Notes under the pieces: model-generated | Database searches by the model: none | What the model was told of the DNA's origin: nothing | Seen by the model: the letters and a program-made list of their open reading frames with translations, nothing else | Position numbers and translations under genes: made by a program | Shown here: positions 1 to 64,000 of the stretch, in pieces | How the letters are laid out: every line of letters starts with the position of its first letter | How positions within the stretch are numbered: the stretch's first letter is position 1 | Assembly (NCBI GenBank): GCA_965552055.1 | Contig: CBEVQO010000002.1 | Coordinates: forward strand, 103,229-167,228 | Length of the DNA: 64,000 bases | Direction of reading: 5' to 3' | Source of the DNA: an uncultured bacterium | GTDB lineage: Bacteria > Hydrothermota > UBA3073 > NMUJ01 > CBEVQO01

Positions 1-296
1 GGCACCTCTCCCCCATATTCTTCTAAAATTTTTTGCGCTATCTCTTTTATCCTTTTTGCCTTCTGACGATAAAATCCAACAGGTTTTATTATCTCTTCAA
101 TCTCAGTTATATCAGCATTTACAAAATCTTCCGCTGTTTTAAACTTCTTAAAAAGTTTATCCGTTGTGGGAAAAGTTATCTCATCTTTTGTCCTATGTGA
201 TAAAATTGTGCCAATCAAAACTTTAAGAGGTTCTCTTTTTGTCAAAGTAAATCCATATTTTTCTTTCAGGAATTCTACAAATTTTTCAATCTGCAT
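1..296 (-). CDS. nth: Endonuclease III (HhH-GPD glycosylase), 5' part; runs off the window
   Basis: Manual translation from ATG 296: MQIEKF...PLKVLIGTILSHRTKDEIT...IKPVGFYRQKAKRIKEIAQKILEEYGGEVP, typical Nth motifs; not in the ORF track. Confidence 0.9.
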   Translation of the reverse strand, partial: MQIEKFVEFLKEKYGFTLTKREPLKVLIGTILSHRTKDEITFPTTDKLFKKFKTAEDFVNADITEIEEIIKPVGFYRQKAKRIKEIAQKILEEYGGEV

Positions 297-1224
297 GAAT
301 TTCGATTACATCTTTGTCTTTTAGTTCCTCAAATCTATCAACCTTTTGACCCGGTAATCTTCCTTCGCCCCATATTCTTGCATATTTAAAGTTGCGTGCT
401 AAATCTTTGTGAAGAGCTTCTGCTGCATCTATCACCGTTGCACCTTTTTCAAGTATTAATGGGTCTGTATAATCCGGTGGTTTGCCAGGTGCCTTCGTGA
501 ATACTCTTATTATCTCAAGCGCCTCAAATATCTTCTTTTTCATTTCGCTAAGCCCTTCGCCTGTTTTACCCGAAATCAAAATCAAATTTAAATCTGGATA
601 AAATTCTTTTAAAACTTCTAACCTGTCTTTTGAAGATGGATCATCGCATTTGTTTCCACAATACAATATTTTTACATTATGTAATTTTCTCCTTTCTAAC
701 TCCTTTTTTATAACTTGCGGTTGTTCTATAACATCGTCATTACCCAAATCAAGTAATACAAGTATTAAATCACAGGACCTGTATATATCTGTCATCCAGG
801 GAAAATCTGCATTTATTGGTGGCATATCGAGAAATTGAAATTTTATCTCTTCAAAAGGCGTCATACCCACATAGGGTTCCGTTGTCGTAAAAGGATAATC
901 CGCAACTTTAACATCTGCACCCGTTAAAGTGTTAAAAAGTGTTGATTTACCACTATTTGGCATACCACACAGTCCTATCCTTCCAGCACCTTCTCTTGGA
1001 AATCTATACGAAAAGCCTCCCTTTTTCTGACGACGCTGGGCTTCTAACTGGTCCTGTAACTTTGCCATCTTTGCGCGCAACATTGCACGCAATTTATCCG
1101 TGCCTTTGTGATGCGGCATTATGGCAAGCATCTCCTTCAAATATTCTATCTTCTCTTCAAGTGAACTCGCTTCTCTAAATTTTTTCTCAACTTCAAAAAA
1201 CTGTGGCGGTAAATTCGCAGGCAT
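286..1224 (-). CDS. Obg/DRG-family GTPase with C-terminal TGS domain
   Basis: MPANLPP N-terminus, GMPNSGKS (G1), YPFTT (G2), DMPP (G3 variant), NKCD (G4), TGS tail (FKYARIWG...DVIEIH). Confidence 0.9.
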   Translation of the reverse strand: MPANLPPQFFEVEKKFREASSLEEKIEYLKEMLAIMPHHKGTDKLRAMLRAKMAKLQDQLEAQRRQKKGGFSYRFPREGAGRIGLCGMPNSGKSTLFNTLTGADVKVADYPFTTTEPYVGMTPFEEIKFQFLDMPPINADFPWMTDIYRSCDLILVLLDLGNDDVIEQPQVIKKELERRKLHNVKILYCGNKCDDPSSKDRLEVLKEFYPDLNLILISGKTGEGLSEMKKKIFEALEIIRVFTKAPGKPPDYTDPLILEKGATVIDAAEALHKDLARNFKYARIWGEGRLPGQKVDRFEELKDKDVIEIHAD

Positions 1225-1266
1225 TTTTAATAATTATAACAAAAATACTAATTTTGTCAACCTTTT

Positions 1267-2487
1267 TCATAAGACAGGAACAATCTGAGAACCATGGGGC
1301 ATTATCAAAAATCTGGAAGAAGGATTTTTCTCTAAAATGTCATCTATCAACCTCTGCAAATCCTTTACTTTTTCCATCCTCAAAATTTTTGTGGTATTTT
1401 CATCGAGTTCAGAATAAAGATAAATTTTTGCTTTCTTGGTATATTGCACAATTTTTGCAGCTCTTTGCCATCCGACTTTGAAATTCTTCTTTATAAATTC
1501 TATCATCTCATCCGGATTTTCAAAACTTTTCATCATGTTAAAAAATTCATCGTTTCCTATTCCTTTTTCGCAACATGCTACAAAAATTATCCTTCCTTTT
1601 TCTTTCACCACAGGCACACTCGCATCAAGGGCTTTTACCGCTTGATACAGCTCCCTATCCGAAGGAAATGGTGCACATGTTATTACGACATCTGGTTCTT
1701 CCGAAATTTTAATACATAAATTATTTTTGTAAAATTCCACTCCTGCAAAGAAAGCACAATGCAAATCACCACAGAATACTTCGTAAATTTCATCACCGGA
1801 ATATAAAACCTGAATTGAAAAAACTTTATCAAGCGGAAATAAATTTGCTCCATCCATCATATCAAGATGAACAGGATTATTATCCAAATTCAAAATATTA
1901 GCATTTTCATCAAAACACAACTTGTGATTATGTTCTATTGTTTCATAATCAGCTAAACCCGGTAAAAAGCTCTTCCTTCCTCCCATAAATCCTGCAAAAT
2001 AATGTGGCTCAACAGATGTTATTATCAGCAATTTATCAAAATGAGAAAGTCTTTTGTCAAATTTGACCTTTGTGCCTCTTTGGGTAAAGCCATACAACTC
2101 AGTTTCGCTCTCTGTATTATGATACATAATTTTATCTTTAAATTTATGATAAAACTTTCCCAAAATTTTTTGTAATTCATCGTCGGCTGGTGCTCTATGA
2201 GTTCCGCATGCTACCATCACAGTTATATCTTTGCCTTCCAGATAGCGATAAATCCTCTCCAGAACTTTCGCAGTAGGTGTTGACCTGGTATGATCATTAA
2301 CAACTATCAACAGCTTTCCGGTATTTACAAAATCAAAGAAATTTTCCTTTTCCAAAGGATTTAATAACTTTTCTTCAAAATTTAAGTAATGCTTTTTTAT
2401 TTCAACTTTATCAAGCACTTTCAAAACATTTTTATCCGGAATTTCTATTTTTAACTTTTGGTTTTTATATGGAAGTTTTATTTCCAT
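1267..2487 (-). CDS. larA: Nickel-dependent lactate racemase family protein
   Basis: VNDHTRSTPT, ACGTHR, EPHYFAGFMGGRKSFLPG motifs. Confidence 0.88.
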   Translation of the reverse strand: MEIKLPYKNQKLKIEIPDKNVLKVLDKVEIKKHYLNFEEKLLNPLEKENFFDFVNTGKLLIVVNDHTRSTPTAKVLERIYRYLEGKDITVMVACGTHRAPADDELQKILGKFYHKFKDKIMYHNTESETELYGFTQRGTKVKFDKRLSHFDKLLIITSVEPHYFAGFMGGRKSFLPGLADYETIEHNHKLCFDENANILNLDNNPVHLDMMDGANLFPLDKVFSIQVLYSGDEIYEVFCGDLHCAFFAGVEFYKNNLCIKISEEPDVVITCAPFPSDRELYQAVKALDASVPVVKEKGRIIFVACCEKGIGNDEFFNMMKSFENPDEMIEFIKKNFKVGWQRAAKIVQYTKKAKIYLYSELDENTTKILRMEKVKDLQRLIDDILEKNPSSRFLIMPHGSQIVPVL

Positions 2488-3527
2488 AGGGGTAAAGTTG
2501 TTTCTTTTTCTGCTTTCAGTTGTCTTCCACTTTTTACAGAAGAAATTATTGCCTGCATCTTTGTTATCTCGCCAACCATTAGATCCCTTGAATTCTGCAA
2601 CATTGTTATTGCACTTGTAAAACGCTTATTTGCTTCGTTTAATAATTTTGTTAAACTTTTTTCCATCTCCTTTAGAGAAGAACTTAATTTCTGAATACTC
2701 AATGGAGGCTGTTTTATCCTTGTAAATACCTGCAAAAGTAAAAGAATAAAAGGCAATAATAAACTATAACTCAAAATTATAACTCCGCTCTTTGAAGCCT
2801 CTTCTCTCAATTTAAGACCTTCTTTTGTGAATACACAAATTTTATAAACAGTATCCGGAATAACTGCAATACCAAAGCCTGCTGTCATATCCGGGTCGAG
2901 ATACTTTGTTATTTTTTCAACCTGTAATCTTACAGCGCTTATTATTTTTCTTACTGCCTCTCGTTTGACCATAGGATTTTCGTTTTCGGATTCTATTTTC
3001 TCAATTTCTTTTGTTGCCACAAATTTACTGTCTATCGGAATCACTTTATCATCTCCCGGTAAAGAGAGAGCAAATTCTACTCTTCCGCCTCTTATGGGAT
3101 AATCTGTTTTTATCCATTCCGATGGTAAATCCTTAAGCACTTCTCTCACTTTTTCTTCTCCTACTTCCCCCTTTTCGGTGGCATAGCGTGTTTCAAGTCG
3201 TCTAACTGCTTCAAATATTTTCTCATCCTGACGATGATGGTGCTGTAAAAATTCGCCTATGGTTGCGAGTACTTCTTTTATTTTTGAAGTTTCGCTCTGT
3301 GCTTCCTGATTTAATCTTTGAAGATTGTCAATCGCTTCTTTTGTTCTGGAACTTTGTTCTCTCAGCTGTGTTACACTTTCGGTAAGAGATTGAATGGCTG
3401 ACTGCGATTGCTCTACATTCGATAGTTTTTCACGCAAAACCGAAATCTCCGAAATAAATTTGTTATAAATCAAAAATAAAAGAACGAGAACAACGATTAT
3501 AAGAATTATGGCATAAAGCCACATCAT
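2478..3527 (-). CDS. rmuC: DNA recombination protein RmuC family
   Basis: N-terminal TM helix, coiled coil, GEVGE, IPIDSKF nuclease-like motif; start moved to ATG 3527. Confidence 0.82.
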   Translation of the reverse strand: MMWLYAIILIIVVLVLLFLIYNKFISEISVLREKLSNVEQSQSAIQSLTESVTQLREQSSRTKEAIDNLQRLNQEAQSETSKIKEVLATIGEFLQHHHRQDEKIFEAVRRLETRYATEKGEVGEEKVREVLKDLPSEWIKTDYPIRGGRVEFALSLPGDDKVIPIDSKFVATKEIEKIESENENPMVKREAVRKIISAVRLQVEKITKYLDPDMTAGFGIAVIPDTVYKICVFTKEGLKLREEASKSGVIILSYSLLLPFILLLLQVFTRIKQPPLSIQKLSSSLKEMEKSLTKLLNEANKRFTSAITMLQNSRDLMVGEITKMQAIISSVKSGRQLKAEKETTLPLWK

Positions 3528-3571
3528 TACAAAAATTTTTAATAATTTTCCACCTTTGTCAACCAAAAATT

Positions 3572-5548
3572 TTATAAAATTTTTAGGATATTTTTCACTT
3601 TTGTAAGTCCTTCTTTTGCTTTATCGTAATGTGGGTCAATTTCAAGTGCTTTCTCAAACGCCATCTTCGCCTCTTCATACCTGCCCATCCCAAATAATGC
3701 TTCGCCCTTCCATCTCCATGCGATTTCGGCATCCTTCTCGGGATTTAATTTAATAAATTTCTCTGCTGTTTGAAGAGCTTCTTCATATTCTCCCAGCAAA
3801 CAGCATGCTTCTGCAAGACCAAGCCAGCCATCGGGCAACATGGGATTCAATTCAACAACCCTGCAAAATGCCTCTTTCATCTCTTTGTATTTCTCCATAT
3901 ATCTATAAGTCCAGCCAAGTTCTGCATAAATCTCCCATTTATCACCTTCATATTTTAATGCTTCTTTAAAAGATTTCTCTGATTCTTCGTAGTTTCTTAA
4001 TTCAAAGAAAACTCTTCCTTTGTAAAACCATGCTGTTGAGTGCTCTGGCTTCATTTCGGTTACTTTATCGAGTATTTCAAGTGCTTTTTCAAATTCGCCA
4101 ATTTCAAATAATGCCCTTCCTTTTATAAAAAGTGCCCTTACATCTTTTTCATCATTTTTTAATATTTCGTCCGCTATTTCAATTGCGCTCCAGTATTTTT
4201 TAAGTCCGATAAACGCACTTGCTTTGAGATGAAGTGCTTCCATATTTTTCTCTTTTTCAAGAACCGCATTACATAATTTTATCACTGATTGGTAATCTTT
4301 TGTCTCTTTCAACATAAGTTCTGCTTCTCTGATTATTGCATCTTTGCATGCTGGGTCAATCTTCCTTGCTTTCCTAAAAGCATTTATTGCCTTTTTATTT
4401 TCACCCATCTCTTCCAGCACTTTTCCAAGATAATACCAGTAAACGGGATTTTTCTCATCGTCTTCTATAGCTTTTTCTATACAATATTTTGCTTCCTTAT
4501 AATTTCCTTCTTCCATGTATTCGATTGCATCCGAGAAAATCGTTGAAGCCGAATATTCTTCTTCTGGCAATTCTATTTTCTCCTTTATTATTTTATCTGA
4601 TGGATTGCCGAAATGAGCATATCCGCACCATACTATTGACCTCTTTCTATAAAATTCATTGCGAAGTTCCAGAAGTATATGTCCTATTGTTTCGCCTTCC
4701 AGCATCTTTCTGTAAAATTTTACAGCAAAATTTGCACTATCATGTGAGGGAATTTTAAAAAATGAACCTATATAATGTCTCACACCTGCTTCAACAAATC
4801 CTTTCGCAATATCAAAAGAAGTTTCACATGCATTTGCAAATATGAGGAAAACTTTTTCTAAAGGTAAATCTTTAACATCTTCCGCTTTTAACTTCTCTCC
4901 TTTGTAAAGTTTCCAGCCATCTTTTTCCGCATGCCCTATGTAATGAATTATGTTATATTTAAATAGATTCGCTTTGATTTCCTGTTTTGATGCCGTAAAT
5001 CCGCCTCGCAAATCAAGTGATTTAATTCTTTTCTTTTTCTTCAATCTGCTTAATCTGTTGATGATTTCAATTGTTTCCAATTTTGCATCTTTTTCTATAT
5101 CTCTATCTTCTGTTGGATTTTTTATTATAAGCATTTTTAAGGGTGGGTAAATTTTTTCGAATTTTCTTTCTCTTTTTATTCTTATAATGCGTGCAATTTG
5201 GAATTTAAGTCCCCAGAATTCATCATCATATATGATTTCATAAGGAATTTGTAAAAGCCCCTCTTCAACTTCAAAAAGCAATTTGCTTCCTTCTCTCAAT
5301 CTTTTAAAAGCGGGTTCAAATTCTTTAAACATAACTTTAAATAAAGTTTTGCCAATAGATTTTATTTCCTCTGTAAACTCATCAAAATCTTTGCCCGGTA
5401 TTACAATATTACATTTTTCATAAAATTTTTCGCAAATTTCCTTTATATTTTCTATTTTTATTTTTTTCTCGGTAATTCCTGCGTATCGGTGGATTTTAGG
5501 TCGCACAAGTATATAATCGTCGATTTTAAAAAGATGAATTTCTTTCAC
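3572..5548 (-). CDS. CHAT (caspase-like) protease with C-terminal TPR array
   Basis: LLQIPYE, IIHYIGHA (catalytic His), IFANACET (catalytic Cys), WCGYAHFGNP; C-terminal half is TPR repeats. Confidence 0.9.
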   Translation of the reverse strand: MKEIHLFKIDDYILVRPKIHRYAGITEKKIKIENIKEICEKFYEKCNIVIPGKDFDEFTEEIKSIGKTLFKVMFKEFEPAFKRLREGSKLLFEVEEGLLQIPYEIIYDDEFWGLKFQIARIIRIKRERKFEKIYPPLKMLIIKNPTEDRDIEKDAKLETIEIINRLSRLKKKKRIKSLDLRGGFTASKQEIKANLFKYNIIHYIGHAEKDGWKLYKGEKLKAEDVKDLPLEKVFLIFANACETSFDIAKGFVEAGVRHYIGSFFKIPSHDSANFAVKFYRKMLEGETIGHILLELRNEFYRKRSIVWCGYAHFGNPSDKIIKEKIELPEEEYSASTIFSDAIEYMEEGNYKEAKYCIEKAIEDDEKNPVYWYYLGKVLEEMGENKKAINAFRKARKIDPACKDAIIREAELMLKETKDYQSVIKLCNAVLEKEKNMEALHLKASAFIGLKKYWSAIEIADEILKNDEKDVRALFIKGRALFEIGEFEKALEILDKVTEMKPEHSTAWFYKGRVFFELRNYEESEKSFKEALKYEGDKWEIYAELGWTYRYMEKYKEMKEAFCRVVELNPMLPDGWLGLAEACCLLGEYEEALQTAEKFIKLNPEKDAEIAWRWKGEALFGMGRYEEAKMAFEKALEIDPHYDKAKEGLTKVKNILKIL

Positions 5549-5554
5549 AAATTT

Positions 5555-5581
5555 ATTATAATTTGCATTTTATATTGTCAA
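5555..5581 (-). promoter_or_regulatory. sigma70-type promoter TTGACA-N15-TATAAT, GTG start 6 nt downstream
   Basis: Both consensus hexamers read directly. Confidence 0.7.
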
Positions 5582-5880
5582 GAATTCTTCCAGTGAGGAT
5601 GTGAGAGTCCCATTGTGAAAAATGTTTCAACGATATTTGCGATAAAATGCGAAAATTTGTGGGGAAATTTTAATTTGCCTTCCAGTAAGAATTCAACAGT
5701 TTCGTGAATCAATATCCCTAACTTCTCAAACACCGAGCATTTTTGAAAAATGTAAATCTTATCATAAATCCATGCACCCGTTTCCTTTTTCAATTTTATA
5801 ACCTCTCCCTTTTCATCATGCAAAATAAGATTCACATCAGTAAGAACAATTTTTAAAGGAAAGTTTATTTTCTTTTTCAT
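5578..5880 (-). CDS. Hypothetical protein with HExxE and HxxA motifs (possible minimal zincin-like)
   Basis: LIHETVEF...SHFIA; ATGA overlap with upstream gene. Confidence 0.55.
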   Translation of the reverse strand: MKKKINFPLKIVLTDVNLILHDEKGEVIKLKKETGAWIYDKIYIFQKCSVFEKLGILIHETVEFLLEGKLKFPHKFSHFIANIVETFFTMGLSHPHWKNS

Positions 5881-6257
5881 TCTCGTTGAAATTTGCCATT
5901 TTTATTTATTTCTATAAGAATTTTTTCAATTAGTTTATCAACTTCTTTAAGGCGAGACTCCTTTATTTCGAGATCATAAGGAAATCCTTCAATCCATTCT
6001 TTTAATTCATAAAGAACATCTAAAATTTGCCCATCCGCTTTTTCTTCACAATAACCAAAGATAACTTCTTTTGCTTTTTCCCACCCGTTAATAAGTACTT
6101 TCCTAAACACTCTAAGCAGGAAATCTTTTTGTTCGTCTATACTTAATGTTATATTACCTTTCTTTATATCCTCAAATATTTTGCGTAGCTTTTCACAAAA
6201 TTCAGATTCATCGCGAATGCGAAAAATCTCTTTGCAAATTTCCTTCCACTCTCTCAT
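5877..6257 (-). CDS. Hypothetical helical protein
   Basis: ORF; AAGGAGG RBS before ATG 6257. Confidence 0.6.
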   Translation of the reverse strand: MREWKEICKEIFRIRDESEFCEKLRKIFEDIKKGNITLSIDEQKDFLLRVFRKVLINGWEKAKEVIFGYCEEKADGQILDVLYELKEWIEGFPYDLEIKESRLKEVDKLIEKILIEINKNGKFQRE

Positions 6258-6297
6258 AGCTCCCTCCTTTTTCATAACATTATTACATCTCATTACT

Positions 6298-8397
6298 TCA
6301 CATTTTATTTTTAAGAATATTTAACCTTTGGTAGAATTTTCGATTATCTTTTAAATCGTCATAAGTTGAAATAATCAACACTTTCCTTTCAAGGCGGGTA
6401 CTTTCATCTATTTCTGAAAGTTTCCTTATCACAAAACCTGCTTTTTTATATTTTTCTTCTTTCTCTTTCTGATGCCTTAAATATTTCTCATCTTCCATTC
6501 CATAGTGCTCCCATAGTATTTCTTTATCTTTGGATATTAATTTAAAATCGGGACATACTCCAATGTCGAGATACGCGGATAAAGGTTCATATTGATATTC
6601 TATCTCTGCTTTGCGCAAGAGATTAGCAATTAAGCATTCCTGCCAACTTCTTACTTTTTCTCCATTCAAAGTAATAATTCTCAAATTTTCGGGTAGCAAT
6701 CTCACATCTATAGGATTATCAAACAAATATGTTTTTCTTTTTAATAGCTCGGAAGCACTTACATTGAGTAAATTTGCAATGTGGTCTTCTACTATTATAT
6801 AAAGCCGCCTCTGAGCACGAGTTACAGCGGTATACATCATCTCTCTCGATTTAAAATGCTTTAAACCTTTGGGAATAACCAATAACACATTTTCAAATTC
6901 ACTTCCCTGACTCTTATGTATAGTTATGGCGTAAGCATAATCTAAATTTTCTCCTAACTGATTTAAATAAGCAAATTTCTTTGGAGGAAAGAAAAATTTA
7001 ACTTTTCCATTTCTTAACACATATCCCATCATTCCGTTAAATACTTCTATTTTATAATCATTTTTAGTTTGAATCACTTTGTCTCCCATATAAAACTGTT
7101 TTTGTAACACAATATCTGCTTTCTTTGCAAATCTGGATTCTTGGCGTAAAAAGAGACTTAAATTATAGGAGCCATTTTCACCTTTAATTCTAGTTGGGGT
7201 TAGAATCTGTAATTTATCCTCATATACTAAAAATTTATAAAAACCCTTTGCATCTACAGAAAAATCGTTTTCCCTGAGTAATTCCTCAATTGCTTTTTCC
7301 ACCTCCTTTCGTATATTATTTTTAACAACTTTTACAGTTATGACTTCTTTCTCATCGGTTCTTATTGAAAACTTATCCGCGTTATCTTCTGAAATTTTAT
7401 TACTGAATAATTCATTTAATATTTGTTCTTTTATTGCATAAGGTGTATCTGTGAGAAATATTTTAGAGAACTCAACTATCTTTTTACATTCAGTACGAAG
7501 AATTTTTTCTAATTTTACAATACAATCCTTGTGGTTTTTCTGGAGATATTGATAAAGGTCATAGAAAGGCTTGCCAGCATCTACAGGCGGAAGTTGATTC
7601 ACATCCCCTATCATTATAAAATACTGTAAATTGTTTTTATTGATAAGGGTAAGTAGCATCCCTAAAGTTTGAGTATCTACCATAGATGCTTCGTCTATAA
7701 TTATGGCATCAAGCTTCTTTTTGCGTGATTCTTCTGGAACTTCTTTCAAAATAAAATATTCAAAGTCATAAAAATTGCGTAACTCAGTTGATATAAATCT
7801 GTGTATGGTTTTGACTTCAAGGATTCCTTTCAACTTTTCCATCGTTCTCATGGCTGCTTTTCCAGTAGGAGTTAATACTTTTATTTCTTTTAATCCATTT
7901 TTTAACATTGCTTTTACAAGTGCTTTTATTACATGTGTTTTTCCACTTCCAGCAGGGCCTGTTAAAATACCCACTCTCTTTCTAAGAAGAGATTTAACCG
8001 CATTTATTTGCTCTTTTAATATTTCCTCGTATTCTTCTTGGATTAAATTTACGAATGCGTTTTCTTTCAAATCTTCTTTGATTTCGTCCTCTGTTACATC
8101 AGCTTCAGGTTGTGGCAAGCTATTCAAATATTCGATTATTTCCCCTATTCTTTTTTCAAATCTTTTTACCTCTTTTAAAGTATAAACCCAAATTTCATCT
8201 CCATTTACTTTTACTTTATCTATTTCTACTTTTTCCTGAATGAAATTTTCGTATTCCTTTATTTTGTTTATAAACTCCTTCTGATTTATATCATAAATAT
8301 CTTCTCTGTTTCTTCTTTTGAAATACTCCATAATTTCTAAATCTGTTAAAGATGTATGCCCTTCTTTTAAAGCTTGCTTTAATAAAGTAATCAACAA
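6298..8397 (-). CDS. RecD2-like SF1B helicase with C-terminal PD-(D/E)xK-like nuclease domain (3' part of a split gene)
   Basis: GPAGSGKT, IIDEASM, GDVNQLPPV, YAITIHKSQGSEF, YTAVTRA; C-terminal GEKVRSxxE-IAN...YEP...PDF...WEHYG. Confidence 0.85.
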   Translation of the reverse strand: MLITLLKQALKEGHTSLTDLEIMEYFKRRNREDIYDINQKEFINKIKEYENFIQEKVEIDKVKVNGDEIWVYTLKEVKRFEKRIGEIIEYLNSLPQPEADVTEDEIKEDLKENAFVNLIQEEYEEILKEQINAVKSLLRKRVGILTGPAGSGKTHVIKALVKAMLKNGLKEIKVLTPTGKAAMRTMEKLKGILEVKTIHRFISTELRNFYDFEYFILKEVPEESRKKKLDAIIIDEASMVDTQTLGMLLTLINKNNLQYFIMIGDVNQLPPVDAGKPFYDLYQYLQKNHKDCIVKLEKILRTECKKIVEFSKIFLTDTPYAIKEQILNELFSNKISEDNADKFSIRTDEKEVITVKVVKNNIRKEVEKAIEELLRENDFSVDAKGFYKFLVYEDKLQILTPTRIKGENGSYNLSLFLRQESRFAKKADIVLQKQFYMGDKVIQTKNDYKIEVFNGMMGYVLRNGKVKFFFPPKKFAYLNQLGENLDYAYAITIHKSQGSEFENVLLVIPKGLKHFKSREMMYTAVTRAQRRLYIIVEDHIANLLNVSASELLKRKTYLFDNPIDVRLLPENLRIITLNGEKVRSWQECLIANLLRKAEIEYQYEPLSAYLDIGVCPDFKLISKDKEILWEHYGMEDEKYLRHQKEKEEKYKKAGFVIRKLSEIDESTRLERKVLIISTYDDLKDNRKFYQRLNILKNKM

Positions 8398-8495
8398 TGC
8401 TCTTATTCTCTCCTTGTTTACACTATCAAATTTTTTGTTAAGTTCTTCAAAGCGCCTCTTTTCACCAAAATCAATTTCCTCAAAAGTTACAGGTT

Positions 8496-9032
8496 CTAAT
8501 AATCTCTTCCTTTTTCTTTGAAATATAAATATAATTCCTGATAAGGTATTACAAAAATAGGATTTTCAAAATCAACTTTTAAATCAAAAGATACATTAAT
8601 CTTGTTTTTCTTACTGTCACTACTTATATTTGAAATTTCTTTTATTTTTAGACATGCTGCTATTATTTTATCCTCTGCTATTGGATTTTCTCTAATGTGT
8701 ACCAGAGCATATCCCCCTTTCACTAACTCGAGCATTTCCGTTATCTCATCTTCCTTTCCTTTAGTTACTCCATAAAACGCTCCCCAGAGTCTTCCAGTGC
8801 TGAAAAGTTCTTTTTCAATACCACAAGGTGGATTTTGAATTTCTTCTATTTTCTTTCCCGCACAATTCTCGCATTTTTCTGTTCTTTTCTTATTTGCCCA
8901 ATCCCAACCGTATTTTGTTGATTTTACCCAGTTAAAAGATTCGCAATAGACATTTTCCTTGGGATTACGGCATATTCTCCCGTTCCAACCCATATCGTGC
9001 CATGCTACCATTACAGCAAGATGTTTAAACAT
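8496..9032 (-). pseudogene. N-terminal fragment of the RecD2-like helicase (WHDxGWNGRICxNP domain), out of frame with 6298-8397
   Basis: Aligns with the N-terminus of paralog 12519-15365; about 200 codons present in the paralog are absent at ~8495. Confidence 0.8.
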
Positions 9033-9050
9033 AACCCCCCCCTTTCTTTA

Positions 9051-9713
9051 TTAAAGTTTTTCTAATAAAATATCAAAGCGCGCAATTATACTTTTTTCTT
9101 TTCTAATTTTAATGGTATAAACTTTTTTCTCAAAAAGTAAAGTTACAGGTTCTTTTGTCAATGTAGCGATTAGATTTCCATTTGCAAATAATAATGCTTC
9201 TGCATCTTCTATTGGTTTATTTTCTTCTTTGTCCTTTATTTCAATTAACTTCAGATTTATTTTATCATCTTTTGTCTGTACATCGAGTGTAACTTTTATC
9301 TTTTCTGTTTCGCTCTCAATTTTCCATGCGTTTGGCAGTTTTTTACCGCTCCGGGTAGTGATAAATGCTCTTTCTTCTATATGGGTGCTTCCGTATAACT
9401 GGCGTGTTGCTATCTGAAACAGCTTTATGGATAACAAAAGATGCAGGACAGTTGAACACATTTCTTTTTTCTTCTCTCTTTCCAGATATTTCTTTAAACT
9501 TTTCATTTCCATCACTTTGCGAAAACATGCATCACATTCTGTAAGATGCTTCTCAAACACTTCACGCAACTCATCCGGCAGAGTGCCATCAACATATCCT
9601 GCTATCCAGTGTTCGTCATACTCTTTACAATCGGGTATGGGCTCCGTTTTTCTCATCTCTCTCAATGCCCTTAAGAGCCATTCAATATCATCGTTGTCAA
9701 AATCAGGACACAT
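9051..9713 (-). CDS. zf-HC2 anti-sigma factor, soluble, beta-rich C-terminal domain
   Basis: YVDGTL...FEKHLTECDAC (HxxxCxxC); overlaps the sigma gene; no clear TM segment. Confidence 0.85.
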   Translation of the reverse strand: MCPDFDNDDIEWLLRALREMRKTEPIPDCKEYDEHWIAGYVDGTLPDELREVFEKHLTECDACFRKVMEMKSLKKYLEREKKKEMCSTVLHLLLSIKLFQIATRQLYGSTHIEERAFITTRSGKKLPNAWKIESETEKIKVTLDVQTKDDKINLKLIEIKDKEENKPIEDAEALLFANGNLIATLTKEPVTLLFEKKVYTIKIRKEKSIIARFDILLEKL

Positions 9714-10605
9714 TTTCCCTCCTTTTTATATTTTTGAATTTCTTTTCAATCTCCTTTCTTACTCTGTGAATAATCTGGTCAACATAATTACGATTTATTC
9801 CTAAAAACTCTGCTATTTGTTCATAGCAGGGTCTCCTTGCACTCTCCGGGACAGCTTTCCCCTCCTTTAAATACTTTATTATCTGCCATTCTATTTTTGC
9901 ATCCATTAAAACGAGTTCATCGGTTATTTCATCAATCCTTTTCTTTGTCAATTTCATTATGGTTAAAACTTCTCTCCTATCTTCAAGTATATTGAATTCA
10001 GGCCATAACCACAATTTAAAGACGATTCTTTTAAGAGGGGGAAGTTTCTCTATTTCTTTTCTTATTTCCCTGCAAGTCATTTCCGTTATAATTTTATTTT
10101 CTTCGGTTAGATAGCCAATCAGTCCTTTTGGAGGCTTTGTTTTAGCTCTGGTAAACTTCTTTTCTAACTCTTGCTCTCTTTTGCTTTTCTTCTCCGGAGA
10201 CAATCTTTCTTCAATCTCTTCTAAATTTTTTTCATCCATTTTAATTTCGCGTAATTTTCTTATAAGAATGCGTGGAAGCCAATTTATAAAAATTCCTGTT
10301 ATCCATGTTGTGAATTTAGCTTTTGTTCTGTGATTTGGATCGTATCGTTTTATTATTTCAAGATTTGACAATAAATAATTATAAAGGAAATCTCTGCAAA
10401 TATCTTCTTTTTCATCAGAATCTAACTCCTCGAGTATCTGGAATCCCATCTCTTCTTTTCCTCTGAGTTTACTCAAAATAATGCGTTCAATAAGTCCCTT
10501 TAAAACAGAGATATACTTGTCGAGCGCAAAAATTGCTTTTTTGCAGGCATCTAAATCACAATTATGACACTTTTCTAATTGCTCTCGTGAAACTAACTCA
10601 TTCAT
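9703..10605 (-). CDS. Divergent ECF-type RNA polymerase sigma factor
   Basis: Region-2-like EDICRDF...RYDP...KFTTWITGIFIN; region-4 HTH YEQIAEFLGINRNYVDQIIHRVRK; adjacent zf-HC2 gene. Confidence 0.78.
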   Translation of the reverse strand: MNELVSREQLEKCHNCDLDACKKAIFALDKYISVLKGLIERIILSKLRGKEEMGFQILEELDSDEKEDICRDFLYNYLLSNLEIIKRYDPNHRTKAKFTTWITGIFINWLPRILIRKLREIKMDEKNLEEIEERLSPEKKSKREQELEKKFTRAKTKPPKGLIGYLTEENKIITEMTCREIRKEIEKLPPLKRIVFKLWLWPEFNILEDRREVLTIMKLTKKRIDEITDELVLMDAKIEWQIIKYLKEGKAVPESARRPCYEQIAEFLGINRNYVDQIIHRVRKEIEKKFKNIKRRENVS

Positions 10606-10687
10606 GGTTCCCCCTTCACCTTATTTTACATCAAATACAGCGTTGTCAATATCATTTTTTATTAGTTTAGAGAAAGATGCACGCAAA

Positions 10688-10951
10688 CTATTCAAATAAA
10701 CATTTATTGTATCTTCGAGTTTGTTTATAGTGTTATCAATGTCAATAAGTGCATCTCTCATCTCTTTGAATTTTTCCTTTATCTGCTGAATTTCCACATC
10801 CCGTTTTATATATTGGAGAAAGATAGAAAGTCGATGGAGATACTAGCATAACATTCTTTTCGTAGGCGTATGCAGGCTTAATAGGTATAACTTTTCGCCA
10901 CCCGACTATTTTTATCCTGTCACAGCAATTAAATTGTTGATTCTTACCCAT
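10688..10951 (-). pseudogene. Internally deleted, frameshifted RmuC-like remnant
   Basis: Strong RBS; KVIPI joined directly to YAYEKNVMLVSPSTFY (RmuC-like motifs); +1 frame continues as coiled coil RDVEIQQIKEKFKEMRDALIDID to TAG 10688. Confidence 0.6.
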
Positions 10952-10975
10952 CTCCCCTCCTTTTGATTTGCATCT

Positions 10976-11368
10976 TCAATTAAAATCATCTACTTCGTCC
11001 TTTGTGTTTAACTTTACAAAATCTTTTAATTCTTTCTCTTCTGCTTCTTCCAGTAAAACATAACAATTTCTGTTCTTGACTTTTTTAAATTCTAACAATG
11101 CAATTTCGGCAACATCAAAGAATTTCTGGAGCCCGCTGTAAATCCTCTCTGCCTCTTCTTTTATCCTTTGAGGAACTCTCTCTGGATAGGCACACATTAT
11201 TCGCACCATTTGATTTAAATCCTGCAAAAATTTTACAGGAATAACCAGAACATCATATCTCACAAATTCTCTTTTTTCATTTAACATTATTAAAATATGA
11301 TAACCCAGCAATTTACTCAATATCTTCATTGTATTTTTAAATGAACCTCCACTTTTTTCAATCCACAT
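10976..11368 (-). CDS. Hypothetical protein
   Basis: ORF overlapping the end of the ClpX-like gene; GGAGG upstream. Confidence 0.55.
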   Translation of the reverse strand: MWIEKSGGSFKNTMKILSKLLGYHILIMLNEKREFVRYDVLVIPVKFLQDLNQMVRIMCAYPERVPQRIKEEAERIYSGLQKFFDVAEIALLEFKKVKNRNCYVLLEEAEEKELKDFVKLNTKDEVDDFN

Positions 11369-12488
11369 ATCTACCTCCCCTTTTAGATTTGATTTTTACA
11401 TTTAATTCGCCATTTTTTACATCGACAATTATTTTGCCTTCTTTTTGCTGACCGAATATTTCAAATGACATTTCTTCGAGATGACGCATTATAACGCTTT
11501 CTATCGCTCTTGCCCCTGTCTGACGCCTTACAGCTTCTTCTACAATGAAATCTTCTGCACGGGGAGTAATACGAATCTCAAATCCTTCTTCCTGAAATTC
11601 GTTTTTCACCTCCTTCAGTTTCAAATGCAATATTTCTTTTAATGTCTTTTTATCAAGTGGCTCAAAAACAATAATTCTCTGAAAGCGGGCAATGAGTTCT
11701 GGCAGAAATCCATAAGATTGAAACTTTGTTACATCTTCGGCGGTATACTGGTCTATTTCGTATGCTATTTTATTTTCCACACTTTTTATTTCTTTTAAGA
11801 AACCTATTTCCTTTTTAACACTGTGGGTTAAAAATCCGCTAAATGCTCCTATTGCGAAAAATAAGATATTTGAAGTATCGATGTGACCTTCGAGTGACAA
11901 ATCGTCTCTTCCGTAACTTACTTTAGAGCCTTCAACGAGTTTTAGTAATTCGCGCTGAACCCCGTATCCTGATACATCCTTTGTCGTACCAGCACCGGCA
12001 AATCTAATATTGCTGTGACAACCCGCTATCTTGTCAAATTCATCTATCGCAACTACTCCGAATTTCGCAAGAAGCACATTGCCATGTGCAGCCTCTATCA
12101 ATTTGTAAGGTATATTTAACACACTTTCGCCAACATAACCAGTTTCGGAATATTTCGTGATATCAATTATCACATAAGGTAGTTTTAAAATTTTACCGAA
12201 TAACAGTTCTATTATATAGGTCTTGCCGCATCCAGTTGGTCCCATCAATAAATAATTTGTCTTTGGTGGTAGATTTTTCTTTTCTCCGCTTAATATTTTC
12301 TTTACTCTTTTGAAATGGCGATATGCAGCTACGCACATAGCTTTGCGAGCACGCTCCTGACCTCTGTAGCCAAGTTCCTCCAGCTTTTGATAAAGCTCCT
12401 GAGGAGTATAAAGCGGAGCAGACAGGAGTTTATTTATCGCAGCCTCATTTGCCTCAATATGTTCTCTATATCGATAAAATGGCTTCAT
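11358..12488 (-). CDS. ClpX-like AAA+ unfoldase lacking the N-terminal zinc-binding domain
   Basis: GQERA, GPTGCGKT, ETGYVGE, IDEFDKI, KDVSGYGVQRELLK, IGF loop, LPELIARF, TGAR; no C4 zinc finger. Confidence 0.88.
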   Translation of the reverse strand: MKPFYRYREHIEANEAAINKLLSAPLYTPQELYQKLEELGYRGQERARKAMCVAAYRHFKRVKKILSGEKKNLPPKTNYLLMGPTGCGKTYIIELLFGKILKLPYVIIDITKYSETGYVGESVLNIPYKLIEAAHGNVLLAKFGVVAIDEFDKIAGCHSNIRFAGAGTTKDVSGYGVQRELLKLVEGSKVSYGRDDLSLEGHIDTSNILFFAIGAFSGFLTHSVKKEIGFLKEIKSVENKIAYEIDQYTAEDVTKFQSYGFLPELIARFQRIIVFEPLDKKTLKEILHLKLKEVKNEFQEEGFEIRITPRAEDFIVEEAVRRQTGARAIESVIMRHLEEMSFEIFGQQKEGKIIVDVKNGELNVKIKSKRGGRYVD

Positions 12489-12504
12489 TTCACCTCCCCT
12501 TATA

Positions 12505-12533
12505 TTATTACCTATTTCTCAAGTTTTCTTACA
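12505..12533 (-). promoter_or_regulatory. Candidate ECF promoter TGTAAG-N16-GTAATAA upstream of the ClpX-like gene
   Basis: One of five same-spaced copies in the island. Confidence 0.65.
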
Positions 12534-15365
12534 TAACTTTTCTAAATTTCCAAACAAATTTGTTTTCCTTTCTTTGATGGAAGAATGATGTATCTCCAGT
12601 AGTTTTGAAATATCTTCTTCTGTGATCAAATAAACACGATTGCGTGCCCTTGTTACGGCAGTATAAAGCATCTCACGGGTTAAAAAACTTTTGCTTAATC
12701 CTTTTGGAATTACAACTATCACATTGTCAAAATCACTACCCTGACTCTTATGGATGGTAATCGCATAAGCGTAATCAAGTTGTGAGAATTCATTTCTCTT
12801 ATATTTAACCTCCCGATTTAAACAATGAAAATATATTTTCCGCTTTTTCACATAGATTTCTTTATCTTTCACATAGCCTATCATACCATTGAAAACCCAT
12901 TTATCATAATTATTTACATTTTGGATAACCTTATCCTTTATTTTTTCTCTACACCAGAAATCATTCACATACATTTCGTCCTTCAATTCATCTGGTATAA
13001 ATTTTGATTCACTCCTTATAAAATGATTTATCAATAAAGATGAAATTCTTCCTTTTTGACGGGTAGGTGTCAAAATTTCGAGTGCATCTTTTATGACCTC
13101 AAATTCAAAGAAATCGCCTTCACCATACTCTTCCATTATAACTTCTATTGCTTTTTCGATTTCTCCTTTTATATCTCCTTTCCCTATATGTTTAACAGTA
13201 ACAACGGGTTTTCCTTCCTCATTTTTCAAACTATAAATCTCACCTTTAATTTCGTCACCGATTTTTATCCGTTCTTTACTTTGCATCATTTCTCTGAGAA
13301 CTTTAATTTTCTCTCTTTCGGGTACACTTTCGAGGAAAAGTTTTGAGAATTCGGTTATTTTCTTTTGATTTGCTCTATAAATTTTACTCAATTCAACTAT
13401 TTTGCCTTTTCCTGTATTTTTAAAGAAATTGTAAATATCATGAAATGGCTTGCCTGCCTCTACCGGGGGCAATTGATTTACATCTCCCACAAATATAATG
13501 TGTTCCAGTGTATGCTTTTTTATTATCCTGAATAAATCTGCAAGCAATGATGTGCCAACCATTGATGCCTCATCAATTATGAGTGCATGTATAGACAATT
13601 TTTTATCTTCTGGTATTCTCCTTTTTAAAACATAATAATCAAAATCAAAAAATTCTTTCATCTCTTGGGCAATCAATCTATGAATTGTTGTTGCTTTTTC
13701 TCCTCCTATTTCTTTATTTATTTTTACAGTTGCTTTACCTGTTGGAGCCACGATTCTAACTTTTGCAAGTCCATTTATCTGCAATGTATTTACTATTGCC
13801 CCAATTGTATGTGTCTTACCGCTCCCAGCAGGTCCAGTCAAAATACTAACATTAGAACTCAATACCTCTCTTACTGCTGATATTTGCTCCAAATCAAATT
13901 TATCATCTTCGGGATACCTGTAGCCGATAGTGCCTTTTTTGAGTAATTCCTTTATCATTTCTTCTATTAGTTTTTCATCTTCTTTTACATCCTTCAAAGT
14001 AAAAATAATATCTTCTTCTCTTCTCTCAATTTCTACCTTTTCTCTGATGTAATCTTCGTATTGAGTAATCTTTTCAATAAAAGTATCAATGTCCATCGAA
14101 AGTTTTTCTCCTTTTTCCTTTAAATCGTTTAATGTAATAGAGGTATTGCCTTTTTTGAGTTCCTCTTTTAAAATCTTTATGAGTAAAGCCCTTATTCTTT
14201 CTTTTGAGTAAGGAGAATAAAATCTTTTTCTGTATTTTTGCTCCCAGTTGTCTATCTCATCAAATGTTATAGGATGAATATCTTCTTTTGGATTGTAAAT
14301 CATTTCTTCGCACAATAAATAAGGATTATTCTTTTCAACGAGATTTTTAATGTTTATAAAATTCTTTCTGATTTGTTTCTTTATCTCTACCAGTTGTGAT
14401 GGTAAAATTTCGTAATAAATTGCATAATCGTATAAGAATTTATGGAAATTATCGTTTTTGTGTATGATTTTTTCAAGTTCTTTTCTCATTTCTTCTTCAC
14501 CTTCTTCTCCTTTTTCTTCCCATTTTGTAATGAATTGGGAGTATATTTCTCCAAAAGGCTCTTTGCCTTCCTTCAGCACATACATAACCGCTGGTAAGCC
14601 CGGATAAATAAATTTTCTGCCCTCAAGTTCCTCCAGTGCCATCTGAATCCGTGCAGGAAATTCTTCAAGCCTTAAAGCATCTTTTCTGAAATCCATATCT
14701 TCAATATATGCTTTTAGTTTCCCATCATCGTATTGTAAGATTTTCTCCAATTTTTTCAACGCCTCTTTAAGTATAACACATGAAATTTCTGTTACAACGA
14801 AGTTTGCCATATTGCTAAAATATAACTTCCATTCGGGTCTAATATCAAGAACAAGGTCATCGGGAAAATCCTTGCCATATTCTTCAAAGTATTCTATCAT
14901 CTCCTGATACGGAAGGATAAAAATTATATCTTCGGGCTTGAACTCAAAATCTATGAGTAACCCCTTTTTATCTTCTTTTAATTTTATATCGGAAGCTTTT
15001 GCACATCCTACTATTATTCTATTTTCGGAAAGTGGATTTTCACGGCAATAAAAGAATAAATAAGTACCTTTACCCATCCTGCTTAAAAATTGATAAGTTT
15101 CTTCTTTTCTTAATCCTTTTATTCCGAAAAATTTACTGCTTCCTTTAAATTCACTGAAGAGTCCTATTTCCCATACACAAGCTTCCCAGTTTAATGGAGG
15201 TTTTTTATCGGCAAATTCACCGCATCTTAATCTATCTCTGCTATATTTTCCGCGTCTTATATGCGAAAATGATTCGCAATATTTATTCGCTAGCGGATTC
15301 CTGCAAATCCGCCCATTCCAGCCACTATCATGCCAGCATATAAGTATGGTAAGACATTTCATCAT
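12519..15365 (-). CDS. RecD2-like SF1B helicase with Cys-containing WHDSGWNG N-terminal domain
   Basis: GPAGSGKT, APTGKA, IIDEASM, GDVNQLPPV, YAITIHKSQGS, LYTAVTRA; start at ATG 15365 after GGAGG. Confidence 0.9.
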   Translation of the reverse strand: MMKCLTILICWHDSGWNGRICRNPLANKYCESFSHIRRGKYSRDRLRCGEFADKKPPLNWEACVWEIGLFSEFKGSSKFFGIKGLRKEETYQFLSRMGKGTYLFFYCRENPLSENRIIVGCAKASDIKLKEDKKGLLIDFEFKPEDIIFILPYQEMIEYFEEYGKDFPDDLVLDIRPEWKLYFSNMANFVVTEISCVILKEALKKLEKILQYDDGKLKAYIEDMDFRKDALRLEEFPARIQMALEELEGRKFIYPGLPAVMYVLKEGKEPFGEIYSQFITKWEEKGEEGEEEMRKELEKIIHKNDNFHKFLYDYAIYYEILPSQLVEIKKQIRKNFINIKNLVEKNNPYLLCEEMIYNPKEDIHPITFDEIDNWEQKYRKRFYSPYSKERIRALLIKILKEELKKGNTSITLNDLKEKGEKLSMDIDTFIEKITQYEDYIREKVEIERREEDIIFTLKDVKEDEKLIEEMIKELLKKGTIGYRYPEDDKFDLEQISAVREVLSSNVSILTGPAGSGKTHTIGAIVNTLQINGLAKVRIVAPTGKATVKINKEIGGEKATTIHRLIAQEMKEFFDFDYYVLKRRIPEDKKLSIHALIIDEASMVGTSLLADLFRIIKKHTLEHIIFVGDVNQLPPVEAGKPFHDIYNFFKNTGKGKIVELSKIYRANQKKITEFSKLFLESVPEREKIKVLREMMQSKERIKIGDEIKGEIYSLKNEEGKPVVTVKHIGKGDIKGEIEKAIEVIMEEYGEGDFFEFEVIKDALEILTPTRQKGRISSLLINHFIRSESKFIPDELKDEMYVNDFWCREKIKDKVIQNVNNYDKWVFNGMIGYVKDKEIYVKKRKIYFHCLNREVKYKRNEFSQLDYAYAITIHKSQGSDFDNVIVVIPKGLSKSFLTREMLYTAVTRARNRVYLITEEDISKLLEIHHSSIKERKTNLFGNLEKLCKKT

Positions 15366-15396
15366 AGCGGCACCTCCATTACTATCTTCTCTCCTT

Positions 15397-16095
15397 TCAA
15401 ATATCCAAAAATTTTGTCGTTCGTTTGACAGCGTTTTCAATCTCTCTCATATCCTGTGCTGTTAGCGGAGGAGAATATATACCCCTTACCACCCACAATC
15501 CCGATTTTCTTATTTCCCATTTCGGAGAATGTAACCCAAGCCAGTTAGAGGAAGGTTTACATAGCGAACAATTTGCCAAAGTACCTATGAGCTTGTTTTC
15601 TATCTCTTTCCTGTTGCTTTCATTATCCCATAAAATAAACCTGAAACTGAATTGAGTGCGCAATATTTGGGTTATTTTTTCTTCTATTTCTTTCTCTTTT
15701 TCAATATCTCTCAAGTGACCGAATCTCTCTCGATTTTTTCTTGGAGTAAAATCAATTTCCCATACTTCGAGATATGGGTCGTTTTCTCGATTCAACAATG
15801 CCCTGCCTAAATTTTTTCTAAAGATACTTCTATCGGAAGGTTTCGGTTTATTTCTATTCCATTCTGTTCTCCTATTTATAAGAAAATGGTCAGCGATGCG
15901 TGATTTAAAATTTTCTTTCTTATGTGTGCCAACACGAACAATCCTCATCTTTTCGCCACCATGTCCCCATTTCTCTCCTTCTTCATAGAAAAAATAAATT
16001 CCACTATCGGGTAGTGTAACAATATCAAAAGGATACTTTATTACAGGTAGTGTCTCCAGAATTTCATGTAACCATTTACATTTTTCTTCTATCAT
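15397..16095 (-). CDS. GIY-YIG-like nuclease
   Basis: SGIYFFYE...IVRVGTH...KSRIADHF...EIENKLI. Confidence 0.65.
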   Translation of the reverse strand: MIEEKCKWLHEILETLPVIKYPFDIVTLPDSGIYFFYEEGEKWGHGGEKMRIVRVGTHKKENFKSRIADHFLINRRTEWNRNKPKPSDRSIFRKNLGRALLNRENDPYLEVWEIDFTPRKNRERFGHLRDIEKEKEIEEKITQILRTQFSFRFILWDNESNRKEIENKLIGTLANCSLCKPSSNWLGLHSPKWEIRKSGLWVVRGIYSPPLTAQDMREIENAVKRTTKFLDI

Positions 16096-16119
16096 CGTTC
16101 CTCCTTATTATTAAATCTT

Positions 16120-16326
16120 TTATTCCTGTTCGACTTTGGGTTCCCAATTTCCGCACACTTCGTTATCTCTCCTTTTATCCTGCCAGTATCCGCACCAGCC
16201 CTCTGCAGATGTTTCGCCCTCTTCACAGGTAACTTCAATATACCCTGTCGCAGGATTGTAGTAACTGCCACTAAAATATTTGCAAGTAGCACAACATCTT
16301 ATATCTGGTCTGATTGAATAACGCAT
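16120..16326 (-). CDS. Small Cys/Trp-rich putative metal-binding protein
   Basis: CCATCKYF...C...GWC...CGNW; TAATG coupling and GGAGG RBS. Confidence 0.65.
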   Translation of the reverse strand: MRYSIRPDIRCCATCKYFSGSYYNPATGYIEVTCEEGETSAEGWCGYWQDKRRDNEVCGNWEPKVEQE

Positions 16327-17102
16327 TACCCCTCCTTTTTTATTTTTACAAGTTTTTCACCTATTTCCTTTATCCCCAATTTTTCAAAATATTTAATGAT
16401 TTCGCTCGGTGTCAGGGGTGCTATCTGCCATATTAAACTATCAAGATGCAACATTGTTATTCTTTTATCGTTTTTCCTGATTTCAGTTAAAATCTCTGTC
16501 CATACTTGCCTTATTTCTTCATCCGATTGTATGCCAAATAACTCTTTGGTAAATTTTCTGACCCTTGAATCAACCGGAATGGGAATCGGTGTAAAATCAA
16601 AATTGTGCTCACCTTTTATTAACAGTGCGATACCGAGGCATTTCATCGCAAAACAAATTGTTTTCGCAGATTTATTCTGCCCCATTATAAAAGCAAGTTT
16701 ATTCCATATATTCAGGAAATCTGTTGCAATACTTTGTGGAGTGCTTTCCCATATTTCTCTTGCAAGTTCACTTCTAAAATATTTTTCAAGGCGATTTAAT
16801 TTTGCTGTTCTCATTCTTTCATTTTCGTAGAATCTTGCAAGATAAAGATGAAGTTCTTTTAATGTGGAAGGTGCAGGTAGATTCTGGAGTTTCTGTCTTA
16901 TCACGGGCCAGTATGCTATTTCTGCTTTGCCTTTTAGCTGATAATCATTCAGTCCCACAGCGAGCATAAGATTTGCGAATGCACCGAATTTGTATCTGTC
17001 AGCAAATATGTGAAGATGCTTCCACTCGGGCTCATTATGTACAATGCTGTCCCATGCATTATAAGGTATTTGACCCAATATTTTGGCAATTTCTCCTTTC
17101 AT
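16326..17102 (-). CDS. Archaeal-type 8-oxoguanine N-glycosylase/DNA lyase (AGOG family)
   Basis: DYQLKGKAE..YW, KTICFAMK, IPIPVDSRV, LHLDSLIW. Confidence 0.82.
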   Translation of the reverse strand: MKGEIAKILGQIPYNAWDSIVHNEPEWKHLHIFADRYKFGAFANLMLAVGLNDYQLKGKAEIAYWPVIRQKLQNLPAPSTLKELHLYLARFYENERMRTAKLNRLEKYFRSELAREIWESTPQSIATDFLNIWNKLAFIMGQNKSAKTICFAMKCLGIALLIKGEHNFDFTPIPIPVDSRVRKFTKELFGIQSDEEIRQVWTEILTEIRKNDKRITMLHLDSLIWQIAPLTPSEIIKYFEKLGIKEIGEKLVKIKKEG

Positions 17103-17114
17103 TTCACCCCTCTT

Positions 17115-20100
17115 TTATTTAAATTTTATTTCTTTTACTTTTTTATCCGATACATCGTAAAACTCAATCACTTCTAATCGAGGGAATTTTTCTTTTGTTA
17201 TTTTACTCACATCGCAATCTTCATCAACTTTTAATCTTTTTATATTTTTAGGTAATTTTTCGGGGTCAATTGAACTAATTTTTATCGGCCAAACTCTCCT
17301 CATATCAACTTCTTCTACTTCATCAAGTTTACTTAAATCAATATCATGCGCACCTATTCTTTTAACACTTCGAGGTATAACATCGTAGGTTAACTTCTTT
17401 AAAGGTGTTTTCCTAACATCAAGTTCTTCAAGTTCTTCCATTCCGCTCAAATCTATTTCTCTCAAATTTTCACATCTATAAGCATCTATCCTTTTCACTC
17501 TCTTTGGTAACTTTCTGTAATCAAGAGAGGTTATGGAAGTCCAGCTTACATCAAGTTCTTCAATCTCTTCAAGTTCACTCAAATCTATATCACCTGCTCC
17601 TATTTTCTTTACACTACGCGGTATAACATAATAGGTCAACTTCTTTAAAGGGGTTTCCCTTACATCAAGCACTTCAAGTCCTTCCACCCCGCTCAAATCT
17701 ATTTCTCTCAAATTTTCGCACCGCCAAGCATCTATCCTTTTCACTCTCTTTGGTAACTTCCTGTAATCAAGAGAAGTTATGGAAGTCCATCTTACATCAA
17801 GCTCTTCAAGTTCTTCCATTCCACTCAAATTCATTTCTCTCAGATTTTTGCATCCGGAAGCATTTATCCGCCTCACTCTCTTTGGTAACTTTCTGTAATC
17901 AAGAGAGGTTATGGAAGTCCTGCTTACATCAAGTTCTTCAATCTCTTCGAGTTCACTTAAATCTATATCACCTGCTCCTATTTTCTTCACACTGCGGGGT
18001 ATAACATCATAGGTCAACTTCTTTAAAGATGTTTCCCTAACATCAAGCTCTTCGATTCCTTCAATCCTGCTCAAATCTATTTCTTTCAGATTTTCGCACT
18101 CATAGACATCTATCCTTTTCACTCTCTTTGGCAATTTCCTGTAATCAAGAGAGGTTACGGAAGTCCTGCTTATATTAAGTTCCGCAAGTCCTTCCATTCC
18201 ACTCAAATCTATTTCTCTTAGATTTTGGCAGTAAGAAGCATCTATCCTTTTTACTTTCTCTGGTAACTTTCTGTAATCAAGAGAGGTTATGGAAGTCCAG
18301 CTTACGTCAAGTTCTTCAAGTTCTTCAAGTTCACTCAAATCTATATCACCTGCTCCTATTTTCTTTACACTGCGGGGTATAACATCATAGGTCAACTTCT
18401 TTAAAGGTGTTTCCTTCACATCAAGTTTTTCAAGCCCTTCAATTCCACTCAAATCTATTTCTCTCAAATTTTTACACTTGGAGGCATATATCATTTTCAC
18501 TCTCTTTGGCAATTTATTAAGAGAAGTTATGGAAGTCCTGCTTACATCAAGTTCTTCAAGCCCTTCCATCCTACTCAAATCTATTTTTATCAGATTTTCG
18601 CACCGACGAGCATCTATCCTTTTAACTTTCTTTGGTAATTTCTTGTAATTAAGAGAAGTTATGGAAGTCCTACTCACATCAAGTACTTCAAGTTCTTCCA
18701 TTCTGCTCAAATCTATTCCTTTCAAATTTTCGCAGTCGGAAGCATTTATCATTTTCACTCTTTTCGGTAACTTCCTGTAATCAAGAGAGGTTATGGGAGT
18801 CTCATTTACATAAAGTTCTTCAAGTTCTTCCATTCCGCTCAAATCTATTTCTCTCAAATTTTCGCATTCAGGGGCATGCATCATTTTCACTCTCTTTGGT
18901 AACTTCCTGTAATCAAGAGAGGTTATGGGAGTCCAGCTTACATCAAGCACTTCAAGTTCTTCAAGTTCACTCAAATCTATATCACCTGCTCCTATTATCT
19001 TCACACTTCGAGGTATAACATCATAGGTCAGCTTCTTTAAATGTGTTTCCCTCACATCAAGCACTTCAAGTCCTTCAATTCCACTCAAATCTATTTCTCT
19101 CAGATTTTTGCAGTAAGAAGCATCTATCATTTTCACTCTCTTTGGTAACTTTCTGTAATCAAGAGAGGTTATGGAAGTCACGCTTACATCAAGTTCATCA
19201 AGTTCTTCGAGCTTTTCAATTCCACTCAAATCTATTTCTCTGAGATTTTCGCACCACGAAGCATCTATCTTTTTCACTCTTTTTGGTAATTTCTTGTAAT
19301 CAAGAGAGGTTATGGAAGTCCTGCTTACATCAAGTTCTTCAATCTCTTCAAGTTCACTTAAATCTATATCACCTGCTCCTATTTTCTTCACACTGCGAGG
19401 TATAACATCATAGGTCAACTTCTTTAAAGGTGTTTCCCTCACATCAAGTTCTTCAAGCCCTTCAATTCCGCTCAAATCTATTTCTTTCAAATTTTCGCAG
19501 TCGGAAGCATTTATCTTTTTCACTCTTTTTGGTAATTTCCGGTAATCAAGAGAGGTTATGGAAGTCCCGCTTACATTAAGTGTTTCAAGTTCTTTCATTC
19601 CACTCAAATCTATTTCTCTGAGATTTTTGCATCCAGAAGCATCTATCCATTTCACTCTCTTTGGTAATTTCTTAAGAGAGGTTATGGAAGTCCTACTCAC
19701 ATTAAGCACTTCGAGTTCTTCCACCCCGCTCAAATCTATTTCTTTCAAATTTTCGCAGTCGGAAGCATTTATCTTTTTCACTCTTTTTGGTAATTTCCGG
19801 TAATCAAGAGAGGTTATGGAAGTCCCGCTTACATTAAGTGTTTCAAGTTCTTTCATTCCACTCAAATCTATTTCTCTGAGATTTTTGCATCCAGAAGCAT
19901 CTATCCATTTCACTCTCTTTGGTAATTTCTTAAGAGAGGTTATGGAAGTCCTACTCACATTAAGCACTTCGAGTTCTTCCATTCCGCTCAAATCTATTTC
20001 TTTCAAATTTTCGCACCACGAAGCATCTATCTTTTTCACTCTCTTTGGTGACTTTCTGTAATCAAGAGAGGTTATGGAAGTCCCGCTTACATTAAGTTCT

Positions 20101-20474
20101 TCAAGTTCTTCAAATTCACTCAAATCTATTTCACCTGCTCTTATTCTCTTCACACTTCGAGGTATGACATCACAGGTCAACTTCTTTAAAGGTGTTTCTC
20201 TCACATCAAGTTCTTCAAGTTCTTCCATTCCGCTCAAATCTATTTCTCTCAAATTTTCGCATCCATAAGCATCTATCTTTTTCACTCTCTTTGGTAACTT
20301 TCTGTAATCAAGAGAGGTTATAGAAGTCTCGCTCACATCAAGTTCCTTAATTTCTTCGAGTTTATGCAGGTCATCGCTTTCATACACTTCTGCATCTTCT
20401 ATACGCAATTCTCTAATGAATTCATCCCATACCACTTTGACTCCCCACTTTTTCAAAAATTCTTCCATTTTCAT
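17115..20474 (-). CDS. Large cytoplasmic leucine-rich-repeat protein
   Basis: 17 A-type units (LEELDVSxTSITSL..KLPKRVKxIDAxxCxNLxEIDLS) and 7 B-type units (LDVRETPLKKLTYDVIPRSVKKIGAGDIDLS); no signal peptide. Confidence 0.92.
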   Translation of the reverse strand: MKMEEFLKKWGVKVVWDEFIRELRIEDAEVYESDDLHKLEEIKELDVSETSITSLDYRKLPKRVKKIDAYGCENLREIDLSGMEELEELDVRETPLKKLTCDVIPRSVKRIRAGEIDLSEFEELEELNVSGTSITSLDYRKSPKRVKKIDASWCENLKEIDLSGMEELEVLNVSRTSITSLKKLPKRVKWIDASGCKNLREIDLSGMKELETLNVSGTSITSLDYRKLPKRVKKINASDCENLKEIDLSGVEELEVLNVSRTSITSLKKLPKRVKWIDASGCKNLREIDLSGMKELETLNVSGTSITSLDYRKLPKRVKKINASDCENLKEIDLSGIEGLEELDVRETPLKKLTYDVIPRSVKKIGAGDIDLSELEEIEELDVSRTSITSLDYKKLPKRVKKIDASWCENLREIDLSGIEKLEELDELDVSVTSITSLDYRKLPKRVKMIDASYCKNLREIDLSGIEGLEVLDVRETHLKKLTYDVIPRSVKIIGAGDIDLSELEELEVLDVSWTPITSLDYRKLPKRVKMMHAPECENLREIDLSGMEELEELYVNETPITSLDYRKLPKRVKMINASDCENLKGIDLSRMEELEVLDVSRTSITSLNYKKLPKKVKRIDARRCENLIKIDLSRMEGLEELDVSRTSITSLNKLPKRVKMIYASKCKNLREIDLSGIEGLEKLDVKETPLKKLTYDVIPRSVKKIGAGDIDLSELEELEELDVSWTSITSLDYRKLPEKVKRIDASYCQNLREIDLSGMEGLAELNISRTSVTSLDYRKLPKRVKRIDVYECENLKEIDLSRIEGIEELDVRETSLKKLTYDVIPRSVKKIGAGDIDLSELEEIEELDVSRTSITSLDYRKLPKRVRRINASGCKNLREMNLSGMEELEELDVRWTSITSLDYRKLPKRVKRIDAWRCENLREIDLSGVEGLEVLDVRETPLKKLTYYVIPRSVKKIGAGDIDLSELEEIEELDVSWTSITSLDYRKLPKRVKRIDAYRCENLREIDLSGMEELEELDVRKTPLKKLTYDVIPRSVKRIGAHDIDLSKLDEVEEVDMRRVWPIKISSIDPEKLPKNIKRLKVDEDCDVSKITKEKFPRLEVIEFYDVSDKKVKEIKFK
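19468..19983. repeat. Near-perfect 258-bp tandem duplication inside the LRR gene
   Basis: Sequence at 19468 recurs at 19726; antisense shadow ORFs 19558 and 19816 are offset by 258. Confidence 0.85.
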
Positions 20475-20487
20475 TTTACCCCTCCCA

Positions 20488-21174
20488 TTATAATGTTGTG
20501 AGGTCTAATTTTATTTTCAGTAAAATTTCTTTTTCTTTTCTTATGATGCATAGGAAACTCTTTTTCTCAATTGGGAAAGTTACCTCTTTTTCACCCACCG
20601 CTATGAGATTGGCATCTTCATACACCTCAAACACAAAATCTTTAATTTCTTCTTCCTTCTCTTTATCCTTAACCTTTTCCACTATTAATTTTATTTTGCC
20701 ATCTAAATTTACAAATTTTAAAGTTGCATCTACTTTTTTTGAAGTTACTTCATATATGCTTTCCCTAAGCGTTGCTGTCCTGTGCTTGTGAGGTCCTCCT
20801 CGCAGTGCACGACGCCTTGCCTTCATTCTAACCTTTGCGGAAATGTTCCATAGATTAACAATGTTTAAAAAATATGCTCCACGGCGTGTTATTAAAAAGG
20901 CAATCACAGGTAGTTTCGCAAGATTCTTTATCCTTTCTTTTTCTTCAGCCGATAATTTCATTTCTTCATCCCAGCAAAAATCTATAACCCTCTGTAAACA
21001 ATAATCGCAAACCTCAAGATGACTGATGAATTGCAGATGTTGATAAAGAGGAAGTTTTCCTTTTAAAAATTTCACAATATAATCATCATCGTATTTATCA
21101 CATTTTCTGGATAATGCCCTTTCTCTGTAAACAGAAGATAGCCATTGGAGTGCCTTTTCGAACTCGTCCTTCAT
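20488..21174 (-). CDS. zf-HC2 anti-sigma factor, soluble (paralog of 9051-9713)
   Basis: FLKGKL...HLEVCDYC; C-terminal domain aligns with the paralog (KDKE...NLIA...EVT...EKK...IRKEK). Confidence 0.82.
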   Translation of the reverse strand: MKDEFEKALQWLSSVYRERALSRKCDKYDDDYIVKFLKGKLPLYQHLQFISHLEVCDYCLQRVIDFCWDEEMKLSAEEKERIKNLAKLPVIAFLITRRGAYFLNIVNLWNISAKVRMKARRRALRGGPHKHRTATLRESIYEVTSKKVDATLKFVNLDGKIKLIVEKVKDKEKEEEIKDFVFEVYEDANLIAVGEKEVTFPIEKKSFLCIIRKEKEILLKIKLDLTTL

Positions 21175-21851
21175 CCTATCTCCTTTTCAACTTCTTTCCA
21201 TAATTTCTCCAATTCTTTTTTGATGTCGGTGAGAATCCTGCTCACATAATTTGGAGTTTTGTTGACTATGCGGGATATCCGGCGGGGAGGGAGACCCTCC
21301 CCTTCTAAATAACTTTGAATCCATACCCTCGCTATGAACTTCTTTGCGCCACGAAGCTTCTGCAGGTAGGCGTCAACTTTTGTTCGAAAGAGTTTCAGTT
21401 TCTTTTCAAATCTTTTTTCTTCCTCTTCCTGTATTATCTCACCTTCAAGGTCATCCGTTACTTTTGAAGAGATTAAAGATTCTACATCACTATCTTCGTC
21501 TTTTGCTAAATCAGTAAATGGTATTATCTGTGGTTCTTTCTTTTCTTTACGAAGCTGGTTCATAAGCCAGTATTTGAAGCATTTATTACTCCATGCGAGA
21601 AATGAGCCTTTTTCTGGATTGAATTTTTTAATTTGTTTTCCCATAATGAGATAATAGTACAAGAATCTACAAACGAATTCTTCGATTTTTGTGGAAGAAA
21701 AGTAAATGTTCTTTGAGATAAGCAATCGCTTGCATCTTTTCCAGAACAGCTCTATTACTTTTTCGATATCACCAAACATTTTGGCACAAGATTCATCTTT
21801 ACACCTATAACATTCCATTGCGTATTTTTTGATTATAATGTCTTTCACCAA
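21171..21851 (-). CDS. Divergent ECF-type sigma factor
   Basis: KFNPEKGSFLAW...MNQLRK region 2; PRRISRIVNKTPNYVSRILTDIKK HTH; coupled to zf-HC2 gene. Confidence 0.75.
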   Translation of the reverse strand: MVKDIIIKKYAMECYRCKDESCAKMFGDIEKVIELFWKRCKRLLISKNIYFSSTKIEEFVCRFLYYYLIMGKQIKKFNPEKGSFLAWSNKCFKYWLMNQLRKEKKEPQIIPFTDLAKDEDSDVESLISSKVTDDLEGEIIQEEEEKRFEKKLKLFRTKVDAYLQKLRGAKKFIARVWIQSYLEGEGLPPRRISRIVNKTPNYVSRILTDIKKELEKLWKEVEKEIG

Positions 21852-23036
21852 TCATTTTATACCCGCTGTGGATATGTCAAGCAATTTTTCGTCTATCTCG
21901 AATCCAAGATGATTTCTCATTCTGTATTTTTTGATGACATTTTCGCCCCTCTTTAACCCATAAAGGTCTGCCAGTGTCCATCTTTCTTTATATTTGAGGA
22001 ATTTTATTTTGTCTTCGCATCCCCAGTATTCGAGCAATTTTTTCGCTTCATCCTGAGTATGGGGACGCAATTCAATAGCTGCAAATGTCCTGCCTGCTCT
22101 CATAAATGCAGGGTCTATCTCCCTTTCGATATTGGTGGTTATTATGATGCGTGAAGGTATCTGCACTATTCCGCCTGTCAGTGAAAGGAGGTCACCTGTA
22201 ACATCAATCCCTGTTTCTTTGCGTGGCTTTACAAATTTATCGAGGTCATCGAGCAAAATTATCATACCATCTGCTACTTCTTCAAGGAAAGATAAAGATT
22301 TCAAAACAGGTTCCTGACGCACCACGAGCAATTCGTTTTTGCCTGCGAATCTGCAAACATGATGCGCAAACCAGCTTTTGCCAGTGCCACATTCACCAAA
22401 CAGGAAAAGAACAATCTCATTCGAATTAAGATAATCCTCTATAAACTGCTTTACATCACCATATTTTTCTTTAATGACAGGATATTTGAGATTCAGCTCT
22501 TCTGGTTCATCACAATGCACATATTGTTTGAACCATAATGATTTGGGCTCTCCGAAATCTCGCTCTACAACCATAATTTTCACATTTATTCTTATGTATT
22601 TGGGTTTGACTTTATCCTTAACTTTGTATTTTTTTAGCCATTTTTCAATTTTCTTTCCAAAGATTTCTTCTGCTTCTTTACTGCAGAAAAATGCAAAGAT
22701 ATCAACAATTGCTACTTTGTTTTCCGCAACTTCCATTCTGAAGAAACAATTAGCAAATCCTTTAAGAGAAGGAAATGTCACCATAACATCGTAACCTCGA
22801 CCTTTATTTACTATTATTTCCCTTTCTTTATCCAGTTTCTTCATCTCCTCATCGAATTCTTTAAAGAATTTCTCTTCGGAACATGATACCATCATTGAGA
22901 TTCTTCTCGTAAATAAGTTCTTGTTTGCGTCAAGGAGTTTCAACAGCTTTATCACTCTGTACTGTCTTAAAAAGCTATTTACAGGCTCAATATCGTCTAT
23001 ATCTAAATTTATCTGAAATTTATCTTTTAGAGTCAT
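21852..23036 (-). CDS. AAA+ ATPase with uncharacterised N-terminal domain
   Basis: GECGTGKS, ILLDDLD, IIITTN, IDPAFMRAGR. Confidence 0.85.
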   Translation of the reverse strand: MTLKDKFQINLDIDDIEPVNSFLRQYRVIKLLKLLDANKNLFTRRISMMVSCSEEKFFKEFDEEMKKLDKEREIIVNKGRGYDVMVTFPSLKGFANCFFRMEVAENKVAIVDIFAFFCSKEAEEIFGKKIEKWLKKYKVKDKVKPKYIRINVKIMVVERDFGEPKSLWFKQYVHCDEPEELNLKYPVIKEKYGDVKQFIEDYLNSNEIVLFLFGECGTGKSWFAHHVCRFAGKNELLVVRQEPVLKSLSFLEEVADGMIILLDDLDKFVKPRKETGIDVTGDLLSLTGGIVQIPSRIIITTNIEREIDPAFMRAGRTFAAIELRPHTQDEAKKLLEYWGCEDKIKFLKYKERWTLADLYGLKRGENVIKKYRMRNHLGFEIDEKLLDISTAGIK

Positions 23037-23057
23037 AACCCCTCCTTTTAACTTAAA

Positions 23058-23636
23058 TCACACAATATTTAACCTTAACAAATAGTAATAATCTCCTATT
23101 ATGCTTAAGCATAAAGCAAATGTATTGATATCATCGGTATCCTTTCCGAACAACTTTGACATAAGTTTAGAAATTTCTCTATAATTATATATTTTCTTAC
23201 CGCGCTTGAAATTATAAATTTCATTCAATTTAACATGTGTAAAAATTGTTTTCTTTGTTAGGATATTCATTACAGTTTTAGTTATCCCTGAATGAGTGAT
23301 TTCAAAATGATATAATTCGTTTTTCTTTTCATCGATATAATAATCGGTAGCGGCTTTTGCAGGCCAGATGATAATTGTATTCGTTATCGTTTTTATGATA
23401 TTTATTCTGGAAACAATGTATTTGAATATCCTTCTTGATAAAATCAATTGGGAGAAACTTCTTACAGGGAGTATCCATACGATGACACCTTCTATATTTC
23501 CCGAGATTTTATTCTTTTTAAGATAAATTTTGTAATCTTTTTTCATCAGCGGTAGAATCAGAAAATAAAGTATTCTTATGAGAACTGTCTCCACAGCTTT
23601 AAACAAGTTTGCCATTATAATGTTTTTTAACTTCAT
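23058..23636 (-). CDS. Hypothetical protein
   Basis: ORF with AAGGAGG RBS. Confidence 0.6.
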   Translation of the reverse strand: MKLKNIIMANLFKAVETVLIRILYFLILPLMKKDYKIYLKKNKISGNIEGVIVWILPVRSFSQLILSRRIFKYIVSRINIIKTITNTIIIWPAKAATDYYIDEKKNELYHFEITHSGITKTVMNILTKKTIFTHVKLNEIYNFKRGKKIYNYREISKLMSKLFGKDTDDINTFALCLSIIGDYYYLLRLNIV

Positions 23637-23689
23637 TTCACCCTCCTTTTATTGCCCGCCCCGATGGGGCAAGATTTAAATTCTATAAC

Positions 23690-23914
23690 TTATGCACTTT
23701 TCTTATTGATTTTTGCTGCAATAGAAGCGAGCATCGCTATTATCACACCAGGTAAGGAAAATAAGAGCATCCAGAGTGCTTTACCATAATCGTACACAGC
23801 ATCGGCTACTCCTTTTCCTCCGTAGGGAATATGTACTGCCTCCGAATAAAATGCAATAGAAATTATAAGACAAATAGCGAACCATATCCAACCAATGACA
23901 CTTAATGCTCTCAT
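23690..23914 (-). CDS. Small two-TM membrane protein
   Basis: Two hydrophobic helices; GGAGG RBS. Confidence 0.65.
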   Translation of the reverse strand: MRALSVIGWIWFAICLIISIAFYSEAVHIPYGGKGVADAVYDYGKALWMLLFSLPGVIIAMLASIAAKINKKSA

Positions 23915-23962
23915 CTCCCCCTCCTTCTTATTATTTTAACGCCCCATCGGAGCAGGCAAAAT

Positions 23963-24514
23963 TTATCGTAAACATTCAAATGAACTCAAAACTTTTTTAA
24001 TAAGTTTTTCCATCTCACCGCCTACCGCCTGATGAAGATAATCTGTATTAATCGTCCACCAGACATTATATATTGCAAAAGGTTCAAAATGCAGATAATA
24101 AAATCGTGAATATAAACCAAAAGGATGCAATGTCACCACTAAATGCCATTTCCTATCTTTACTGTCATAAATATAAGAGCGACCTTGAATTATCCAGCCT
24201 TCTATTTTATCGCCAATGCATGCTGCTGCAAGATATTCGGATATAGACTTTTCATCCCATCTTTGTGGTGATGGAAATGAAATTATTCCAATGCATAATC
24301 CATACCTGACAGGTGTTTCATAGTCGCCTACTTTAGCACTATAAACAGTGCCATACGCACCCATGTCAACAGTGCGTTCTGTTTTTACATAAAAGTCAGG
24401 AACCTTTACTTTGAATAAGCCACTCGGATGACGATACCATTTCATATCCACACAGAATGCTCCACTTCCGTCTACAATAAAAATCATAAACAATACTATT
24501 TTTAAATACTTCAT
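23963..24514 (-). CDS. Putative exported hypothetical protein
   Basis: Signal-like N-terminus MKYLKIVLFMIFIV; RBS before ATG 24514. Confidence 0.6.
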   Translation of the reverse strand: MKYLKIVLFMIFIVDGSGAFCVDMKWYRHPSGLFKVKVPDFYVKTERTVDMGAYGTVYSAKVGDYETPVRYGLCIGIISFPSPQRWDEKSISEYLAAACIGDKIEGWIIQGRSYIYDSKDRKWHLVVTLHPFGLYSRFYYLHFEPFAIYNVWWTINTDYLHQAVGGEMEKLIKKVLSSFECLR

Positions 24515-24581
24515 AACCCCCTCCTTCCCCATCGGAGCAGGCAAAATTTACTTTCGATTTTCAAAGAGCTCTCTCAATTAT

Positions 24582-24610
24582 TTATTACTTCTTTCATGTA
24601 TTTTCTTACA
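24582..24610 (-). promoter_or_regulatory. Candidate ECF promoter TGTAAG-N16-GTAATAA
   Basis: Exact motif and spacing. Confidence 0.65.
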
Positions 24611-25250
24611 CAAATTTTTTAATGAGTTCATCTTTGTATGCATCTGTCATTTCTTCTCGCTCTCTTGCTCTCATTTTTTCATTATATTCTTTAACTGCTT
24701 CTTTTATCCTTCTGCGTAAGTTCTCCGGACTCGAAGCATAACCCAGTATTTTATTGAACTGAGAAAGAATATAGCGTAAATGTAAAGGTGTGGGAATTAA
24801 TACACTTAATGGTATTTTTTGCTCCTCACCAAATACATTTTTTGTTCTTTTCCATATTATGAAGTAAAATTCTTTGTAATCTGCAACTACTTCAAAATCT
24901 TCATACCCATAAATGTATTTAAATCTGACTTCTTCGGGCTTCACTTCTACTTTTTCACACTTTATCCATTTAAGACAATCAAGCACTTCTTCGAGTTTTA
25001 AAGGTTTATATTTGCCACCCTGACATATTGCTGTCATAAAGCGCCCCTGATCCGGACGCTGATGTAACCTGCATTCTATCATCGTTTTTACCATTTTTGC
25101 AGATAAATGACTACTACTGCTCTCAACAAATCGATAACCTTTCAGTTCTGCCCATACCGGCATAATAACACGAATATCATAGGGATTGTAAATATACCAA
25201 TCCCAAATACCTTCTAATTCTGCCCACACAGGATTTTTAATTTTTAACAT
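24606..25250 (-). CDS. Hypothetical protein
   Basis: ORF; AAGGAGGTG before ATG 25250. Confidence 0.6.
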   Translation of the reverse strand: MLKIKNPVWAELEGIWDWYIYNPYDIRVIMPVWAELKGYRFVESSSSHLSAKMVKTMIECRLHQRPDQGRFMTAICQGGKYKPLKLEEVLDCLKWIKCEKVEVKPEEVRFKYIYGYEDFEVVADYKEFYFIIWKRTKNVFGEEQKIPLSVLIPTPLHLRYILSQFNKILGYASSPENLRRRIKEAVKEYNEKMRAREREEMTDAYKDELIKKFV

Positions 25251-25278
25251 ATCACCTCCTTTTTGCCATCTCATATTT

Positions 25279-25307
25279 ATATTAAACTAAATTACGATTT
25301 TCTTACA
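25279..25307 (-). promoter_or_regulatory. Candidate ECF promoter TGTAAG-N16-TTAATAT (variant)
   Basis: Same -35 and spacing, degenerate -10. Confidence 0.5.
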
Positions 25308-26562
25308 AATCTATTTTCAGAATTAACCAGTCGTTCCTTTTAAAGGGCTTTTCATCTGTCGTTAATAATATTTTTCTTTTAGCTTTTAAATTAAGATATT
25401 TCTTCCATTCTTCGCCTCTCCATAATCCGTCTGTTAGTATTACAAGCATATCCTGTGCTTTTATCCGCTTACTTACTTCAGCGAGCGCTTCTGTAGGGTC
25501 TGTTCCACCCCTACCTTTTATCTTAAAACTCACTTTATTGGTAAATCTCTTAAAACCATAAAATTTAACATCCCAGCATCCCCAGTAAACTTCTGCTTCT
25601 TTGCTCATGCTTTTAATCTCTCCCATAAATTGTTGGAGTTGTTTTTTGTCTATACTTCCACTCGTATCTAAAAGGACGAAAACCCTGCCCTTTTCGAGAT
25701 ATAATCTCCCTTTCGCATCCGGTACCTTTCTGCTGGGACGCTTCCATGTGGGAATGCAAAAACTCGAAATCCATTCCCTGTAATATGTGCGTAAAAGGCG
25801 TTTCCAGTTTACTTTGCTTTTAAATAGAATATCAACAAGTTCTTCCAAGCCAGCGGGAAGATATCCTGCTGTTTTTGCTAATACCAAAGCACGCCTGAAC
25901 TCATCCCTGATTTTTTCCTTTTCTTCATCTCTGACTCCCGAACCCTCGCTAGGATATTTCTTTTCTTCTCCTCCGGCTCCTGAACCCTCGCTAGGATATT
26001 TCTTTTCTTCTCCTCCGGCTCCTGAACTCTCATCTCCTAAATCCTTGCGAGGATAAAGGTCGCTTCCTTTTATAATATTAAGGATACGGTCTATTCTTAT
26101 TTTTCCCGATTTTACCTTTGATAATAATTCTTTGTAAATTTCTTCGGTACTCATCCTTTTTATTTCATATACGGATTTTCCAATCAATTGAGCGATTGTA
26201 AAAGGAGTTATTTCCCTGTAAGATAGTTTGAAATTAAGTTCATCTAAGTATTGATTGACTTTGCAATCGGCTGCTATATTCCATAGCAGGGCATCTATTT
26301 CATCCAGATTTTTTATCCTTTCGCAGTGTTCAAGCACTATATGAAGCAACTCGTGAAATAATAATTTAACGCCTTCTGCAATTGTGTGAATTTTTGATGT
26401 ATTCAAAAAGATTTCCAATCCATTCGTATAAGCCGGAACTTCAGATTCTTCGTCTATTCTTAGATATTTCTGAACCTTCCACAACACAGGGACAAAAAAG
26501 GGAAATAATACAGAACTAATTTCAATCGCTGCTTCAAATATGCTTTTCAACAGGTTGCTCAT
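25303..26562 (-). CDS. DUF2201-type metallopeptidase plus vWA-like domain protein
   Basis: AYTNG, FHELLHIVLEH (HExxH), WNIAADCKVN, LLDTSGSI (MIDAS), GRGGTD, ILTDG. Confidence 0.88.
   Translation of the reverse strand: MSNLLKSIFEAAIEISSVLFPFFVPVLWKVQKYLRIDEESEVPAYTNGLEIFLNTSKIHTIAEGVKLLFHELLHIVLEHCERIKNLDEIDALLWNIAADCKVNQYLDELNFKLSYREITPFTIAQLIGKSVYEIKRMSTEEIYKELLSKVKSGKIRIDRILNIIKGSDLYPRKDLGDESSGAGGEEKKYPSEGSGAGGEEKKYPSEGSGVRDEEKEKIRDEFRRALVLAKTAGYLPAGLEELVDILFKSKVNWKRLLRTYYREWISSFCIPTWKRPSRKVPDAKGRLYLEKGRVFVLLDTSGSIDKKQLQQFMGEIKSMSKEAEVYWGCWDVKFYGFKRFTNKVSFKIKGRGGTDPTEALAEVSKRIKAQDMLVILTDGLWRGEEWKKYLNLKAKRKILLTTDEKPFKRNDWLILKIDL
25940..26027. repeat. 42-bp in-frame tandem duplication in the inter-domain linker
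   Basis: Encodes SGAGGEEKKYPSEG twice. Confidence 0.9.
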
Positions 26563-26574
26563 AATACCTCCTTT

Positions 26575-27708
26575 TTACCATTCTTTTTTAAACTTTGCAA
26601 CTTTTGTTCCTAAATCTTTAATTAATTCTTTGAGAGATGTATCTATCATTTTGAGCATTTCTTCGTAAATTTCTCTCCTCTTTTTGACTGGCAACATCCT
26701 GAAGAAAAGAGAAAGAGTAAGCATCACCATTTCTCTGTCCTCAGAAAGAGCAGGAATGAAAATCACTTCCTCAATTTTCTTATATTTTTCAGGGAAATTT
26801 TTTAACAAATAGTGAGCAAGATGTGTGAAAAAGAGATATTTTATATCCATCGTTTTCAATTTATCTCCGGGATATTTTTTATTCTTAATACACTCTTCTA
26901 TATCCGGGAAATTCCTTGTTACTTTGATAAACTGATAAAATTTACTTCCAACTTCGCCTCCCAAAAATGCCTGACAATCTTCTTCGTAATACTTTTCATT
27001 TTTGTTTAGAAATTCGCTGAGCATCGTCCAGCTTCTTGGAGTCGGATAAGGTTCTACAGCTGTACCCGAATCAGGTGGTTTGTAAAAATCCTCCGGAAAC
27101 TTCATCAAATATGCTATTACATTGGGGTTAGTTCTCTCTTTTGTTGACTCATAAGAAATCCATTCTTTAACGGTGGCAGGTTCAACTTCATATACTGCTG
27201 CGCGATTCATTATCGGAGTGGCTAATTCTGTTGCTACATCGCTGTATTCCGGGGGATTGCCTGCACCCACCACCATTACATCGGGATGAAGTTTCAACCA
27301 TCCAACTCTTTTATCCAGCAACAATTTGAATAAAATGCTCTGTACATCGGGACGCAATGTGTTAGATATTTCATCCAGAAATAATACACCCGGACACTTA
27401 CTTAATGCATGCAATGGTCTGTTATACTTGAACTGAAGCTTTCCATCATTTTCACGGGGTATAAAGAAATCTTCCTGTGTAACCTCATATAATCTAATAT
27501 CGAGCAAGATAAAGGAATTTTTAATTTCTCCGTCGGACAAACTATCATCCCACTCCAGATATTTCAATCCCATCTCTTTTGCTTTTTGTTCTGCAAATTC
27601 ATGAACCTGCTCAGATTTACCGATACCAGGACCTCCAAATAGTATCACAGTGCGAGGATAATGACGATTGAGTGTCTCCAATACACGATTTATTTTTAAT
27701 TTCTTCAT
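26575..27708 (-). CDS. MoxR-like AAA+ ATPase
   Basis: GGPGIGKS, LFLDEI, GAGNP, PTPRSW; start 27708 after RBS. Confidence 0.88.
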   Translation of the reverse strand: MKKLKINRVLETLNRHYPRTVILFGGPGIGKSEQVHEFAEQKAKEMGLKYLEWDDSLSDGEIKNSFILLDIRLYEVTQEDFFIPRENDGKLQFKYNRPLHALSKCPGVLFLDEISNTLRPDVQSILFKLLLDKRVGWLKLHPDVMVVGAGNPPEYSDVATELATPIMNRAAVYEVEPATVKEWISYESTKERTNPNVIAYLMKFPEDFYKPPDSGTAVEPYPTPRSWTMLSEFLNKNEKYYEEDCQAFLGGEVGSKFYQFIKVTRNFPDIEECIKNKKYPGDKLKTMDIKYLFFTHLAHYLLKNFPEKYKKIEEVIFIPALSEDREMVMLTLSLFFRMLPVKKRREIYEEMLKMIDTSLKELIKDLGTKVAKFKKEW

Positions 27709-27721
27709 AACACCCCCCAGC

Positions 27722-28192
27722 TTATTGAAAGAGGCAAATAAAAGATGCAATTGATGTGAGCCTGTCATTTAAATTGTTAAGAATTGAGGTGACATCTCTT
27801 TTTAATTCTTCTTTACTCTTGATATTCTTCTTCCATATCATAAAATAAGTTGAAATTATTTTGATTGAATAACCTTTCACTCCGAGAGATTTGTATATAT
27901 CTTGCATTATACAACCTCTTATGTCCTTATTTTGAAATGAACCCATGTATTTGCTGAAAAGATAAATCAGTTTTTCGAATTCAATTGTGAGAAATACTTT
28001 GTAGTGCTCTCGCTTCACAATCCACATTATAAGTTGAGTATCGTATCCAAATTGTTTCAGCAGAGTTTGTTTAACTTGAATCTCATATCCATTTTCTCCC
28101 AGTAATTTACCTGTTAAATCGAAAGGAAACTGAACCTTTGATTCCAAATCATGCATAATTTCTCTCATTTCACACTGTAATTGCTTAATCAT
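27722..28192 (-). CDS. Hypothetical protein (paralog of 28217-28714)
   Basis: IVKR...CI..DIY..L..KGY pattern shared with neighbour; GGAGG RBS. Confidence 0.6.
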   Translation of the reverse strand: MIKQLQCEMREIMHDLESKVQFPFDLTGKLLGENGYEIQVKQTLLKQFGYDTQLIMWIVKREHYKVFLTIEFEKLIYLFSKYMGSFQNKDIRGCIMQDIYKSLGVKGYSIKIISTYFMIWKKNIKSKEELKRDVTSILNNLNDRLTSIASFICLFQ

Positions 28193-28216
28193 AACACCTC
28201 CTTTAAATTTATAATT

Positions 28217-28714
28217 TTAGCCGTAAGCCCGTTGTTGATATAATATCATCATAATATCGTTGAGAACCGAGATGCAAAATTGTTTCACTTTTGTTTCACT
28301 ATATATATCTCTTGCTATACGGAGGAAACCCTTTCCAACATCAACTTTATAACCTCTTAATTTAAGCCGGTTATATATTTCCCCCAAAATGCATCTTTTT
28401 ACATTTTTGATTACTTTCTTTATTTTTTTCTCTTCCTTTTTATCTTTAATTTTTATCACTGCATTTGGACAGCCAACTGCAACCCATATTCTATAAATCT
28501 TGGACCTTTTAACAATGCGAAGCATAATCCGGGCAGTGATGTTGAAATCAGGGAAATTAATCAACACGGTGGATTTACCATCAATCTGAAAATCCGAGCT
28601 GTTATCACCAAGCTGGCATATTGTAAGGCAAGGTGGGTTCTTAACACCCAGATATATCGCACGCATAATCCTTGCCCCGGCTCCAAAGCACAAAAAATCA
28701 TGCATACGAAACAT
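28217..28714 (-). CDS. Hypothetical protein (paralog of 27722-28192)
   Basis: IVKR...CILGEIYNRLKLRGY; RBS before ATG 28714. Confidence 0.6.
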   Translation of the reverse strand: MFRMHDFLCFGAGARIMRAIYLGVKNPPCLTICQLGDNSSDFQIDGKSTVLINFPDFNITARIMLRIVKRSKIYRIWVAVGCPNAVIKIKDKKEEKKIKKVIKNVKRCILGEIYNRLKLRGYKVDVGKGFLRIARDIYSETKVKQFCISVLNDIMMILYQQRAYG

Positions 28715-28738
28715 AACACCCCCCTTGTTTCTCATTAA

Positions 28739-28767
28739 TTATTACTGCTTTTGATTATTTTCTTACA
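28739..28767 (-). promoter_or_regulatory. Candidate ECF promoter TGTAAG-N16-GTAATAA
   Basis: Exact motif and spacing. Confidence 0.65.
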
Positions 28768-29989
28768 AATCTATTTTCAAAATTGTCCAGTCATTTCTCC
28801 TGAAAGGTTTTTTACTCGTAGTCAAAAGCAATTTTCTTTTCGCATTTATATTAAGATATTTTTTCCACTCATTTCCATACCATTCCCCATCCGTAAGAAT
28901 TACAAGCATATCATGTGGTTTTATAACTTTTTTAACTTCCTTTAAAGCTTTTGTAGGGTCTGTTCCACCTCTCCCTCTTATCTTGAATTTTGTTTCACTA
29001 TTTTTTACCTTTTGCAAACCGTAGAAATCAACATCCCAGCATCCCCAGTAAACTTCTGCATCCTTATTCATAGTTTTTATCTCAGCCATAAACTGTTCAA
29101 GTTCAGCATGCCCGATACTACCGCTTGTATCTACGAGTACATAAACTTTACCTTTTCCCAAATATAATTTGCCTTTGACATCGGGAACTTTTCTGCTCGG
29201 ACGCTTCCATGTTGATACACAAAAATGAGATATCCATTCACGGAAATATGTACGCAAAAATCTCTTCCAGTTTATCTTGCTTTTGTCTTTTGCATCCACA
29301 ACCTCTTCCATCTTTGCTGCTACATTGCCAGCACTCTTCAGCGCTTCTGTTATACCCCGCCTAATTTCATCAAGGTCTATATCTTCAAATTGATTTCCCA
29401 CACCTGCTCCCTCTTCACATTCTTCCATATCTTCATCTACTTCAATAACTTCAGGTATGCATCCACTTGATAAACATTCCAGTAAATCCCAATCTACTTC
29501 TTTTAATCTACCTCGACATTTTTTTACAATCTTTATCTCATGAATCTTCACTACTTCGGCGAGTTTTAAATAAATTTGTTCTGTTGTCATTTTCTCTATT
29601 TGCTGTGGAGAAAAGCCAGTTAATCCTTCAATGATTCTCGCTGTTTGCATATCCTTCGTCTTTAAACCGAGTTTTGACATTATTGCATTCACTTTACAAT
29701 CTGCTGCAAGATTCCACAATAATCTATTTCTTTTATCCATAAATTTCAATCTTAAAGGATGTTCAAGAATATAATGGAAGAAAACATGCAAAAAATTTAT
29801 GCATTCTTCTCCTGTGCTTAACCTCTCGGGGTTTACCCTTATTATCCTGCCATCTGTCTTTACAGGTGTGTCCATTTCTCTATCTTCTACAACTGCTTTT
29901 TCAACCCTGTATAATGCTGGCAAAAGAAAATGTGCTTTGGAAACCGTTAATAATTGCCTTACCTTTTTAATTAATGTTGCGGTATCCAT
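28763..29989 (-). CDS. DUF2201-type vWA protein with degenerate peptidase motif
   Basis: KTDG, FLHVFFHYILEH (no catalytic Glu), WNLAADCKVN, VDTSGSI, GRGGTD. Confidence 0.87.
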   Translation of the reverse strand: MDTATLIKKVRQLLTVSKAHFLLPALYRVEKAVVEDREMDTPVKTDGRIIRVNPERLSTGEECINFLHVFFHYILEHPLRLKFMDKRNRLLWNLAADCKVNAIMSKLGLKTKDMQTARIIEGLTGFSPQQIEKMTTEQIYLKLAEVVKIHEIKIVKKCRGRLKEVDWDLLECLSSGCIPEVIEVDEDMEECEEGAGVGNQFEDIDLDEIRRGITEALKSAGNVAAKMEEVVDAKDKSKINWKRFLRTYFREWISHFCVSTWKRPSRKVPDVKGKLYLGKGKVYVLVDTSGSIGHAELEQFMAEIKTMNKDAEVYWGCWDVDFYGLQKVKNSETKFKIRGRGGTDPTKALKEVKKVIKPHDMLVILTDGEWYGNEWKKYLNINAKRKLLLTTSKKPFRRNDWTILKIDL

Positions 29990-30001
29990 TTTTACCTCCC
30001 G

Positions 30002-31108
30002 CTATGTTGCGATTAACTCATCTGCGGATTCAATTCTACTGCTCAATAATTCTCTAAGTTCTACATGCATTATCTGGAGTATCTTCTCTATCTCATCTTT
30101 TTTCCATCCTTTTAAAATTGCGTGCAATGTAACTACAAGAAATTCTTTATTTCTTTTCAGCATGCGTAGCAGGATTTTATTTTCAACTTCTTTATACCTG
30201 TCTGGATGTTTCCTCACCCACATTGCCACATGGAAAGCAAAATTATATAATTTATCTATTGAATTTATCGTATGTAGTTTTAGCGGATTCTTCAAAATAT
30301 CTTCAACCGATGGTATCCTATATCTCGTTGATAAGAAAAAGTTACTCCCCACTTCTCCTCCCAGGAATGCCTGACAATCTGCTTCAGTGAAATCCGGATT
30401 GTTATTCAGGAAGCAGGATAAAAGTGTCCAGCTTCTAGGTGTAGGATAAGGTTCTGATGTTGCTCCTTTTTGCGGTGGCAGATAAAAATGCTCCGGATGT
30501 TTCAATAAATAAGTGGCGACATAGTGATTGAGGCGACCCTTCTCTGTTTCATAAGAAATCCATTCTTTAACACTTACATGCTCCACCTCATATATGGCTG
30601 CACGGTTCATTATCGGAGTGGCTAACTCCGTTGCTACTTCGCTGTATTCGGGTGGATTACCCGCACCTATAACCATCACATCTTTATGAAGCTTTAGCCA
30701 TCCAACTCTTTTATCGAGTAACAATTTAAACAAAATGCTCTGCACATCCGGGCGAACGGTATTTGAGATTTCATCAAGGAAAAGCACACCGGGATGTTGA
30801 CCCAAAGCTCTCAGAGGTCTGTTATATTTGAAAACTATGCCGTCAGAAGTTTCACGGGGAATAAAGAAATCTTCGGGAGTAACTTCATACAATCTCATAT
30901 CCAGAAGTATAAATGCATTCTTTAAATCTCCTTCTGTAAGCCTATCATCCCATTCCACAAAGTTCAGTCCCAATTTCTCTGCTTTCTCCCTGGCAAACTC
31001 CCTAACCTGTTCGGATTTGCCGATGCCAGGTCCACCAAAGAATATCACCGTCCCGGGAAAATGTTTATGCAGGGTTTCTTTTATCTCATTTACCTTGATT
31101 TTAACCAT
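30002..31108 (-). CDS. MoxR-like AAA+ ATPase (paralog of 26575-27708)
   Basis: GGPGIGKS, LFLDEI, GAGNP, PTPRSW. Confidence 0.88.
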   Translation of the reverse strand: MVKIKVNEIKETLHKHFPGTVIFFGGPGIGKSEQVREFAREKAEKLGLNFVEWDDRLTEGDLKNAFILLDMRLYEVTPEDFFIPRETSDGIVFKYNRPLRALGQHPGVLFLDEISNTVRPDVQSILFKLLLDKRVGWLKLHKDVMVIGAGNPPEYSEVATELATPIMNRAAIYEVEHVSVKEWISYETEKGRLNHYVATYLLKHPEHFYLPPQKGATSEPYPTPRSWTLLSCFLNNNPDFTEADCQAFLGGEVGSNFFLSTRYRIPSVEDILKNPLKLHTINSIDKLYNFAFHVAMWVRKHPDRYKEVENKILLRMLKRNKEFLVVTLHAILKGWKKDEIEKILQIMHVELRELLSSRIESADELIAT

Positions 31109-31134
31109 ATCACCCCCTTATGCTACTTCATTAA

Positions 31135-31163
31135 TATTTACCCTCTTTTACAAATTTCTTACA
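31135..31163 (-). promoter_or_regulatory. Candidate ECF promoter TGTAAG-N16-GTAAATA at the head of the island
   Basis: Same -35 and spacing as the other copies; upstream of first island gene. Confidence 0.6.
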
Positions 31164-31201
31164 AATTTTTGTTGACAAAAGAATAATTTGTTTAATATTC
31201 T

Positions 31202-32884
31202 GTGATGAAATTCAAATTTTTAATGCTTCTTCTTTTACCATCTGTGTTATTTGCGAGAGAGTTAAAAGATTATTTATTAGAGATTTCTTCTGCAATACCG
31301 CTTTCCATTCGTGGTAAGAGACTCGCTGTTATAAATTTTTACGATAGATATTACAAACAAAGAAGAATCTTATCAAAAGAAATAGAATCAATTTTTTCAG
31401 GCATTCTTGTTGATAAATTTAAAGTTGTTGAAAGAGAAAGGATAAAAGACATAATAAAAGTTTTACAGGTTGAAATGCAACCCATTTTTGATGAATCCAC
31501 CGTCGTCAAAATAGGCAAACTCGCAGGTGCTGAATTGCTGTTAACAGGGGATTACAAAGTGGACGAAAAAGAAATCATTTTAAGGACAAAAATTATAGAA
31601 CTTAAATCCGGAATCGTTGAATTTGACAAAAAAATTGAACTACCCCGTAATTGCGTGGATTACGAGATGCTGGGATTCGAAAAAGTACCACTACCTGAAC
31701 GCAAATTGAGGTTAACGATGTTTAAACCCGAAGGCAACATCTCACAAAACATCCTCGACGAAATAAAGAACAGAGCACTTCATATATTATCGGAGTGCAA
31801 GAAAATTCAATTTGTAGAACCATGGGCTGAACATGACCTCGAAATATCAGTAAAGATAAACAAAGCACCTGAAAGAAAAATACAGGGAGAAAATGAAAAA
31901 GTACCAATTGATGGCTTTACAATAAATGTAAGTATGAAAAATTTAAAGACAGGAGAAGTTAAGATGAGCAAAGCTGTAACAGTCCTCGAAGAAGATATCG
32001 TAAATGCTGTGTTAAACTCTTTAAAAATTTTCCTGAACGAAATAACTGTAGCAGGCGGGATAAAGCGTGTGGAAGATAAAACTGCGTTCTTAAATATCGG
32101 AAGAAATAACGGCGTTGATAAAAACCAATATTTTTATATAAAAGACCCAATGGGTGATATCGCAGGTAAATTGATAATCGAAGAAGTAAGCGAAAATTCA
32201 GCAAAAGGCAGAATAATTGAAGGTAAAGATATCTTCGCAGGATATGCGACAGAACTGATGCCAGATAAAGAAGAGAAAAAGAGATTGGAAAAAGAACTTG
32301 CGATCATGGAAAGAAAATATGAAAATGCCATCCAAAAATACATATCAGAATGGATAAGATTTCACTCACCCAAAAGCAGGATAAAACTATTTGCGGGATA
32401 TGGACATTATTTTGATAAACAACAGGATGAATCCTTCAACTATGTTGAGCTTATTCCCAATATTTACGGAGGTGCGGTATTCTTTGGCAACCATCCTAAT
32501 TTTCACCTATTTTTGAAATATTGCTATTTAATGACATCAGACAGCATGCATTCTCAAAATATAACTTCGCATTCCGGTACCATTGGAGGTAGATTTCAGT
32601 TTGCGTTTTCACTTTCTTCGATTAAAATTTCCCCTTATTTAACACTGGGAATAGGAGGCGGTTACTTCACATATACCGAATCTTCGTGGCAGGATGAATG
32701 GTGGGCTGTGCTGTGCGATGTAACAGGCGGAGTAGAATTTGTACATGCTTCACAAAAGGGCATCTTCTTACAATATTATGTAATGAAAAGATTGTGGAAA
32801 AGCGAACCCCAGATTACTTCTCTCTCCAATTTTAAAGAAGATTTCGGTGCAATAATTTTCGGTATATCAATCTGGTTCAAATGA
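31202..32884 (+). CDS. Exported CsgG/FlgO/FlgT-like protein with probable C-terminal beta-barrel
   Basis: Signal peptide; LAVINF..FKVVERE..KIGKLAGAELLLTG; LNIGRNNGV FlgT-C-like; terminal GISIWFK. Confidence 0.65.
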   Translation: MMKFKFLMLLLLPSVLFARELKDYLLEISSAIPLSIRGKRLAVINFYDRYYKQRRILSKEIESIFSGILVDKFKVVERERIKDIIKVLQVEMQPIFDESTVVKIGKLAGAELLLTGDYKVDEKEIILRTKIIELKSGIVEFDKKIELPRNCVDYEMLGFEKVPLPERKLRLTMFKPEGNISQNILDEIKNRALHILSECKKIQFVEPWAEHDLEISVKINKAPERKIQGENEKVPIDGFTINVSMKNLKTGEVKMSKAVTVLEEDIVNAVLNSLKIFLNEITVAGGIKRVEDKTAFLNIGRNNGVDKNQYFYIKDPMGDIAGKLIIEEVSENSAKGRIIEGKDIFAGYATELMPDKEEKKRLEKELAIMERKYENAIQKYISEWIRFHSPKSRIKLFAGYGHYFDKQQDESFNYVELIPNIYGGAVFFGNHPNFHLFLKYCYLMTSDSMHSQNITSHSGTIGGRFQFAFSLSSIKISPYLTLGIGGGYFTYTESSWQDEWWAVLCDVTGGVEFVHASQKGIFLQYYVMKRLWKSEPQITSLSNFKEDFGAIIFGISIWFK

Positions 32885-33639
32885 GGGGATGCTTTACATT
32901 TATACTGGGACTGATAATAGGTGCTCTTGGATTTTATTTCTTCCTGAACAAAGGGTACGGCAATTTGAAGAGAGATGTTAAAATAGCAATTAAAAAATGG
33001 AAAGGCGAAGAAATTTATACAAAACCCTCTTATACCCATAAAACGAAAAAAAGAAAAAGAAGCAAACATAAAAAGAAAGAAAAAGTCCGGAAAAAATTTG
33101 ATTTAAAAGAGAAAATTACGATAGCTTGGCAGGATAGTTTAAAAAATTTGAGAAAAAGAATAAAATGGCTCACGGATGATAAAGAAGAAAAAATAGAGTG
33201 GTTTTACAAAAGAAAAGAAGAGATAAAGGAGAAGCTCGCGCACAAATGCGGGATTGGTGTCGATAAATTTGATAGATTTATAAGAAAAAACATTTACAAA
33301 GCATGGCAGGATAGTGTAAATAAATTGAAAAAAGCAATAGGTGAATGGCCAACAGAGGAACAATATAAATGGTTTGAAAACAGGAAAAATGTAATAAAAG
33401 CAAAATTGTCAAAAGTTATTGGAATAACACAACAAAAATTTGATAAATTGATAAATCAGAACTTCTATAAAGCATGGGTTGATAGTTTAAAGGAAATAAA
33501 AAATAAAATGAAATGGCTGACAGAGGAAAAAGAAAGGGAATATAAATGGTTTAAAAGCAGAAAAGAGGAAATAAAGCGGAAACTTGCAAAGAAATATGGA
33601 CTTACTTTAAAGCAACTCGAAGATTTACTTAAACGCTGA
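32881..33639 (+). CDS. Membrane-anchored basic protein with three ~57-aa internal repeats
   Basis: N-terminal TM; AW(Q/V)DS...W...WF..RK..IK.KL...G three times. Confidence 0.7.
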   Translation: MRGCFTFILGLIIGALGFYFFLNKGYGNLKRDVKIAIKKWKGEEIYTKPSYTHKTKKRKRSKHKKKEKVRKKFDLKEKITIAWQDSLKNLRKRIKWLTDDKEEKIEWFYKRKEEIKEKLAHKCGIGVDKFDRFIRKNIYKAWQDSVNKLKKAIGEWPTEEQYKWFENRKNVIKAKLSKVIGITQQKFDKLINQNFYKAWVDSLKEIKNKMKWLTEEKEREYKWFKSRKEEIKRKLAKKYGLTLKQLEDLLKR

Positions 33640-33999
33640 ATGAATTAAAATTTCTACCATCGGCATCTCTGGTGAGCGTGGATTTGGTATTACCCTCTTT
33701 TTACTCATATCAACTATCAGGTCTAACTGCTCAAGTATTATTTGACCTACAAGAGGCTGAGTGCCTTCGGGCTCTGCCAGAACATTAAATTCACCTGCCC
33801 TGCCACATAACTCCACTGTTACAATGCCATAAATCGATTTCGTTTTTACTTCTCGCATTTTCCTTAGATTTAACTTGTTGATAATATTTTGTGGTAAAAC
33901 TAGCATCGTTGCTCCTGTGTCAATAACACCTTCTACCTCTACTTTCTTCTCGGGTTCAAAAACATTTATAATTTTTATTTTCTCAACCACTTTTCCCAT
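33625..33999 (-). CDS. Clan AA (retropepsin-like) aspartic protease, possibly with a short internal deletion
   Basis: IDTGATML, LVGQIILEQLDLIVD. Confidence 0.82.
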   Translation of the reverse strand: MGKVVEKIKIINVFEPEKKVEVEGVIDTGATMLVLPQNIINKLNLRKMREVKTKSIYGIVTVELCGRAGEFNVLAEPEGTQPLVGQIILEQLDLIVDMSKKRVIPNPRSPEMPMVEILIHSAFK

Positions 34000-34095
34000 T
34001 TTATTCCTATTAATTATAATCTTCTCTTTAAAATGTCAAGCCAAAATTTATATAGTTGCAGTCAACCCGAGCTTGGACGATTAAAATTTTTAAAT

Positions 34096-34260
34096 TTTTA
34101 ATGCGAGGCGTAGCCGAGCACATTACATATGGGTTGATATGTCAGCCCATTACGGGTTTTGGGTTATAGCAGGGGATTCTGGCTTTATCCTCTGTCTGCG
34201 TATTTCAGCGATAGGAGTGGGCTGACTTAATCGGGAAGGTGGGGACAGCGGAGGCGGGGC
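34096..34260 (+). repeat. Dispersed structured element, copy 1 (hairpin, IR-bounded variable core, G-rich end)
   Basis: Both ends match the reverse complement of 46081-46331; inner IR GTCAGCCCA 34141-34149 / TGGGCTGAC 34218-34226. Confidence 0.8.
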
Positions 34261-34269
34261 TAAAAATAT

Positions 34270-34296
34270 TTGACAAAAATTAAAATTGAATAAAAT
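34270..34296 (+). promoter_or_regulatory. mnmG promoter TTGACA-N15-TAAAAT, ATG 5 nt downstream (probably leaderless)
   Basis: Read directly; no RBS. Confidence 0.7.
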
Positions 34297-34301
34297 AAAG
34301 T

Positions 34302-36164
34302 ATGGTGTATCCCGAAAAATTTGATGTCATCGTTGTTGGTGGTGGGCATGCTGGATGCGAAGCTGCCCTTGCCTGTGCACGAATGGGACTTAAAACTCTT
34401 TTACTCACCTTAAATCTTGATACAATCGGTCAAATGAGCTGTAATCCTTCTGTTGGTGGCATTGGCAAAAGTCATCTTGTTTTTGAAGTTGATGCACTTG
34501 GTGGAGAAATCGGTTTTAACACCGACAAAACAGGTATTGGCTTTAAAATGCTGAATACAAGTAAGGGACCTGCTGTCTGGGCTCTGAGAGCTCAGGTTGA
34601 CCGCAAGCGATATAGAGAAGAGATGCAAAAGCAAATATTTAATCAAAAAAATTTAAAGGTAAAACAGGTGCATGTTGGTGAAATTTTGTTAGAACCCAAT
34701 GGAAAAAGGGTTAAAGGTGTGAAATCTGAATCTGGTATGGAATATCATTGCGATGCAGTTATTCTTACTACAGGTACTTTTTTGAACGGCACAATACATA
34801 TTGGGTTGAAGCATTTTTCAGCAGGTAGATTGGGAGAGCCACCTGCAACGGAGCTTGCAAAATGTCTCGTAGAACTTGGCTTTAAACTGGGAAGGTTGAA
34901 AACAGGAACTTCTCCCCGTGTTGACGGAAGAACAATTGACTTTTCAAAACTTCAGCGTCATCCCCAGGATGAAGCCAAATGGCATTTCTCACACAGGACA
35001 AAAGAATTTTCACCACCAAAAGTTGACTGCTGGATGACACATACAACACCAGAAACCCACGAAATTATACTGAAAAATCTGGATAGGTCCCCCCTATATA
35101 CCGGTAAAATAACGGGAACAGGTGTTAGATACTGTCCATCACTCGAAGATAAAGTTGTGAAATTTAGAGATAAAGCACATCATCAGGTAATTATAGAGCC
35201 AGATGGTCTCGACACTCATGAATATTATCTAAATGGTGTATCTACTTCTCTACCCGAAGATGTACAGATTCAGTATTTGAGGACGATACCAGGGCTCGAA
35301 AAGGTTGAAGTAATAAGACCCGGATACGGAATTGAATATGATTTTGTTTTCCCTTCACAAATCTATCCAACTATGGAGACAAAAAAGATAGAAAATCTAT
35401 ATTTTGCAGGTCAAATAAATGGCACAACGGGTTATGAAGAAGCTGCTGCTCAGGGCATAATCGCTGGCATAAATGCGGCTCTCAAACTAAAAGGCAAACC
35501 CCCATTTATACCCAAAAGGTCAGAAAGTTATCTTGGAGTTTTGATTGATGACCTGACAACAAAAGAGATAACAGAACCTTACAGGATGTTTACAACCCGT
35601 GCAGAATATCGCCTTATTTTACGACAGGACAACGCAGATGAAAGATTGATGAAATACGGAGTGGAATTTGGACTCGTATCGCCGGAAGAATACGAAAAAG
35701 TATTGAAAAGAAAAGAAAGAGTGCAGAAGAAAATTTTTGATTTGAAAACAAAAAAAGTATCACCCGAAGAAATAAACCCGATTCTGGAGAAAAAAGGAAG
35801 TTCTAAAATAAAGGTAAAAACATCCCTCTACGATATTTTGAAGCGTCCAGAAATCAAATATGATGATATAAAAGAATTTGCAGGAGATTTGCCCGATAAA
35901 GAACGCTTACAGGTTGAAACCGAAATAAAATATGAAGGATATATTGAGAAGATGAAAAGAGATGCAAAAAGAATGGAAGAATATGAAAATAAAATTATAC
36001 CCGATTGGATAGATTACGATAAGATACAGAATTTATCATTTGAAGCCCGTGAGAAGTTGAAGAAATTGCGTCCAATGACACTTGGTCAGGCATCACGCAT
36101 AGACGGTGTAACACCAGCAGATATCTTCGCAATACTCGTAGAAATGAAGAAAAATCAAAGATGA
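34302..36164 (+). CDS. mnmG: tRNA uridine-5-carboxymethylaminomethyl(34) synthesis enzyme
   Basis: GGGHAGCEAA, MSCNPSVGG, RLKTGT, YCPSLEDK, GQINGTTGYEEAAAQG. Confidence 0.98.
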   Translation: MVYPEKFDVIVVGGGHAGCEAALACARMGLKTLLLTLNLDTIGQMSCNPSVGGIGKSHLVFEVDALGGEIGFNTDKTGIGFKMLNTSKGPAVWALRAQVDRKRYREEMQKQIFNQKNLKVKQVHVGEILLEPNGKRVKGVKSESGMEYHCDAVILTTGTFLNGTIHIGLKHFSAGRLGEPPATELAKCLVELGFKLGRLKTGTSPRVDGRTIDFSKLQRHPQDEAKWHFSHRTKEFSPPKVDCWMTHTTPETHEIILKNLDRSPLYTGKITGTGVRYCPSLEDKVVKFRDKAHHQVIIEPDGLDTHEYYLNGVSTSLPEDVQIQYLRTIPGLEKVEVIRPGYGIEYDFVFPSQIYPTMETKKIENLYFAGQINGTTGYEEAAAQGIIAGINAALKLKGKPPFIPKRSESYLGVLIDDLTTKEITEPYRMFTTRAEYRLILRQDNADERLMKYGVEFGLVSPEEYEKVLKRKERVQKKIFDLKTKKVSPEEINPILEKKGSSKIKVKTSLYDILKRPEIKYDDIKEFAGDLPDKERLQVETEIKYEGYIEKMKRDAKRMEEYENKIIPDWIDYDKIQNLSFEAREKLKKLRPMTLGQASRIDGVTPADIFAILVEMKKNQR

Positions 36165-36782
36165 AAAAAATATATATTTTTGTTATCGCATCGCTAATTG
36201 TAATAACATGCAAAAAGAATAACAAATTATTGAATTTAAAGAAATAGGAAACTGGGCTTATCAATTGCAGAATGCAAATCCTGATGAAATAGATTATTCA
36301 AGAGATGGGACAAATGAAAAAAGGTATAAGATAGAAGCGGAGGATTATAGATTTTACTGGAAAAGTGAGTGGGATAGTGTTCCACCCGACTGGCTTGGCG
36401 AAGAAAACCCTGAATGGCATGGAAATTATGCAGTAAAATACTGGTATAAAGAGTGGAAAGATATAATTTTTCAATATCTTGATACTGTAATCTCACAGGG
36501 CTTTATGGGTGTTTATCTTGATAAAATTGATGATAAAATTTGTAATGGAAATTGCAGAGTATTGCAGACAAAAGGGTGAAAACTTTTATATAATTCACAA
36601 AATGGAGAAAACATCCTTGAATATGATGATGTAAGTTATCATGTGACTATGTTGATGATGGTACGGGATACTGTGGCAGGAATAAATATAGAATTGAGGA
36701 TTATATAAATAAGGCAAAAAAGTATGGTTTTATACCTTATTGTGCGAGAGCAGACCGTGAATTCCTTTCTGACAAGCAATAA
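36161..36782 (+). pseudogene. Fragmented MJ1477/TM1410-type (GH114-like) glycoside hydrolase lipoprotein
   Basis: Signal MKKIYIFVIASLIVITC, then fragments WAYQLQN, DYSRDG, EAEDYRFYW, ENPEWHGNYAVKYW, GFMGVYLD with stops, frameshifts and missing segments. Confidence 0.78.
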
Positions 36783-36785
36783 AAT

Positions 36786-38456
36786 TCATTTTACCTTTAT
36801 TATCTTTTTCATAGTAGAAAGGTGTTTCAATTTTATTCTGATAAAATATACTCCCGAAGAAATATTCAAAGAAACTCTGTGTCCTCTTTTTCCGTGCGTC
36901 AATGTAAAACATTTTATCAATCTACCATTTATGTCGAAAATCTGCAAACTCGCATCGTAACTTAGTATTTCGGGAAATATTATTTTTAACTCATTTGAAG
37001 ATGTTAATAGTGTCGGATAAATTTCAATTTTCGTTTTTTCTTTTCTTTCTTTTATTGCTTCTGGATGATATTCATATGCTCCTATATCAATTGCGTTCCC
37101 ATAGGGTCTTTCATTATATTCAAGGTCAACATCGGGTGCACCTTCTGCTGTACCTGCATCTATTGCAGGACTCCCCTCTTTTAAATGGAAATCGCCTTCT
37201 GTTCCCCATGCAGGACGAACAAAAAGAGGGTCACCATAAATATTGCCTTCTCCCAAAGCAAAAATACTATCGGAAGTATATTCCCTGCCATTCGCATAAA
37301 CCTGTACATCTTCGTTTATATAAAATAGATTGTGGTCAGCAGTTAAATTCACAGCATTGCCAAAATAAACCCTTCTTCCGCCCGATATAATTGTATTGCG
37401 TAAAAGAACATTTATAGGTGCATTTGCAGAATACTGGAAATAAGCGGAGTAATGATTGCGAGATGGCACATCGTATGCCGTTATATTTATAAATTCAAAA
37501 TAACCATTTGTATCTTCCGATTCAACAACAATTAATGACCATGGCGTAGGTGTAGTATCTCTATCTCCTGTACCGTAAATAAGTACATTAACTGCTTTGC
37601 TTGAATCGCCCCATAATTTCAATCCATCAGCCCAGTTATTTGCAATAATACAATTATGAACGAAAGTACGACGAGATTTTGAATCGATTCCATCTCCTCT
37701 ATTGTGCTCCGAAATAACATTGTATATTTCGAGCGGACCTTCAGAAGGCTCCATACCTATTCCATCAGGTCTATCATAAGGTGAAATCGTATCCCGTCCC
37801 ATATAAAAATATCCTGCATATCCCAGATAAGTATTATCAATTATGACATTACGCCAGCCATAAGATGTTCCAGCAGGAGCAGAAATGGCACTCATACCCG
37901 TATGATGAATAGAGCATCCAGATACTCTAACATCTTCAATATCTCCTGCGAAATTTATACCGCATTCTTCAAGATGGTGCATTACTACATTTTCTATGAT
38001 AATGTGTGAAACAAAAGCACCTGCACCGGCTGCACCGCCTGCCTCTATCCCTTCACGCATACCACCAGAATAAGGTGTATCAATATAACTGGTTAATTCG
38101 AGATTCGCAATTTTTACATAACTGAGATTCGAAATATCTATCGCAGAAAGTAAACTTCCTTTACCTGCGAGAACAGGCAAACTATCTCCATATCCCATTA
38201 TCACAGTATAAGCGGTTTGTGTACCTGATGGAGGTGTTATCATATCATCGTAATAAGTTGATAAAACATAGGTTCCGGGTAACATTATCAGAGTATCGCC
38301 AGGAGAAATTTGTTTTGAGCCATAACCCGGTGTAGCCCATGGATGCTCGTAAGTGCCCGGATTCGTATCATTGCCCGAAGGCGAAACATAGTATGTAGTG
38401 GCATATAACTCGTCTAGAAAAAATATAACCCCTATAAAAATAAAAAGACGCATCAT
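36786..38456 (-). CDS. Secreted right-handed beta-helix protein with T9SS-like C-terminal sorting domain
   Basis: YYVSPSGNDTNPGT, DFHLKEGSPAIDAG, DIGAYEY, IFDINGRLI...SGVYFIRI. Confidence 0.85.
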   Translation of the reverse strand: MMRLFIFIGVIFFLDELYATTYYVSPSGNDTNPGTYEHPWATPGYGSKQISPGDTLIMLPGTYVLSTYYDDMITPPSGTQTAYTVIMGYGDSLPVLAGKGSLLSAIDISNLSYVKIANLELTSYIDTPYSGGMREGIEAGGAAGAGAFVSHIIIENVVMHHLEECGINFAGDIEDVRVSGCSIHHTGMSAISAPAGTSYGWRNVIIDNTYLGYAGYFYMGRDTISPYDRPDGIGMEPSEGPLEIYNVISEHNRGDGIDSKSRRTFVHNCIIANNWADGLKLWGDSSKAVNVLIYGTGDRDTTPTPWSLIVVESEDTNGYFEFINITAYDVPSRNHYSAYFQYSANAPINVLLRNTIISGGRRVYFGNAVNLTADHNLFYINEDVQVYANGREYTSDSIFALGEGNIYGDPLFVRPAWGTEGDFHLKEGSPAIDAGTAEGAPDVDLEYNERPYGNAIDIGAYEYHPEAIKERKEKTKIEIYPTLLTSSNELKIIFPEILSYDASLQIFDINGRLIKCFTLTHGKRGHRVSLNISSGVYFIRIKLKHLSTMKKIIKVK

Positions 38457-38633
38457 ACCCTCCTTACCAATTATAAACATTTCACAAGGGTGTCAATTAA
38501 AAATTAAACCGGAATCTCAATTCTCCTTAATTCATAAGTGCAAATGCTTCGATAGCAAGTAATGCAGATAAATATCTTTTGCATTATTAAAATACTTCTT
38601 TGACATCTCAATCGCAAAATGTCAAGTTAAAAC

Positions 38634-38660
38634 TTGACAGAGCAACAAATTGATTAAAAT
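38634..38660 (+). promoter_or_regulatory. glyQ promoter TTGACA-N15-TAAAAT, ATG 5 nt downstream
   Basis: Read directly. Confidence 0.7.
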
Positions 38661-38665
38661 AAGAG

Positions 38666-39523
38666 ATGACTTTTCAGGATGTAGTTTTGAAGTTATCGGA
38701 TTACTGGAGAAAGAAAGGTTGTCTCATCACCCAGCCCTATCCCACAGAGACAGGTGCTTTAACTTTTGACCCCTTTACCTTTTTCAAAGTGCTCGATAAG
38801 GAACCATGGCGGGTGGCATATTACGGAATATCAAAGCGTCCAAAAGATGGAAGATACGCAGAAAATCCCAATCGCTTACAGCAATTTTATCAATATCAGG
38901 TTATTTTAAAACCACCACCGGATGATGTGCAAGAATTGTATCTTAAAAGTTTAGAACATATTGGAATTAACTTGAAAGAGCATGATGTTAGATTTGTTGA
39001 AGATGACTGGGAATCCGAAGCACTTGGAGCACGAGGACTCGGCTGGGAAGTATGGCTCGATGGCCTTGAAATCACGCAATTTACCTATTTTCAGGAAGTA
39101 GCAGGATTCAAATTAAATCCACCTTCTGTGGAATTAACTTATGGACTTGAAAGAATTTGCATGTTTTTACAGAAAAAGGACAATGTATTTGAGATAGAAT
39201 GGGGAGCAGGAATAAAATATGGCGAACTTTTTAAAAAATCGGAATATGAATTTTGTAGATTTAACTATGACGATGCAAATGTTGAATTATACAGAAAGTT
39301 ATTTGACGATTTTGAAAAAGAAGCTATAAGATTTTTAACAGAATTAAAGTTACTGGCACCTGGATACGATTATGTAATGAAGTGTTCCCACATTTTAAAC
39401 ATTCTTGATGCAAGAAGGGCAATAGGTCCTGAGGAGCGTAAAACATACATTGCTCGTGTAAGAAAACTTGCGCATCTTGCAGCAAAATTATATCTTGAGC
39501 AAAAATACGGGGAGGTGAAATGA
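38666..39523 (+). CDS. glyQ: Glycine-tRNA ligase alpha subunit
   Basis: DGRYAENPNRLQ, FVEDDWES, GWEVWLDGLEITQFTYFQ, ELTYGLER. Confidence 0.97.
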   Translation: MTFQDVVLKLSDYWRKKGCLITQPYPTETGALTFDPFTFFKVLDKEPWRVAYYGISKRPKDGRYAENPNRLQQFYQYQVILKPPPDDVQELYLKSLEHIGINLKEHDVRFVEDDWESEALGARGLGWEVWLDGLEITQFTYFQEVAGFKLNPPSVELTYGLERICMFLQKKDNVFEIEWGAGIKYGELFKKSEYEFCRFNYDDANVELYRKLFDDFEKEAIRFLTELKLLAPGYDYVMKCSHILNILDARRAIGPEERKTYIARVRKLAHLAAKLYLEQKYGEVK

Positions 39524-41676
39524 TTCTTTGCTTATTTTTAAGCATTTTTTATGGATACGGTAGTGCGAGTTCACTTGGGGCATACGGCGTTATAGCAAAT
39601 CCCGCTGGAATGAAAATAAGAACAGAATACGGAAGCTTCTCAATCTTGCGGTATCCAATGCTTACATCTGTAACATATCTCGGGGATATCGGATTTTGCA
39701 CAATATCTGACACTCTCACAAAAATAAAATTACTTCCTGAAAATTACATCATCAGTATTGCACCTTTATCTCTTCAAAAAGGCGAATTAACGCTCTTCGG
39801 AGGTTATTCTTTCATAAAGAAAAAAGATAAAAAATTTCATAGAATAGGATTTCTTTTGCCACTTTCTGACAAAATATTTCTGGGCTCACATTTCACATAT
39901 AGTGATGATAAATTGAATTATGAAGCAGGAATTTTCGCAAGACCTTTAAAATTTGTGGATATAAAAGTAGATGTTATAAAAGACACATCTTTAGAATATA
40001 ATTTGGGAGCACTTTTTAAAATTCAGAATTTCGAATTCTGGGGAGACTATCTTTTAAATGTGAAAAGATATAGAGCAGGTTTTCTTTTCAAATACAAGAG
40101 ACTTGGATTTGGTGTTTTTTATGACAAAGGTATCTCTTTTGAATTGTGCTTTCTGAAAAGAAGCGTACCTCTGGCTTTCTTGAAAAAGAAAAGAATTGCA
40201 GAAGTTGTTGTCAAAGGAAGTTATCCCGAGATTAAAATTAAGGGCGATTTGATGTTCGGCTTCAAACCTGTCCCCTATTTTTATAATTTCCTATCAAAAA
40301 TTCATAAACTCTCAAAGATAAAAGGCATAAAAGCGGTCTTATTTAATCTAAAAGATTTTAATATGTCCTATGCACAGGTTGAAGAAGTAAGAGAAGAAAT
40401 TATGAAATTGAAGAAAAAAGGAGTTAAGATTATCTTTTACTCACCCCATTATGGTCCTCTTTCCTATTATCTTGCAAGTTGTGGTGATTATGTGATAATA
40501 TCTCCCATGGGCGAAATTTATCTCGGTGGATTAGCGGTTTATTCTGTGCATTTTAAGAAAACATTAGACAAACTCGATATCGAAGTTGATACTTTTCGGG
40601 TAGGGAAATACAAATCCGCAATAGAGGCATTTGCAAGGGATAAGATGTCGGATGAAGATAGAGAACAAACCATGACTTTTTTAAAAGACTTATGGAAAGA
40701 AATATCATCAAAAATATGCGAGAGATTAAAAATTACTGAAGATTCTCTTATGAAAATTGTGAATGAAAAAATCATTTTGAATGACAGAGAAGCCGTTTCA
40801 CTGGGATTTTGTGATACTTTTCTTTATGAATGGGAAGTTAAAAATTTTGTAAAGAAAAAAATTGGTAGATATAAAATAACTCCGATTGATAAAATTCTAT
40901 CTGATTTTTCTTCTGAAAAATCATTTTTTGCACCCAAGATTGCTGTTGTGATTGCAGAAGGTAACATAATCCTTGGCGAAAGTAATTATTCGCAACATTT
41001 TTTATTTGGCGAACAGAAACTGATAGGTTCAGAAACCATGAAAAAGATTTTTTCACAGATAGAGCGCGATAAAAGGATTAAGGGAGTTGTTTTCAGGGTA
41101 AATTCCGGAGGAGGTGATGCTCTTGCATCGGAAATTATTGCAAAATCACTGGAGAAATGCAGAAAAAAGAAACCAGTAGTTGTATCAATGGGCGAAATGG
41201 CAGCTTCTGGTGGATATTACATATCATGCCTATCAGATAAAATTTATGCCGATAAAATGACGCTAACAGGGTCAATAGGTGTACTTTCTTTAAAACTCAT
41301 ACTCAAAGGTTTATATGATAAACTTGGCATCACCTTTGACACATTAAAAATCGGAGAACATGCTTTGATGTGGTCGGATTTAAGAAAAATGAATGAAAAA
41401 GAAAGAAAAAGGGTAAAAGAACTAATTAAATGGTTTTATGATAAATTTATAGAAAGAGTATCAGAAGGCAGGGGCTTATCAAAATCATATGTTGATTCGA
41501 TTGCCCAGGGAAGAATCTGGTCAGGACTCTCTGCTCTTAACCTAAAATTAATCGACAAAAATGGAAATATTTTTGATGCAATTGAAGAAGTTAAAAATCT
41601 GGCAAAAGTAAAAAAGCCAGAAATTGAAGTTATTATTTTACCGAAAAAGAAGAAAAGAAAATTATTACCATTTTAA
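39520..41676 (+). CDS. sppA: Signal peptide peptidase SppA (long form) with N-terminal extension
   Basis: GKYKSA, RVNSGGG, SMGEMAASGGYY, TGSIGV, QGRIWSG. Confidence 0.9.
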   Translation: MILCLFLSIFYGYGSASSLGAYGVIANPAGMKIRTEYGSFSILRYPMLTSVTYLGDIGFCTISDTLTKIKLLPENYIISIAPLSLQKGELTLFGGYSFIKKKDKKFHRIGFLLPLSDKIFLGSHFTYSDDKLNYEAGIFARPLKFVDIKVDVIKDTSLEYNLGALFKIQNFEFWGDYLLNVKRYRAGFLFKYKRLGFGVFYDKGISFELCFLKRSVPLAFLKKKRIAEVVVKGSYPEIKIKGDLMFGFKPVPYFYNFLSKIHKLSKIKGIKAVLFNLKDFNMSYAQVEEVREEIMKLKKKGVKIIFYSPHYGPLSYYLASCGDYVIISPMGEIYLGGLAVYSVHFKKTLDKLDIEVDTFRVGKYKSAIEAFARDKMSDEDREQTMTFLKDLWKEISSKICERLKITEDSLMKIVNEKIILNDREAVSLGFCDTFLYEWEVKNFVKKKIGRYKITPIDKILSDFSSEKSFFAPKIAVVIAEGNIILGESNYSQHFLFGEQKLIGSETMKKIFSQIERDKRIKGVVFRVNSGGGDALASEIIAKSLEKCRKKKPVVVSMGEMAASGGYYISCLSDKIYADKMTLTGSIGVLSLKLILKGLYDKLGITFDTLKIGEHALMWSDLRKMNEKERKRVKELIKWFYDKFIERVSEGRGLSKSYVDSIAQGRIWSGLSALNLKLIDKNGNIFDAIEEVKNLAKVKKPEIEVIILPKKKKRKLLPF

Positions 41677-41679
41677 ATT

Positions 41680-42633
41680 ATGAGAGCTTTATCTCTTTTT
41701 TCTGGGGGACTTGATAGTTTACTTGCTACCAGATTGATTCAAGAACAGGGTATAGAGGTCATCGGTGTATTTTTCAGGACACCCTTTTTAGCGGTTGGCA
41801 CAGAAAACAAAGTTAAGAAAATGGCAAAGATGGTTGGAATTCCTCTTTTCGTTGTCTTTTTGGGAAGAGAATATATTGAACTTATAAAAAATCCACCCCA
41901 TGGTTATGGTGAAAATATGAATCCATGTCTTGACTGTCACGCCATGATGGCGAAAAAAGCAAAAATGCTAATGGAAAAACTGGGAGCGAAATTTCTGATA
42001 ACAGGAGAAGTAGTTGGAGAAAGAGGAAGCCAAACCCGTCCTTATATGCGTTACATTGAGAAATATGCAGGATTAAAAGATTTAATTTTAAGACCTCTTT
42101 CTGCAAAAATTTTACCCGAAACTATACCGGAAAAAGAAAAATGGGTAAATCGTGAGAAATTATTGGGAATAAGTGGCAGAAGCAGAAAACCTCAATTTGA
42201 ACTCGCACAGAAATACGGATTCAAAGATTTTCCAACACCTTCCGGTGGATGCCTTATTACAGACCCGACCTTCTGCCAAAGATTAAAAGATGCTTTTGAA
42301 CATGGAGAAGATTCTCTCGAAAGAATAGAATTACTAAAATATGGAAGACATTTCAGATTAAAATCCGGTGCAAAAGTAGTTGTCGCAAGAAATGATTTTG
42401 AATCAAGGAAAATCAAAAGGCTGGCAATTTACGGAGATTATTTGATACAGTGTCACAAAGAAAAAGCACCTCTCACATTACTTATGGGCGACGAAAATGA
42501 TTTAGAGGAAGCCATAAAATATTGTATAAAATATTCAAAAATGAAAAAAGGGACTTATACCGTAAGACAGAAAGGCAAAGGTATTTTATACAGGGCGAAT
42601 TTTGACACCGAAGTGTCTGAGAGCATCAAGTAA
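41680..42633 (+). CDS. PP-loop tRNA sulfurtransferase (ThiI/MnmA-like family)
   Basis: FSGGLDS, NPCLDCH, TGEVVG, LRPLSAK, GGCLIT, GRHFR. Confidence 0.8.
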   Translation: MRALSLFSGGLDSLLATRLIQEQGIEVIGVFFRTPFLAVGTENKVKKMAKMVGIPLFVVFLGREYIELIKNPPHGYGENMNPCLDCHAMMAKKAKMLMEKLGAKFLITGEVVGERGSQTRPYMRYIEKYAGLKDLILRPLSAKILPETIPEKEKWVNREKLLGISGRSRKPQFELAQKYGFKDFPTPSGGCLITDPTFCQRLKDAFEHGEDSLERIELLKYGRHFRLKSGAKVVVARNDFESRKIKRLAIYGDYLIQCHKEKAPLTLLMGDENDLEEAIKYCIKYSKMKKGTYTVRQKGKGILYRANFDTEVSESIK

Positions 42634-42954
42634 AGAATATTTTATCGTCAAAAAATCAAGCAGTCCCACTTCTTTTATTATGTCTTCCGCAAGAGAAGAT
42701 AGATTTATCAGCACAATATCGCCTCCAAGACCCCTTGCCGTCTTGGTAAGATAAATTATCACTCCAAGACCCTGTGTGGAAATAAATTCCATATCTTTAA
42801 GATCAAGTATTATCTTTATCTCTCCTTCTTTTATCCTTTTTTCAAAGTAATCCAGTAACACTTGGGAAGATGTATCATCAAGAGCAAAATTAATCTTATA
42901 AACGGGTATACCCTTTACCTCTTCGTATTCCAGTTTTATTCCTTCTTTTTTCAT
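42586..42954 (-). CDS. STAS anti-sigma-factor antagonist
   Basis: IILDLKDMEFISTQGLG...GGDIVL. Confidence 0.88.
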   Translation of the reverse strand: MKKEGIKLEYEEVKGIPVYKINFALDDTSSQVLLDYFEKRIKEGEIKIILDLKDMEFISTQGLGVIIYLTKTARGLGGDIVLINLSSLAEDIIKEVGLLDFLTIKYSLLDALRHFGVKIRPV

Positions 42955-43298
42955 TTGAATTTCAATAATGCCTCATCAAGTGTATCAGTTACATTAAGAA
43001 CGGATAGCAGTTGCACTTCGTTCAATATATCCCAGTTTGGTGAAGACAGTTCACATATCACGAGGTCACCACCTCTTTCCCTTGCCATACGAGTAATAGC
43101 AACAAGAGCACCCAATCCCTGGGTTGATATAAAATCAACTTTCCTCATGTGAAATACTATTTTGCGCCTGCCACTTTTAATTTCTTCTGCCATAAAATCA
43201 ATTAGAGATTGTGAAGTCATTTCATCAAGAGGTGTCGCAATATAATACACAGATACATCTCCATGCTCTTCACGCCAAAATTTGGCAACCTCAGCCAT
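42951..43298 (-). CDS. STAS anti-sigma-factor antagonist
   Basis: VDFISTQGLG...GGDLVI. Confidence 0.88.
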   Translation of the reverse strand: MAEVAKFWREEHGDVSVYYIATPLDEMTSQSLIDFMAEEIKSGRRKIVFHMRKVDFISTQGLGALVAITRMARERGGDLVICELSSPNWDILNEVQLLSVLNVTDTLDEALLKFK

Positions 43299-43647
43299 TA
43301 TCCCCCCTTATTATTGAAATTGCTTCTTTAACTGATGAACACATATCAATCACTTCCGGTATGCCCACAGCTTTTATTATTTCGGAAATTTTTTTGTTTA
43401 AATTAGCTATTATAAACCTGCCTCCTTTGTTTTTACAATTAACACTAAGGGTAAATAAAGCAGCTATCCCATTGGTAGATATAAAATTTACATCACCCAT
43501 ATCAACGATAAGATTGGGTGACTCTTTCTCAATGTAAGATTTGGCTTCTTCAAAAAATTTGCGAGCATATTCCTCATCCATATCACCCGATAGATAAAAC
43601 ACACCAACATCATTTACCTTCTCAAATTTGAAATTATCTACGCACAT
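43291..43647 (-). CDS. STAS anti-sigma-factor antagonist
   Basis: LSGDMD, IVDMGDVNFISTNGI. Confidence 0.85.
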   Translation of the reverse strand: MCVDNFKFEKVNDVGVFYLSGDMDEEYARKFFEEAKSYIEKESPNLIVDMGDVNFISTNGIAALFTLSVNCKNKGGRFIIANLNKKISEIIKAVGIPEVIDMCSSVKEAISIIRGDNG

Positions 43648-46034
43648 ACTATATTCAAAAGCTTGCCCTTCACATAAATTATACGCTTTATCTCTTTACC
43701 CTCTGTAAATCTTTTAACATTCCAGTGAGAAAGCGCTTTCTCCTTAATTTCTTCTTCCCCAGCATCAGCAGGTACCTCAATCTCACCCCTTACCTTGCTA
43801 TTCACCTGCACCACTATTTTTATCTTTTCTTCTTTTATCTCTTTGTAAGATGGCCATTCTGTTCTGAAAACAGATTCTTTTTTGCCAATTTTATGCCACA
43901 GTTCTTCTGCTAAATGCGGTGCAAAAGGTGCTAAAAGCTTTATATAGTTGAAAAGCGCCCAGCCAAAAGCAGGGTCACTATCTTTACCCTGTAATTCGTT
44001 CAAAAATTCCATAAGAGAAGCAATTCCCGTATTCAAACCAAAATTCTCAATCTGTTGGGTTATTCTCTTTATATATTTATGGGTCAATCTGTAAACAGGA
44101 CTATCAACATCGGGTTCCCTTTCTGTAACTTTATCAATGTTTTGCTCAAAGAAGTTAAATAACCTTCTTATAAATCTCCTTGCTCCTGTTACATTCTTAT
44201 CCATCCAGATTCCATCTTTATCAGGCGGTCCCATAAACAAAATAGCAAGACGGGCTACATCCGCTCCTTCTTTCTCAACAAAAGGACCAACTTCAACTAC
44301 ATTTCCCTTTGACTTCGACATAACCTGACCCTTCTCATCCTTTACCATACCCTGATTGAACAACTTTATGGCTGGCTCATCAACATTAACCCAGCCTTTA
44401 TCATAAAGGAACTTTGTCATAAAACGGAAATAAAGAAGATGACCCGTAGCATGCTCAGCACCACCTATATAAAGGTCTATCGGCATCCAGATTTTCACTT
44501 TCTCAGGTTCAAACGGCTTTTTGTCATTTTTAGGGTCAATGTATCTCAGGAAATACCAGGACGAACACATAAATGTATCCATGGTATCTGTATCACGCTT
44601 CGCCTCTCCTCCACATTTTGGACATTTCGTATTCACAAACTCAGGAACAGATGCAAGTGGAGATTTGCCCCGTGGTGCATAATCTTTTACTTCAGGAAGC
44701 AAAACAGGTAAATCTTCTTCGGGCACAGGAACGATTCCACATTTTTCACAATAAATTATAGGAATAGGTGCACCCCAGTATCTCTGACGGGAAATGAGCC
44801 AGTCCCTCAACCTGTATGTTACCTTTTTGCGACCAAATCCCTTTTCATTAAACCACTCTATAAGCTGCGGTATCGCTTCTTCAGATGTTTTACCCGTAAA
44901 CTCACCCGAATTTATCATTATGCCCTTTTCAGTAAAAGCACCATTAGAAAAATCCCATTCGCCTTCCTTTGGCTTTATAACCTGTTTCACAGGAAGATTA
45001 TATTGCTGGGCAAACTCAAAATCTCGCTGATCATGAGCAGGCACACCCATAACAGCTCCTGTGCCATAAAGAGGCAATACATAATCCGCAACATAAAGAG
45101 GCACTCTTTCACCATTCACAGGATTAATGACATATTTCCCGGTAAAATAGCCATTCTTCTGAAATTGACGCTCATATTCAGGACGCCTTAAAACATCTTC
45201 AATAAATCTTGAAAGTCCAGAATCTTTTTTAGAAAGCTCAATCGCAACTGGATGCTCAGGTGCAATTGCAAGAAATGTGACACCAAAAACGGTATCAGGA
45301 CGGGTGGTGAAAACAGATATTTTACCACCATCAAATTCAAAATCAATTTCTGCACCTTCACTCCTTCCTATCCAGTATTCCTGCATTCTTTTTATCTCAT
45401 CTGGCCAGTCTTTTAACTTTTTAAGGTCATTTAATAACCTTTCGGCATAAGCAGTAATCTTTATAAACCATTGATTTAGAGATTTTTTACCAACCTGAGA
45501 GCCACACCTCCAGCATCTACCTTCTATAACCTGCTCATTCGCAAGAACTGTCTGACAGCCAGGACACCAGTTGACATAAGCCTCTTTCTTATAAGCAAGT
45601 CCACTCTTATACAACTGCAAAAATAACCATTGCGTCCACTTATAATAATCGGGATTGCAGGAAATAACTTCCCTGTCCCAATCATAACTTATACCAACGA
45701 GTTTCAAACTTTTCCTTGATTTCTCAATGTTATTCATGGTCCACTCACGGGGATGTATTCCCCTCAAAATAGCAGCATTCTCGGCAGGCAAACCAAAAGC
45801 ATCCCAGCCCATGGGATGTAAAACCTGATAACCCCTCATCCACTTATAACGAGCAATGGTATCACCTATCACATAATTCCTCAAATGTCCCATATGCATA
45901 TCACCGGAAGGATAAGGAAACATACAGAGCAAATAAAATTTCTTCTTCGGATTGTCAGAAACTTTAAAAATACCTTCACTCTCCCAGAATTCCTGCCACT
46001 TCCTTTCTACCTCTTTAAAATCATACTTCTCCAT
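43638..46034 (-). CDS. leuS: Leucine-tRNA ligase
   Basis: MFPYPSG HMGH, WLISRQRYWG, VMSKS. Confidence 0.98.
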   Translation of the reverse strand: MEKYDFKEVERKWQEFWESEGIFKVSDNPKKKFYLLCMFPYPSGDMHMGHLRNYVIGDTIARYKWMRGYQVLHPMGWDAFGLPAENAAILRGIHPREWTMNNIEKSRKSLKLVGISYDWDREVISCNPDYYKWTQWLFLQLYKSGLAYKKEAYVNWCPGCQTVLANEQVIEGRCWRCGSQVGKKSLNQWFIKITAYAERLLNDLKKLKDWPDEIKRMQEYWIGRSEGAEIDFEFDGGKISVFTTRPDTVFGVTFLAIAPEHPVAIELSKKDSGLSRFIEDVLRRPEYERQFQKNGYFTGKYVINPVNGERVPLYVADYVLPLYGTGAVMGVPAHDQRDFEFAQQYNLPVKQVIKPKEGEWDFSNGAFTEKGIMINSGEFTGKTSEEAIPQLIEWFNEKGFGRKKVTYRLRDWLISRQRYWGAPIPIIYCEKCGIVPVPEEDLPVLLPEVKDYAPRGKSPLASVPEFVNTKCPKCGGEAKRDTDTMDTFMCSSWYFLRYIDPKNDKKPFEPEKVKIWMPIDLYIGGAEHATGHLLYFRFMTKFLYDKGWVNVDEPAIKLFNQGMVKDEKGQVMSKSKGNVVEVGPFVEKEGADVARLAILFMGPPDKDGIWMDKNVTGARRFIRRLFNFFEQNIDKVTEREPDVDSPVYRLTHKYIKRITQQIENFGLNTGIASLMEFLNELQGKDSDPAFGWALFNYIKLLAPFAPHLAEELWHKIGKKESVFRTEWPSYKEIKEEKIKIVVQVNSKVRGEIEVPADAGEEEIKEKALSHWNVKRFTEGKEIKRIIYVKGKLLNIVCA

Positions 46035-46044
46035 AATCTTTTAA

Positions 46045-46071
46045 ATTATATCTATTTTTCGATTTTGTCAA
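46045..46071 (-). promoter_or_regulatory. leuS promoter TTGACA-N15-TATAAT
   Basis: Read directly. Confidence 0.7.
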
Positions 46072-46080
46072 GTATTTTTT

Positions 46081-46331
46081 GCCCCGCCTCCCAGTCCCCA
46101 CCTTCCCATGTGCACACCCCGAGCACAGCACAAGCACCATTAACCCTTTCAACGCACTTCTCACACCTTTCCCGTAATAAGTCAAATTCCCAACCAAACC
46201 ATTGCCACACTCAAAAACCACCTAAGCACTTTAAAAGCCCTATCCTCCAACAAAATGCGGTTCAGCTTATGTGCTCGGGGTGTGACAAAAGACCCTTATG
46301 TAACAGGCTCGGCTACGCCTCGCATTAAAAA
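46081..46331 (-). repeat. Dispersed structured element, copy 2
   Basis: Ends match 34096-34260; inner 15-bp perfect IR CACACCCCGAGCACA 46113-46127 / 46270-46284. Confidence 0.8.
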
Positions 46332-46369
46332 CTTTACCCTTGACATTTTCTGTTTTTTGTTATAATGTT

Positions 46370-47023
46370 ATGATGAAAATAAACCACAAAATTATAATCC
46401 TCTTATTTTCTTATATGGTTTCGCTTGCAGTCACCACCCAAAATTCACGGTGTTATCGATTAAAAATGGGGATATTTTTTTCGAATTATCGCCTTTTTCA
46501 AACGAATTGGACAGGTGTCAATAAAAGTGGTTACAGCTGGAATGGTCCTTCGGGAAGTTATACGAATCGTTTGAATATCGGACTTTATTTTTTATACCTT
46601 TTAAACAAAACAGTAACAATAGGAGTAGATATTTCATATTATCATCTTAAATTGAGTGAAAGTATCGGATGTACTGATTACTATCTTCATAAACTTAAAA
46701 TTTTAAACATTTCTCCAACCATAGAGCATAAGGTTTATAAAACCAGTTTACTCACTTTATATGAAGCTGCAGGAATATCATTGTGTAATAATATTTTATC
46801 ACTCGATTATTACGAAAAAACTTTCTACGGTATCACATTCAATATCTTTATAAATTTGGGAATAGATTTCAGATGCAGGGATAAAATGATTATAGGTCCA
46901 ATTATAAAAATAAATTACTACCATAAAAAGATAAAATGGAATAAATCATTTACTTTCATCTCCAACGAGAAAAACGCCCTGCCATTAAGTGGAATTGAAT
47001 TAGGATTAAGATGCCTGTTTTAA
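46370..47023 (+). CDS. Putative outer-membrane beta-barrel protein
   Basis: Signal-like N-terminus, amphipathic strands, terminal Phe; start after promoter 46340-46366. Confidence 0.55.
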   Translation: MMKINHKIIILLFSYMVSLAVTTQNSRCYRLKMGIFFSNYRLFQTNWTGVNKSGYSWNGPSGSYTNRLNIGLYFLYLLNKTVTIGVDISYYHLKLSESIGCTDYYLHKLKILNISPTIEHKVYKTSLLTLYEAAGISLCNNILSLDYYEKTFYGITFNIFINLGIDFRCRDKMIIGPIIKINYYHKKIKWNKSFTFISNEKNALPLSGIELGLRCLF

Positions 47024-47081
47024 AAATCCAAAAATTGTTGACAAACTCACATCAAGATTAAAATTAATGAGGGAGGGGAGT

Positions 47082-48335
47082 ATGTGGCGTTATATCTTAC
47101 CAATATTAATAAGTGTAGGATTGGGTGCACAAACAGTAAAGGTTGGATACGGATACTCAACCGAACACGATGTGAAAACAGCCGTGAAAAAAGCAGTAGC
47201 CGATATGACAAAAGCAATAGGAGAAGAACCAGACTGGGTAATGGTAGTATCAACCGTGCTCTACGACTCAGATGCACTCATAAAAGAATTATCATCTCAG
47301 TTAAAGAAAGCCAAAATATACGGAGAGACAAGTTGCCTTGGAGTAGTTGTGCCCGATGGCTTCATAACAGGAGAAAAAGGTGCACTCGCAGTATTGGGTG
47401 TAAAATCCGATAAAATAACTTTCGGAGTGGGATATGCCGAAATTGGAACAAATCCCAGGGATGCAGGCAAAAAAGCAGTTAAAGCAGCAATCGCAGATGC
47501 CGGTAAGACAATAAAAGAAAAGCCCAAAATAATCCTGATGTGCGCAACACCCGGCGAAGAAGAGGATATCCTCGCAGGTATCGCAGAAGTTGTCGGTAAA
47601 GATGTGCCTGTTTACGGAGGCTCAGCTGCAGACAATGATATATCCGGTAAATGGAAAGTATTTGCACGCAATAAAGCACTATCTAAAGGCGTAGTATTAA
47701 CCGTAGTTTATACCGATTTAAAAATAGGACACGCTTATGCATCGGGATATGTTGGCACCGGCAAGAAAGGTGTTGTAACAAAAGCAGAAGCAAGAAGGAT
47801 TTACGAAATAGATGGTAAACCATGTGCAGATGTGTTCAACGAATGGACAGGCGGAAAATATACCGAAGCAATCAAGAAATGCGAGGTAATACTTGGACCT
47901 GCATCTTTCACACCACTTGCAAGAAGATTCATGGTCGGAAAAGAAGAAAAATGGGTATCAATTCATCCGCACAAGTTCTACGAGGATAAATCTCTATCTG
48001 TGTTCGCAAAGGTAAACACAGGAGATACTCTCTATCTGATTGAAGGAAGCCCGGAGATACTGCTCGAAAGACCAAAGCCCCTCGTCAAAAAAGCACTGTT
48101 AAAAGGTGGGATAAAAACAGAAGATGTAGCTTTCGGAATATTCATCTATTGCGCAGGAACTATGCTCGCAATAAAAGATAAATTCCCAGAAATACCAGGT
48201 GCTATAAAGACATTGCTCGGAGGAAAGCCTTTCATCGGTGCATGTACCTTCGGAGAACAGGGACAGGTGAGCCCTGCTTACGGAAACTTCCACGGAAATT
48301 TGATGTGCTCGATGACTATCTTCGGTGCAAAATAA
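47082..48335 (+). CDS. FIST N/C domain protein with signal peptide
   Basis: [27 protein letters not shown]; GGAGG RBS before ATG 47082. Confidence 0.88.
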
Positions 48336-50097
48336 ATTGAGAAGCTTAAAATTTGAAATCTTATTCACAGTAGAGCTCGTAATAATAATACTCTGTATTA
48401 TAACAGGTTTATATTATGTGCGTCTGGAAAACAAAACTGCATTTCAGCGCTTCTGCTCAAACATAAAAGCAACAACCGATGAAATCGGCTTCTCGGCAAA
48501 AGATGGATTGTTACTCGCAGATAAAAATCTCATCGAATTAAGTATCAAAGAAAAACTTGTCCAAACAAAACTTGAACCTTACGAAATAATACTTTATTCA
48601 AAAGATGGAAAATTTATATGGGGAAGCAGTAAAGGTTTGCTCTCGTATGAGCCACTATTATCGCGAGAAAGTAAATGCGAACTTATAAAAAGGAATTCAA
48701 AAAAATTAATCCAATGCATAAGTGAAATTAAATCGGGCTCAATGACACTGGGATATTGCAAAGCAGTTTATGAACTCACACAATACTTACATGAAGTACG
48801 CAGAAATATAAGAAACATCTTATTGTTATGCATTATGTTTCTCACAATAGGTGCAGGTGCAACCCTTCTGTTATCACGGCGATTGATAAAACCAATTGAT
48901 AAATTAAAAGAAACAGCCCTCAAAGTAGCTTCAGGGGATTACAGCTCGAGAGCAAATGTTTCTTCAAAAAATGAAATCGGCTTGCTCGCAAGCACATTTA
49001 ATGAAATGCTCGATAAACTGCAGGAAAAAACAGAGAGAGAAAAAGAAATAATGGAAGAACTAAAAAAGTTTTCCGATGAGCTGGAAAAAAGCGTAGCAGA
49101 AGTAGTAAAAATATTCAATAAACTGGCAGAAGGTGACTTATCAACCGAAATCAATTTAAATCCCAAATATGAACCTTTAAAAGAATTAAGCGTTTCATTA
49201 AATCAAATGATAAAAGATTTATCAACATTAATATTAAGAGTAAAACAAATTAGCACCGTTGTGATAAATACAGCAGAAGAAGTGAATAAATTAACTCACA
49301 GAGTTACATCGGGTGTTGAACAACAGGAAAAACAGGCAGAAGAAACATCATCATCGGTTGGAGAAGTATTGCACACCATAACATCACTTGCACAAAAAGC
49401 ACAGATGATTAAAGAAGAAGCAGAATCTTCACTGAATTCCGCGGAAAATGGTAAAAAACTGGTAGAAGAAGCAGTTAATCGTATCAATGAATTAAACGAT
49501 GCAATAAATAATGTGGCTGAAAAAATAACGGGTTTAACAGAAAATGCTTCGGCTATCGGTGGTATCATTAACACAATCGAAGATATATCCGAACAAATAA
49601 ATTTGCTGGCATTAAATGCATCAATAGAAGCAGCTCGTGCAGGCGAATATGGAAGGGGATTTTCCGTTGTGGCAGATGAGGTGCGTAAATTGGCTGAAAA
49701 CACAAGAAACGCAGCATCTCAAATCAGTTTCATATTAAAAAATATTCAAACACAAACAGCAGAATCAAGAGAATTAACAGAAGAAGCGAGTAAAATTTCG
49801 AAAGAAACAGTAAATTATGCATCGCAGGCAAAAGATGCCTTATCAAAAATTGTGGAAGATTCAAGAAATTTAACAATGTATGTGGCAGATATGGCAAGAG
49901 CAGAAGAAGAGGAAACATCAGCAGTCGAAATGATATCCCAGAAGGTAAATTCAATTTTACAGATATCAAAGGAAAGCGCTGAAATAGCAGAAAGAGTCAG
50001 CAAATCAATGGAAAATTTATTGGCAGAAATTCAGGAAATGGGAAAATTCATAGTAAAATTTAAAATATCAGAAGAAAAATCCATAAAACCTGTATAA
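48325..50097 (+). CDS. Methyl-accepting chemotaxis-type receptor (2 TM, HAMP)
   Basis: [35 protein letters not shown]. Confidence 0.95.
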
Positions 50098-50322
50098 TTA
50101 AAGTAGACGCTTAATATTAACGCTATCGTCGGACAAATTATGAATTATCTTAAAAGTTGCTTCTCCCGACCTTACATAAAAAATTCTATGACGCTTCCTC
50201 GTCTCAAAATCTTCTCTCAATTCCTGATAAACAATCTCATCAACATCATAATCTTTCCCCTCAAATTTAAATTTAACAGGAAAAGTTTTGCCCCTGTGAC
50301 TCTCAAACCATTTCACTTCCAT
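50098..50322 (-). CDS. Small conserved-looking hypothetical protein
   Basis: ORF MEVKWFESHRG..P..F...G..Y.V.EI. Confidence 0.6.
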   Translation of the reverse strand: MEVKWFESHRGKTFPVKFKFEGKDYDVDEIVYQELREDFETRKRHRIFYVRSGEATFKIIHNLSDDSVNIKRLL

Positions 50323-50380
50323 ATCTCATATTCAAAATTTTTCTCTTATCCACAGCACCGTCCTTTCGTCATCTTCTTCC

Positions 50381-50635
50381 TCAAAGTAATTTCTTCTTTT
50401 CCTTAATTAATTCCTTAACTCGCTCAAATGCTTCTTTTTCGTTATAAACTTTGCCCTTCTTTAAGCCTTCTAAGGCAATCTCAATTCCAGCCTGTTCGTC
50501 AAGATAATACTTAATAGCACGCCTTATTATATCTCCTCTGCTCCTCTCCAGCTCCTCGGCTACTTCGTCAATTAATCCCAAATATTCCTCGGGTATCTTA
50601 AAAGATACCGTCACCATCTTACCCTCTTTGCGCAT
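50381..50635 (-). CDS. CopG/ribbon-helix-helix protein
   Basis: VSFKIPEE...IDEVA...SRGDIIRRAI. Confidence 0.8.
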   Translation of the reverse strand: MRKEGKMVTVSFKIPEEYLGLIDEVAEELERSRGDIIRRAIKYYLDEQAGIEIALEGLKKGKVYNEKEAFERVKELIKEKKKLL

Positions 50636-51788
50636 AACACCCTCCTTGTAATACTTTACAGGGATTTATTTTCATACTCCTTATTTTCACAATTTTACCA
50701 GAATTCAGATAAACTTTGGGAACCCTGCGGGTAAAACCAGTGGTTATCTCATAGTTAATGGTTTCTGCATGAGAAGCAACTTCTTCTACAGGTATTTTCT
50801 TTCCATTATATTCTCCTATCAAAATAGCAACATCCCCCTCTTTAACCTTAATATTTGTAACATCAACCATGAACAAATCCATACAAACTCTACCAACTAT
50901 TTTCGCATATTCACCATTTATTATAACTCTGCCACGATTGGATAAAAGACGGGGATAACCATCACCATACCCAGCAGATACAACAGCTATACGCATATCA
51001 TGGGAAGCAAAAAATGTCCTTCCATAACTAACACTTTCACCCTTCTTTAAATCTTTAACCTGAGAAATTTTAGCCTTGAAACTTAAAACAGGTTTCACAG
51101 AAATTTTTTCTTTTAACCTATCATCAGGATATAAGCCATAAAGCAAAATACCGGGACGAACGGCATTAAAATAAGACTCTCCTTTCGTCAAAATAGCAGA
51201 ACTATTCGCACAATGAATAAAAGGAATGTCCAAATCAACAAAATTTAAAATTTCATTAAAGCGCCGTAATTGAGTATTTACAAAGCCATCTTCTACCTCG
51301 GCATCTGCAAAATGAGTGCAAATACCTTCAATAAATATCCTCTTAAATTTTTTGATTTCTTTCCAGAATTTATCAAACTCATAATATGGAACACCAAGGC
51401 GATGCATACCGGTATCAACCTTTATATGAACCTTGGCACATTTGCCCTGACTCTCTGCTTCTTTCTCTAATCTATCAATGAAAGAAAGATTATAAGCAAC
51501 AGTTGAAAAATCATTCTCTATTATCTCTTTTGCAAAATCCCTTTCTTCTGTCATTAATAAAACCTTCTTTGCAATATCTTTAATTTCGATGGCTTCTTCA
51601 ATCGTTGCCACAGCAAAAAATCTGCAACCACATTCCGTAAGCGCTGATACACACTCAGGAGCTCCATGACCATAGGCATCAGCTTTTACAACTGCTATTA
51701 TCTCCCTATCACCCACTCTCTCCTTTATCTTTTGATAATTATAACATAAAAAATCCAAATTTATTTCAAGCCAGTTGCGAAATCTCAT
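50619..51788 (-). CDS. alr: Alanine racemase
   Basis: AVVKADAYGHG, KVDTGMHRLG, GYGDGYPR, GRVCMD. Confidence 0.97.
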   Translation of the reverse strand: MRFRNWLEINLDFLCYNYQKIKERVGDREIIAVVKADAYGHGAPECVSALTECGCRFFAVATIEEAIEIKDIAKKVLLMTEERDFAKEIIENDFSTVAYNLSFIDRLEKEAESQGKCAKVHIKVDTGMHRLGVPYYEFDKFWKEIKKFKRIFIEGICTHFADAEVEDGFVNTQLRRFNEILNFVDLDIPFIHCANSSAILTKGESYFNAVRPGILLYGLYPDDRLKEKISVKPVLSFKAKISQVKDLKKGESVSYGRTFFASHDMRIAVVSAGYGDGYPRLLSNRGRVIINGEYAKIVGRVCMDLFMVDVTNIKVKEGDVAILIGEYNGKKIPVEEVASHAETINYEITTGFTRRVPKVYLNSGKIVKIRSMKINPCKVLQGGCYAQRG

Positions 51789-51879
51789 CTTTTATTATAA
51801 TCTTGCTACAAAAAAGTCAAGATAAACTTCGGAAATTTCTTTTGAAAAATTTGAAAAATTCACCTTTAGAAATGGGTCA

Positions 51880-51920
51880 CGGAGGGCAAGCCCTCCGAAA
51901 AAATCTCTGGGTGGGCGGGA
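51880..51920 (+). other. GC-rich palindrome followed by a G-rich tract, between divergent promoters
   Basis: CGGAGGGC-AA-GCCCTCCG 51880-51897; GGGTGGGCGGGA 51909-51920. Confidence 0.6.
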
Positions 51921-51968
51921 TAAACAAAATAAAACCTTGACAAAATCATATGGGGAATAAAAATTAAT

Positions 51969-53465
51969 GTGCGACTATCTTTGAGAAATAAATTGATACT
52001 CTTTACAGGAAGCTTGGTTGCAGTAGTTTTCTTTATAACAAGTATCATTGCGATAAAAAGGGAAACCAGAATAATAAAAGATAGATTGATAGAAAGAGGC
52101 AAAGCTATGTGTCAAACCATTTCTTTATCGAATCTCGATGCCTTCATTTATAAAGATATCGCTTCGATGATGAAATTACAGGATGCAGTTTCTGCACTCA
52201 AAAATCAACCAGATGTTATTTATGCAATGGTCATAGATACTACTTTTTCGGTGCTCGCACATACATCAGCTTCAATGATAGGTAAACAAAGTCCTGTCCT
52301 TCAGGGCAAATTACTATGTCAGGGAGAAAATTTCCAGGTGCTCGAAAGTAAAATAAAAAATGAAAAAAGTTTTATAATCACTATGGATATCGTAAACCCG
52401 GATTACGGAGATAGATATGGAAAAGTGATAGTTGCTCTTTCTCAAAAAAGATTATTAAAAGAAGTTGCAAAACTTCGAAACAAAATTTTTTCTTTAAGTA
52501 TAATAGCAATCGGTGGGACAATTTTTGTATTAATAGTGCTGGCACAATTCATAACAAGACCATTAACGGAACTGCGAAAAGGAATAACAGACCTAGCAAA
52601 AGGTAATCTCAATGTAAAAATAAAGGTAAATTCAAAAGACGAACTCGGAGAACTCGCCGAATGGTTTAACAAAATGGTAACCGATTTAAAACAACATATT
52701 GAATTTGAAATAAAAGCAAAAAGAGAAGAAGAAAGAATAAAAAGAGAGTTAGATATGGCAAGGATGATTCAAAGAAACCTTTTACCCAAAATACTTCCAA
52801 CATTACCCGGCTTCAAAATAGCACAAAAATATTTGCCAGCATACGAAGTTAGTGGAGATTATTTCGATTTCATACCCGTAAATAAAGATTGCCTCGGAAT
52901 AATAATAGCTGATATAATGGGAAAAGGGGTACCAGCTGGTCTTGTTATGACAGAAGTGCGCTCCGCAATACATGTATTCGCAAAAGGTGAAACTTCTCCC
53001 TTGAAAGTGCTATCAATGCTTAACTCATACATACTGCCGGGAATAACTCAGCCACTATTTGTAACAATGTTTTATTGCATACTCAATTCAAAAGAAAATA
53101 TGATAAAATATGTGTCGGCAGGTCATCCGCCACCCGTTGTAGTATCAAACAAAGGTATAAAATTGCTAGAAACAAGAGGAATACCAGTAGGAGTGCTGGG
53201 AGATGAATTCCAGGAAATGGTAGAAGAAAAAGAAGAAAAAATAGAGAAAGGAGATTTAATAGTGCTTTATACAGATGGAATTACAGAAGCTCGAAATAAC
53301 TCAAATGAACTCTTTGGCAGAGAAAGATTAATCGAAATACTCAAGAAAAATTATGAAGAAAATCCCGAAAAAATAGTTGACATAATCACAAATTCAATAA
53401 ATAAATGGATGGGCGGAAAGCATCAATCTGATGATATTGCTCTGGTGGTGATAAAAAAGGAATGA
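51969..53465 (+). CDS. Membrane sensor with HAMP and SpoIIE/PP2C phosphatase domains
   Basis: VSGDYFD, IADIMGKG, SAGHP, YTDGITE, DDIAL. Confidence 0.93.
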   Translation: MRLSLRNKLILFTGSLVAVVFFITSIIAIKRETRIIKDRLIERGKAMCQTISLSNLDAFIYKDIASMMKLQDAVSALKNQPDVIYAMVIDTTFSVLAHTSASMIGKQSPVLQGKLLCQGENFQVLESKIKNEKSFIITMDIVNPDYGDRYGKVIVALSQKRLLKEVAKLRNKIFSLSIIAIGGTIFVLIVLAQFITRPLTELRKGITDLAKGNLNVKIKVNSKDELGELAEWFNKMVTDLKQHIEFEIKAKREEERIKRELDMARMIQRNLLPKILPTLPGFKIAQKYLPAYEVSGDYFDFIPVNKDCLGIIIADIMGKGVPAGLVMTEVRSAIHVFAKGETSPLKVLSMLNSYILPGITQPLFVTMFYCILNSKENMIKYVSAGHPPPVVVSNKGIKLLETRGIPVGVLGDEFQEMVEEKEEKIEKGDLIVLYTDGITEARNNSNELFGRERLIEILKKNYEENPEKIVDIITNSINKWMGGKHQSDDIALVVIKKE

Positions 53466-53995
53466 ACGAAATAATTTACATATTCTTAATAGCACAGGTA
53501 GTAAGAGCACCTGCAAAAGTACAACTATCGGTATTCTCCAGAATATTGCCATTCGAACAAAATCTCGGTAAAAGAACAGAAAATGATACATTAACAATCT
53601 GGCTAATTTACTCAAAAGATGTTAAAGAATCCGTAAAAATGAAAGAAGATTTTTTAAATGCTTTTCATTCGTTGAAAAATAAGGCAATAGGCGGATATCC
53701 ATTAAAATGCAGTGAAATCGAGATAAACGATAAAGCCACATTAAACAATATGAAGAAAGGAATAGCTTACATCACCGCAATAGGAATAGATAATCTGAAT
53801 AAAATATTGAAAATAGCAGAGCAAAATAAAATCTTCACCATAACGGGTGAACCGGGATATGTGGAAAAGGGTGTGGCAATGAGCGTGGTACTGGTTTACA
53901 AAAGACCACAGGTATGCCTGAATCTTATGGCTTGTCAAACGGCTGGTGCTAAATTCAATCCTCAAATAATGCAATTTATAAAAACAATAAAATGA
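53462..53995 (+). CDS. YfiR/DUF4154-like periplasmic protein
   Basis: FTITG...VEKGVAMSV...LNL.A...AGAKF...I. Confidence 0.7.
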   Translation: MNEIIYIFLIAQVVRAPAKVQLSVFSRILPFEQNLGKRTENDTLTIWLIYSKDVKESVKMKEDFLNAFHSLKNKAIGGYPLKCSEIEINDKATLNNMKKGIAYITAIGIDNLNKILKIAEQNKIFTITGEPGYVEKGVAMSVVLVYKRPQVCLNLMACQTAGAKFNPQIMQFIKTIK

Positions 53996-55086
53996 TTTTA
54001 GCATTTATCTTAAGTGCTACAGTTGCAGGAATAGTGGGAGAAAAAGGAACAGGCATTCTATTATCCAATGCATCGATTTATATAAACAATAAACTTGTGG
54101 CAAAAAGCGATATAAATGGATTTTTCACATTAACACAGATAGACACAGGCGAATATATCTTCACTGTTAAATTAAAAGGTTACAAAGAATTCAGCCAGAA
54201 AATAAAAATTAAAGAAGGCATGAATAACATCGTTATCCCACTGGAAAAAATCAAAACAAAATTACCCTATCGGCTTAAAAGAGTCGCAATCATTATCTCT
54301 AAAAAAATAAAGGCATATGAAGAAATGAAAAAGGGATTCGAATCAACCTGTGCAGGAGAATTCGATGAATTTACATTGCAAAATGGAAAAATACCAAAAT
54401 TTAATCCCGAAAAATACGATTTATTATGCGCAATAGGAACGGATGCTGTGAATGCAATTAAAAAATATGAAAAACCAAAAATATTTATAGGGGTGCTAAA
54501 TCCTTCAAATGAACTGAAAAAATATAAATTCACAGGAGTAAGTATAAACATAGATTATGGCGAAATAATAAGAGCAACGAAAAATCTATTGCCTTACATG
54601 AAAAAAGTATGCATAATTTACAAAGATATAAATCCTGATTTGATAAAAGAAATCAAAAATGCAAAAGACATTGTGGGTTTTGAGTTGGTTGAATACAAAG
54701 TAAAAGACCTGAAAGAAGCAAAGAAAATTCTTAACAGAATAAATGATATTGATGTTTATGTAATGATGCCCGATGAGTTGAATTTATCTTCAAAATATTT
54801 TGATTATCTTTTAAAAAAGAGTTATGAAAAAGGTTTTCACATAGTTGGTTTATCTGAGAAATTCGTTGCGAAGGGTGGGAGCTTTTGTCTGTGGGTCGAT
54901 ATGGAAGATATGGGAAGACAGGCTGGAGAACTTGCAAATGAAATCTTACTGGCAGAAACAAAACCAGAAGAATTGCCATTTGAAAAAGTAAGAAAAACCA
55001 AATTGATAATAAATTTAAAAACATTCAAAAAATTAAACACAAAAATCCCGGAAATCTTTATTAAGAAAGCATACAAAATTTATTGA
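53992..55086 (+). CDS. Carboxypeptidase-regulatory-like domain fused to an ABC_sub_bind-type ligand-binding domain
   Basis: SDINGFF...GEY...GY; AIGTDA, TGVS, MGRQAG, LIINLK. Confidence 0.75.
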   Translation: MILAFILSATVAGIVGEKGTGILLSNASIYINNKLVAKSDINGFFTLTQIDTGEYIFTVKLKGYKEFSQKIKIKEGMNNIVIPLEKIKTKLPYRLKRVAIIISKKIKAYEEMKKGFESTCAGEFDEFTLQNGKIPKFNPEKYDLLCAIGTDAVNAIKKYEKPKIFIGVLNPSNELKKYKFTGVSINIDYGEIIRATKNLLPYMKKVCIIYKDINPDLIKEIKNAKDIVGFELVEYKVKDLKEAKKILNRINDIDVYVMMPDELNLSSKYFDYLLKKSYEKGFHIVGLSEKFVAKGGSFCLWVDMEDMGRQAGELANEILLAETKPEELPFEKVRKTKLIINLKTFKKLNTKIPEIFIKKAYKIY

Positions 55087-55896
55087 TTATTCAAAAATTA
55101 TCCTGTTTTTATAATTTTTGACATCAACAGAATCTATGGGTGTAAATTTCTTAATAAAAGCACAAACAGCATTTGTGTAAAATCTTCTGGTATCAAACTT
55201 CTTTTCGTCAGGCATCTTTTCTATTGCAATGAAATCATCTCCACCGATAAATGCAATATAATCGTTTATAAGGATATTGTAGGAAGAGTCAGGATGAACT
55301 AATTTACCATTTATCTTTATGGAATCTATCCTTTCTCCTTCTCTTATTATTTCAAAACCTGTTGGGTCGATTTCTTGAGCAGGCTTCAATGTATCGATGA
55401 AGACCTGAACATTATATGATACCTGTAAAAAACCACCTTTACCGATACACGCTGCACTACGCTCAAATATGCTCTTTAACTCACTACCACTTACATTGCG
55501 TAATAAAACTATGCGATTGCTGAAAGGCAAAACTCCTTTAACAAAGGAGTCGGTTATCGGAAAGTTCTCCGTGCGAACAGTACCAGGTGGCAGATAGTCG
55601 TGTAACCTTATTCCACCTGAGTTTTGTAATGCACAATCTATCCTCAAAGTATCTTTAAAAATGCTATCATTTGCATACCATAATACAGCATCACATATAA
55701 TATCACCCAATAAATTTTCACCTCGTCGGAGTACCTCTCGCCTGCCATCTAACATTGTATCAACAACGATGTAGCCAAGAATATCACCTCGGGGAACAAT
55801 TTCACCTGAATACTCAACAACAGGAACAGGTGTCTCCTTACAACATAACACCATTATCAAAAATAATATTATCGAAAGCTTAGAACGCATAACCAA
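55087..55896 (-). CDS. 5'-nucleotidase C-terminal domain lipoprotein
   Basis: RRGENLLGDIICDA, NSGGIR, LPFSN, GFLQVS, GGDDF. Confidence 0.85.
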   Translation of the reverse strand: MVMRSKLSIILFLIMVLCCKETPVPVVEYSGEIVPRGDILGYIVVDTMLDGRREVLRRGENLLGDIICDAVLWYANDSIFKDTLRIDCALQNSGGIRLHDYLPPGTVRTENFPITDSFVKGVLPFSNRIVLLRNVSGSELKSIFERSAACIGKGGFLQVSYNVQVFIDTLKPAQEIDPTGFEIIREGERIDSIKINGKLVHPDSSYNILINDYIAFIGGDDFIAIEKMPDEKKFDTRRFYTNAVCAFIKKFTPIDSVDVKNYKNRIIFE

Positions 55897-57895
55897 CCCT
55901 TATCAGGAACATACTACCGGGTTGAATTAATCCTTTTTTGCCGAATACATCGATGTTTGATGTCTCAACAGGGTCAGAATATTTCCGCATAATCTGTAAG
56001 TTTATCATACTTATTTTTAAGAATAAATTGTTCATGGAATGCAGGAAAGCGATACCTGTTTCCAGATAAGGAGGGATGCTTGCAGTATGCAGACGCTCAA
56101 GCTCCATCCTCCTGTTGGAAGTAAGGGTATCAAGGTAGTTACCATAATTTATCGTCCACCTTATAATTGTTCTTTTTCTTATGCGAAAATCAATCCCTGC
56201 ATTTATTCTCAAACGAGGTATATTACGCAACCAGGTGCCATCCCATGCTTTTATCGCATAAAGATAGGGCTCACCAAGTTCCCTATTCCAGTAGAAGACA
56301 GAATTAAACAACGAAAGGTTTAAAAATAAACCTGTATTAAAAAGCATACCCCTGAGCTCAAAAGCACCTCCATAAGATTTAACATCTCCTATATTTTTGT
56401 AATAGCCAAGCTGACCGCCACCATGAGGGTCAAAAGCCCTTATACAGCCAGACAATTCGCTGTAAAATCCGTTAACCCTTATTTTTAACTTTAAAAGACG
56501 ATAGGTTATTGAAGCCTCATAAGTCCTTATCAATTCAGGTGATAATGTGCTGTCACCCCATATTGCATCCACACCAGTATTACTCCTGTCATAAAGTTCT
56601 TTAAAGGTAGGAGCCCTGAATGCCTGTCCAAACAGCAATTTAATTGAAAGTGGCTTAACAGGAGTAAAAACAAGACCAACACGGGGATTTATCGGTGATT
56701 TTTCGACATCACTGTATTTGTCAAATCTAAAACCAAGAGTCAATCTCATTAGATGTGTTCTGTAACATTTTTGCAGATAAAAAGCAAATACTTTGCGCGA
56801 ACGACCCGATTGAGGAAAAGTAAGACTATCCCAATTGCCAAATTCCCCCATATATTTATCACCTATAATACAATAATTGCGAAGAATTTTAAATTCAGGT
56901 AGCGATAAATACTCAAATTGCACACCAAGAAGCACATCCAATTTATCAGATATGCGATAAAATAGACGCTCCTCAATGCCTCCTGAAATCTCCTTATATT
57001 TTTCATGAGTAAATTTGCCATCAGCAAATGTATCCCTGCTCAAAGGACTTATATAGCCCGAAGGAACTTCCTGCCATAATAAATCCCTTCCCATAAAATC
57101 AAAATATATACGGGTAAGTGAATGAATATCCTCAAAATCTTTGATAAATTGTAAATCGCACAGTAAATTACCGAATTTTAAACGAGAATCTGGTGCACAA
57201 ACAAAAACAGGACCAACATAAGCACCCCTCTCACGATAATGCGATAAAAACATAAACCTTAAATTTCTACCAGTATAATCAAATTTTGAGAAAATCTCAG
57301 AGAGATTCCTCTTTGTATAAGCCGAATCCTTCTCGATAAATTCTTTAAAACCATCAGAATGCGATAATTTTGTGAACATCCTCATGCCTTTAAATTTAGC
57401 CTTTATAAGATTTTCAACCGTATAATTGTTTCCTCCACTTATTGCGAAAGTATTTTTATAAAGTGTATCTGTGATTATATTAATTACTCCGCATAAAGCA
57501 TCTGTGCCAAAAATTGCAGAACCAGGACCCCTTATCACCTCTATTCTCTCAATAAATTCAACGGGCAAATCAAAAATAGCTCCCCCTGTGTAAAAGTCAT
57601 TAACTCTGTGACCATCGATAAGAAGCAGTATCTCGCCAGGTGTGCGCTGACCACGCAGAGCAACACGCCATTCACCATCACTACCCATGCTAACCTCAAT
57701 ATCCGGAATGGTTTTCAAAACATCTATCAGGGTATAACAGGGCAAACGCAAAATGTCTTCTTTACGCAATACCGTTATCACTGCAGGCGCTTCCTCTATG
57801 GGCTCGGGCTTCAAAGTGGGAGACACTACCTTTAACTCTTCCTGAGTAAATAACTCAAGCTCACTGATAGCAAGAAATACAAATACAAGCATCAT
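55880..57895 (-). CDS. TonB-dependent receptor
   Basis: Plug LLLIDG, IERIEVIRGPGSAIFG, GVINIIT; FRAPT; terminal YAF. Confidence 0.92.
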   Translation of the reverse strand: MMLVFVFLAISELELFTQEELKVVSPTLKPEPIEEAPAVITVLRKEDILRLPCYTLIDVLKTIPDIEVSMGSDGEWRVALRGQRTPGEILLLIDGHRVNDFYTGGAIFDLPVEFIERIEVIRGPGSAIFGTDALCGVINIITDTLYKNTFAISGGNNYTVENLIKAKFKGMRMFTKLSHSDGFKEFIEKDSAYTKRNLSEIFSKFDYTGRNLRFMFLSHYRERGAYVGPVFVCAPDSRLKFGNLLCDLQFIKDFEDIHSLTRIYFDFMGRDLLWQEVPSGYISPLSRDTFADGKFTHEKYKEISGGIEERLFYRISDKLDVLLGVQFEYLSLPEFKILRNYCIIGDKYMGEFGNWDSLTFPQSGRSRKVFAFYLQKCYRTHLMRLTLGFRFDKYSDVEKSPINPRVGLVFTPVKPLSIKLLFGQAFRAPTFKELYDRSNTGVDAIWGDSTLSPELIRTYEASITYRLLKLKIRVNGFYSELSGCIRAFDPHGGGQLGYYKNIGDVKSYGGAFELRGMLFNTGLFLNLSLFNSVFYWNRELGEPYLYAIKAWDGTWLRNIPRLRINAGIDFRIRKRTIIRWTINYGNYLDTLTSNRRMELERLHTASIPPYLETGIAFLHSMNNLFLKISMINLQIMRKYSDPVETSNIDVFGKKGLIQPGSMFLIRVGYAF

Positions 57896-57974
57896 AAAAA
57901 AATAATCATCATCTCAAATTGTCAATAGAAAATTTTTATCCTTGACAAATCAAAAATATAGTTAAAATAAAAGG

Positions 57975-59273
57975 ATGATTTTAATAGTGCTTTCCATACA
58001 ATTATGGTATGGGACTTATCTCGGTAACACCAAAATAGGTTATCTGATGCAGGACATCGAAGATGTTGATACTGCCATAATTTACAAAGAATTTTCTTTC
58101 ATGAAATTAAAAATGATGGGAACGGAAAGAATTTTAACTGCCATTGGAGATTATATCTTGCAAAAAGATTACAAAATTAAAAAGTTAAACTTTAAATTGA
58201 AATCTCTTTCTCAGGAATTAAACATTGACGGTATTTGCAAAAGGGATACTTTGTTTTTAAAAATCTTAACCGGTGGAACTTACAGGGAAAAGAAAATACC
58301 AGCAAAAGGCGGAATTTATTTACCCCATTTGATTTATACAATAGCGGTTAAAAGAAGGCAACCTGTAAAATTAAAATGCATTGACCTGACGATAATGGGA
58401 ATTGACTGGGCTGAAGCAAGAATTGAGAAAAATCTGGGAGATAATACTCTTGTATGGGCTCATTTTCTTAATGCCGAATCAAAGGCTCTTATCGATAAAG
58501 ATGGATTTGTGATAAAAGAATGGGCTCCGATGAACATCGTAAATGTAAGGGAAGAAAAAGAAAAAGCACTAAAAGTTGAAGGCGCACCACCAGAAGTTTT
58601 AACATATTACGCAATAAAACCTCAAAAGAAAATTTTAAATCCAAGAAAAGTTAAATATTTGAAACTAAAGGTAAAAGGAGATTTCTTAAATACTGATAGA
58701 CAAAAAGTAAAATGGTCTCTCTTTGGAAGAATACTGGAAGTAAGAGCAATAGAACCGGAAAGGGAAAATATAGGAAGGATACCCGATACTCTTCTGAAAT
58801 ACTTAAAACCTACGGAATTTGTGCAATGTGATGCACCTGAAATTAAACAGAAAGCATTAGAAATAATAAAAGGCGCAAAAACTGATTGGGAAAAAGTAAA
58901 GAAAATATTGCACTGGGTTGATAAAAATGTAAAAGATGTTCCTTCGGTTACAATGCCTTCGGCAATCGAAGTATTAAAAAGTTTAAAGGGGGATTGCAAT
59001 GAGCATGCGGTTTTATTCTGTGCACTCGCAAGAGCAGCAGGCATTCCTGCCGAAATAGTCGTAGGAATAGTTTACATAAATGACGGCTTCTATTATCATG
59101 CATGGAATAAAGTATGGCTCGGTAAATGGATTGAAGTTGACCCAACTTTTGGACAGGAGATTGCAGATGCAACACATCTCGCATTACAGGAAGGGGGGAT
59201 GGAAAATCAGGCAAAAATAATGGGAATCGTCGGCAAAATAAAAATAAAAGTAATAAAATATGAATATCAATAA
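57975..59273 (+). CDS. Transglutaminase-like domain protein
   Basis: GDCNEHA, RAAGIPA, YHAW, W..VDPT. Confidence 0.9.
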   Translation: MILIVLSIQLWYGTYLGNTKIGYLMQDIEDVDTAIIYKEFSFMKLKMMGTERILTAIGDYILQKDYKIKKLNFKLKSLSQELNIDGICKRDTLFLKILTGGTYREKKIPAKGGIYLPHLIYTIAVKRRQPVKLKCIDLTIMGIDWAEARIEKNLGDNTLVWAHFLNAESKALIDKDGFVIKEWAPMNIVNVREEKEKALKVEGAPPEVLTYYAIKPQKKILNPRKVKYLKLKVKGDFLNTDRQKVKWSLFGRILEVRAIEPERENIGRIPDTLLKYLKPTEFVQCDAPEIKQKALEIIKGAKTDWEKVKKILHWVDKNVKDVPSVTMPSAIEVLKSLKGDCNEHAVLFCALARAAGIPAEIVVGIVYINDGFYYHAWNKVWLGKWIEVDPTFGQEIADATHLALQEGGMENQAKIMGIVGKIKIKVIKYEYQ

Positions 59274-59313
59274 AAGCTTGACATCCACAGAATTTGATTC
59301 AAATATAAATGAG

Positions 59314-61452
59314 ATGAACATTTTAATACTCTTCATGGGTTTGAAATTACCGGTGAAAATCTATATCGATGATTATAGACAGATAAGAGAATTACAGAAA
59401 AAAGGTTTAATGATAGAAAATGTTATTTATAATTATGTTGAAACGCATCTTTCCAGAGAAGAAATAGAAAAATGGCGGGAAATGGGTTATAAAGTGGAAA
59501 TTACAAAAGAAGTTACTCCGAAAGCAGGTTATCATAGCTATCGGGAGATAGAAAGGAAGCTTCACTGGATTGCTTCAACTTATCCGGAAATCACCCACTT
59601 AATAAGTATAGGAAAATCAGTGGAAGGCAGGGATATCTGGGCGATAAAAATTTCGGATAATCCACAAAGTTGTGAATATGAACCGAAAGTGCGCTTCGCA
59701 GCTACTATTCACGGTGATGAACCACCCGGAACAGAAGTTTTACTCGCATTAATTGATACTCTTACAAAAAATTACGGAAAAAATGATAAAATCACAGAAC
59801 TTGTTAACACAAGGGAAATATGGATAATTCCTCTTGCGAATCCCGATGGTTATGTTAATCATTCGCGTTACAATGCAAACGGCGTCGATTTAAATAGAAA
59901 CTTCCCTGTACCAGATGGCAGTATAGGAGGTGATGGTACTTATGAACTTGAACCAGAAACTCAGGCATTAATAACTTTTCAGGATACCGCTAACCTCACA
60001 CTCGGATGTATGTTTCATACGGGTGCTCTCGTTGTGAATTACCAGTGGGATTATACCTATGATGTGCCACCGGACGATGTATTGATTGACAAAATAGCAA
60101 GGGAATATGCAAGAAGAAACCCTATGATTTATTACAGCACTTCCGTGCAAACCGCAGATAGTGGAGTGGTGAGAGGCGCTAGATGGTATATCGTAAAAGG
60201 TAGCCTCCAGGATTACAGCTATCACATAAATGGCTTTATAGATTTAACAATTGAAATTTCAGTTACAAAATGGCCCGATACCACTTTATTAAAACAAATA
60301 ATTAACGAAAACATAGAACCTCTTTTATTTTTTATCGAAAAGGCAGGAGATGGACTTTATGGGATAGTTTTTGATACAGTAAATATGTGTCCTGTTATGT
60401 GCGAAATCAAAGTTGAAAATTTACAATCTGTATATTCATGCGGAAATGGGTATTACAAAAAGTTGTTATTAACAGGAAATTACAATGTAAATTTCAGTTC
60501 ACCGGGATATTATCCTGCAAGCTTTGTAATCAATGCGAATTATGACTCTTCAACTAATTTGAATGTTAAACTTACTCCATACTATAAAGATGCCTTTTTA
60601 ATAGGCAAAGTTACGGACGCTTTCACAGGTGCACCTTTGCGATGCAAAGTAACAACAATTTATAGAGGAGAAACAACAAGCACATTAACGGATGACAATG
60701 GAAATTACATATTAAAATTCTGGGAAGGAATATGGGAAAAATTAATTTTTGAAGCTACAGGTTATGAGAAACTCTTCGAAAAATACTTTGCAGTAAAGGG
60801 GACTGTTTTCAAAAATGTAAGTTTAATTCCTTTCTTTTCGTTTTCCAGCGAAACAACAGAAACAATTCCCGATACAAAAGTTCTTAAATCAAGGATATTT
60901 ATTGCCGAAAGTTTAATGATAAAGGAAATGGAAGTATACTTACACATAAACCATCCTGATTTTTCTGAGCTCGTAATTTACATTGAATCACCTGAAGGTA
61001 AATTTGTAAAGCTCTGGGATATGAATTTTGCTACAGGAGATGTTGAAATGTGGTTCGAAAGGGATATTTCTGCAGATTCCGGCTCTTTAACATGGTATGA
61101 GAATACATGTGCAAAAGGTTACTGGACATTACACATTGAGGATAAAAAAGAAGGCAACACAGGAGTATTACTGGGATGGAAGATAAAAGTCATTCCATAT
61201 TGTATTGCTGAAAAAAAGATTGCTCAACATGAATTTAAGATTTACCCCAATCCGGGAAAGAGTTTCACAATTTATTCTTCATTTACCCCCTATCTCTTTG
61301 AAATTTACGATATTTGTGGAAGGAAAATTTATTCTACAATGGTCGATAACAATTTGCAAAATTTGAATTTATCTTTACCTGATGGTGTTTATTTTTTCAG
61401 GGCAAAGTATCCTTTGTGTGAATATTTTAAAAAGGTGGTGGTGATAAAATGA
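59314..61452 (+). CDS. M14 zinc carboxypeptidase with P-proprotein domain and T9SS-like tail
   Basis: IHGDE, NPDG, RYNANGVDLNRNF, FHTG, GSLQD; YPNP...IYDICGR...GVYF. Confidence 0.9.
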   Translation: MNILILFMGLKLPVKIYIDDYRQIRELQKKGLMIENVIYNYVETHLSREEIEKWREMGYKVEITKEVTPKAGYHSYREIERKLHWIASTYPEITHLISIGKSVEGRDIWAIKISDNPQSCEYEPKVRFAATIHGDEPPGTEVLLALIDTLTKNYGKNDKITELVNTREIWIIPLANPDGYVNHSRYNANGVDLNRNFPVPDGSIGGDGTYELEPETQALITFQDTANLTLGCMFHTGALVVNYQWDYTYDVPPDDVLIDKIAREYARRNPMIYYSTSVQTADSGVVRGARWYIVKGSLQDYSYHINGFIDLTIEISVTKWPDTTLLKQIINENIEPLLFFIEKAGDGLYGIVFDTVNMCPVMCEIKVENLQSVYSCGNGYYKKLLLTGNYNVNFSSPGYYPASFVINANYDSSTNLNVKLTPYYKDAFLIGKVTDAFTGAPLRCKVTTIYRGETTSTLTDDNGNYILKFWEGIWEKLIFEATGYEKLFEKYFAVKGTVFKNVSLIPFFSFSSETTETIPDTKVLKSRIFIAESLMIKEMEVYLHINHPDFSELVIYIESPEGKFVKLWDMNFATGDVEMWFERDISADSGSLTWYENTCAKGYWTLHIEDKKEGNTGVLLGWKIKVIPYCIAEKKIAQHEFKIYPNPGKSFTIYSSFTPYLFEIYDICGRKIYSTMVDNNLQNLNLSLPDGVYFFRAKYPLCEYFKKVVVIK

Positions 61453-61940
61453 TTGGTCTAATTCTTTTCATATTGAGTGAAGCCGCTCCCGCGGATTATC
61501 TTACCGCGATAAAGGAAGTGCTACCCAGTGCGAAGAAAGTTGGTATAATGTGTAACATGATGGCGAATGTAGATGCACTTCAGAAGATTGCACAGGCTGC
61601 GACACAACTCGGGCTCGCACCATTCGTGGGCAATGTAAAAGCTCTTGAAGATGTGCCAAAAGCTTTCGAAAGCTTATCGGCACAAAAAGTAGATGTAATA
61701 TGGGTATTCCCTGATGCAACATTAAAAGAAGCAGTAGCAAAAAAATTCATACTCGAAAAAGCTACGGCAGCGAAAATTCCTATAATAGGATATGATGTTG
61801 ATTTCGTAAAAGAAGGAGCATTCTTAACGGTTGTAAAAACAAACGAAGTTAAATATCATGTGAATATGGAAGTAGCAAAAAATCTGGGTATTACAATTCC
61901 GGATGCTGTAAAATCAAAAATAGTAGTAGAAAAGGAGTAG
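61449..61940 (+). CDS. YfiR/ABC_sub_bind-like periplasmic protein
   Basis: KKVGI, VDVIWVFPD, FVKEGA, VN...AKNLGITIP. Confidence 0.72.
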   Translation: MIGLILFILSEAAPADYLTAIKEVLPSAKKVGIMCNMMANVDALQKIAQAATQLGLAPFVGNVKALEDVPKAFESLSAQKVDVIWVFPDATLKEAVAKKFILEKATAAKIPIIGYDVDFVKEGAFLTVVKTNEVKYHVNMEVAKNLGITIPDAVKSKIVVEKE

Positions 61941-61942
61941 CC

Positions 61943-63748
61943 ATGTGGCGTAAAAGTTTAAAAATAAAATTACCGGTATTAATTGCAGGACCTGTTATCG
62001 TATTTTTCTTCCTGTTTATATCATATAGCATAAACTCGCTCAAAAAATCACTGAGAATGGAAACAGAAAGAAGAGCAAAAGCACTCTGCCTGAATCTAGC
62101 TAATACAATGAAATATCATCTCGAAAGTTACACGATTGCAAAAAAAGCAGGCCTACCAGCAGATACATCGACAATCAAAAATGCAATGATACCCTTTGTG
62201 ACAGGAGATATAATGTACGGAATAATTTATGATAAGAATCTCACTCCGATAGTACAAATTAATTCTCACTTACTGAAAAGCAAAGAATTGCCGGGCTTCT
62301 CATTCGAAGAAACTTATTTAAAAATAATTTCCCTAAAAAATAATGCAAAGGTTATGGATGTTGCAATGCCAGTAAGAACAGAGGGACTCGGATTAATAGG
62401 CTTTGTAAGATGCGGAATGGATCTTAAAGCATACTATGAGAATATAAGAAACAGAGTAAGAAATTCCATAACCATGGCAATTCTATTCTTGCTTTTAACA
62501 ATTATCACGATAATTATCGTGACAAAATTCTCCATCCTTAATCCGATATTTACATTAAAGAAAGCAGCTGAGAAAATTGAAAGAGGTGATATAGAAACAA
62601 AAGTAGAGATGAACCGCGAAGATGAACTCGGTACACTTGCGAACTCAATAAACGCAATGGTAGAATCTCTAAAAAGAGAAATGGAAGCTGCGAATAATGC
62701 TCGCAGGGAAGTAGAAGAGAATGCCCGCTATTTACAGGAAAGAATATCTGAATTTTTAAAAATAATAGAAAAGGCTGCTGAAGGTGACCTTACCGTAGTC
62801 GCACCTTTTCGCAACAGCAACGATATGCTAGATGAACTGGCAAAATCAACTAATGAAATGTTCTCCAATCTCTCGTCACTCATAGGAGAAGTTAGAAGTC
62901 TTGCAGAAGCCGTTGCTTCTTCATCCGAAGAAATCACTCAAATAACACAACAAATCGTAGAAGGTGCAAAACGCCAGGAAGCAGAGGCAGCCGAAGCCGC
63001 AGCATCAACAGAAGAGATGTCAGCAACAATACTTTCAACAGCACAAAATGCTTCAACAGCTCAAGAAGAAGCACAAAATTCTCTACAAAATGCAACCGAA
63101 GGCGGCGAAAAAGTAAAAGAAGTAATAGTGAAAATCAACAGCTTAAACGAAACCATAAAACTTGCAGCAGATAGAATAACGGCACTCGGTGAAAAAGCAG
63201 CGGAAATAGGAAGCATCATTGAAATGATCGAAGAAATAGCAGAACAAACAAACTTACTTGCACTGAATGCACAGATAGAAGCAGCAAGAGCAGGTGAATA
63301 CGGAAGGGGCTTCTCAGTAGTAGCGGATGAAATTCGCGGACTCGCAGACAGGTCAAGGAGAGCAACAAGTGAAATAAGCAACACTTTAAAAGCCATTCAG
63401 GCAGAAGTAGAAGAAGCAATTAGAGTTATGAAAGAATCAAGTATTGCATCAGAAGAAGCAACAAGGATTGCACAGGAAGCAGGCGAAGCACTCAGCAGAA
63501 TTGTGGAAGGCTCAAGAACCGTAACAAATACAATCACACAGATAGCAACAGCAGCAGAAGAAGAATCAGCAGCATCAGAAGAAATAGCAAACAAAGTAAG
63601 AGCAATCTCCGAAATAGCAAGACAGGGTGCATCAAGCGCAGAAGAAGTGGCAAAAGCTATGAGCGATTTATCACAGAGAGTTATAACACTCGAAAAAACA
63701 TTACTGAAATTCAAAATCCCAGAAGAAAAAGCAATAAGACCTGTATAA
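61943..63748 (+). CDS. Methyl-accepting chemotaxis-type receptor (2 TM, HAMP)
   Basis: [34 protein letters not shown]. Confidence 0.95.
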   Translation: MWRKSLKIKLPVLIAGPVIVFFFLFISYSINSLKKSLRMETERRAKALCLNLANTMKYHLESYTIAKKAGLPADTSTIKNAMIPFVTGDIMYGIIYDKNLTPIVQINSHLLKSKELPGFSFEETYLKIISLKNNAKVMDVAMPVRTEGLGLIGFVRCGMDLKAYYENIRNRVRNSITMAILFLLLTIITIIIVTKFSILNPIFTLKKAAEKIERGDIETKVEMNREDELGTLANSINAMVESLKREMEAANNARREVEENARYLQERISEFLKIIEKAAEGDLTVVAPFRNSNDMLDELAKSTNEMFSNLSSLIGEVRSLAEAVASSSEEITQITQQIVEGAKRQEAEAAEAAASTEEMSATILSTAQNASTAQEEAQNSLQNATEGGEKVKEVIVKINSLNETIKLAADRITALGEKAAEIGSIIEMIEEIAEQTNLLALNAQIEAARAGEYGRGFSVVADEIRGLADRSRRATSEISNTLKAIQAEVEEAIRVMKESSIASEEATRIAQEAGEALSRIVEGSRTVTNTITQIATAAEEESAASEEIANKVRAISEIARQGASSAEEVAKAMSDLSQRVITLEKTLLKFKIPEEKAIRPV

Positions 63749-64000
63749 TTATCTTAATTCCTTGTATTTCGCCATATCCGCTTTATAGCCCTCTATATCT
63801 CCCAGTTTTTTCCTTACCGCAGCGCGCCTGGCATAGGGCCGTGGGTCGTCCGGTTTTATTTCTATCCATTCACTCAATACTCTTTCGCGGGATTTTAAAT
63901 CACCGATTCTTTCATAAAGATAATCAAGATAATCAAGCACACCTATATCTTCCTTTTTAATCTCATGTGCTTTCTCGAGCTCTGCTATTGCTTCTTTTAT
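63749..64000 (-). CDS. TPR protein, 3' end only
   Basis: Frame is open from the window edge: IKEAIAELEKAHEIK...PDDPRPYARRAAVRKKLGD. Confidence 0.7.
   Translation of the reverse strand: MKEAIAELEKAHEIKKEDIGVLDYLDYLYERIGDLKSRERVLSEWIEIKPDDPRPYARRAAVRKKLGDIEGYKADMAKYKELR

What the first reader, a model, noticed from the sequence alone, without database searches (positions are those of the whole stretch)
3572..31108. Candidate protease-gated sigma-factor conflict island: CHAT-TPR, two soluble ECF/zf-HC2 pairs, private ClpX-like unfoldase, variable LRR and DNA-processing enzymes
Seen: about 27.5 kb of co-oriented genes combining an intact CHAT protease, two ECF sigma/anti-sigma pairs with no clear TM segment, a ClpX-like ATPase with IGF loop but no zinc domain, a hypervariable LRR, helicases, nucleases, a glycosylase and MoxR/vWA pairs; no cas genes in the window. 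Established: in type III CRISPR-associated Csx29/Csx30/CASP-sigma and CalpL/CalpT/CalpS systems a protease cleaves an anti-sigma to control a sigma factor. Inference: this could be a CRISPR-independent equivalent in which TPR or LRR sensing activates CHAT, the anti-sigma is cut and removed by the ClpX-like protein, and the sigma factor induces the island.
Basis: partly seen in the sequence, partly recalled or inferred. Interest (0 to 1): 0.85.

Follow-up and report, generated by a model that had tools for sequence, protein, structure and literature searches.

The report
Mosaic defence cluster with sigma switches
This stretch of a bacterial chromosome is a patchwork of separately inherited defence-type genes that includes two unusual soluble sigma/anti-sigma regulator pairs and a caspase-like protease, rather than one proven protease-controlled machine.

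Summary
No cas gene was found in the window. "Hypervariable" LRR is not shown. The co-oriented run is about 48 kb, not 27.5 kb.

The island is not one conserved unit.
- ClpX-like orthologues: 0 of 8 contexts hold another island gene.
- MoxR/DUF2201 pairs: 0 of 5.
- AAA-394 relatives: 0 of 5.
- The RecD-like helicases match PADLOC candidate PDC-S68; one copy is broken.

Two parts of the interpretation survive.
- Sigma A and anti-sigma A are predicted to bind (0.84 against best control 0.40).
- Among 200 other genomes of the phylum, the only similar CHAT domain lies directly beside the closest sigma-like and anti-sigma-like relatives.

Best reading: an accreted defence cluster with two local sigma/anti-sigma switches. 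A CHAT-gated switch for pair A is possible but unproven, and the ClpX link is not supported. Myxococcus DdvS/DdvA is a published precedent. Call it a new variant of a known kind, of moderate interest.

The parts
30002..31108 (-). MoxR-like AAA+ ATPase, copy 1 (368 aa)
   Evidence: AAA_5 at 32.4 bits; phrog_1297 at E 6e-50; 59% identical to copy 2
28763..29989 (-). DUF2201 protein, copy 1: metallopeptidase-like N domain plus VWA-like domain (408 aa)
   Evidence: PF13203 at 71.8 bits and PF09967 at 37.4 bits; phrog_1314; MoxR adjacency kept in 5 of 5 foreign loci
28217..28735 (-). 172-aa protein of unknown family
   Evidence: No Pfam or PHROG hit; weak paralogue of 27722-28192
27722..28192 (-). 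156-aa protein of unknown family
   Evidence: No Pfam or PHROG hit
26575..27768 (-). MoxR-like AAA+ ATPase, copy 2 (397 aa)
   Evidence: AAA_5 and AAA hits; paralogy
25303..26562 (-). DUF2201 protein, copy 2 (419 aa), with an internal 42-nt tandem repeat at 25915-26040
   Evidence: PF13203 at 85.6 bits; 50% identical to copy 1; repeat family D14
24606..25274 (-). 222-aa protein of unknown family
   Evidence: No hit
23963..24544 (-). 193-aa protein with a hydrophobic N-terminus
   Evidence: Hydropathy 2.07 at residue 14; no family hit
23690..23914 (-). 74-aa hydrophobic small ORF lying in an apparent gap
23058..23636 (-). 192-aa protein of unknown family
   Evidence: No hit
21852..23036 (-). 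AAA+ ATPase of 394 aa with an unknown N-terminal half
   Evidence: PF00004 at 34.6 bits; phrog_14322 at E 5e-27; relatives in 4 of 200 other genomes of the phylum
21171..21851 (-). Sigma-like protein B (226 aa)
   Evidence: TIGR02937 at 33.8 bits, below the cut-off; paralogue of sigma A
20488..21174 (-). Anti-sigma-like protein B (228 aa): Cys/His-x3-Cys-x2-Cys motif, no TM segment
   Evidence: Paralogue of A; motif invariant across 8 sequences; no Pfam hit of its own
17115..20474 (-). Cytoplasmic LRR protein (1119 aa) built from near-identical repeats
   Evidence: LRR_EndoS at 244 bits, LRR_4 and others; repeat families D1-D3
16326..17102 (-). AGOG-type N-glycosylase/DNA lyase (258 aa)
   Evidence: PF09171 at 86.9 bits
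16120..16326 (-). 68-aa Cys-rich small ORF
   Evidence: no Pfam hit
15397..16095 (-). PDC-M57B-like protein (232 aa); looks GIY-YIG-like by eye
   Evidence: PDLC04713 at E 1.4e-64; no Pfam or NCBIfam hit
12519..15440 (-). PDC-S68-like RecD-family helicase, intact copy (973 aa) with a Cys-rich N domain
   Evidence: PDLC05065 at E 1.9e-100; AAA_30, AAA_19 and UvrD_C_2
11358..12488 (-). ClpX paralogue without the zinc-binding domain (376 aa)
   Evidence: NF003745 at 229 bits against cut-off 359; alignment with the genome's own ClpX; orthologues at 50-62% identity in 9 other genomes
10976..11368 (-). 130-aa protein of unknown family
   Evidence: No hit
9703..10605 (-). Sigma-like protein A (300 aa)
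   Evidence: TIGR02937 at 42.2 bits against 42.9 and r4_2 at 24.4 against 25.7; Atlas neighbours include sigma-70 clusters at 0.96; predicted to bind anti-sigma A
9051..9713 (-). Anti-sigma-like protein A (220 aa): zinc anti-sigma domain, low-confidence linker, C-terminal beta-sandwich
   Evidence: zf-HC2 at 32.1 bits; Cys29/His56/Cys60/Cys63 invariant; AF2 model; weak Ig-like fold matches
8496..9032 (-). N-domain fragment of the second PDC-S68-like gene (178 aa)
   Evidence: 37% identical to residues 26-192 of the 973-aa copy; PDLC05066 positions 1-76
6298..8508 (-). Helicase fragment of the second PDC-S68-like gene (699 aa from the TTG at 8397). Homology runs on upstream to 8508 with no start codon.
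   Evidence: PDLC05065 at E 3e-105; frame and homology
5877..6293 (-). 138-aa protein of unknown family
   Evidence: No significant hit
5578..5880 (-). 100-aa protein of unknown family
   Evidence: No hit
3572..5548 (-). CHAT-TPR protein (658 aa): CHAT at the N-terminus, TPR at the C-terminus, His/Cys dyad present
   Evidence: only similar CHAT in 200 other genomes of the phylum is in G031
2478..3566 (-). RmuC-family protein with an N-terminal TM segment.
   Evidence: PF02646 at 51 bits; hydropathy 3.27; 0 of 40 relatives at E<=1e-10

Best explanation
The region is an accreted cluster of defence-type genes on a long co-oriented stretch of chromosome. It is built from modules that are inherited independently of each other.

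Modules.
- Two phage-like MoxR/DUF2201 pairs.
- Two copies of a PDC-S68-type RecD-family helicase: one intact, one internally deleted and split.
- A PDC-M57B (GIY-YIG-like) protein, an AGOG glycosylase and an LRR protein.
- A CHAT-TPR protease and an RmuC-like protein.
- A ClpX paralogue without the zinc domain, which is native to the phylum.

Two paralogous regulator pairs sit inside the cluster. Each is a very divergent sigma-70-family protein followed by a soluble zinc (Cys/His-x3-Cys-x2-Cys) anti-sigma.

Proposed mechanism. Each anti-sigma holds its sigma through its N-terminal zinc helical domain (modelled). A signal acts on its C-terminal beta-sandwich domain or on the roughly 45-residue low-confidence linker (inferred). 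The freed sigma then drives the genes downstream of the pair (inferred):
- pair B: LRR, AGOG, GIY-YIG-like protein and the intact helicase;
- pair A: the split helicase, two small proteins, CHAT-TPR and RmuC.

The trigger is unknown. Cleavage by the CHAT-TPR protein is one candidate for pair A. The ClpX paralogue is not a dedicated part.
For: Independent modules.
- ClpX-like orthologues (50-62% identity) occur in 9 other genomes of 200 searched. 0 of the 8 contexts fetched holds any other island gene, by tblastn at E<=1e-3 or by sigma and anti-sigma profiles. Their neighbours are peroxiredoxin, DUF2130, macro domain, BioY, DnaA and a DAG-kinase-like protein.
- MoxR-like relatives occur in 6 of 200 other genomes. 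MoxR lies beside DUF2201 in 5 of 5 contexts, with other island genes in 0 of 5.
- AAA-394 relatives occur in 4 of 200 other genomes, with other island genes in 0 of 5 contexts.
- The S68-like helicase occurs in 1 of 200 other genomes.
- PADLOC profiles hit only the helicases (E 1e-100 and 3e-105) and PDC-M57B (E 1e-64), among the 20 proteins scanned.

Duplication and decay.
- Paralogue identities are sigma 25%, anti-sigma 29%, helicase 43%, MoxR 59% and DUF2201 50%.
- Helicase copy A is split and has lost about 190 residues.

Sigma/anti-sigma.
- Family scores are near their thresholds, and Atlas neighbours include sigma-70 clusters.
- The Cys/His/Cys/Cys motif is invariant.
- Complex score 0.84 against best control 0.40. 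The mark was reached by 58 of 80 solved complexes and 2 of 110 mismatched pairs; contacts agree in at least 64%; partner pLDDT is at least 70. The interface uses anti-sigma residues 33-91 and two separate sigma regions.
- The AF2 model of anti-sigma A shows helices, a linker of low confidence (residues 75-124) and a beta domain with pLDDT 77-87.
- There is no integrase near the island, and no close phage relative.
Against: - No promoter, transcript or regulon data exist. The sigma-70 consensus and terminator scans found no more sites than shuffles do (52 against 53.0 +/- 7.3; 7 against 6.6 +/- 2.8). No RNA run was listed.
- Both sigma-like proteins score below the curated cut-offs. The AF2 model of sigma A was unusable (pLDDT 46.6).
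- The complex prediction may pass through likeness to solved sigma/anti-sigma complexes, and it used two-row alignments.
- The pairs have almost no full-length relatives: 2 of 40 hits at E<=1e-10 in 1.84 billion representatives, both the window's own or a 93% twin. Conservation therefore cannot confirm function.
- The G031 synteny argues that at least CHAT and the pair are not independent of each other.
- Neighbourhood tests covered +/-10 kb or less, on often short contigs and within one phylum.
Confidence: 0.5

Rival explanations
1. A minimal protease-gated switch acting in trans. CHAT-TPR, anti-sigma A and sigma A form one module, in effect the DdvA/DdvS arrangement split into separate soluble proteins. 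TPR-mediated sensing activates CHAT, which cuts the anti-sigma linker and frees the sigma. The rest of the cluster is regulon or unrelated cargo.
For: - Of 200 other genomes of the phylum, only G031 has a CHAT domain like this one (E 7e-20, 33% identity). That gene lies immediately after a sigma-like (306 aa), 187-aa and zf-HC2 (562 aa) operon, which holds the best relatives of sigma B and anti-sigma A.
- Here CHAT-TPR lies in the same tightly packed run as pair A.
- The dyad is intact.
- Anti-sigma A has a roughly 45-residue linker of low confidence.
- Published precedents: Csx29 cuts Csx30 to free CASP-sigma (PMC10028731, passages); DdvA carries TPR-CHAT (PMC11506125, passages).
Against: - There are only two occurrences (G000 and G031).
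- Domain order differs: CHAT-TPR here, TPR-CHAT in G031. The proteins are therefore not simple orthologues.
- Other relatives of the anti-sigma domain sit beside dynamin-like GTPases (L022/L023), beside a TPR protein without CHAT (L026/L027), or are fused to a P-loop NTPase (P0005). A CHAT profile hit 1 of 8 such loci.
- Here 3.5 kb and four ORFs separate the anti-sigma from CHAT.
- Adjacency could equally mean that the sigma controls CHAT expression.
- No CHAT:anti-sigma co-fold could be run.
Confidence: 0.22
2. One reading: one 27.5-kb CRISPR-independent system. LRR or TPR sensing activates CHAT, the cut anti-sigma is removed by the private ClpX-like unfoldase, and the sigma induces the whole island.
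For: - All named parts are present and co-oriented.
- The ClpX-like protein keeps the pore loop and an I-G-F tripeptide.
- ClpXP finishes RseA degradation in E. coli, as noted in PMC10028731 (passage).
Against: - ClpX-like orthologues in 8 of 8 foreign contexts lack every other island gene and lie among housekeeping-type genes.
- MoxR/DUF2201 (0 of 5) and AAA-394 (0 of 5) neighbourhoods show the same.
- Co-orientation runs on for about 48 kb into unrelated genes.
- One helicase copy is decayed.
Confidence: 0.07
3. A remnant of a phage or other mobile element. MoxR/DUF2201, the AAA+ ATPases, the RecD-like helicases, the GIY-YIG-like protein and the sigma/anti-sigma genes would be early or regulatory phage genes left behind after decay.
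For: - PHROG families match MoxR (E 6e-50), DUF2201 (E 8e-42), AAA-394 (E 5e-27) and ClpX-like (E 2e-54).
- MoxR-like genes were found in 608 phage records at under 60% identity.
- The components are distributed sporadically across the phylum.
Against: - No capsid, portal, terminase or integrase family was seen among the window proteins scanned, and the integrase matches lie on contigs C6, C7 and C9 only.
- No viral contig holds a relative of the anti-sigma domain.
- No flanking direct repeats stood out, and no tRNA gene lies in the window.
- GC content matches the genome.
Confidence: 0.1
4. The sigma-like and anti-sigma-like proteins are not transcription regulators. They would be degenerate or re-purposed helical proteins, for example adaptors for the neighbouring ATPases.
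For: - Both sigma-like proteins fall below the curated family cut-offs, and no Sigma70_r2 match lies in the island.
- There is no PDB sequence match for the sigma profile (best E 0.73).
- AF2 could not fold sigma A.
- An unusual N-terminal Cys-x2-Cys-x4-Cys motif is shared by the two.
Against: - The TIGR02937 match spans sigma regions 2 to 4 (model positions 27-164 of 165).
- Relatives in L020 and L023 score on Sigma70_r2 (22.9 bits) and r4_2 (28.2 bits, above the cut-off).
- Atlas neighbours include sigma-70 clusters.
- The predicted interface has the two-domain pattern of sigma/anti-sigma complexes.
Confidence: 0.1

Closest known systems
DdvS/DdvA of Myxococcus xanthus: an ECF sigma plus an anti-sigma bearing TPR-CHAT, controlling a CBASS/CRISPR defence island (PMC11506125; passages read)
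   Same: Both have a zinc anti-sigma domain of the Cys/His/Cys/Cys type paired with a sigma-70-family protein, a CHAT/TPR protease with a His/Cys dyad in the same locus, and defence-type genes around.
   Different: DdvA is a single transmembrane protein with a periplasmic TPR-CHAT, and release is proposed to involve RseP. Here the anti-sigmas have no TM segment, CHAT-TPR is a separate cytoplasmic protein with the reverse domain order lying 3.5 kb away, there are two pairs, and no cas or CBASS gene is in the window.
Type III-E craspase: Cas7-11, Csx29 (TPR-CHAT), Csx30, Csx31 and CASP-sigma (PMC10028731; passages read)
   Same: The logic is the same as the one proposed here: a CHAT protease cuts a sigma inhibitor to start a transcriptional response.
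   Different: There is no Cas7-11 or other cas gene in the window. The inhibitor here is a zf-HC2 protein. Sigma A gave only a weak, sub-threshold hit to the III-E sigma model NF041236 (E 0.0026, 17.7 bits against cut-off 100). CHAT is N-terminal to TPR.
CalpL/CalpT/CalpS: SAVED-Lon protease, anti-sigma and ECF-like sigma of type III CRISPR (search listing and abstracts only)
   Same: A protease, an anti-sigma and a sigma form a tripartite signalling system in a defence context.
   Different: No SAVED or Lon family appeared among the window proteins scanned. There is no link to cyclic-oligoadenylate signalling.
ChrR/SigE and RsrA/SigR: soluble zinc anti-sigma factors (from my own knowledge of the families, plus weak tool matches)
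   Same: These are soluble anti-sigmas with an N-terminal zinc-binding domain. ChrR also has a C-terminal beta-rich sensor domain. RsrA and RslA were the only PDB sequence matches to the anti-sigma profile (E 0.37 and 0.12). ChrR chains appear at Foldseek ranks 11 and 21 (E 0.03-0.04).
   Different: All these matches are weak. The C-terminal domain here looks like an Ig-type sandwich rather than a cupin, and the genomic setting is defence-type.
PADLOC candidate systems PDC-S68 and PDC-M57
   Same: Both RecD-like helicases match the PDC-S68 profiles (E 1.9e-100 and 3e-105), and the 232-aa protein matches PDC-M57B (E 1.4e-64).
   Different: One S68 copy is split and internally deleted. No PDC-M57A match appeared among the 20 island proteins scanned. 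No paper text with either name was found.

Membership tests
Sigma-70 family, ECF-like (group 4) | Sigma region 2 domain | tested here: inconclusive
   No PF04542 match lies in the island at E<=0.01. TIGR02937 covers model positions 27-164 at 42.2 bits (A) and 33.8 bits (B), against a cut-off of 42.9.
Sigma-70 family, ECF-like (group 4) | Sigma region 4 helix-turn-helix | tested here: inconclusive
   Sigma70_r4_2 scores 24.4 bits against cut-off 25.7 for A. B has no Pfam hit. The relative in L023 passes at 28.2 bits.
Sigma-70 family, ECF-like (group 4) | Binds RNA polymerase core and directs promoter-specific initiation | not testable with these tools
   Needs biochemistry or ChIP/RNA-seq.
Zinc-binding anti-sigma factor (ZAS, zf-HC2) | His-x3-Cys-x2-Cys motif with an upstream Cys or His ligand | tested here: met
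   Cys29, His56, Cys60 and Cys63 are invariant in 8 aligned sequences, including both island proteins. zf-HC2 scores 32.1 bits against 22.2 for A. B has no Pfam hit of its own.
Zinc-binding anti-sigma factor (ZAS, zf-HC2) | Binds the cognate sigma encoded next to it | tested here: met
   This is a prediction only. Score 0.84 against best control 0.40; the mark was reached by 58 of 80 solved complexes and 2 of 110 mismatched pairs; contacts agree in at least 64%; partner pLDDT is at least 70. The pass may reflect likeness to solved complexes.
DdvA-type anti-sigma | One polypeptide holding a zinc anti-sigma domain, a TM helix and a periplasmic TPR-CHAT | tested here: not met
   There is no TM segment (hydropathy 1.45 and 1.37). 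CHAT-TPR is a separate gene.
Type III-E craspase module | Cas7-11 and a CRISPR array beside TPR-CHAT, Csx30, Csx31 and the sigma | tested here: not met
   No cas family appeared among the 60 window proteins scanned with Pfam, and PADLOC gave no such hit. A crude genome-wide repeat scan flagged no CRISPR-like repeat run on contig C2, which holds the window.
CalpL/T/S | SAVED-Lon protease next to the anti-sigma and sigma | tested here: not met
   No SAVED or Lon domain was found in the proteins scanned.
ClpX | AAA+ module with pore loop and ClpB_D2-small domain | tested here: met
   AAA_2 at 68.2 bits and ClpB_D2-small at 48.9 bits. A G-Y-V-G loop is seen in the translation.
ClpX | N-terminal Cys4 zinc-binding domain | tested here: not met
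   It is absent here but present in the genome's own ClpX on C6. The NF003745 match starts at model position 55, and the score of 229 lies below the 359 cut-off.
ClpX | IGF loop for docking on ClpP | tested here: inconclusive
   An I-G-F tripeptide is present and kept as [I/V]GF in the two orthologues aligned. MAFFT, however, placed the housekeeping ClpX's IGF about 14 residues further on.
CHAT (caspase-like) protease | CHAT fold with a catalytic His and Cys | tested here: met
   PF12770 at 60.9 bits. His and Cys columns are conserved in a 4-sequence alignment.
PADLOC PDC-S68 | Single large protein: Cys-rich N domain plus a RecD-like helicase | tested here: met
   The 973-aa copy matches profile positions 172-1083 of 1221 at E 1.9e-100. 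Copy A is split into 178-aa and 699-aa ORFs.
PADLOC PDC-M57 | Both components, A and B, present | tested here: not met
   Only B matched (E 1.4e-64). No M57A hit appeared among the 20 island proteins scanned.
MoxR/VWA (DUF2201) two-gene module | MoxR AAA+ gene directly beside a DUF2201 metallopeptidase/VWA gene | tested here: met
   The pair occurs twice here and in 5 of 5 foreign loci.

The most novel reading that the evidence does not exclude
A CRISPR-independent, fully cytoplasmic version of the CHAT/anti-sigma/sigma immune switch. A free-standing CHAT-TPR protease would cut the flexible linker of a soluble zinc anti-sigma to release a highly divergent sigma-70-family protein, and that sigma would turn on adjacent defence genes. 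The switch has been duplicated, so two sigma/anti-sigma pairs each head their own set of effectors: LRR, glycosylase, GIY-YIG-like protein and helicase for one; helicase, CHAT and RmuC for the other. The same anti-sigma domain family is wired elsewhere to dynamin-like GTPases or fused to a STAND-type NTPase. That would make it a general sensor-to-transcription adaptor of conflict systems.
Probability: 0.2. Interest if true: 0.75.

Novelty: new variant of a known kind. Interest (0 to 1): 0.45.

Why it matters
Transcriptional control of defence islands by sigma/anti-sigma pairs is known from only a few cases: DdvS/DdvA, CASP-sigma and CalpS. All of these are tied to CRISPR or to a membrane anti-sigma. 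If the pairs here are real switches, two things follow. Soluble zinc anti-sigmas with varied sensor domains would also gate CRISPR-independent defence genes. And a family of very divergent sigma-like proteins, missed by curated thresholds, would be part of immune regulation.

The negative result matters as well. Co-orientation and a suggestive gene list were not enough, because most components travel separately. The zinc-domain-less ClpX is a paralogue conserved in several families of the phylum and has nothing to do with this cluster.

Tried and rejected
- Word-index homologue searches found only a 93% twin for anti-sigma A and only the protein itself for sigma A.
- The exhaustive profile search gave 40 hits at E<=1e-3. 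Only 2 were full length, both the window's own or its twin; the rest matched mainly the zinc motif.
- The AF2 model of sigma A was unusable (pLDDT 46.6) and was not sent to a fold search.
- Foldseek of the anti-sigma A model gave no match at E<=0.001.
- The PDB sequence search with the sigma profile gave nothing meaningful.
- Viral-contig scans gave 2 weak partial loci for ClpX-like, none for MoxR and none for the anti-sigma alignment.
- tblastn against phage records gave only distant matches under 60% identity. Against plasmid records, the S68-like helicase had 0 of 690 records covering 80% of it.
- The genome contigs and metagenome-contig scans with alignment A4 returned 2 and 11 loci, many of them short.
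- The consensus promoter and terminator scan did not exceed shuffles.
- An apparent 51-nt intergenic repeat (family D8) turned out to be, in two copies, the conserved C-terminal coding end of the DUF2201 paralogues. I dropped it as a promoter candidate.
- No RNA holder was listed for the stretch. Contigs of four coded DNA runs hold short pieces of it. Uncovered parts and the joints inside the LRR gene cannot be told apart from assembly effects.
- The class of G031 holds only 3 genomes, so the G031 operon could not be followed further.
- The eLife 2020 paper on NTP-dependent conflict systems has 0 occurrences of sigma, anti-sigma, ClpX or RecD (find mode).
- No paper text containing PDC-S68 or PDC-M57 was found.
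The only named same-phylum record is titled merely 'MAG: bacterium'.
- CHAT:anti-sigma co-folding was not possible, because the single complex job went to sigma:anti-sigma.

Full report
SETTING

The window is G000:C2:103229-167228 of a 2.23-Mb genome in 15 contigs, 97% complete and 35-36% GC. The genome is bacterial: it has a tRNA-Ile/tRNA-Ala pair typical of an rRNA spacer and 46 tRNA genes. Two window proteins carry a type-IX-secretion sorting domain. The reference set holds no relative of the same genus or family; the nearest are 'same order'. The window holds no tRNA gene and no Rfam match.

WHAT IS THERE

Every ORF of 90 aa or more from 286 to 31108 is on the minus strand. The apparent gaps of 230-370 nt contain further small minus-strand ORFs of 58-74 aa. 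In transcription order:
- MoxR-like AAA+ and DUF2201 (metallopeptidase-like plus VWA-like), followed by 172-aa and 156-aa unknowns.
- A second MoxR/DUF2201 pair.
- Unknowns of 222, 193, 74 and 192 aa.
- A 394-aa AAA+ protein.
- Sigma-like B and anti-sigma-like B.
- An LRR protein of 1119 aa.
- An AGOG glycosylase, then a 68-aa Cys-rich ORF.
- A PDC-M57B-like protein, which looks GIY-YIG-like by eye.
- A 973-aa RecD-family helicase matching PDC-S68.
- A ClpX paralogue, then a 130-aa unknown.
- Sigma-like A and anti-sigma-like A.
- A 178-aa fragment and a 699-aa helicase, together a second S68-like gene.
- Unknowns of 138 and 100 aa.
- CHAT-TPR.
- Six nucleotides later, an RmuC-family protein.

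Internal BLAST shows three duplicated modules:

| Module | Identity between the two copies |
|---|---|
| MoxR | 59% |
| DUF2201 | 50% |
| Helicase | 43% |
| Anti-sigma | 29% |
| Sigma | 25% |

CHECKS OF THE SINGLE CLAIMS

CHAT. The CHAT domain has its His and Cys.

Anti-sigmas. Neither has a segment as hydrophobic as a TM helix. Both keep the Cys/His-x3-Cys-x2-Cys ligands.

ClpX paralogue.
- It lacks the Cys4 zinc domain that the genome's own ClpX has. That copy lies on C6 beside ORFs that I read by eye as ClpP-like and trigger-factor-like.
- It keeps the pore loop and an I-G-F tripeptide.
- Whether that tripeptide is the ClpP-docking loop is probable but not settled by the alignment.

Cas genes. 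No cas gene appeared among the 60 window proteins scanned. Cas1 is on contig C1.

LRR. 'Hypervariable' is unproven. The gene is very repetitive, and contigs from four coded metagenome runs show joints inside it. Repeats produce the same picture through assembly.

Sigma-like proteins. Both are below the curated cut-offs. The genome's five clear Sigma70_r2 genes all lie elsewhere.

Co-orientation. It is not a property of the proposed island. The minus-strand run continues to about C2:86480, through genes that look unrelated.

Left border. The RmuC-like gene just outside it was found in 0 of 40 relatives.

IS IT ONE SYSTEM?

I used the better-conserved components as anchors.

ClpX-like protein.
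- Clear orthologues (50-62% identity) occur in 9 other genomes of 200 searched in the phylum. The remaining matches are ordinary ClpX at 35-42% identity.
- In the 8 contexts fetched (5-20 kb each), no other island protein matched, either by tblastn at E<=1e-3 or by profiles of the sigma-like and anti-sigma-like families.
- The neighbours are peroxiredoxin, DUF2130, a macro domain, BioY, DnaA and a DAG-kinase-like protein.

MoxR-like relatives.
- They occur in 6 of 200 other genomes.
- DUF2201 lies beside MoxR in 5 of 5 contexts. No other island gene is present (0 of 5).

AAA-394 relatives. They occur in 4 of 200 other genomes, with other island genes in 0 of 5 contexts.

S68-like helicase. It occurs in 1 of 200 other genomes, on a 4-kb contig.

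Known systems and mobility.
- PADLOC profiles recognise only the helicases and PDC-M57B among the 20 proteins scanned.
- No integrase lies near the cluster.
- No close phage or plasmid relative turned up.

Decay. The second helicase copy is decayed or split. Homology to residues 384-418 of the intact copy continues upstream of its first possible start codon and abuts the end of the 178-aa ORF in another frame. About 190 residues of the middle are missing.

Together these results describe an accreting and decaying cluster of independent modules, not a conserved 27.5-kb machine.

THE SIGMA/ANTI-SIGMA PAIRS

These are the unusual part.

They have almost no full-length relatives: 2 hits at E<=1e-10 in 1.84 billion representatives, both the window's own or a 93% twin.

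Evidence that they are a sigma and its anti-sigma:
- TIGR02937 aligns across regions 2 to 4 at 42.2 bits, against a cut-off of 42.9.
- The language-model Atlas places sigma A next to sigma-70 clusters, with a score of 0.96 and 172 shared features. This is a lead only.
- The anti-sigma profile's only PDB sequence matches are RslA and RsrA, both weak.
- The pair is predicted to bind. Score 0.84 against best control 0.40; the mark was reached by 58 of 80 solved complexes and 2 of 110 mismatched pairs; the runs agree in at least 64% of contacts; partner pLDDT is at least 70. The pass may owe something to solved sigma/anti-sigma complexes, and my alignments had only two rows.
- An AF2 model of anti-sigma A shows an N-terminal helical domain, a segment of low confidence (residues 75-124) and a confident C-terminal beta-sandwich. 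Fold matches are only weak (Ig-like domains; ChrR at ranks 11 and 21).

The zinc domain is most like a small family found in metagenomes and one same-phylum genome. That family is wired to varied partners:
- In G031 (locus L020) the order is sigma-like (306 aa), a 187-aa protein, a zf-HC2 protein (562 aa) and TPR-CHAT (762 aa).
- In L023 the order is sigma-like (303 aa), a 201-aa protein and a zf-HC2 protein (423 aa), followed by 297-aa and 137-aa ORFs and then two dynamin-like GTPases (843 and 600 aa) with a 210-aa ORF between them.
- In P0005 the domain is fused to a protein with a P-loop that I read as STAND-like by eye.

THE CHAT LINK

Searching 200 other genomes of the phylum with the island's CHAT domain found one match only, in G031. 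It is the very TPR-CHAT gene that follows the sigma/anti-sigma operon there. The two other CHAT genes of G000 itself did not reach the threshold.

So the closest relatives of the CHAT, the anti-sigma domain and the sigma-like protein are neighbours in the one other genome that has them. That is real but thin support for a functional tie.

Points that weaken it:
- There are only two occurrences.
- Domain order is reversed (CHAT-TPR here, TPR-CHAT there).
- The other relatives of the anti-sigma family lack CHAT (a CHAT profile hit 1 of 8 such loci).
- Adjacency would also fit the sigma simply controlling CHAT expression.

COMPARISON WITH KNOWN SYSTEMS

The nearest published analogue is DdvS/DdvA of Myxococcus. 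It is an ECF sigma and a transmembrane anti-sigma with a Cys/His/Cys/Cys zinc domain and a periplasmic TPR-CHAT, and it controls a CBASS/CRISPR island. CHAT autoproteolysis is proposed but not shown (PMC11506125, passages).

Type III-E Csx29 cuts Csx30 to release CASP-sigma (PMC10028731, passages). CalpL/T/S uses a SAVED-Lon protease (abstracts).

The present locus shares the logic but fails the defining features of each: no TM fusion, no cas genes, no SAVED-Lon. It is therefore at most a new, soluble, trans-acting, CRISPR-independent variant.

VERDICT

- The grand interpretation is not supported. Its ClpX leg in particular is contradicted.
- A smaller core remains plausible and testable: two soluble sigma/anti-sigma switches inside a defence cluster, one possibly gated by CHAT-TPR.
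- I put the mosaic-with-local-switches reading at 0.5, the minimal CHAT-gated module at about 0.2, and the full cascade below 0.1.

Noticed in passing
window 8397-8508 and 8496-9032: The second PDC-S68-like helicase is broken. Homology to the intact copy continues 37 codons upstream of the first possible start codon, in a different frame from the 178-aa N-domain ORF that ends there. About 190 middle residues are missing. It is either a pseudogene, a split gene or an assembly frameshift.
   Followed up: yes
G000:C2:86480-134336 (window 1-31108 and leftwards): The minus-strand run of genes is about 48 kb long and includes four tandem paralogues of about 125 aa at C2:89129-90619. Co-orientation alone therefore says little about the island.
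   Followed up: partly
L045 9336-11649, L046 8338-10651, L050 20-2952: The ClpX paralogue without the zinc domain is conserved in 9 other genomes of 200 searched in the phylum (four families). In 3 of 8 contexts a DUF2130 protein lies beside it or one gene away (a BioY gene intervenes in L050). This may be a separate, undescribed ClpX-like pairing.
   Followed up: partly
P0005 (690 aa); L023 3959-13191: The same anti-sigma zinc domain, preceded by a roughly 230-aa N-terminal domain, is fused to a P-loop NTPase in one metagenome protein. In another locus it sits in an operon with two dynamin-like GTPases. This hints at a family of sensor-linked anti-sigma adaptors.
   Followed up: partly
window 25915-26040: A 42-nt tandem repeat (three copies) inside DUF2201 copy 2 encodes a repeated Gly/Glu/Lys-rich 14-residue linker that is absent from copy 1.
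   Followed up: no
window 32881-33639: The 252-aa plus-strand ORF next to the cluster is built from 177-nt direct repeats (families D9 and D19). Its upstream neighbour (31202-32884) has an N-terminal hydrophobic stretch that looks like a signal peptide, and only a weak CsgG-like hit.
   Followed up: no
window 9703-10605 and 21171-21851: Both sigma-like proteins share an N-terminal Cys-x2-Cys-x4-Cys motif (Cys13, Cys16, Cys21). I do not recall this from ordinary ECF sigmas, and it could bind metal.
   Followed up: no
window 6298-8397, C-terminal roughly 100 residues: The tail of the 699-aa helicase gave a weak PDC-S69 hit (E 7e-4). By eye it resembles a small restriction-endonuclease-like nuclease domain.
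   Followed up: no
window 17115-20474: Contigs of coded runs X1 and X4 show skips and one back-joint inside the LRR repeats (for example 17274 to 18307 and 20071 to 20353). This is either variation in repeat number within the population or assembly collapse.
   Followed up: partly

Follow-up and report, generated by a model that had tools for sequence, protein, structure and literature searches.

Must the two hexamers of a bacterial housekeeping promoter stand 17 bp apart? The question was raised by a 64,000-nucleotide stretch of DNA (hereafter the window) from the 2.23-Mb genome of an uncultured heat-loving bacterium (G000), in which a sequence-only reading had marked 13 promoter-like sites with 15 nt (N15) between TTGACA and TAnnnT, and had ascribed to the lineage an altered sigma2–sigma4 geometry and a wide use of leaderless mRNAs. 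In bacterial transcription a distance of 17 ± 1 bp between these hexamers is taken as a constant, and promoter predictors have 16–18 bp hard-coded. A survey of 49 genomes reports a median spacer of 17 in every genome with 99.2% of promoters within 16–18, and calls the spacer 'essentially fixed' (10.64898/2026.09.23.753901); 17 is also the optimum adopted in a second study (PMC12641261). All 13 sites were recovered on inspection of the window, 12 with TTGACA and one with TTGACT as the -35 hexamer. The window contained 15 exact matches to TTGACA-N15-TAnnnT where 0.92 were expected (s.d. 1.01), and none of 100 shuffles reached that count, the shuffle maximum being 3.

Several of the sites stand directly against a start codon. 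As had been claimed, this codon lies 5–6 nt past the -10 box, a leaderless geometry, for mnmG (promoter 34270..34296, plus strand, TTGACA/TAAAAT; ATG 34302, 5 nt), glyQ (38634..38660, plus, TTGACA/TAAAAT; ATG 38666, 5 nt), alr (51794..51820, minus, TTGACT/TATAAT; ATG 51788, 5 nt), a gene encoding a CHAT and TPR protein (5555..5581, minus, TTGACA/TATAAT; GTG 5548, 6 nt) and a transglutaminase-like gene (57942..57968, plus, TTGACA/TAAAAT; ATG 57975, 6 nt). The last of these promoters is back to back with that of a TonB-dependent receptor gene (57899..57925, minus, TTGACA/TATTTT; ATGATG at 57895/57892). Two ORFs without a family match offer alternative start codons 3 and 6 nt after the -10 box: one of 560 aa (31172..31198, plus, TTGACA/TAATAT; GTG 31202, ATG 31205) and one of 217 aa (46340..46366, plus, TTGACA/TATAAT; ATGATG at 46370/46373). 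Longer distances were found for leuS (46045..46071, minus, TTGACA/TATAAT; ATG 46034, 10 nt), a small clan-AA aspartic-protease-like gene (34013..34039, minus, TTGACA/TATAAT; ATG 33999, 13 nt), a T9SS-tailed secreted protein (38470..38496, minus, TTGACA/TATAAT; ATG 38456, 13 nt, with AAGGAGGG between) and a 300-aa protein with a weak sigma-70/ECF likeness, whose ATG at 10605 follows a short G-rich leader 17 nt after the -10 box (10623..10649, minus, TTGACA/TAAAAT). The promoter at 47038..47064 (plus, TTGACA/TAAAAT) precedes a FIST-domain gene with an ORF from 47067; it is followed by GAGGGAGGGG, so that the true start of this gene may be further downstream. A site with a 16-nt spacer (1233..1260, minus, TTGACA/TATAAT), also marked by the sequence-only reading, lies 8 nt before the ATG at 1224 of a GTPase gene (MMR_HSR1 and TGS domains). 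Three further exact N15 matches are less readily assigned: 21854..21880 (minus), where two same-strand ORFs meet, could be an internal promoter or a chance match; 29674..29700 (plus), antisense to a minus-strand ORF, could be an antisense promoter or chance; and 33897..33923 (minus, TTGACA/TAGTTT), inside ORF 33625-33999, is probably chance.

Across the whole genome, TTGACA followed by TAnnnT occurred 32, 45, 416, 93, 106 and 48 times at spacers N13 to N18, respectively, the histogram peaking at 15 and not at 17, outside the usual sigma-70 range of 17 ± 1 bp. Unrelated spacings gave about 50 matches each, and a reversed-pattern control gave 26. With the stricter -10 hexamer TATAAT the counts for N13 to N18 were 2, 7, 121, 27, 7 and 4, and with TAWAAT they were 253 at N15 and 17 at N17. 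Much of the N17 count for TAnnnT can represent N15 sites read two bases on, because TATAATnT holds a second match to TAnnnT (T is found at about 39% in its last position). The peak also appeared when the -35 hexamer was left out of the search: among 369 sites selected as TAnnnT-N5-ATG opening an ORF of at least 80 aa, TTGAC was found upstream at N15 in 107, at N16 in 16 and at N17 in 6. The N15 excess, 364 sites above background, was confined to perfect TTGACA; genome-wide, no N15 excess was detectable for -35 hexamers with one mismatch, and the -35 hexamer of the N15 sites is nearly invariant. Their -10 logo reads TA(A/T)AAT, with A at 80% and 72% in positions 4 and 5.

The genes served are those expected of a housekeeping promoter. 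The 16S rRNA gene is preceded by two tandem N15 promoters, 99 and 32 nt upstream; for 19 of the 46 tRNA genes an N15 promoter ends 6–18 nt upstream, in 17 of these at 6–9 nt; and many first genes of operons are preceded by N15 promoters. With gene calls taken from a crude ORF rule instead of a gene finder, 217 of the 416 N15 sites were followed 4–7 nt after the -10 box by a start codon opening an ORF; at these distances ATG was counted 111 times, GTG 46 and TTG 4. The offset is sharply distributed, with 127 sites at 5 nt, 58 at 6 nt and about 8 at each other offset. Of the remaining 199 sites, 173 had a Shine–Dalgarno (SD) core within 120 nt. These statistics strongly support the proposed wide use of leaderless mRNAs, about half of the messages being predicted to begin directly at the start codon. 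The RNA genes fit the same predicted geometry, in which, as is usual for sigma-70 promoters, transcription would start 6–8 nt after the -10 box: start codons lie 5–6 nt, tRNA 5' ends 6–9 nt and the beginning of the RNase P RNA match 4 nt after the -10 box. The 4–7 nt geometry was found at 52% of sites in G000 versus 2–8% in three relatives, and the predicted leaderless trait is confined to one family, f1, which comprises this genome alone.

The short spacer itself is shared more widely than the leaderless geometry. The order of G000 consists of f1 and a sister family, f2, represented by G001, G002 and G003 (completeness 99, 87 and 66%). N15 was the peak in all three, with whole-genome counts at N14/N15/N16/N17 of 19/99/46/26, 19/89/35/20 and 9/62/27/14, respectively. 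The other families of the class peaked at 17 or 16–17 with unchanged hexamers: G004 had 205 sites at N16 and 178 at N17, G013 had 59 and 336, and in the eight genomes of family f4 the TAWAAT pattern was found 0–3 times at N15 and 146–265 times at N17. Among 272 genomes of the phylum, TTGACA-N15-TAWAAT was abundant only in G000, the next highest count being 16. The logos of G000 (aaaatttt.c-TTGACA-aa.t.a.attttgaT-TAaAAT) and G013 (aa.atttt.C-TTGACA-aa.....attTtTaTg.-TATAAT) differ in the place of the spacer G, which stands three bases before the -10 T in the former and two in the latter. Promoters of f2 have a TAtnTT -10 box and a G preceding TTGACA. Assuming this order of events, the optimum appears to have shifted from 17 (f4) through 16–17 (f3) to 15 (the order of f1 and f2).

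The sigma factors of these genomes were compared. The RpoD of G000 (575 aa) is intact, with all Pfam sigma-70 regions, and highly divergent: its TIGR02393 score, 288 bits, fell short of the 354-bit cut-off, and a search of 5.8 billion proteins gave no close relative, the highest identity over most of its length, self excluded, being 35%. Alignment with 29 relatives revealed changes present in none of them, namely RQQIMK in region 2.4 where the others have RQAI[S/T]R and, in region 3.0, loss of the glutamate by which the E. coli protein reads the extended -10 TG, both at conserved positions; in addition, region 3.0/3.1 is shorter by one residue, and region 3.2 has gained two, each as a separate insertion. 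The motif TRERIRQIE of region 4.2, which reads the -35 box, was kept. The rpoD gene has its own SD, and a dnaG-like reading frame ends immediately upstream of it, which would make a putative dnaG-rpoD operon. G000 also encodes a short RpoS/RpoH-like sigma of 272 aa (275 aa in f2), located between htrA and an M23 peptidase gene; the G000 and G001 proteins are 49% identical and have gene neighbours in common. This short sigma was found in all 41 genomes searched, including those of N17 families. In f2 it is accompanied by a single ECF sigma (one TIGR02393 match and two Sigma70_r2 matches per genome), and no group-1 RpoD was found: Sigma70_r1_1 had no match in the three genomes, and the G000 RpoD as query gave none at E<=1e-40. 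Judging from f2, bacterial life seems possible in the absence of a canonical group-1 sigma.

The proposal of an altered sigma2–sigma4 geometry in the primary sigma or RNA polymerase (RNAP) fared unevenly. An altered geometry follows if TTGACA and TAnnnT are contacted by sigma4 and sigma2, respectively, in the usual way, and the changes in regions 2.4, 3.0, 3.0/3.1 and 3.2 of RpoD, absent from the relatives, are in its favour. Against it, the flap-tip helix of RpoB carries no indel, and the N15 sister family has no RpoD. No indel common to the whole N15 order was found in beta or the beta-prime N-terminus. As f2 reads its N15/N16 promoters without RpoD, the RpoD changes cannot explain the short spacer across the order as a whole, and the 'primary sigma' may not be the sole reader, or the reader at all. 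Nor is there an obvious way in which two extra residues in region 3.2 would bring sigma4 closer.

We consider it likely (probability about 0.7) that the N15 sites are the principal housekeeping promoters of G000, of the sigma-70 family, with a -35/-10 optimum of 15 bp, with RpoD as the likeliest reader and with transcription starting about 6 nt past the last T of the -10 box. The holoenzyme would then hold sigma regions 4 and 2 about 2 bp closer along the DNA than do E. coli-type enzymes. At roughly half of the promoters the predicted start point would be the first letter of the ATG or GTG codon itself, which would yield leaderless mRNAs; for many tRNAs it would fall within 0–3 nt of the mature 5' end. 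In G000 the divergent RpoD is the most probable reader, and the short sigma may read the same promoters, since it is the sole non-ECF sigma in f2, which also uses N15.

This last point can be taken further, to a reading in which the 272-aa sigma has become the housekeeping sigma throughout the order and the main reader of the N15 promoters, RpoD of G000 being a relic, sidelined or re-purposed. Such a reading overlaps with the preferred one and differs only in the reader sigma. Group-3 sigmas, such as sigma-28 and sigma-32, have short spacers. The N15 peak of the f2 genomes with their reduced sigma set, the similarity and common neighbours of the G000 and G001 copies, the unusual divergence of RpoD and its lack of close relatives are all consistent with this reading, as is a region 2.4 in which RpoD has M-K, resembling the L/F-K of short sigmas more than the S/T-R of RpoDs. 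By contrast, the N17 families carry the short sigma and show no N15 class (0–3 sites in f4); the G000 promoters share their upstream tract, C-TTGACA-AA and TAWAAT with f4 promoters that are presumably RpoD-read, and differ from those of f2; and RpoD is intact, complete in its Pfam regions and encoded behind the dnaG-like frame. We regard the short sigma as a possible but doubtful main reader. A different objection is that the hexamers are in the wrong register, the real contacts being 17 bp apart with a -10 element two bases downstream or with sigma4 on nCTTGA two bases upstream. A C in 50% of the sites at position -1 of TTGACA, and the A/T-rich bases after TAWAAT, would allow such shifted hexamers. 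A downstream -10, however, would end 3–4 nt before start codons and 4–7 nt before tRNA 5' ends, which leaves too little room for a start site, and would lack the TA...T pattern; moreover, N17 relatives have the same C-TTGACA-AA context, and the R-E-R..RQ residues of region 4.2 are kept in both RpoD and the short sigma. A shifted register is accordingly given hardly any credence.

Two further explanations leave the spacing of the sigma domains unchanged, and both are very unlikely. In Staphylococcus aureus, the '-10' motif of sigma-B promoters is described as being read partly as double-stranded DNA by sigma2 and sigma3, upstream of the melted region, and sigma2, sigma3 and sigma4 are argued to occupy fixed places on RNAP (PMC11156646). 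A similar mode here, with sigma4 unmoved, would be compatible with such fixed places, with the remodelled region 3.0 of RpoD and with a spacer G one base further from the -10 box; but it predicts start sites further off than start codons 5–6 nt after the motif would allow, and the motif is a canonical TAWAAT and not a G-rich box. Alternatively, the enzyme might be unchanged, the boxes being brought into line over a shorter spacer by a DNA twist that reverse gyrase and hot growth have altered. Spacer length is linked to supercoiling sensitivity in E. coli, and reverse gyrase was found in G000, G001 and G002 (1094–1294 bits, above the cut-off) and not in G004 (N16/17) or G013 (N17). However, Thermotoga has reverse gyrase yet uses 17-bp spacers, G000, G001 and G002 have GyrA as well, and 2 bp correspond by our own estimate to about 70 degrees of twist, far above thermal or supercoiling effects over 21 bp. 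The topological explanation is largely refuted by three further reverse-gyrase genomes of the phylum, G026, G038 and G029, which have 20, 28 and 26 sites at N17 versus 2, 0 and 2 at N15. Finally, chance, or copies of a dispersed repeat in place of independent promoters, has a negligible probability: it is excluded by the shuffle and reversed-pattern controls, spacer sequences vary between sites, and the sites point at genes from fixed distances.

A broader reading would join these observations: the 17-bp spacer is not fixed by RNAP architecture, the optimum moved to 15, f2 dropped its group-1 sigma to run on the 275-aa sigma, and G000 remodelled regions 2.4, 3.0 and 3.2 of RpoD and compressed its promoter (spacer 15, discriminator 5) so that most first-gene mRNAs and many tRNAs are leader-free. 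We put this forward tentatively, at slightly less than even odds. In the literature we found no earlier report of a 15-bp optimum. A 15-bp lineage beside 17-bp class relatives with the same hexamers amounts to a natural swap experiment, which bears on the long-open question of which sigma or core feature sets spacer-length selectivity; if the reading is true, natural variants would pinpoint the determinant. In practice, standard promoter and gene-start predictors would be expected to mis-call G000, because half of its first genes appear to have no ribosome-binding site.

Among known systems, the closest is the canonical sigma-70/sigma-A promoter (TTGACA-N17-TATAAT, including the f4 relatives), with which the G000 promoters share hexamers, A/T-rich upstream tract, C-TTGACA-AA flanks, a T-rich spacer ending in G, housekeeping placement and a conserved region 4.2. 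They differ in a spacer of 15 instead of 17, a spacer G three instead of two bases before the -10 T, and a discriminator of about 5 nt. Genomes with leaderless mRNAs reportedly form 'group C' of GeneMarkS-2, with Actinobacteria and Deinococcus-Thermus; G000 resembles them in that the first genes of operons have a -10 box at a fixed 5–7 nt from the start codon and no SD, while its 16S rRNA retains an anti-SD that serves the remaining genes. Unlike in group C, its predicted leaderless promoters also have a near-invariant -35 box at 15 bp, and the geometry extends to tRNA genes. In the Bacteroidota, a short primary sigma reads promoters with -33/-7 elements, TTTG ... TAnnTTTG. The likeness lies in an FCB-allied lineage, T9SS cargo and, in f2, the reliance on one principal sigma that is short and lacks region 1.1; by contrast, the G000 logo has A/T and no TTTG after the -10 box, and its -35 box is a full TTGACA, not TTTG. 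A spacer below 17 is also common to promoters of alternative sigma factors (sigma-B, sigma-28, sigma-32), the sigma-B spacer being given as about 14 bp (PMC11156646), and a group-2/3-like short sigma may take part here. Whereas those promoters have non-sigma-70 hexamers of their own and limited regulons, the N15 promoters of G000 carry the sigma-70 consensus (TTGACA/TAWAAT) at about 360–420 sites and serve rRNA, tRNA and several hundred transcription units.

The sequence-only reading had listed 13 promoters in the window with a 15-bp spacer (N15) between the -35 and -10 hexamers and one with a 16-bp spacer (N16), and all were found as listed. Exact matches to TTGACA-N15-TAnnnT numbered 15 in the window, against 0.92 expected, and none of 100 dinucleotide-preserving shuffles reached this figure. 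The same reading had proposed a genome-wide histogram of spacings as a check. In the whole genome (G000; 2.23 Mb, 35.6% G+C, 15 contigs, 97% complete; window at C2:103229-167228) this histogram peaked at N15, not at 17: pairs of TTGACA with TAnnnT numbered 32 at N13, 45 at N14, 416 at N15, 93 at N16, 106 at N17 and 48 at N18, and pairs with TATAAT 2, 7, 121, 27, 7 and 4, respectively. The reversed pattern, used as a control, gave 26 matches versus 416. A large share of the N17 TAnnnT count can stem from N15 sites matched with a two-base shift downstream, because TATAAT followed by nT also matches TAnnnT, T being present in about 39% of cases there. The spacing was also assessed without reference to the -35 box, by taking all TAnnnT-N5-ATG matches in which the ATG opens an ORF of 80 aa or more. 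For these 369 sites, TTGAC lay at N15 in 107, at N16 in 16 and at N17 in 6. The N15 spacing of this genome is therefore real and genome-wide.

Across the genome the N15 excess for the perfect TTGACA hexamer amounted to 364 sites, and no excess was detectable for -35 boxes with one mismatch (717 sites versus a background of 747). Since the excess is confined to the perfect hexamer, the -35 box of G000 is almost invariant. Genomes of family f4, from the same class, are comparably strict about this hexamer, at N17. Divergent back-to-back promoter pairs are frequent, those of the window lying at 57899-57968, 38470-38660, 34013-34296 and 46045-46366; in the tightest pair the -35 boxes are just 16 bp apart.

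A logo of the 416 N15 sites showed an A/T-rich tract, a C, TTGACA, the spacer AA.T.A.ATTTTGAT, the -10 box TA(A/T)AAT and then AA..(G)ATG(G). For G013, an N17 genome of family f4, the logo read aa.atttt.C-TTGACA-aa.....attTtTaTg.-TATAAT, which is the classical TRTGn extended -10 box. Both promoters have in common the upstream tract, the -35 flanks and a T-rich spacer with a terminal G; this G lies three bases before the -10 T in G000 and two in G013, and the G000 spacer is two bases shorter. The promoters of family f2, from the same order as G000, have TAtnTT as -10 box and leaders with a Shine-Dalgarno (SD) sequence. On sequence grounds, the N15 class represents a sigma-70 promoter variant, specific to this lineage, whose spacer measures 15 bp.

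Wide use of leaderless mRNAs, also anticipated by the earlier reading, was strongly supported by the predicted gene starts. Counting start codons that open an ORF of 60 aa or longer, with distances measured from the final T of the -10 box, 217 of the 416 N15 sites have such a start 4-7 nt past the box; 127 lie at 5 nt and 58 at 6 nt, compared with about 8 at each of the other offsets. An SD core was present within 120 nt at 173 of the remaining 199 sites, and CACCTCCTT is retained at the 3' end of the 16S rRNA. A second, smaller peak of start codons at 17 and 18 nt (35 and 20 sites; for instance 10605-10649(-) in the window) suggests very short leaders of about 11-12 nt that would still hold a G-rich, SD-like stretch. 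The leaderless geometry was found at 52% of sites in G000, 8% in G001 (f2; 399 kb sampled), 2% in G004 (family f3, same class; 400 kb) and 8% in G013 (290 kb), so that the predicted leaderless habit is specific to G000 among the four genomes compared.

Stable RNA genes are served in a similar manner. Two tandem N15 promoters precede the 16S rRNA gene, 99 and 32 nt upstream. For 19 of the 46 tRNA genes, 6-18 nt separate the end of the -10 box of an N15 promoter from the mature 5' end, and three more tRNAs sit downstream within the same units. The distance is 6-9 nt for 17 of the 19 genes (e.g. C1:19590-19681, C2:24485-24560 and C3:32313-32384), and precursor 5' leaders of only 0-3 nt are therefore predicted. 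RNase P RNA is present despite these short leaders, as a short 278-nt match of 171.8 bits at C1:36248-36525, and an N15 promoter at C1:36217-36243 ends 4 nt ahead of it. In the window, promoters precede mnmG, glyQ, alr, leuS, the GTPase gene (the N16 site, 1233-1260(-)), a TonB-dependent receptor gene and others. By the genes they precede, N15 sites are the predicted housekeeping promoters of G000. In G000 the 15-bp spacing goes with predicted leaderless mRNAs and with tRNA precursors that would have almost no leader, promoter function and start sites being read from the sequence.

Two further features of the window were noted. A 300-aa protein encoded at 9703-10605(-), with its own N15 promoter, gave a weak sigma-70/ECF match (42.2 bits, cut-off 42.9) and no Pfam match. 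At about 31000-34300, beside mnmG, GC skew and AT skew reverse sign and gene orientation changes from minus to plus; this switch looks like a putative replication origin, but DnaA boxes were not significantly enriched in the window (26 versus 19 expected).

The order comprises four genomes in the collection, G000 (family f1) and three of f2, and the comparison with related genomes placed the peak at N15 in all three of the latter. Counts at N14, N15, N16 and N17 were 19, 99, 46 and 26 in G001, 19, 89, 35 and 20 in G002, and 9, 62, 27 and 14 in G003, with reversed-pattern controls of 9-19. Elsewhere in the class, G004 gave 205 at N16 and 178 at N17, and G013 gave 59 and 336. Eight f4 genomes contained 146-265 copies of TTGACA-N17-TAWAAT and 0-3 with N15. 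N17 was mostly above N15 in 29 other relatives sampled, except in family f3 (N15, 16, 12 and 7; N17, 4, 4 and 8). Across 272 genomes of the phylum, TTGACA-N15-TAWAAT occurred 253 times in G000 and 16 times in the next highest. With its own lineage left out, RpoB relatives shared 45-52% identity and came mostly from Zixibacteria, Ignavibacteria, KSB1 and other FCB-group MAGs; T9SS sorting domains are encoded in the window.

The spacing had been attributed to an altered sigma2-sigma4 geometry, with indels to be looked for in RpoD region 3.2/4 and in the RpoB flap. RpoD of G000 (575 aa) is encoded at C7:57373-59097 (L002:499-2226), downstream of a frame that we take to be the dnaG C-terminus. Alignment with 29 relatives revealed two one-residue insertions in region 3.2 and one deletion in region 3.0/3.1, in none of the relatives. 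Region 2.4 reads RQQIMK versus RQAI[S/T]R in 29 of 29 relatives, region 3.0 reads RVYRIPPHMSN versus RTIR(V/I)PVHM(I/L)E, and TRERIRQIE is preserved in region 4.2. The region 3.0 change presumably removes the glutamate by which E. coli sigma-70 recognises the TG of an extended -10 box; this agrees with promoters that have lost the canonical TGn box, although a single lineage counts as a single event. Among 5.8 billion proteins no close relative of this RpoD was found, the best identity over most of the length, self excluded, being 35% (298 bits; self, 1229). Its RpoD_Cterm score, 288 bits, is under the 354-bit cut-off.

In the core enzyme, no indel was found at the flap tip helix among 28 aligned RpoB sequences. 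A deletion after the beta flap also occurs in N17 families and does not track with spacing. The beta-prime N-terminus (zipper, zinc domain, lid and clamp helices; 26 sequences) showed only a G000-specific four-residue insertion (LALGEVKDR versus I..-ET in 25 relatives; C1, L258/L259), just ahead of the clamp helices, the docking site of sigma region 2, and no change common to f1 and f2.

G000 also encodes a 272-aa sigma factor, whose best matches are RpoS, RpoD-family and RpoH models, all below cut-offs, and whose gene is flanked by htrA and an M23 peptidase gene. This short sigma was found in 41 of 41 genomes searched, mostly with htrA as neighbour. Its linker is shortest in f4, so linker length does not track with spacing, and no consistent autoregulated N15 promoter preceded the htrA-sigma operon in 18 relatives, htrA lying mostly behind another gene. 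The f2 genomes (0.9-1.4 Mb, up to 99% complete) carry it as a 275-aa protein beside htrA (e.g. L096:1378-2205). No match to G000 RpoD at 1e-40 was obtained in these three genomes, nor any to Sigma70_r1_1, of which G000 and G013 have one each. TIGR02393 matched once per f2 genome, and Sigma70_r2 twice, corresponding to the short sigma and a 175-aa ECF sigma. Family f2 thus appears to lack any group-1 sigma, and the short sigma can plausibly serve N15/N16 housekeeping promoters there. For G000, the resemblance of its promoters to those of f4, together with an RpoD that is remodelled but intact, favours RpoD as the probable reader of N15 promoters; both sigmas may read them.

Other explanations of the spacing were considered. 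A true -10 box two bases further downstream would leave only 3-4 nt to the start codons and 4-7 nt to the tRNA 5' ends. Such distances are too short for a start site, and the positions of start codons and tRNAs therefore fix the register of the -10 box. In a sigma-B-like mode (PMC11156646), the "-10" motif is recognised in double-stranded form and lies upstream of the DNA that melts; this mode is disfavoured because it predicts starts more distant than the G000 start codons. DNA topology or high temperature could also be invoked, since reverse gyrase is encoded in the N15 genomes G000, G001 and G002 and absent from G004 and G013. However, the reverse-gyrase genomes G026, G038 and G029 have more N17 than N15 sites (20, 28 and 26, versus 2, 0 and 2), and N15 genomes also encode GyrA. 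Neither topology nor temperature by itself therefore accounts for the move to N15, and reverse gyrase or thermophily was rejected as its cause. Reverse gyrase was found in 6 of 41 phylum genomes sampled (G000:C4:82901-86113, G001:C59, G002:C58, G026, G029 and G038), a distribution that probably marks several separate hot-environment lineages; the G026 gene contains an in-frame TAG or is split.

The literature searched yielded no housekeeping sigma or principal promoter class with a reported optimum of 15 bp, and the per-genome and per-phylum supplementary tables of ProFinder may list exceptions. A 2026 preprint on 49 genomes gives a median of 17 bp for every one of them and places 99.2% of promoters at 16-18 bp; it terms the spacer essentially fixed and limits its predictor to 16-18 (10.64898/2026.09.23.753901). 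Another study, of 49 species, treats a 17-bp spacer as optimal (PMC12641261). The canonical sigma-70 promoter has a spacer of 16-18 bp, whereas that of the G000 variant is 15 bp.

Follow-up and report, generated by a model that had tools for sequence, protein, structure and literature searches.

The window, that is, the whole stretch of 64,000 nucleotides analysed here, comes from an uncultured vent bacterium and contains an island whose features are collected in Table 1. Besides the MoxR-like and vWA-like proteins, the segment downstream of motif copies 1 and 2 encodes two small hypothetical proteins, and its MoxR-like and vWA-like genes match the phage families phrog_1297 and phrog_1314. The co-directional run downstream of copy 4, on whose minus strand a search for terminators returned none that was convincing, comprises genes for hypothetical proteins, a 394-aa AAA protein, a sigma/anti-sigma pair, a 1119-aa LRR protein, an AGOG-like glycosylase, a 232-aa protein (PDC-M57B) and a 973-aa RecD-like helicase (PDC-S68). 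A CHAT-TPR protein, which may act as the trigger protease, is also encoded in the island.

Table 1. Motif copies, housekeeping-type promoters and genes of the island (positions within the window).
Feature	Position	Strand	Description
Motif copy 1	31135..31163	-	TGTAAGAAAT-N12-GTAAATA; divergent intergenic region; 26 nt 5' of ATG 31108, first MoxR-like AAA gene
Motif copy 2	28739..28767	-	Exact; its TAA is the stop of DUF2201/vWA gene 1; 24 nt 5' of ATG 28714, 165-aa hypothetical gene
Motif copy 3	25279..25307	-	Second box degenerate (TTAATAT); first-box TAA is the stop of DUF2201/vWA gene 2; 28 nt 5' of ATG 25250, 214-aa hypothetical gene
Motif copy 4	24582..24610	-	Exact; its TAA is the stop of the 214-aa gene; 67 nt 5' of ATG 24514, 183-aa hypothetical gene, which heads the gene run with the 226-aa sigma-like gene
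Motif copy 5	12505..12533	-	Exact; the 973-aa RecD-like helicase gene ends (TGA) within the spacer; 16 nt 5' of ATG 12488, ClpX-like AAA gene
Candidate motif copy 6	11393..11421	-	TGTAAAAAAT-N12-GTAAAAA; within the 3' end of the ClpX-like gene; 24 nt 5' of ATG 11368, 130-aa hypothetical gene
Housekeeping-type promoter, divergent plus-strand gene	31172..31198	+	TTGACA-N15-TAATAT, 10/12
Housekeeping-type promoter, 226-aa sigma-like gene	21854..21880	-	TTGACA-N15-TAAAAT, 11/12; directly 5'
Housekeeping-type promoter, 300-aa sigma-like gene	10623..10649	-	TTGACA-N15-TAAAAT, 11/12
Housekeeping-type promoter, CHAT-TPR gene	5555..5581	-	TTGACA-N15-TATAAT, 12/12; directly 5'
Genes downstream of copies 1 and 2	25303..31108	-	MoxR-like, DUF2201 vWA-like, hypotheticals
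Two MoxR-like AAA_5 ATPases	30002-31108, 26575-27768	-	
Two DUF2201_N+DUF2201 vWA-like proteins	28763-29989, 25303-26562	-	
Co-directional gene run downstream of copy 4	12519..24514	-	
Sigma-like protein, 226 aa	21171..21851	-	TIGR02937 33.8 bits, E 2.4e-8, cut-off 42.9
Anti-sigma-like protein, 228 aa	20488..21174	-	4-nt overlap with the 226-aa sigma-like gene
Sigma-like protein, 300 aa	9703..10605	-	TIGR02937 42.2 bits, E 6.1e-11, cut-off 42.9
Anti-sigma factor-like protein, 220 aa	9051..9713	-	zf-HC2 PF13490 32.1 bits, cut-off 22.2
CHAT protease domain followed by TPR repeats, 658 aa	3572..5548	-	PF12770 E 1.7e-16, many TPR families

Judged by their sequences, the island encodes two divergent pairs of ECF-like sigma and anti-sigma proteins. 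The two sigma-like proteins are paralogues; their TIGR02937 matches cover regions 2-4 in both and lie below the curated family cut-off, the 300-aa protein also matches Sigma70_r4_2 at 24.4 bits (cut-off 25.7), and a Pfam search found no Sigma70_r2 in either. If translation starts at the ATG at 21818, the 226-aa protein would have 215 aa. A search for relatives of the 226-aa protein returned none, and the 300-aa protein had no relative among 1.84 billion representatives; the latter does match a type III-E sigma model faintly (E 0.0026, 17.7 bits), far below its cut-off of 100. The 228-aa and 220-aa anti-sigma-like proteins are likewise paralogues, with 29% identity, and the 228-aa protein matches zf-HC2 at only 13.4 bits. 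Single-sequence structure models of the sigma-like proteins were too poor for use. The predicted complex between the 226-aa protein and residues 1-100 of its neighbour reached a median score of 0.82, versus 0.00 for the best control, a mark attained by 51 of 78 solved complexes and by 2 of 108 mismatched pairs. At least 76% of contacts were common to the runs, the pLDDT of the partner was at least 82, and the anti-sigma-like partner contacted both the N-terminal and the C-terminal halves of the sigma-like chain. The prediction thus supports the 226-aa/228-aa pair, although its resemblance to sigma/anti-sigma complexes of known structure may account for the score.

The motif TGTAAG-N16-GTAATAA occurs exactly three times in the window, spanning 16.3 kb on the minus strand, compared with a mean of 0.02 in shuffled sequences, none of which (0/100) reached three copies. 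Allowing up to two mismatches, 12 matches were found versus a shuffle mean of 2.88, and again 0/100 shuffles reached that count. The earlier note had listed five sites on the minus strand 5' of island genes, and all five coordinates and sequences proved right: the sites lie on the coding strand facing the downstream genes, the 16-nt spacer is present in 5/5, and the A-tract that follows TGTAAG reads AAAA in four and AAAT in one. In the three cases for which an overlap with the upstream stop codon had been described, the TAA of TGTAAG is indeed that stop (24606-24608, 25303-25305 and 28763-28765). Copy 6, absent from that list, is a weaker candidate, scoring 17.0 bits; in 3000 random windows, the best-of-99 score reached 9.7 at the 99th percentile and 19.5 at most. 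The extended consensus is TTTGTAAGAAAA-N12-rGTAATAA, the spacer between the boxes being fixed in length and not conserved in sequence. An unprompted repeat search recovers motif sites in two of its families, D11 and D17.

The island enrichment anticipated by the earlier note was borne out, since in the entire genome (2,226,318 bases, 2.23 Mb) the only three exact copies are those of the island. Leave-one-out matrix scoring over 4,451,796 genome positions gave, for each exact site left out, three positions scoring at least as high, namely the site itself and the two other exact sites. When site 31135 was left out, 33 of the 4,451,796 positions reached its score, and 55 did so for site 25279 when it was left out together with its paralogue; the two degenerate copies are therefore real outliers in this scoring. 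Among 272 genomes of the same phylum, the pattern TGTAAGAAA-N13-GTAATAA occurred only in this genome (3 copies) and in one other (1 copy), and a reversed-pattern control gave three single matches. Matching stretches were also found in viral contigs (21, with one copy in each) and in metagenomes (at least 117, with one copy in each of the 80 listed). The 138 loci fetched by the pattern encoded no island protein, except for two generic ClpX-like matches, and clusters of the motif were not found beyond the island in the same-phylum genomes, the viral contigs or the metagenome matches listed.

The caution that two copies follow paralogous vWA genes was well founded. The DUF2201/vWA paralogues are 51% identical in protein and 59% in DNA, and the first box of copies 2 and 3 is common to them by paralogy, lying within 23 identical nucleotides that span the stop codon; only 4/6 first boxes owe nothing to paralogy or to the scoring matrix built here. 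Beyond those 23 nt, the paralogues agree only in TAATA, where the second box lies, a footprint that we count as support for the motif as a putative promoter. Altogether, the motif is almost certainly a real cis-element.

The genome's housekeeping promoter has the consensus TTGACA-N15-TATAAT, with 341 matches of 11-12/12 at N15 versus 47-89 at N14 and N16-18. The motif differs from this promoter, and a standard sigma-70 scan with 16-18 nt spacers placed no motif site among the best 60 of its 68 entries. As the earlier note had proposed, the CHAT gene and the sigma-like gene at 10605 carry housekeeping-type promoters; the sigma-like gene at 21851 does so too. The promoter of the divergent plus-strand gene stands back to back with motif copy 1. 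All six motif copies are located on the coding strand, 16-67 nt 5' of a Shine-Dalgarno sequence and ATG, the starts downstream of copies 1 to 5 having been assigned by Shine-Dalgarno sequences. This promoter-like anatomy, with two conserved boxes shortly 5' of the gene start, suggests that the motif is probably a transcription signal.

With a probability of about 0.5, we propose that the motif is read by one of the island's own ECF-like sigmas and constitutes the private promoters of the island. The six sites would then be internal promoters recognized by RNA polymerase carrying a divergent island sigma. Sigma domain 4 would contact TGTAAG plus the A-tract as the -35 element, sigma domain 2 would contact rGTAAT, 15-16 nt beyond the first box, as the -10 element, and transcripts would start a few bases 3' of GTAATAA. 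Since both sigma/anti-sigma pairs and the CHAT-TPR protein have housekeeping promoters, they would be made constantly, and each sigma would be held by its zf-HC2-type partner until release. Release would turn on five or six transcription units: the first MoxR-vWA pair; the hypotheticals with the second MoxR-vWA pair; the 214-aa gene; a long unit that begins with the 183-aa gene and extends to the helicase; the unit of the ClpX-like gene; and that of the 130-aa gene. The candidate readers are the 226-aa and the 300-aa proteins, neither of which is favoured. The link between sigma and motif is an inference: neither sigma has a detectable relative that would provide a comparative footprint, and the motif clusters nowhere else among the sequences searched.

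According to PMC5758882, B. subtilis ECF promoters (sigma-W, -X, -M and -V) read tgaAACnTTTT ... CGTA/CGTC, and replacing their T5 with A5 abolished activity. Compared with the promoters as given there, the island motif shares a TGnAAn first box with an adjoining homopolymer tract, a second box that contains GTA and a spacer constant in length but not in sequence, and a zf-HC2-type anti-sigma is likewise encoded next to the sigma; however, the island first box ends in AAG instead of AAC, the tract is of A instead of T, and the second box is rGTAAT. The boxes thus contain neither of the letter groups usual in ECF promoters (AAC in the first box, CGT in the second), which counts against reading by a sigma of this kind, and the A-tract is not the same element, because the T-to-A swap abolished promoter activity in B. 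subtilis. Counted in the same way, the spacing is 15 nt in the island and 16-17 nt in B. subtilis. In further contrast to B. subtilis, the island sigma-like proteins fall below the family cut-off and neither of their genes is directly preceded by the motif, both further points against the sigma reading. About half of ECF sigmas autoregulate, according to PMC7776599. Feedback onto the 226-aa gene, which follows copy 4 at a distance of 2.7 kb within the same run, would depend on read-through. Also against the sigma reading, copy 5 has just 16 nt ahead of its ATG, which would make for a leader of about 10 nt.

The main rival, which we consider unlikely, is an operator, because the two boxes are direct repeats. 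An island DNA-binding regulator, perhaps one of the hypothetical proteins, would bind GTAAnAA repeats two helical turns apart and activate or repress weak core promoters that overlap the second box and are used by the housekeeping polymerase. In the exact copies, GTAAGAA and GTAATAA have 6/7 letters in common and lie 21 nt apart start to start, TGTAAAAA occurs twice in copy 6, and copies 1 and 3 contain an extra GTAA 11 nt after the first; near-identical direct repeats are more typical of a regulator operator than of -35/-10 elements, and the TA-rich second box with its following letters could hold a weak -10. However, the island proteins have no recognisable regulator domain except the sigma-like ones, no TTGACA-like element stands 15 nt 5' of the TA-rich hexamers at the sites, with the exception of copy 2 (10/12), and both sigma/anti-sigma pairs would lack targets.

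It is quite improbable that the sites are weak sigma-A promoters or AT-rich intergenic DNA that seems bipartite without a dedicated factor. TTGTAA does match TTGACA in 4/6 letters, TAATAA is TA-rich, and the N15 match at copy 2 overlaps the motif, but TTGTAA and TAATAA are 18 nt apart whereas the genome's housekeeping spacing is sharply 15 nt, and the exact 13 letters recur in the island only, which general AT-richness does not explain, none of the 100 shuffles having reached three copies. Equally improbable is an RNA-level signal in a long polycistronic transcript, such as a processing site, a protein-binding site or a stop-codon/re-initiation signal. The genes from 31108 to about 286 are all co-directional with few gaps, the first-box TAA is the upstream stop codon in 3/6 copies, and the second-box TAA lies in frame with it, 21 nt later. 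Against such a signal, no gene precedes copy 1 on its strand, the stop at copy 5 lies in the spacer in another frame, copy 6 is within a coding region, and the distance to the Shine-Dalgarno sequence ranges from 3 to more than 50 nt; moreover, the sites have no common or unusually stable fold (z-scores 0.14, -1.41, -0.47, 0.31, 0.87 and 0.48), and an Rfam search of positions 1-34000 (E up to 0.1) returned no family match. Functionless remnants of segmental duplication within the island are highly improbable. Copies 2 and 3 do follow paralogous vWA genes and have their first box in common by descent, but neither the flanks nor the neighbouring genes of copies 1, 4, 5 and 6 are related, and past the stop codon only box letters are conserved between vWA genes just 59% identical in DNA.

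The preferred reading, promoters served by an island sigma, has parallels in known systems. Phage-encoded sigma factors have middle or late promoters of their own, as with SPO1 gp28; the island sigmas resemble them in being orphan and highly divergent and would likewise redirect polymerase to AT-rich promoters private to the encoding element, but they have anti-sigma partners, and a scan of 10 island proteins turned up no phage structural or packaging genes. In the Lon protease, anti-sigma and sigma system CalpL-CalpT-CalpS, for which we know of no described private promoter regulon, a protease, an anti-sigma and an ECF-like sigma are also encoded together in a defence setting, although the protease family differs and the island has no cyclic-nucleotide sensor. 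PMC10028731 mentions the CRISPR-associated Lon protease, its partner CRISPR-T and a sigma encoded nearby, and describes a type III-E CRISPR locus in which three motifs bound by the locus's own ECF-like sigma occur. As in the CASP-sigma (RpoE-like)/Csx30/Csx29 TPR-CHAT system presented there, the island combines an ECF-like sigma, a putative sigma-binding inhibitor and a CHAT protease in one locus, with several motif copies inside it and what would be self-contained regulation; its inhibitor is of zf-HC2 type instead of Csx30, and in its CHAT protein, unlike in Csx29, the protease domain comes first and the TPR repeats follow. Defence loci that have a sigma regulon to themselves are of a kind already known, and the island would be a further example.

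The motif TGTAAG-N16-GTAATAA, composed of a first box TGTAAG and a second box GTAATAA, occurs exactly at three positions in the window, each time on the minus strand (copies 2, 4 and 5 in the table), and the two degenerate copies that the earlier note had placed alongside them (copies 1 and 3) were likewise present where reported. It is not equally common at random: dinucleotide-preserving shuffles of the window contained 0.02 exact matches on average, and none of 100 reached three. With up to two mismatches, 12 matches were found in the window, both degenerate copies among them, against a shuffle mean of 2.88 (12 or more in 0 of 100). In the whole assembly (2,226,318 bases in 15 contigs, about 36% G+C) the only exact matches are the three window sites, and the looser pattern TGTAAGAA-N14-NTAA has 14 matches, five of these within the island. 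A genome-wide scan with a matrix built from copies 1-5 gave 25.3-30.7 bits for these five sites, which outscored everything else in the genome; the next best site (19.8 bits) lies within the coding region of a membrane protein, which we take to be SecF-like. When each site was left out of the matrix in turn, each exact site was equalled or exceeded, over 4,451,796 positions, solely by the three exact sites themselves, and 33 and 55 positions reached the scores of copies 1 and 3, respectively. A prior-free repeat finder also recovered the sites, as families D11 and D17. The spacer measures 16 nt in all six copies considered here, three of which are identical across all 13 letters. We conclude that the motif is real, is not a product of chance and is confined to the island; the component claims of the earlier note hold wherever the sequence can check them.

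Strong GGAGG-like Shine-Dalgarno sequences set gene starts at 31108, 28714, 25250, 24514 and 12488; because these starts are so fixed, the 3' ends of copies 1-5, all on the coding strand relative to the downstream gene, lie 26, 24, 28, 67 and 16 nt from the ATG. The 99 nt 5' of each of 30 island starts were then scanned with the matrix, 25 of these genes being outside the matrix set, and one further candidate emerged (copy 6). In 3000 random genome windows, scored as best-of-99, the 99th percentile was 9.7 bits and the maximum 19.5; after copy 6, the top scores among the 25 genes were 11.2 and 9.8 bits. In three copies the gene upstream ends on the TAA of TGTAAG, as had been proposed. In copy 5 the upstream stop TGA falls in the spacer, copy 1 has no same-strand gene upstream and copy 6 lies within a coding region; therefore, the relation to the stop codon is not constant, unlike that to the downstream start. 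Within 99 nt 5' of the two sigma-like genes the best motif scores were 0.2 and 0.6 bits. The 226-aa sigma-like gene is located downstream of copy 4 in the same co-directional run, which has no convincing terminator.

Motif copies, housekeeping-type promoters and island genes (in order from 31108 leftward) in the window
Feature	Position	Strand	Remarks
Motif copy 1	31135-31163	minus	degenerate
Motif copy 2	28739-28767	minus	exact
Motif copy 3	25279-25307	minus	degenerate
Motif copy 4	24582-24610	minus	exact
Motif copy 5	12505-12533	minus	exact
Motif copy 6 (candidate)	11393-11421	minus	TGTAAAAAAT-N12-GTAAAAA, 24 nt from the ATG at 11368, 17.0 bits
Housekeeping-type promoter	5555-5581	minus	12/12, 5' of the CHAT-TPR gene
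Housekeeping-type promoter	10623-10649	minus	11/12, 5' of the 300-aa sigma-like gene
Housekeeping-type promoter	21854-21880	minus	11/12, directly 5' of the 226-aa sigma-like gene
Housekeeping-type promoter	31172-31198	plus	for the divergent gene, back to back with motif copy 1
Island order 1		minus	MoxR-like AAA_5 ATPase; DUF2201_N+DUF2201 vWA-like; two small hypotheticals; second AAA_5-vWA pair
Island order 2		minus	more hypotheticals, then 394-aa AAA protein
Island order 3	21171-21851; 20488-21174	minus	226-aa sigma-like; 228-aa anti-sigma-like
Island order 4		minus	1119-aa LRR protein; AGOG-like glycosylase
Island order 5		minus	232-aa protein; 973-aa RecD-like helicase
Island order 6		minus	ClpX-like AAA_2 protein; 130-aa protein
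Island order 7	9703-10605; 9051-9713	minus	300-aa sigma-like; 220-aa zf-HC2 protein
Island order 8		minus	178-aa protein; 699-aa helicase
Island order 9		minus	two small proteins; CHAT-TPR protein; RmuC-like protein

Promoters for an alternative sigma factor of the island are the most economical reading of these sites, and a plausible one; it is also the reading of the earlier note, and we put the probability that the sites are promoters read by an island-encoded sigma at about 0.5. The private motif would then be a two-box promoter at which this sigma directs transcription. In its anatomy the motif fits a promoter: its copies are nearly identical, the distance between its two boxes does not vary, and a homopolymer tract adjoins the first of them. 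According to PMC7776599, ECF sigmas require near-consensus promoters with spacers of 16-18 nt, and the motif resembles this type in its fixed spacer and near-consensus copies.

The two putative sigma factors are divergent. The ECF model TIGR02937, which spans regions 2-4, matched the 300-aa protein with 42.2 bits (E 6.1e-11, profile positions 27-164 of 165) and the 226-aa protein with 33.8 bits (E 2.4e-8, profile positions 37-163), in both cases below the cut-off of 42.9; the same genome carries five conventional sigma-70 family genes above the cut-off and two divergent sigma-like genes outside the island. Pfam Sigma70_r2 was not found in either protein at E up to 5, and Sigma70_r4_2 matched the 300-aa protein under its cut-off (24.4 against 25.7 bits) and was not found in the 226-aa protein. 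The two sigma-like proteins are distant paralogues (25-27% identity over two segments), and their 228-aa and 220-aa neighbours are also paralogues (29% identity, E 2e-15), the 220-aa neighbour of the 300-aa gene matching zf-HC2 with 32.1 bits (cut-off 22.2). In the alignment of the sigma-like pair the presumed recognition helices are alike (NYVSRIL and NYVDQII), so both might read the motif. Both proteins open with C-x2-C-x4-C (CYRCKDESC, CHNCDLDAC) ahead of the sigma-like part, possibly a metal-binding extension.

When the 226-aa protein was modelled together with residues 1-100 of its neighbour, the predicted complex scored 0.82 (median of three runs) and the best control 0.00. The mark of this complex was attained by 51 of the 78 solved complexes and 2 of the 108 mismatched pairs. 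The runs shared at least 76% of contacts, with a partner pLDDT of at least 82, and the neighbour was predicted to contact the sigma-like chain at residues 29-90 and 148-218, in the way that anti-sigma domains sit between sigma regions 2 and 4. This score, a measure of likeness and not of binding, supports but does not prove a cognate sigma/anti-sigma pairing, and it may stem from likeness to solved sigma/anti-sigma complexes. Searches for relatives returned the 226-aa protein alone among 5.77 billion proteins and the 300-aa protein alone among 1.84 billion representatives; against 41 related genomes, the 226-aa protein matched only its own genome, apart from one weak match (E 3.9e-5), and no relative of it was found in viral contigs. 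Nothing relevant was found in sequence searches of the PDB, AlphaFold2 models computed without alignment (mean pLDDT 52.6 and 38.2) were too poor for a judgement of fold, and the sigma-70-named clusters among the protein atlas look-alikes (0.96-0.97) are leads only.

Several features count against the island-sigma reading. The TIGR02937 matches remain under the cut-off and region 2 was not detected. ECF-type promoters carry AAC in the first box and typically CGT or GTC in the second, whereas the motif reads TGTAAG and rGTAAT and has neither. No motif copy stands directly 5' of either sigma-like gene; autoregulation occurs in about half of ECF sigmas (PMC7776599). In B. subtilis, ECF promoters follow tgaAACnTTTT ... 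CGTA, and replacing the T-tract with an A-tract, the tract found here, abolished activity (PMC5758882). Finally, the boxes are near-identical direct repeats, GTAAGAA and GTAATAA, 21 nt apart, and copy 6 contains TGTAAAAA twice. Such a layout is what would be expected of a regulator bound to one helix face, and the sites could instead be operators for a protein that binds direct repeats, an explanation we consider unlikely but take as the main rival.

The genome's own housekeeping promoter served as an internal control. Many of the 46 tRNA genes are preceded by a uniform CTTGACA ... TATAAT, as judged by eye, and many carry CTTGACAAAtt...ATTTTGnATATAAT upstream. For TTGACA-Nx-TATAAT with spacers of N14, N15, N16, N17 and N18, the genome holds 47, 341, 89, 57 and 55 sites with 11-12 of 12 matches, and 7, 121, 27, 7 and 4 perfect ones. 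These plain hexamer counts peak at N15, and thus the housekeeping spacing here is a sharp 15 nt; the usual optimum elsewhere is 17 nt. Promoters of this type had been ascribed to the CHAT gene and to the sigma-like gene starting at 10605, and both were confirmed; beyond that claim, the 226-aa sigma-like gene has the same type. The motif sites differ from this type. Weak housekeeping promoters are a very unlikely explanation of them, as the TTGTAA-to-TAATAA spacing is 18 nt against the N15 norm and a standard sigma-70 scan (16-18 nt), which itself gave no excess (68 sites against 66.9 in shuffles), did not place the motif sites among the best 60 of these 68. An N15 scan yielded one 10/12 overlap, at copy 2, and matched none of the other motif sites.

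A signal acting at the RNA level is just as improbable: positions 1-34000 gave no Rfam match at E up to 0.1, folding of the six regions revealed neither a common structure nor exceptional stability (z-scores -1.41 to 0.87), and the second box stands anywhere from 3 to more than 50 nt from the Shine-Dalgarno sequence. The copies are not all independent. Copies 2 and 3 each trail a DUF2201/vWA gene, and these paralogues (51% identical in protein, 206 of 403 aligned residues, and 59% in DNA) share their last 23 nt unchanged, from the final codons through the stop into 8 nt of non-coding spacer, the second-longest identical run of the 1.3 kb alignment. Therefore, the first box of both copies was inherited together, which bears out the reservation in the earlier note. 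Beyond these 23 nt only TAATA is kept, at the position of the second box, a pattern of conservation that looks like a footprint. The remaining four copies have unrelated flanks and unrelated neighbour genes, and the idea that the copies are functionless duplication remnants is hardly credible.

Outside this genome, no comparable motif cluster was found among 272 genomes of the phylum, in viral contigs or in the metagenome matches listed, and therefore no comparative footprint is possible. The pattern TGTAAGAAA-N13-GTAATAA occurs in 2 of the 272 genomes, with three copies in this one and one in another (three single matches for a reversed-pattern control), and TGTAAGAAAA-N12-GTAATAA in 21 stretches of viral contigs, each with a single copy, and in at least 117 stretches of metagenome contigs, with a single copy in each of the 80 listed. 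A tblastn search with 26 island proteins against 138 fetched loci gave only two generic ClpX-like matches. The MoxR-like protein has 24 relatives at E up to 1e-5, the nearest outside the genome being 50% identical and on a 1.6 kb contig, and none was found in viral contigs; its five genome loci are archaeal (Hadarchaeales and Thermoproteus nearest) or weak Chloroflexia matches, and hence of no use for a bacterial promoter footprint. By eye, the sequence 5' of the canonical sigma genes of this genome contained no instructive ECF motif, and no TGTAAG sigma-factor promoter was apparent in the titles and abstracts of the literature matches listed. Short contigs from four DNA runs over 12000-31300 showed strain variants, with 323 differences.

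Leftward of 31108, every gene in the window lies on the minus strand, and the gaps between genes are small. PADLOC assigned the 232-aa protein to candidate family PDC-M57B (E 1.4e-64) and the two helicases to candidate family PDC-S68 (E 1.9e-100 and 3e-105), which gives the region the look of a defence island. In G+C content it differs little from the genome (34.6% against 35.6%). The products of two genes 98 nt apart, the 178-aa protein (8496-9032) and 699-aa helicase (6298-8397), are 37% and 42% identical to the N-terminal domain and the helicase part, respectively, of the 973-aa protein (12519-15440). Together they represent PDC-S68 in either a split or a broken form, and the N-terminal domain common to both versions starts WHDxGWNGxICxNP. 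The MoxR-like and DUF2201 pair (25303-31108) is very rare in databases, and matches to phage families phrog_1297 and phrog_1314 were found for both proteins as well. The two small hypotheticals between the AAA_5-vWA pairs are 24% identical to each other. Two adjacent small genes each have, just 5' of the Shine-Dalgarno sequence, a copy of a 39-nt repeat with TTGCCTGCTCCGATGGGG (23942-23980 and 24527-24565; 82% identity), and at a third gene the variant GCCCCATCGGGGC is inverted and forms a hairpin (about 23660-23685); neither string occurs elsewhere in the genome. The LRR gene (17115-20474) contains repeats of 126-378 nt in families D1-D3, with up to 19 copies, and metagenome contigs across it join variously, skipping 281 to 2835 nt or stepping back by 2529 nt, which points either to different repeat numbers in different strains or to a collapsed assembly. 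The second vWA gene contains three tandem 42-nt units (25915-26040), which translate into a recurring SGAGGEEKKYPSEG stretch. Strains differ in the number of these repeats, since exactly 42 nt (25934-25977) are missing from one metagenome contig.

Elsewhere in this genome (G000), a second locus (G000:C2:352604-356001; L146:6605-10002, minus strand) encodes a 237-aa divergent sigma-like protein (TIGR02937 E 5.7e-10, under the cut-off), a 143-aa Ig-like protein and a 765-aa TPR-CHAT protein in which the TPR repeats come first; a promoter-like site, TTGACA ... TAAAAT, precedes the 237-aa gene. A fourth divergent sigma-like gene lies at G000:C10:68651-69106. The housekeeping TGS-domain GTPase (286-1224) has no relative above 50% identity, its named matches being MAGs of WOR-3, Aerophobetes, Caldisericia and Poribacteria at 43-50%, which places the organism in a deep lineage with little sampling; this genome is the only one of its family among the relatives compared.

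The layout also fits the island-sigma reading, with housekeeping promoters for the sigma/anti-sigma pairs and the CHAT protease and the private motif for the other modules. ECF-type sigma/anti-sigma systems with their own regulon are already known, including in defence loci, and what is new here is these proteins and these letters. A precedent is the type III-E locus, in which, as described in PMC10028731, an ECF-like sigma is held by Csx30, a CHAT protease cleaves Csx30, and three copies of the sigma's own motif lie inside the locus. That locus comprises Cas7-11, the TPR-CHAT protein Csx29 and Csx30; the island has a CHAT-TPR protein, and its 300-aa protein matched the type III-E sigma model faintly (17.7 bits against a cut-off of 100). 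A CRISPR-independent, protease-gated transcriptional defence switch is conceivable, although we rate it as decidedly unlikely. In such a switch, the CHAT-TPR protease would be made constitutively and, on attack, it or another sensor would destroy the zf-HC2 anti-sigma; the freed orphan sigma, with its N-terminal C-x2-C-x4-C extension, would fire six private AT-rich promoters and turn on the MoxR-vWA, AAA, LRR, helicase and ClpX-like effector genes. A second input, or a feed-forward step, would come from the other sigma/anti-sigma pair.

In this uncultured lineage, promoter maps can be read from sequence because the housekeeping promoter, TTGACA-N15-TATAAT, is unusually sharp. If the island-sigma reading is true, the island would be a compact, self-contained regulon in which two orphan sigma/anti-sigma pairs and a private promoter, its letters resembling no ECF motif that we found described, are combined with defence-type genes, including PDC-S68, PDC-M57B and MoxR-vWA pairs. 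It would offer a CRISPR-free example of a defence locus with its own self-switching sigma, an idea set out in PMC10028731, as well as an orthogonal sigma/promoter pair with six natural promoter variants that could be tested in E. coli.
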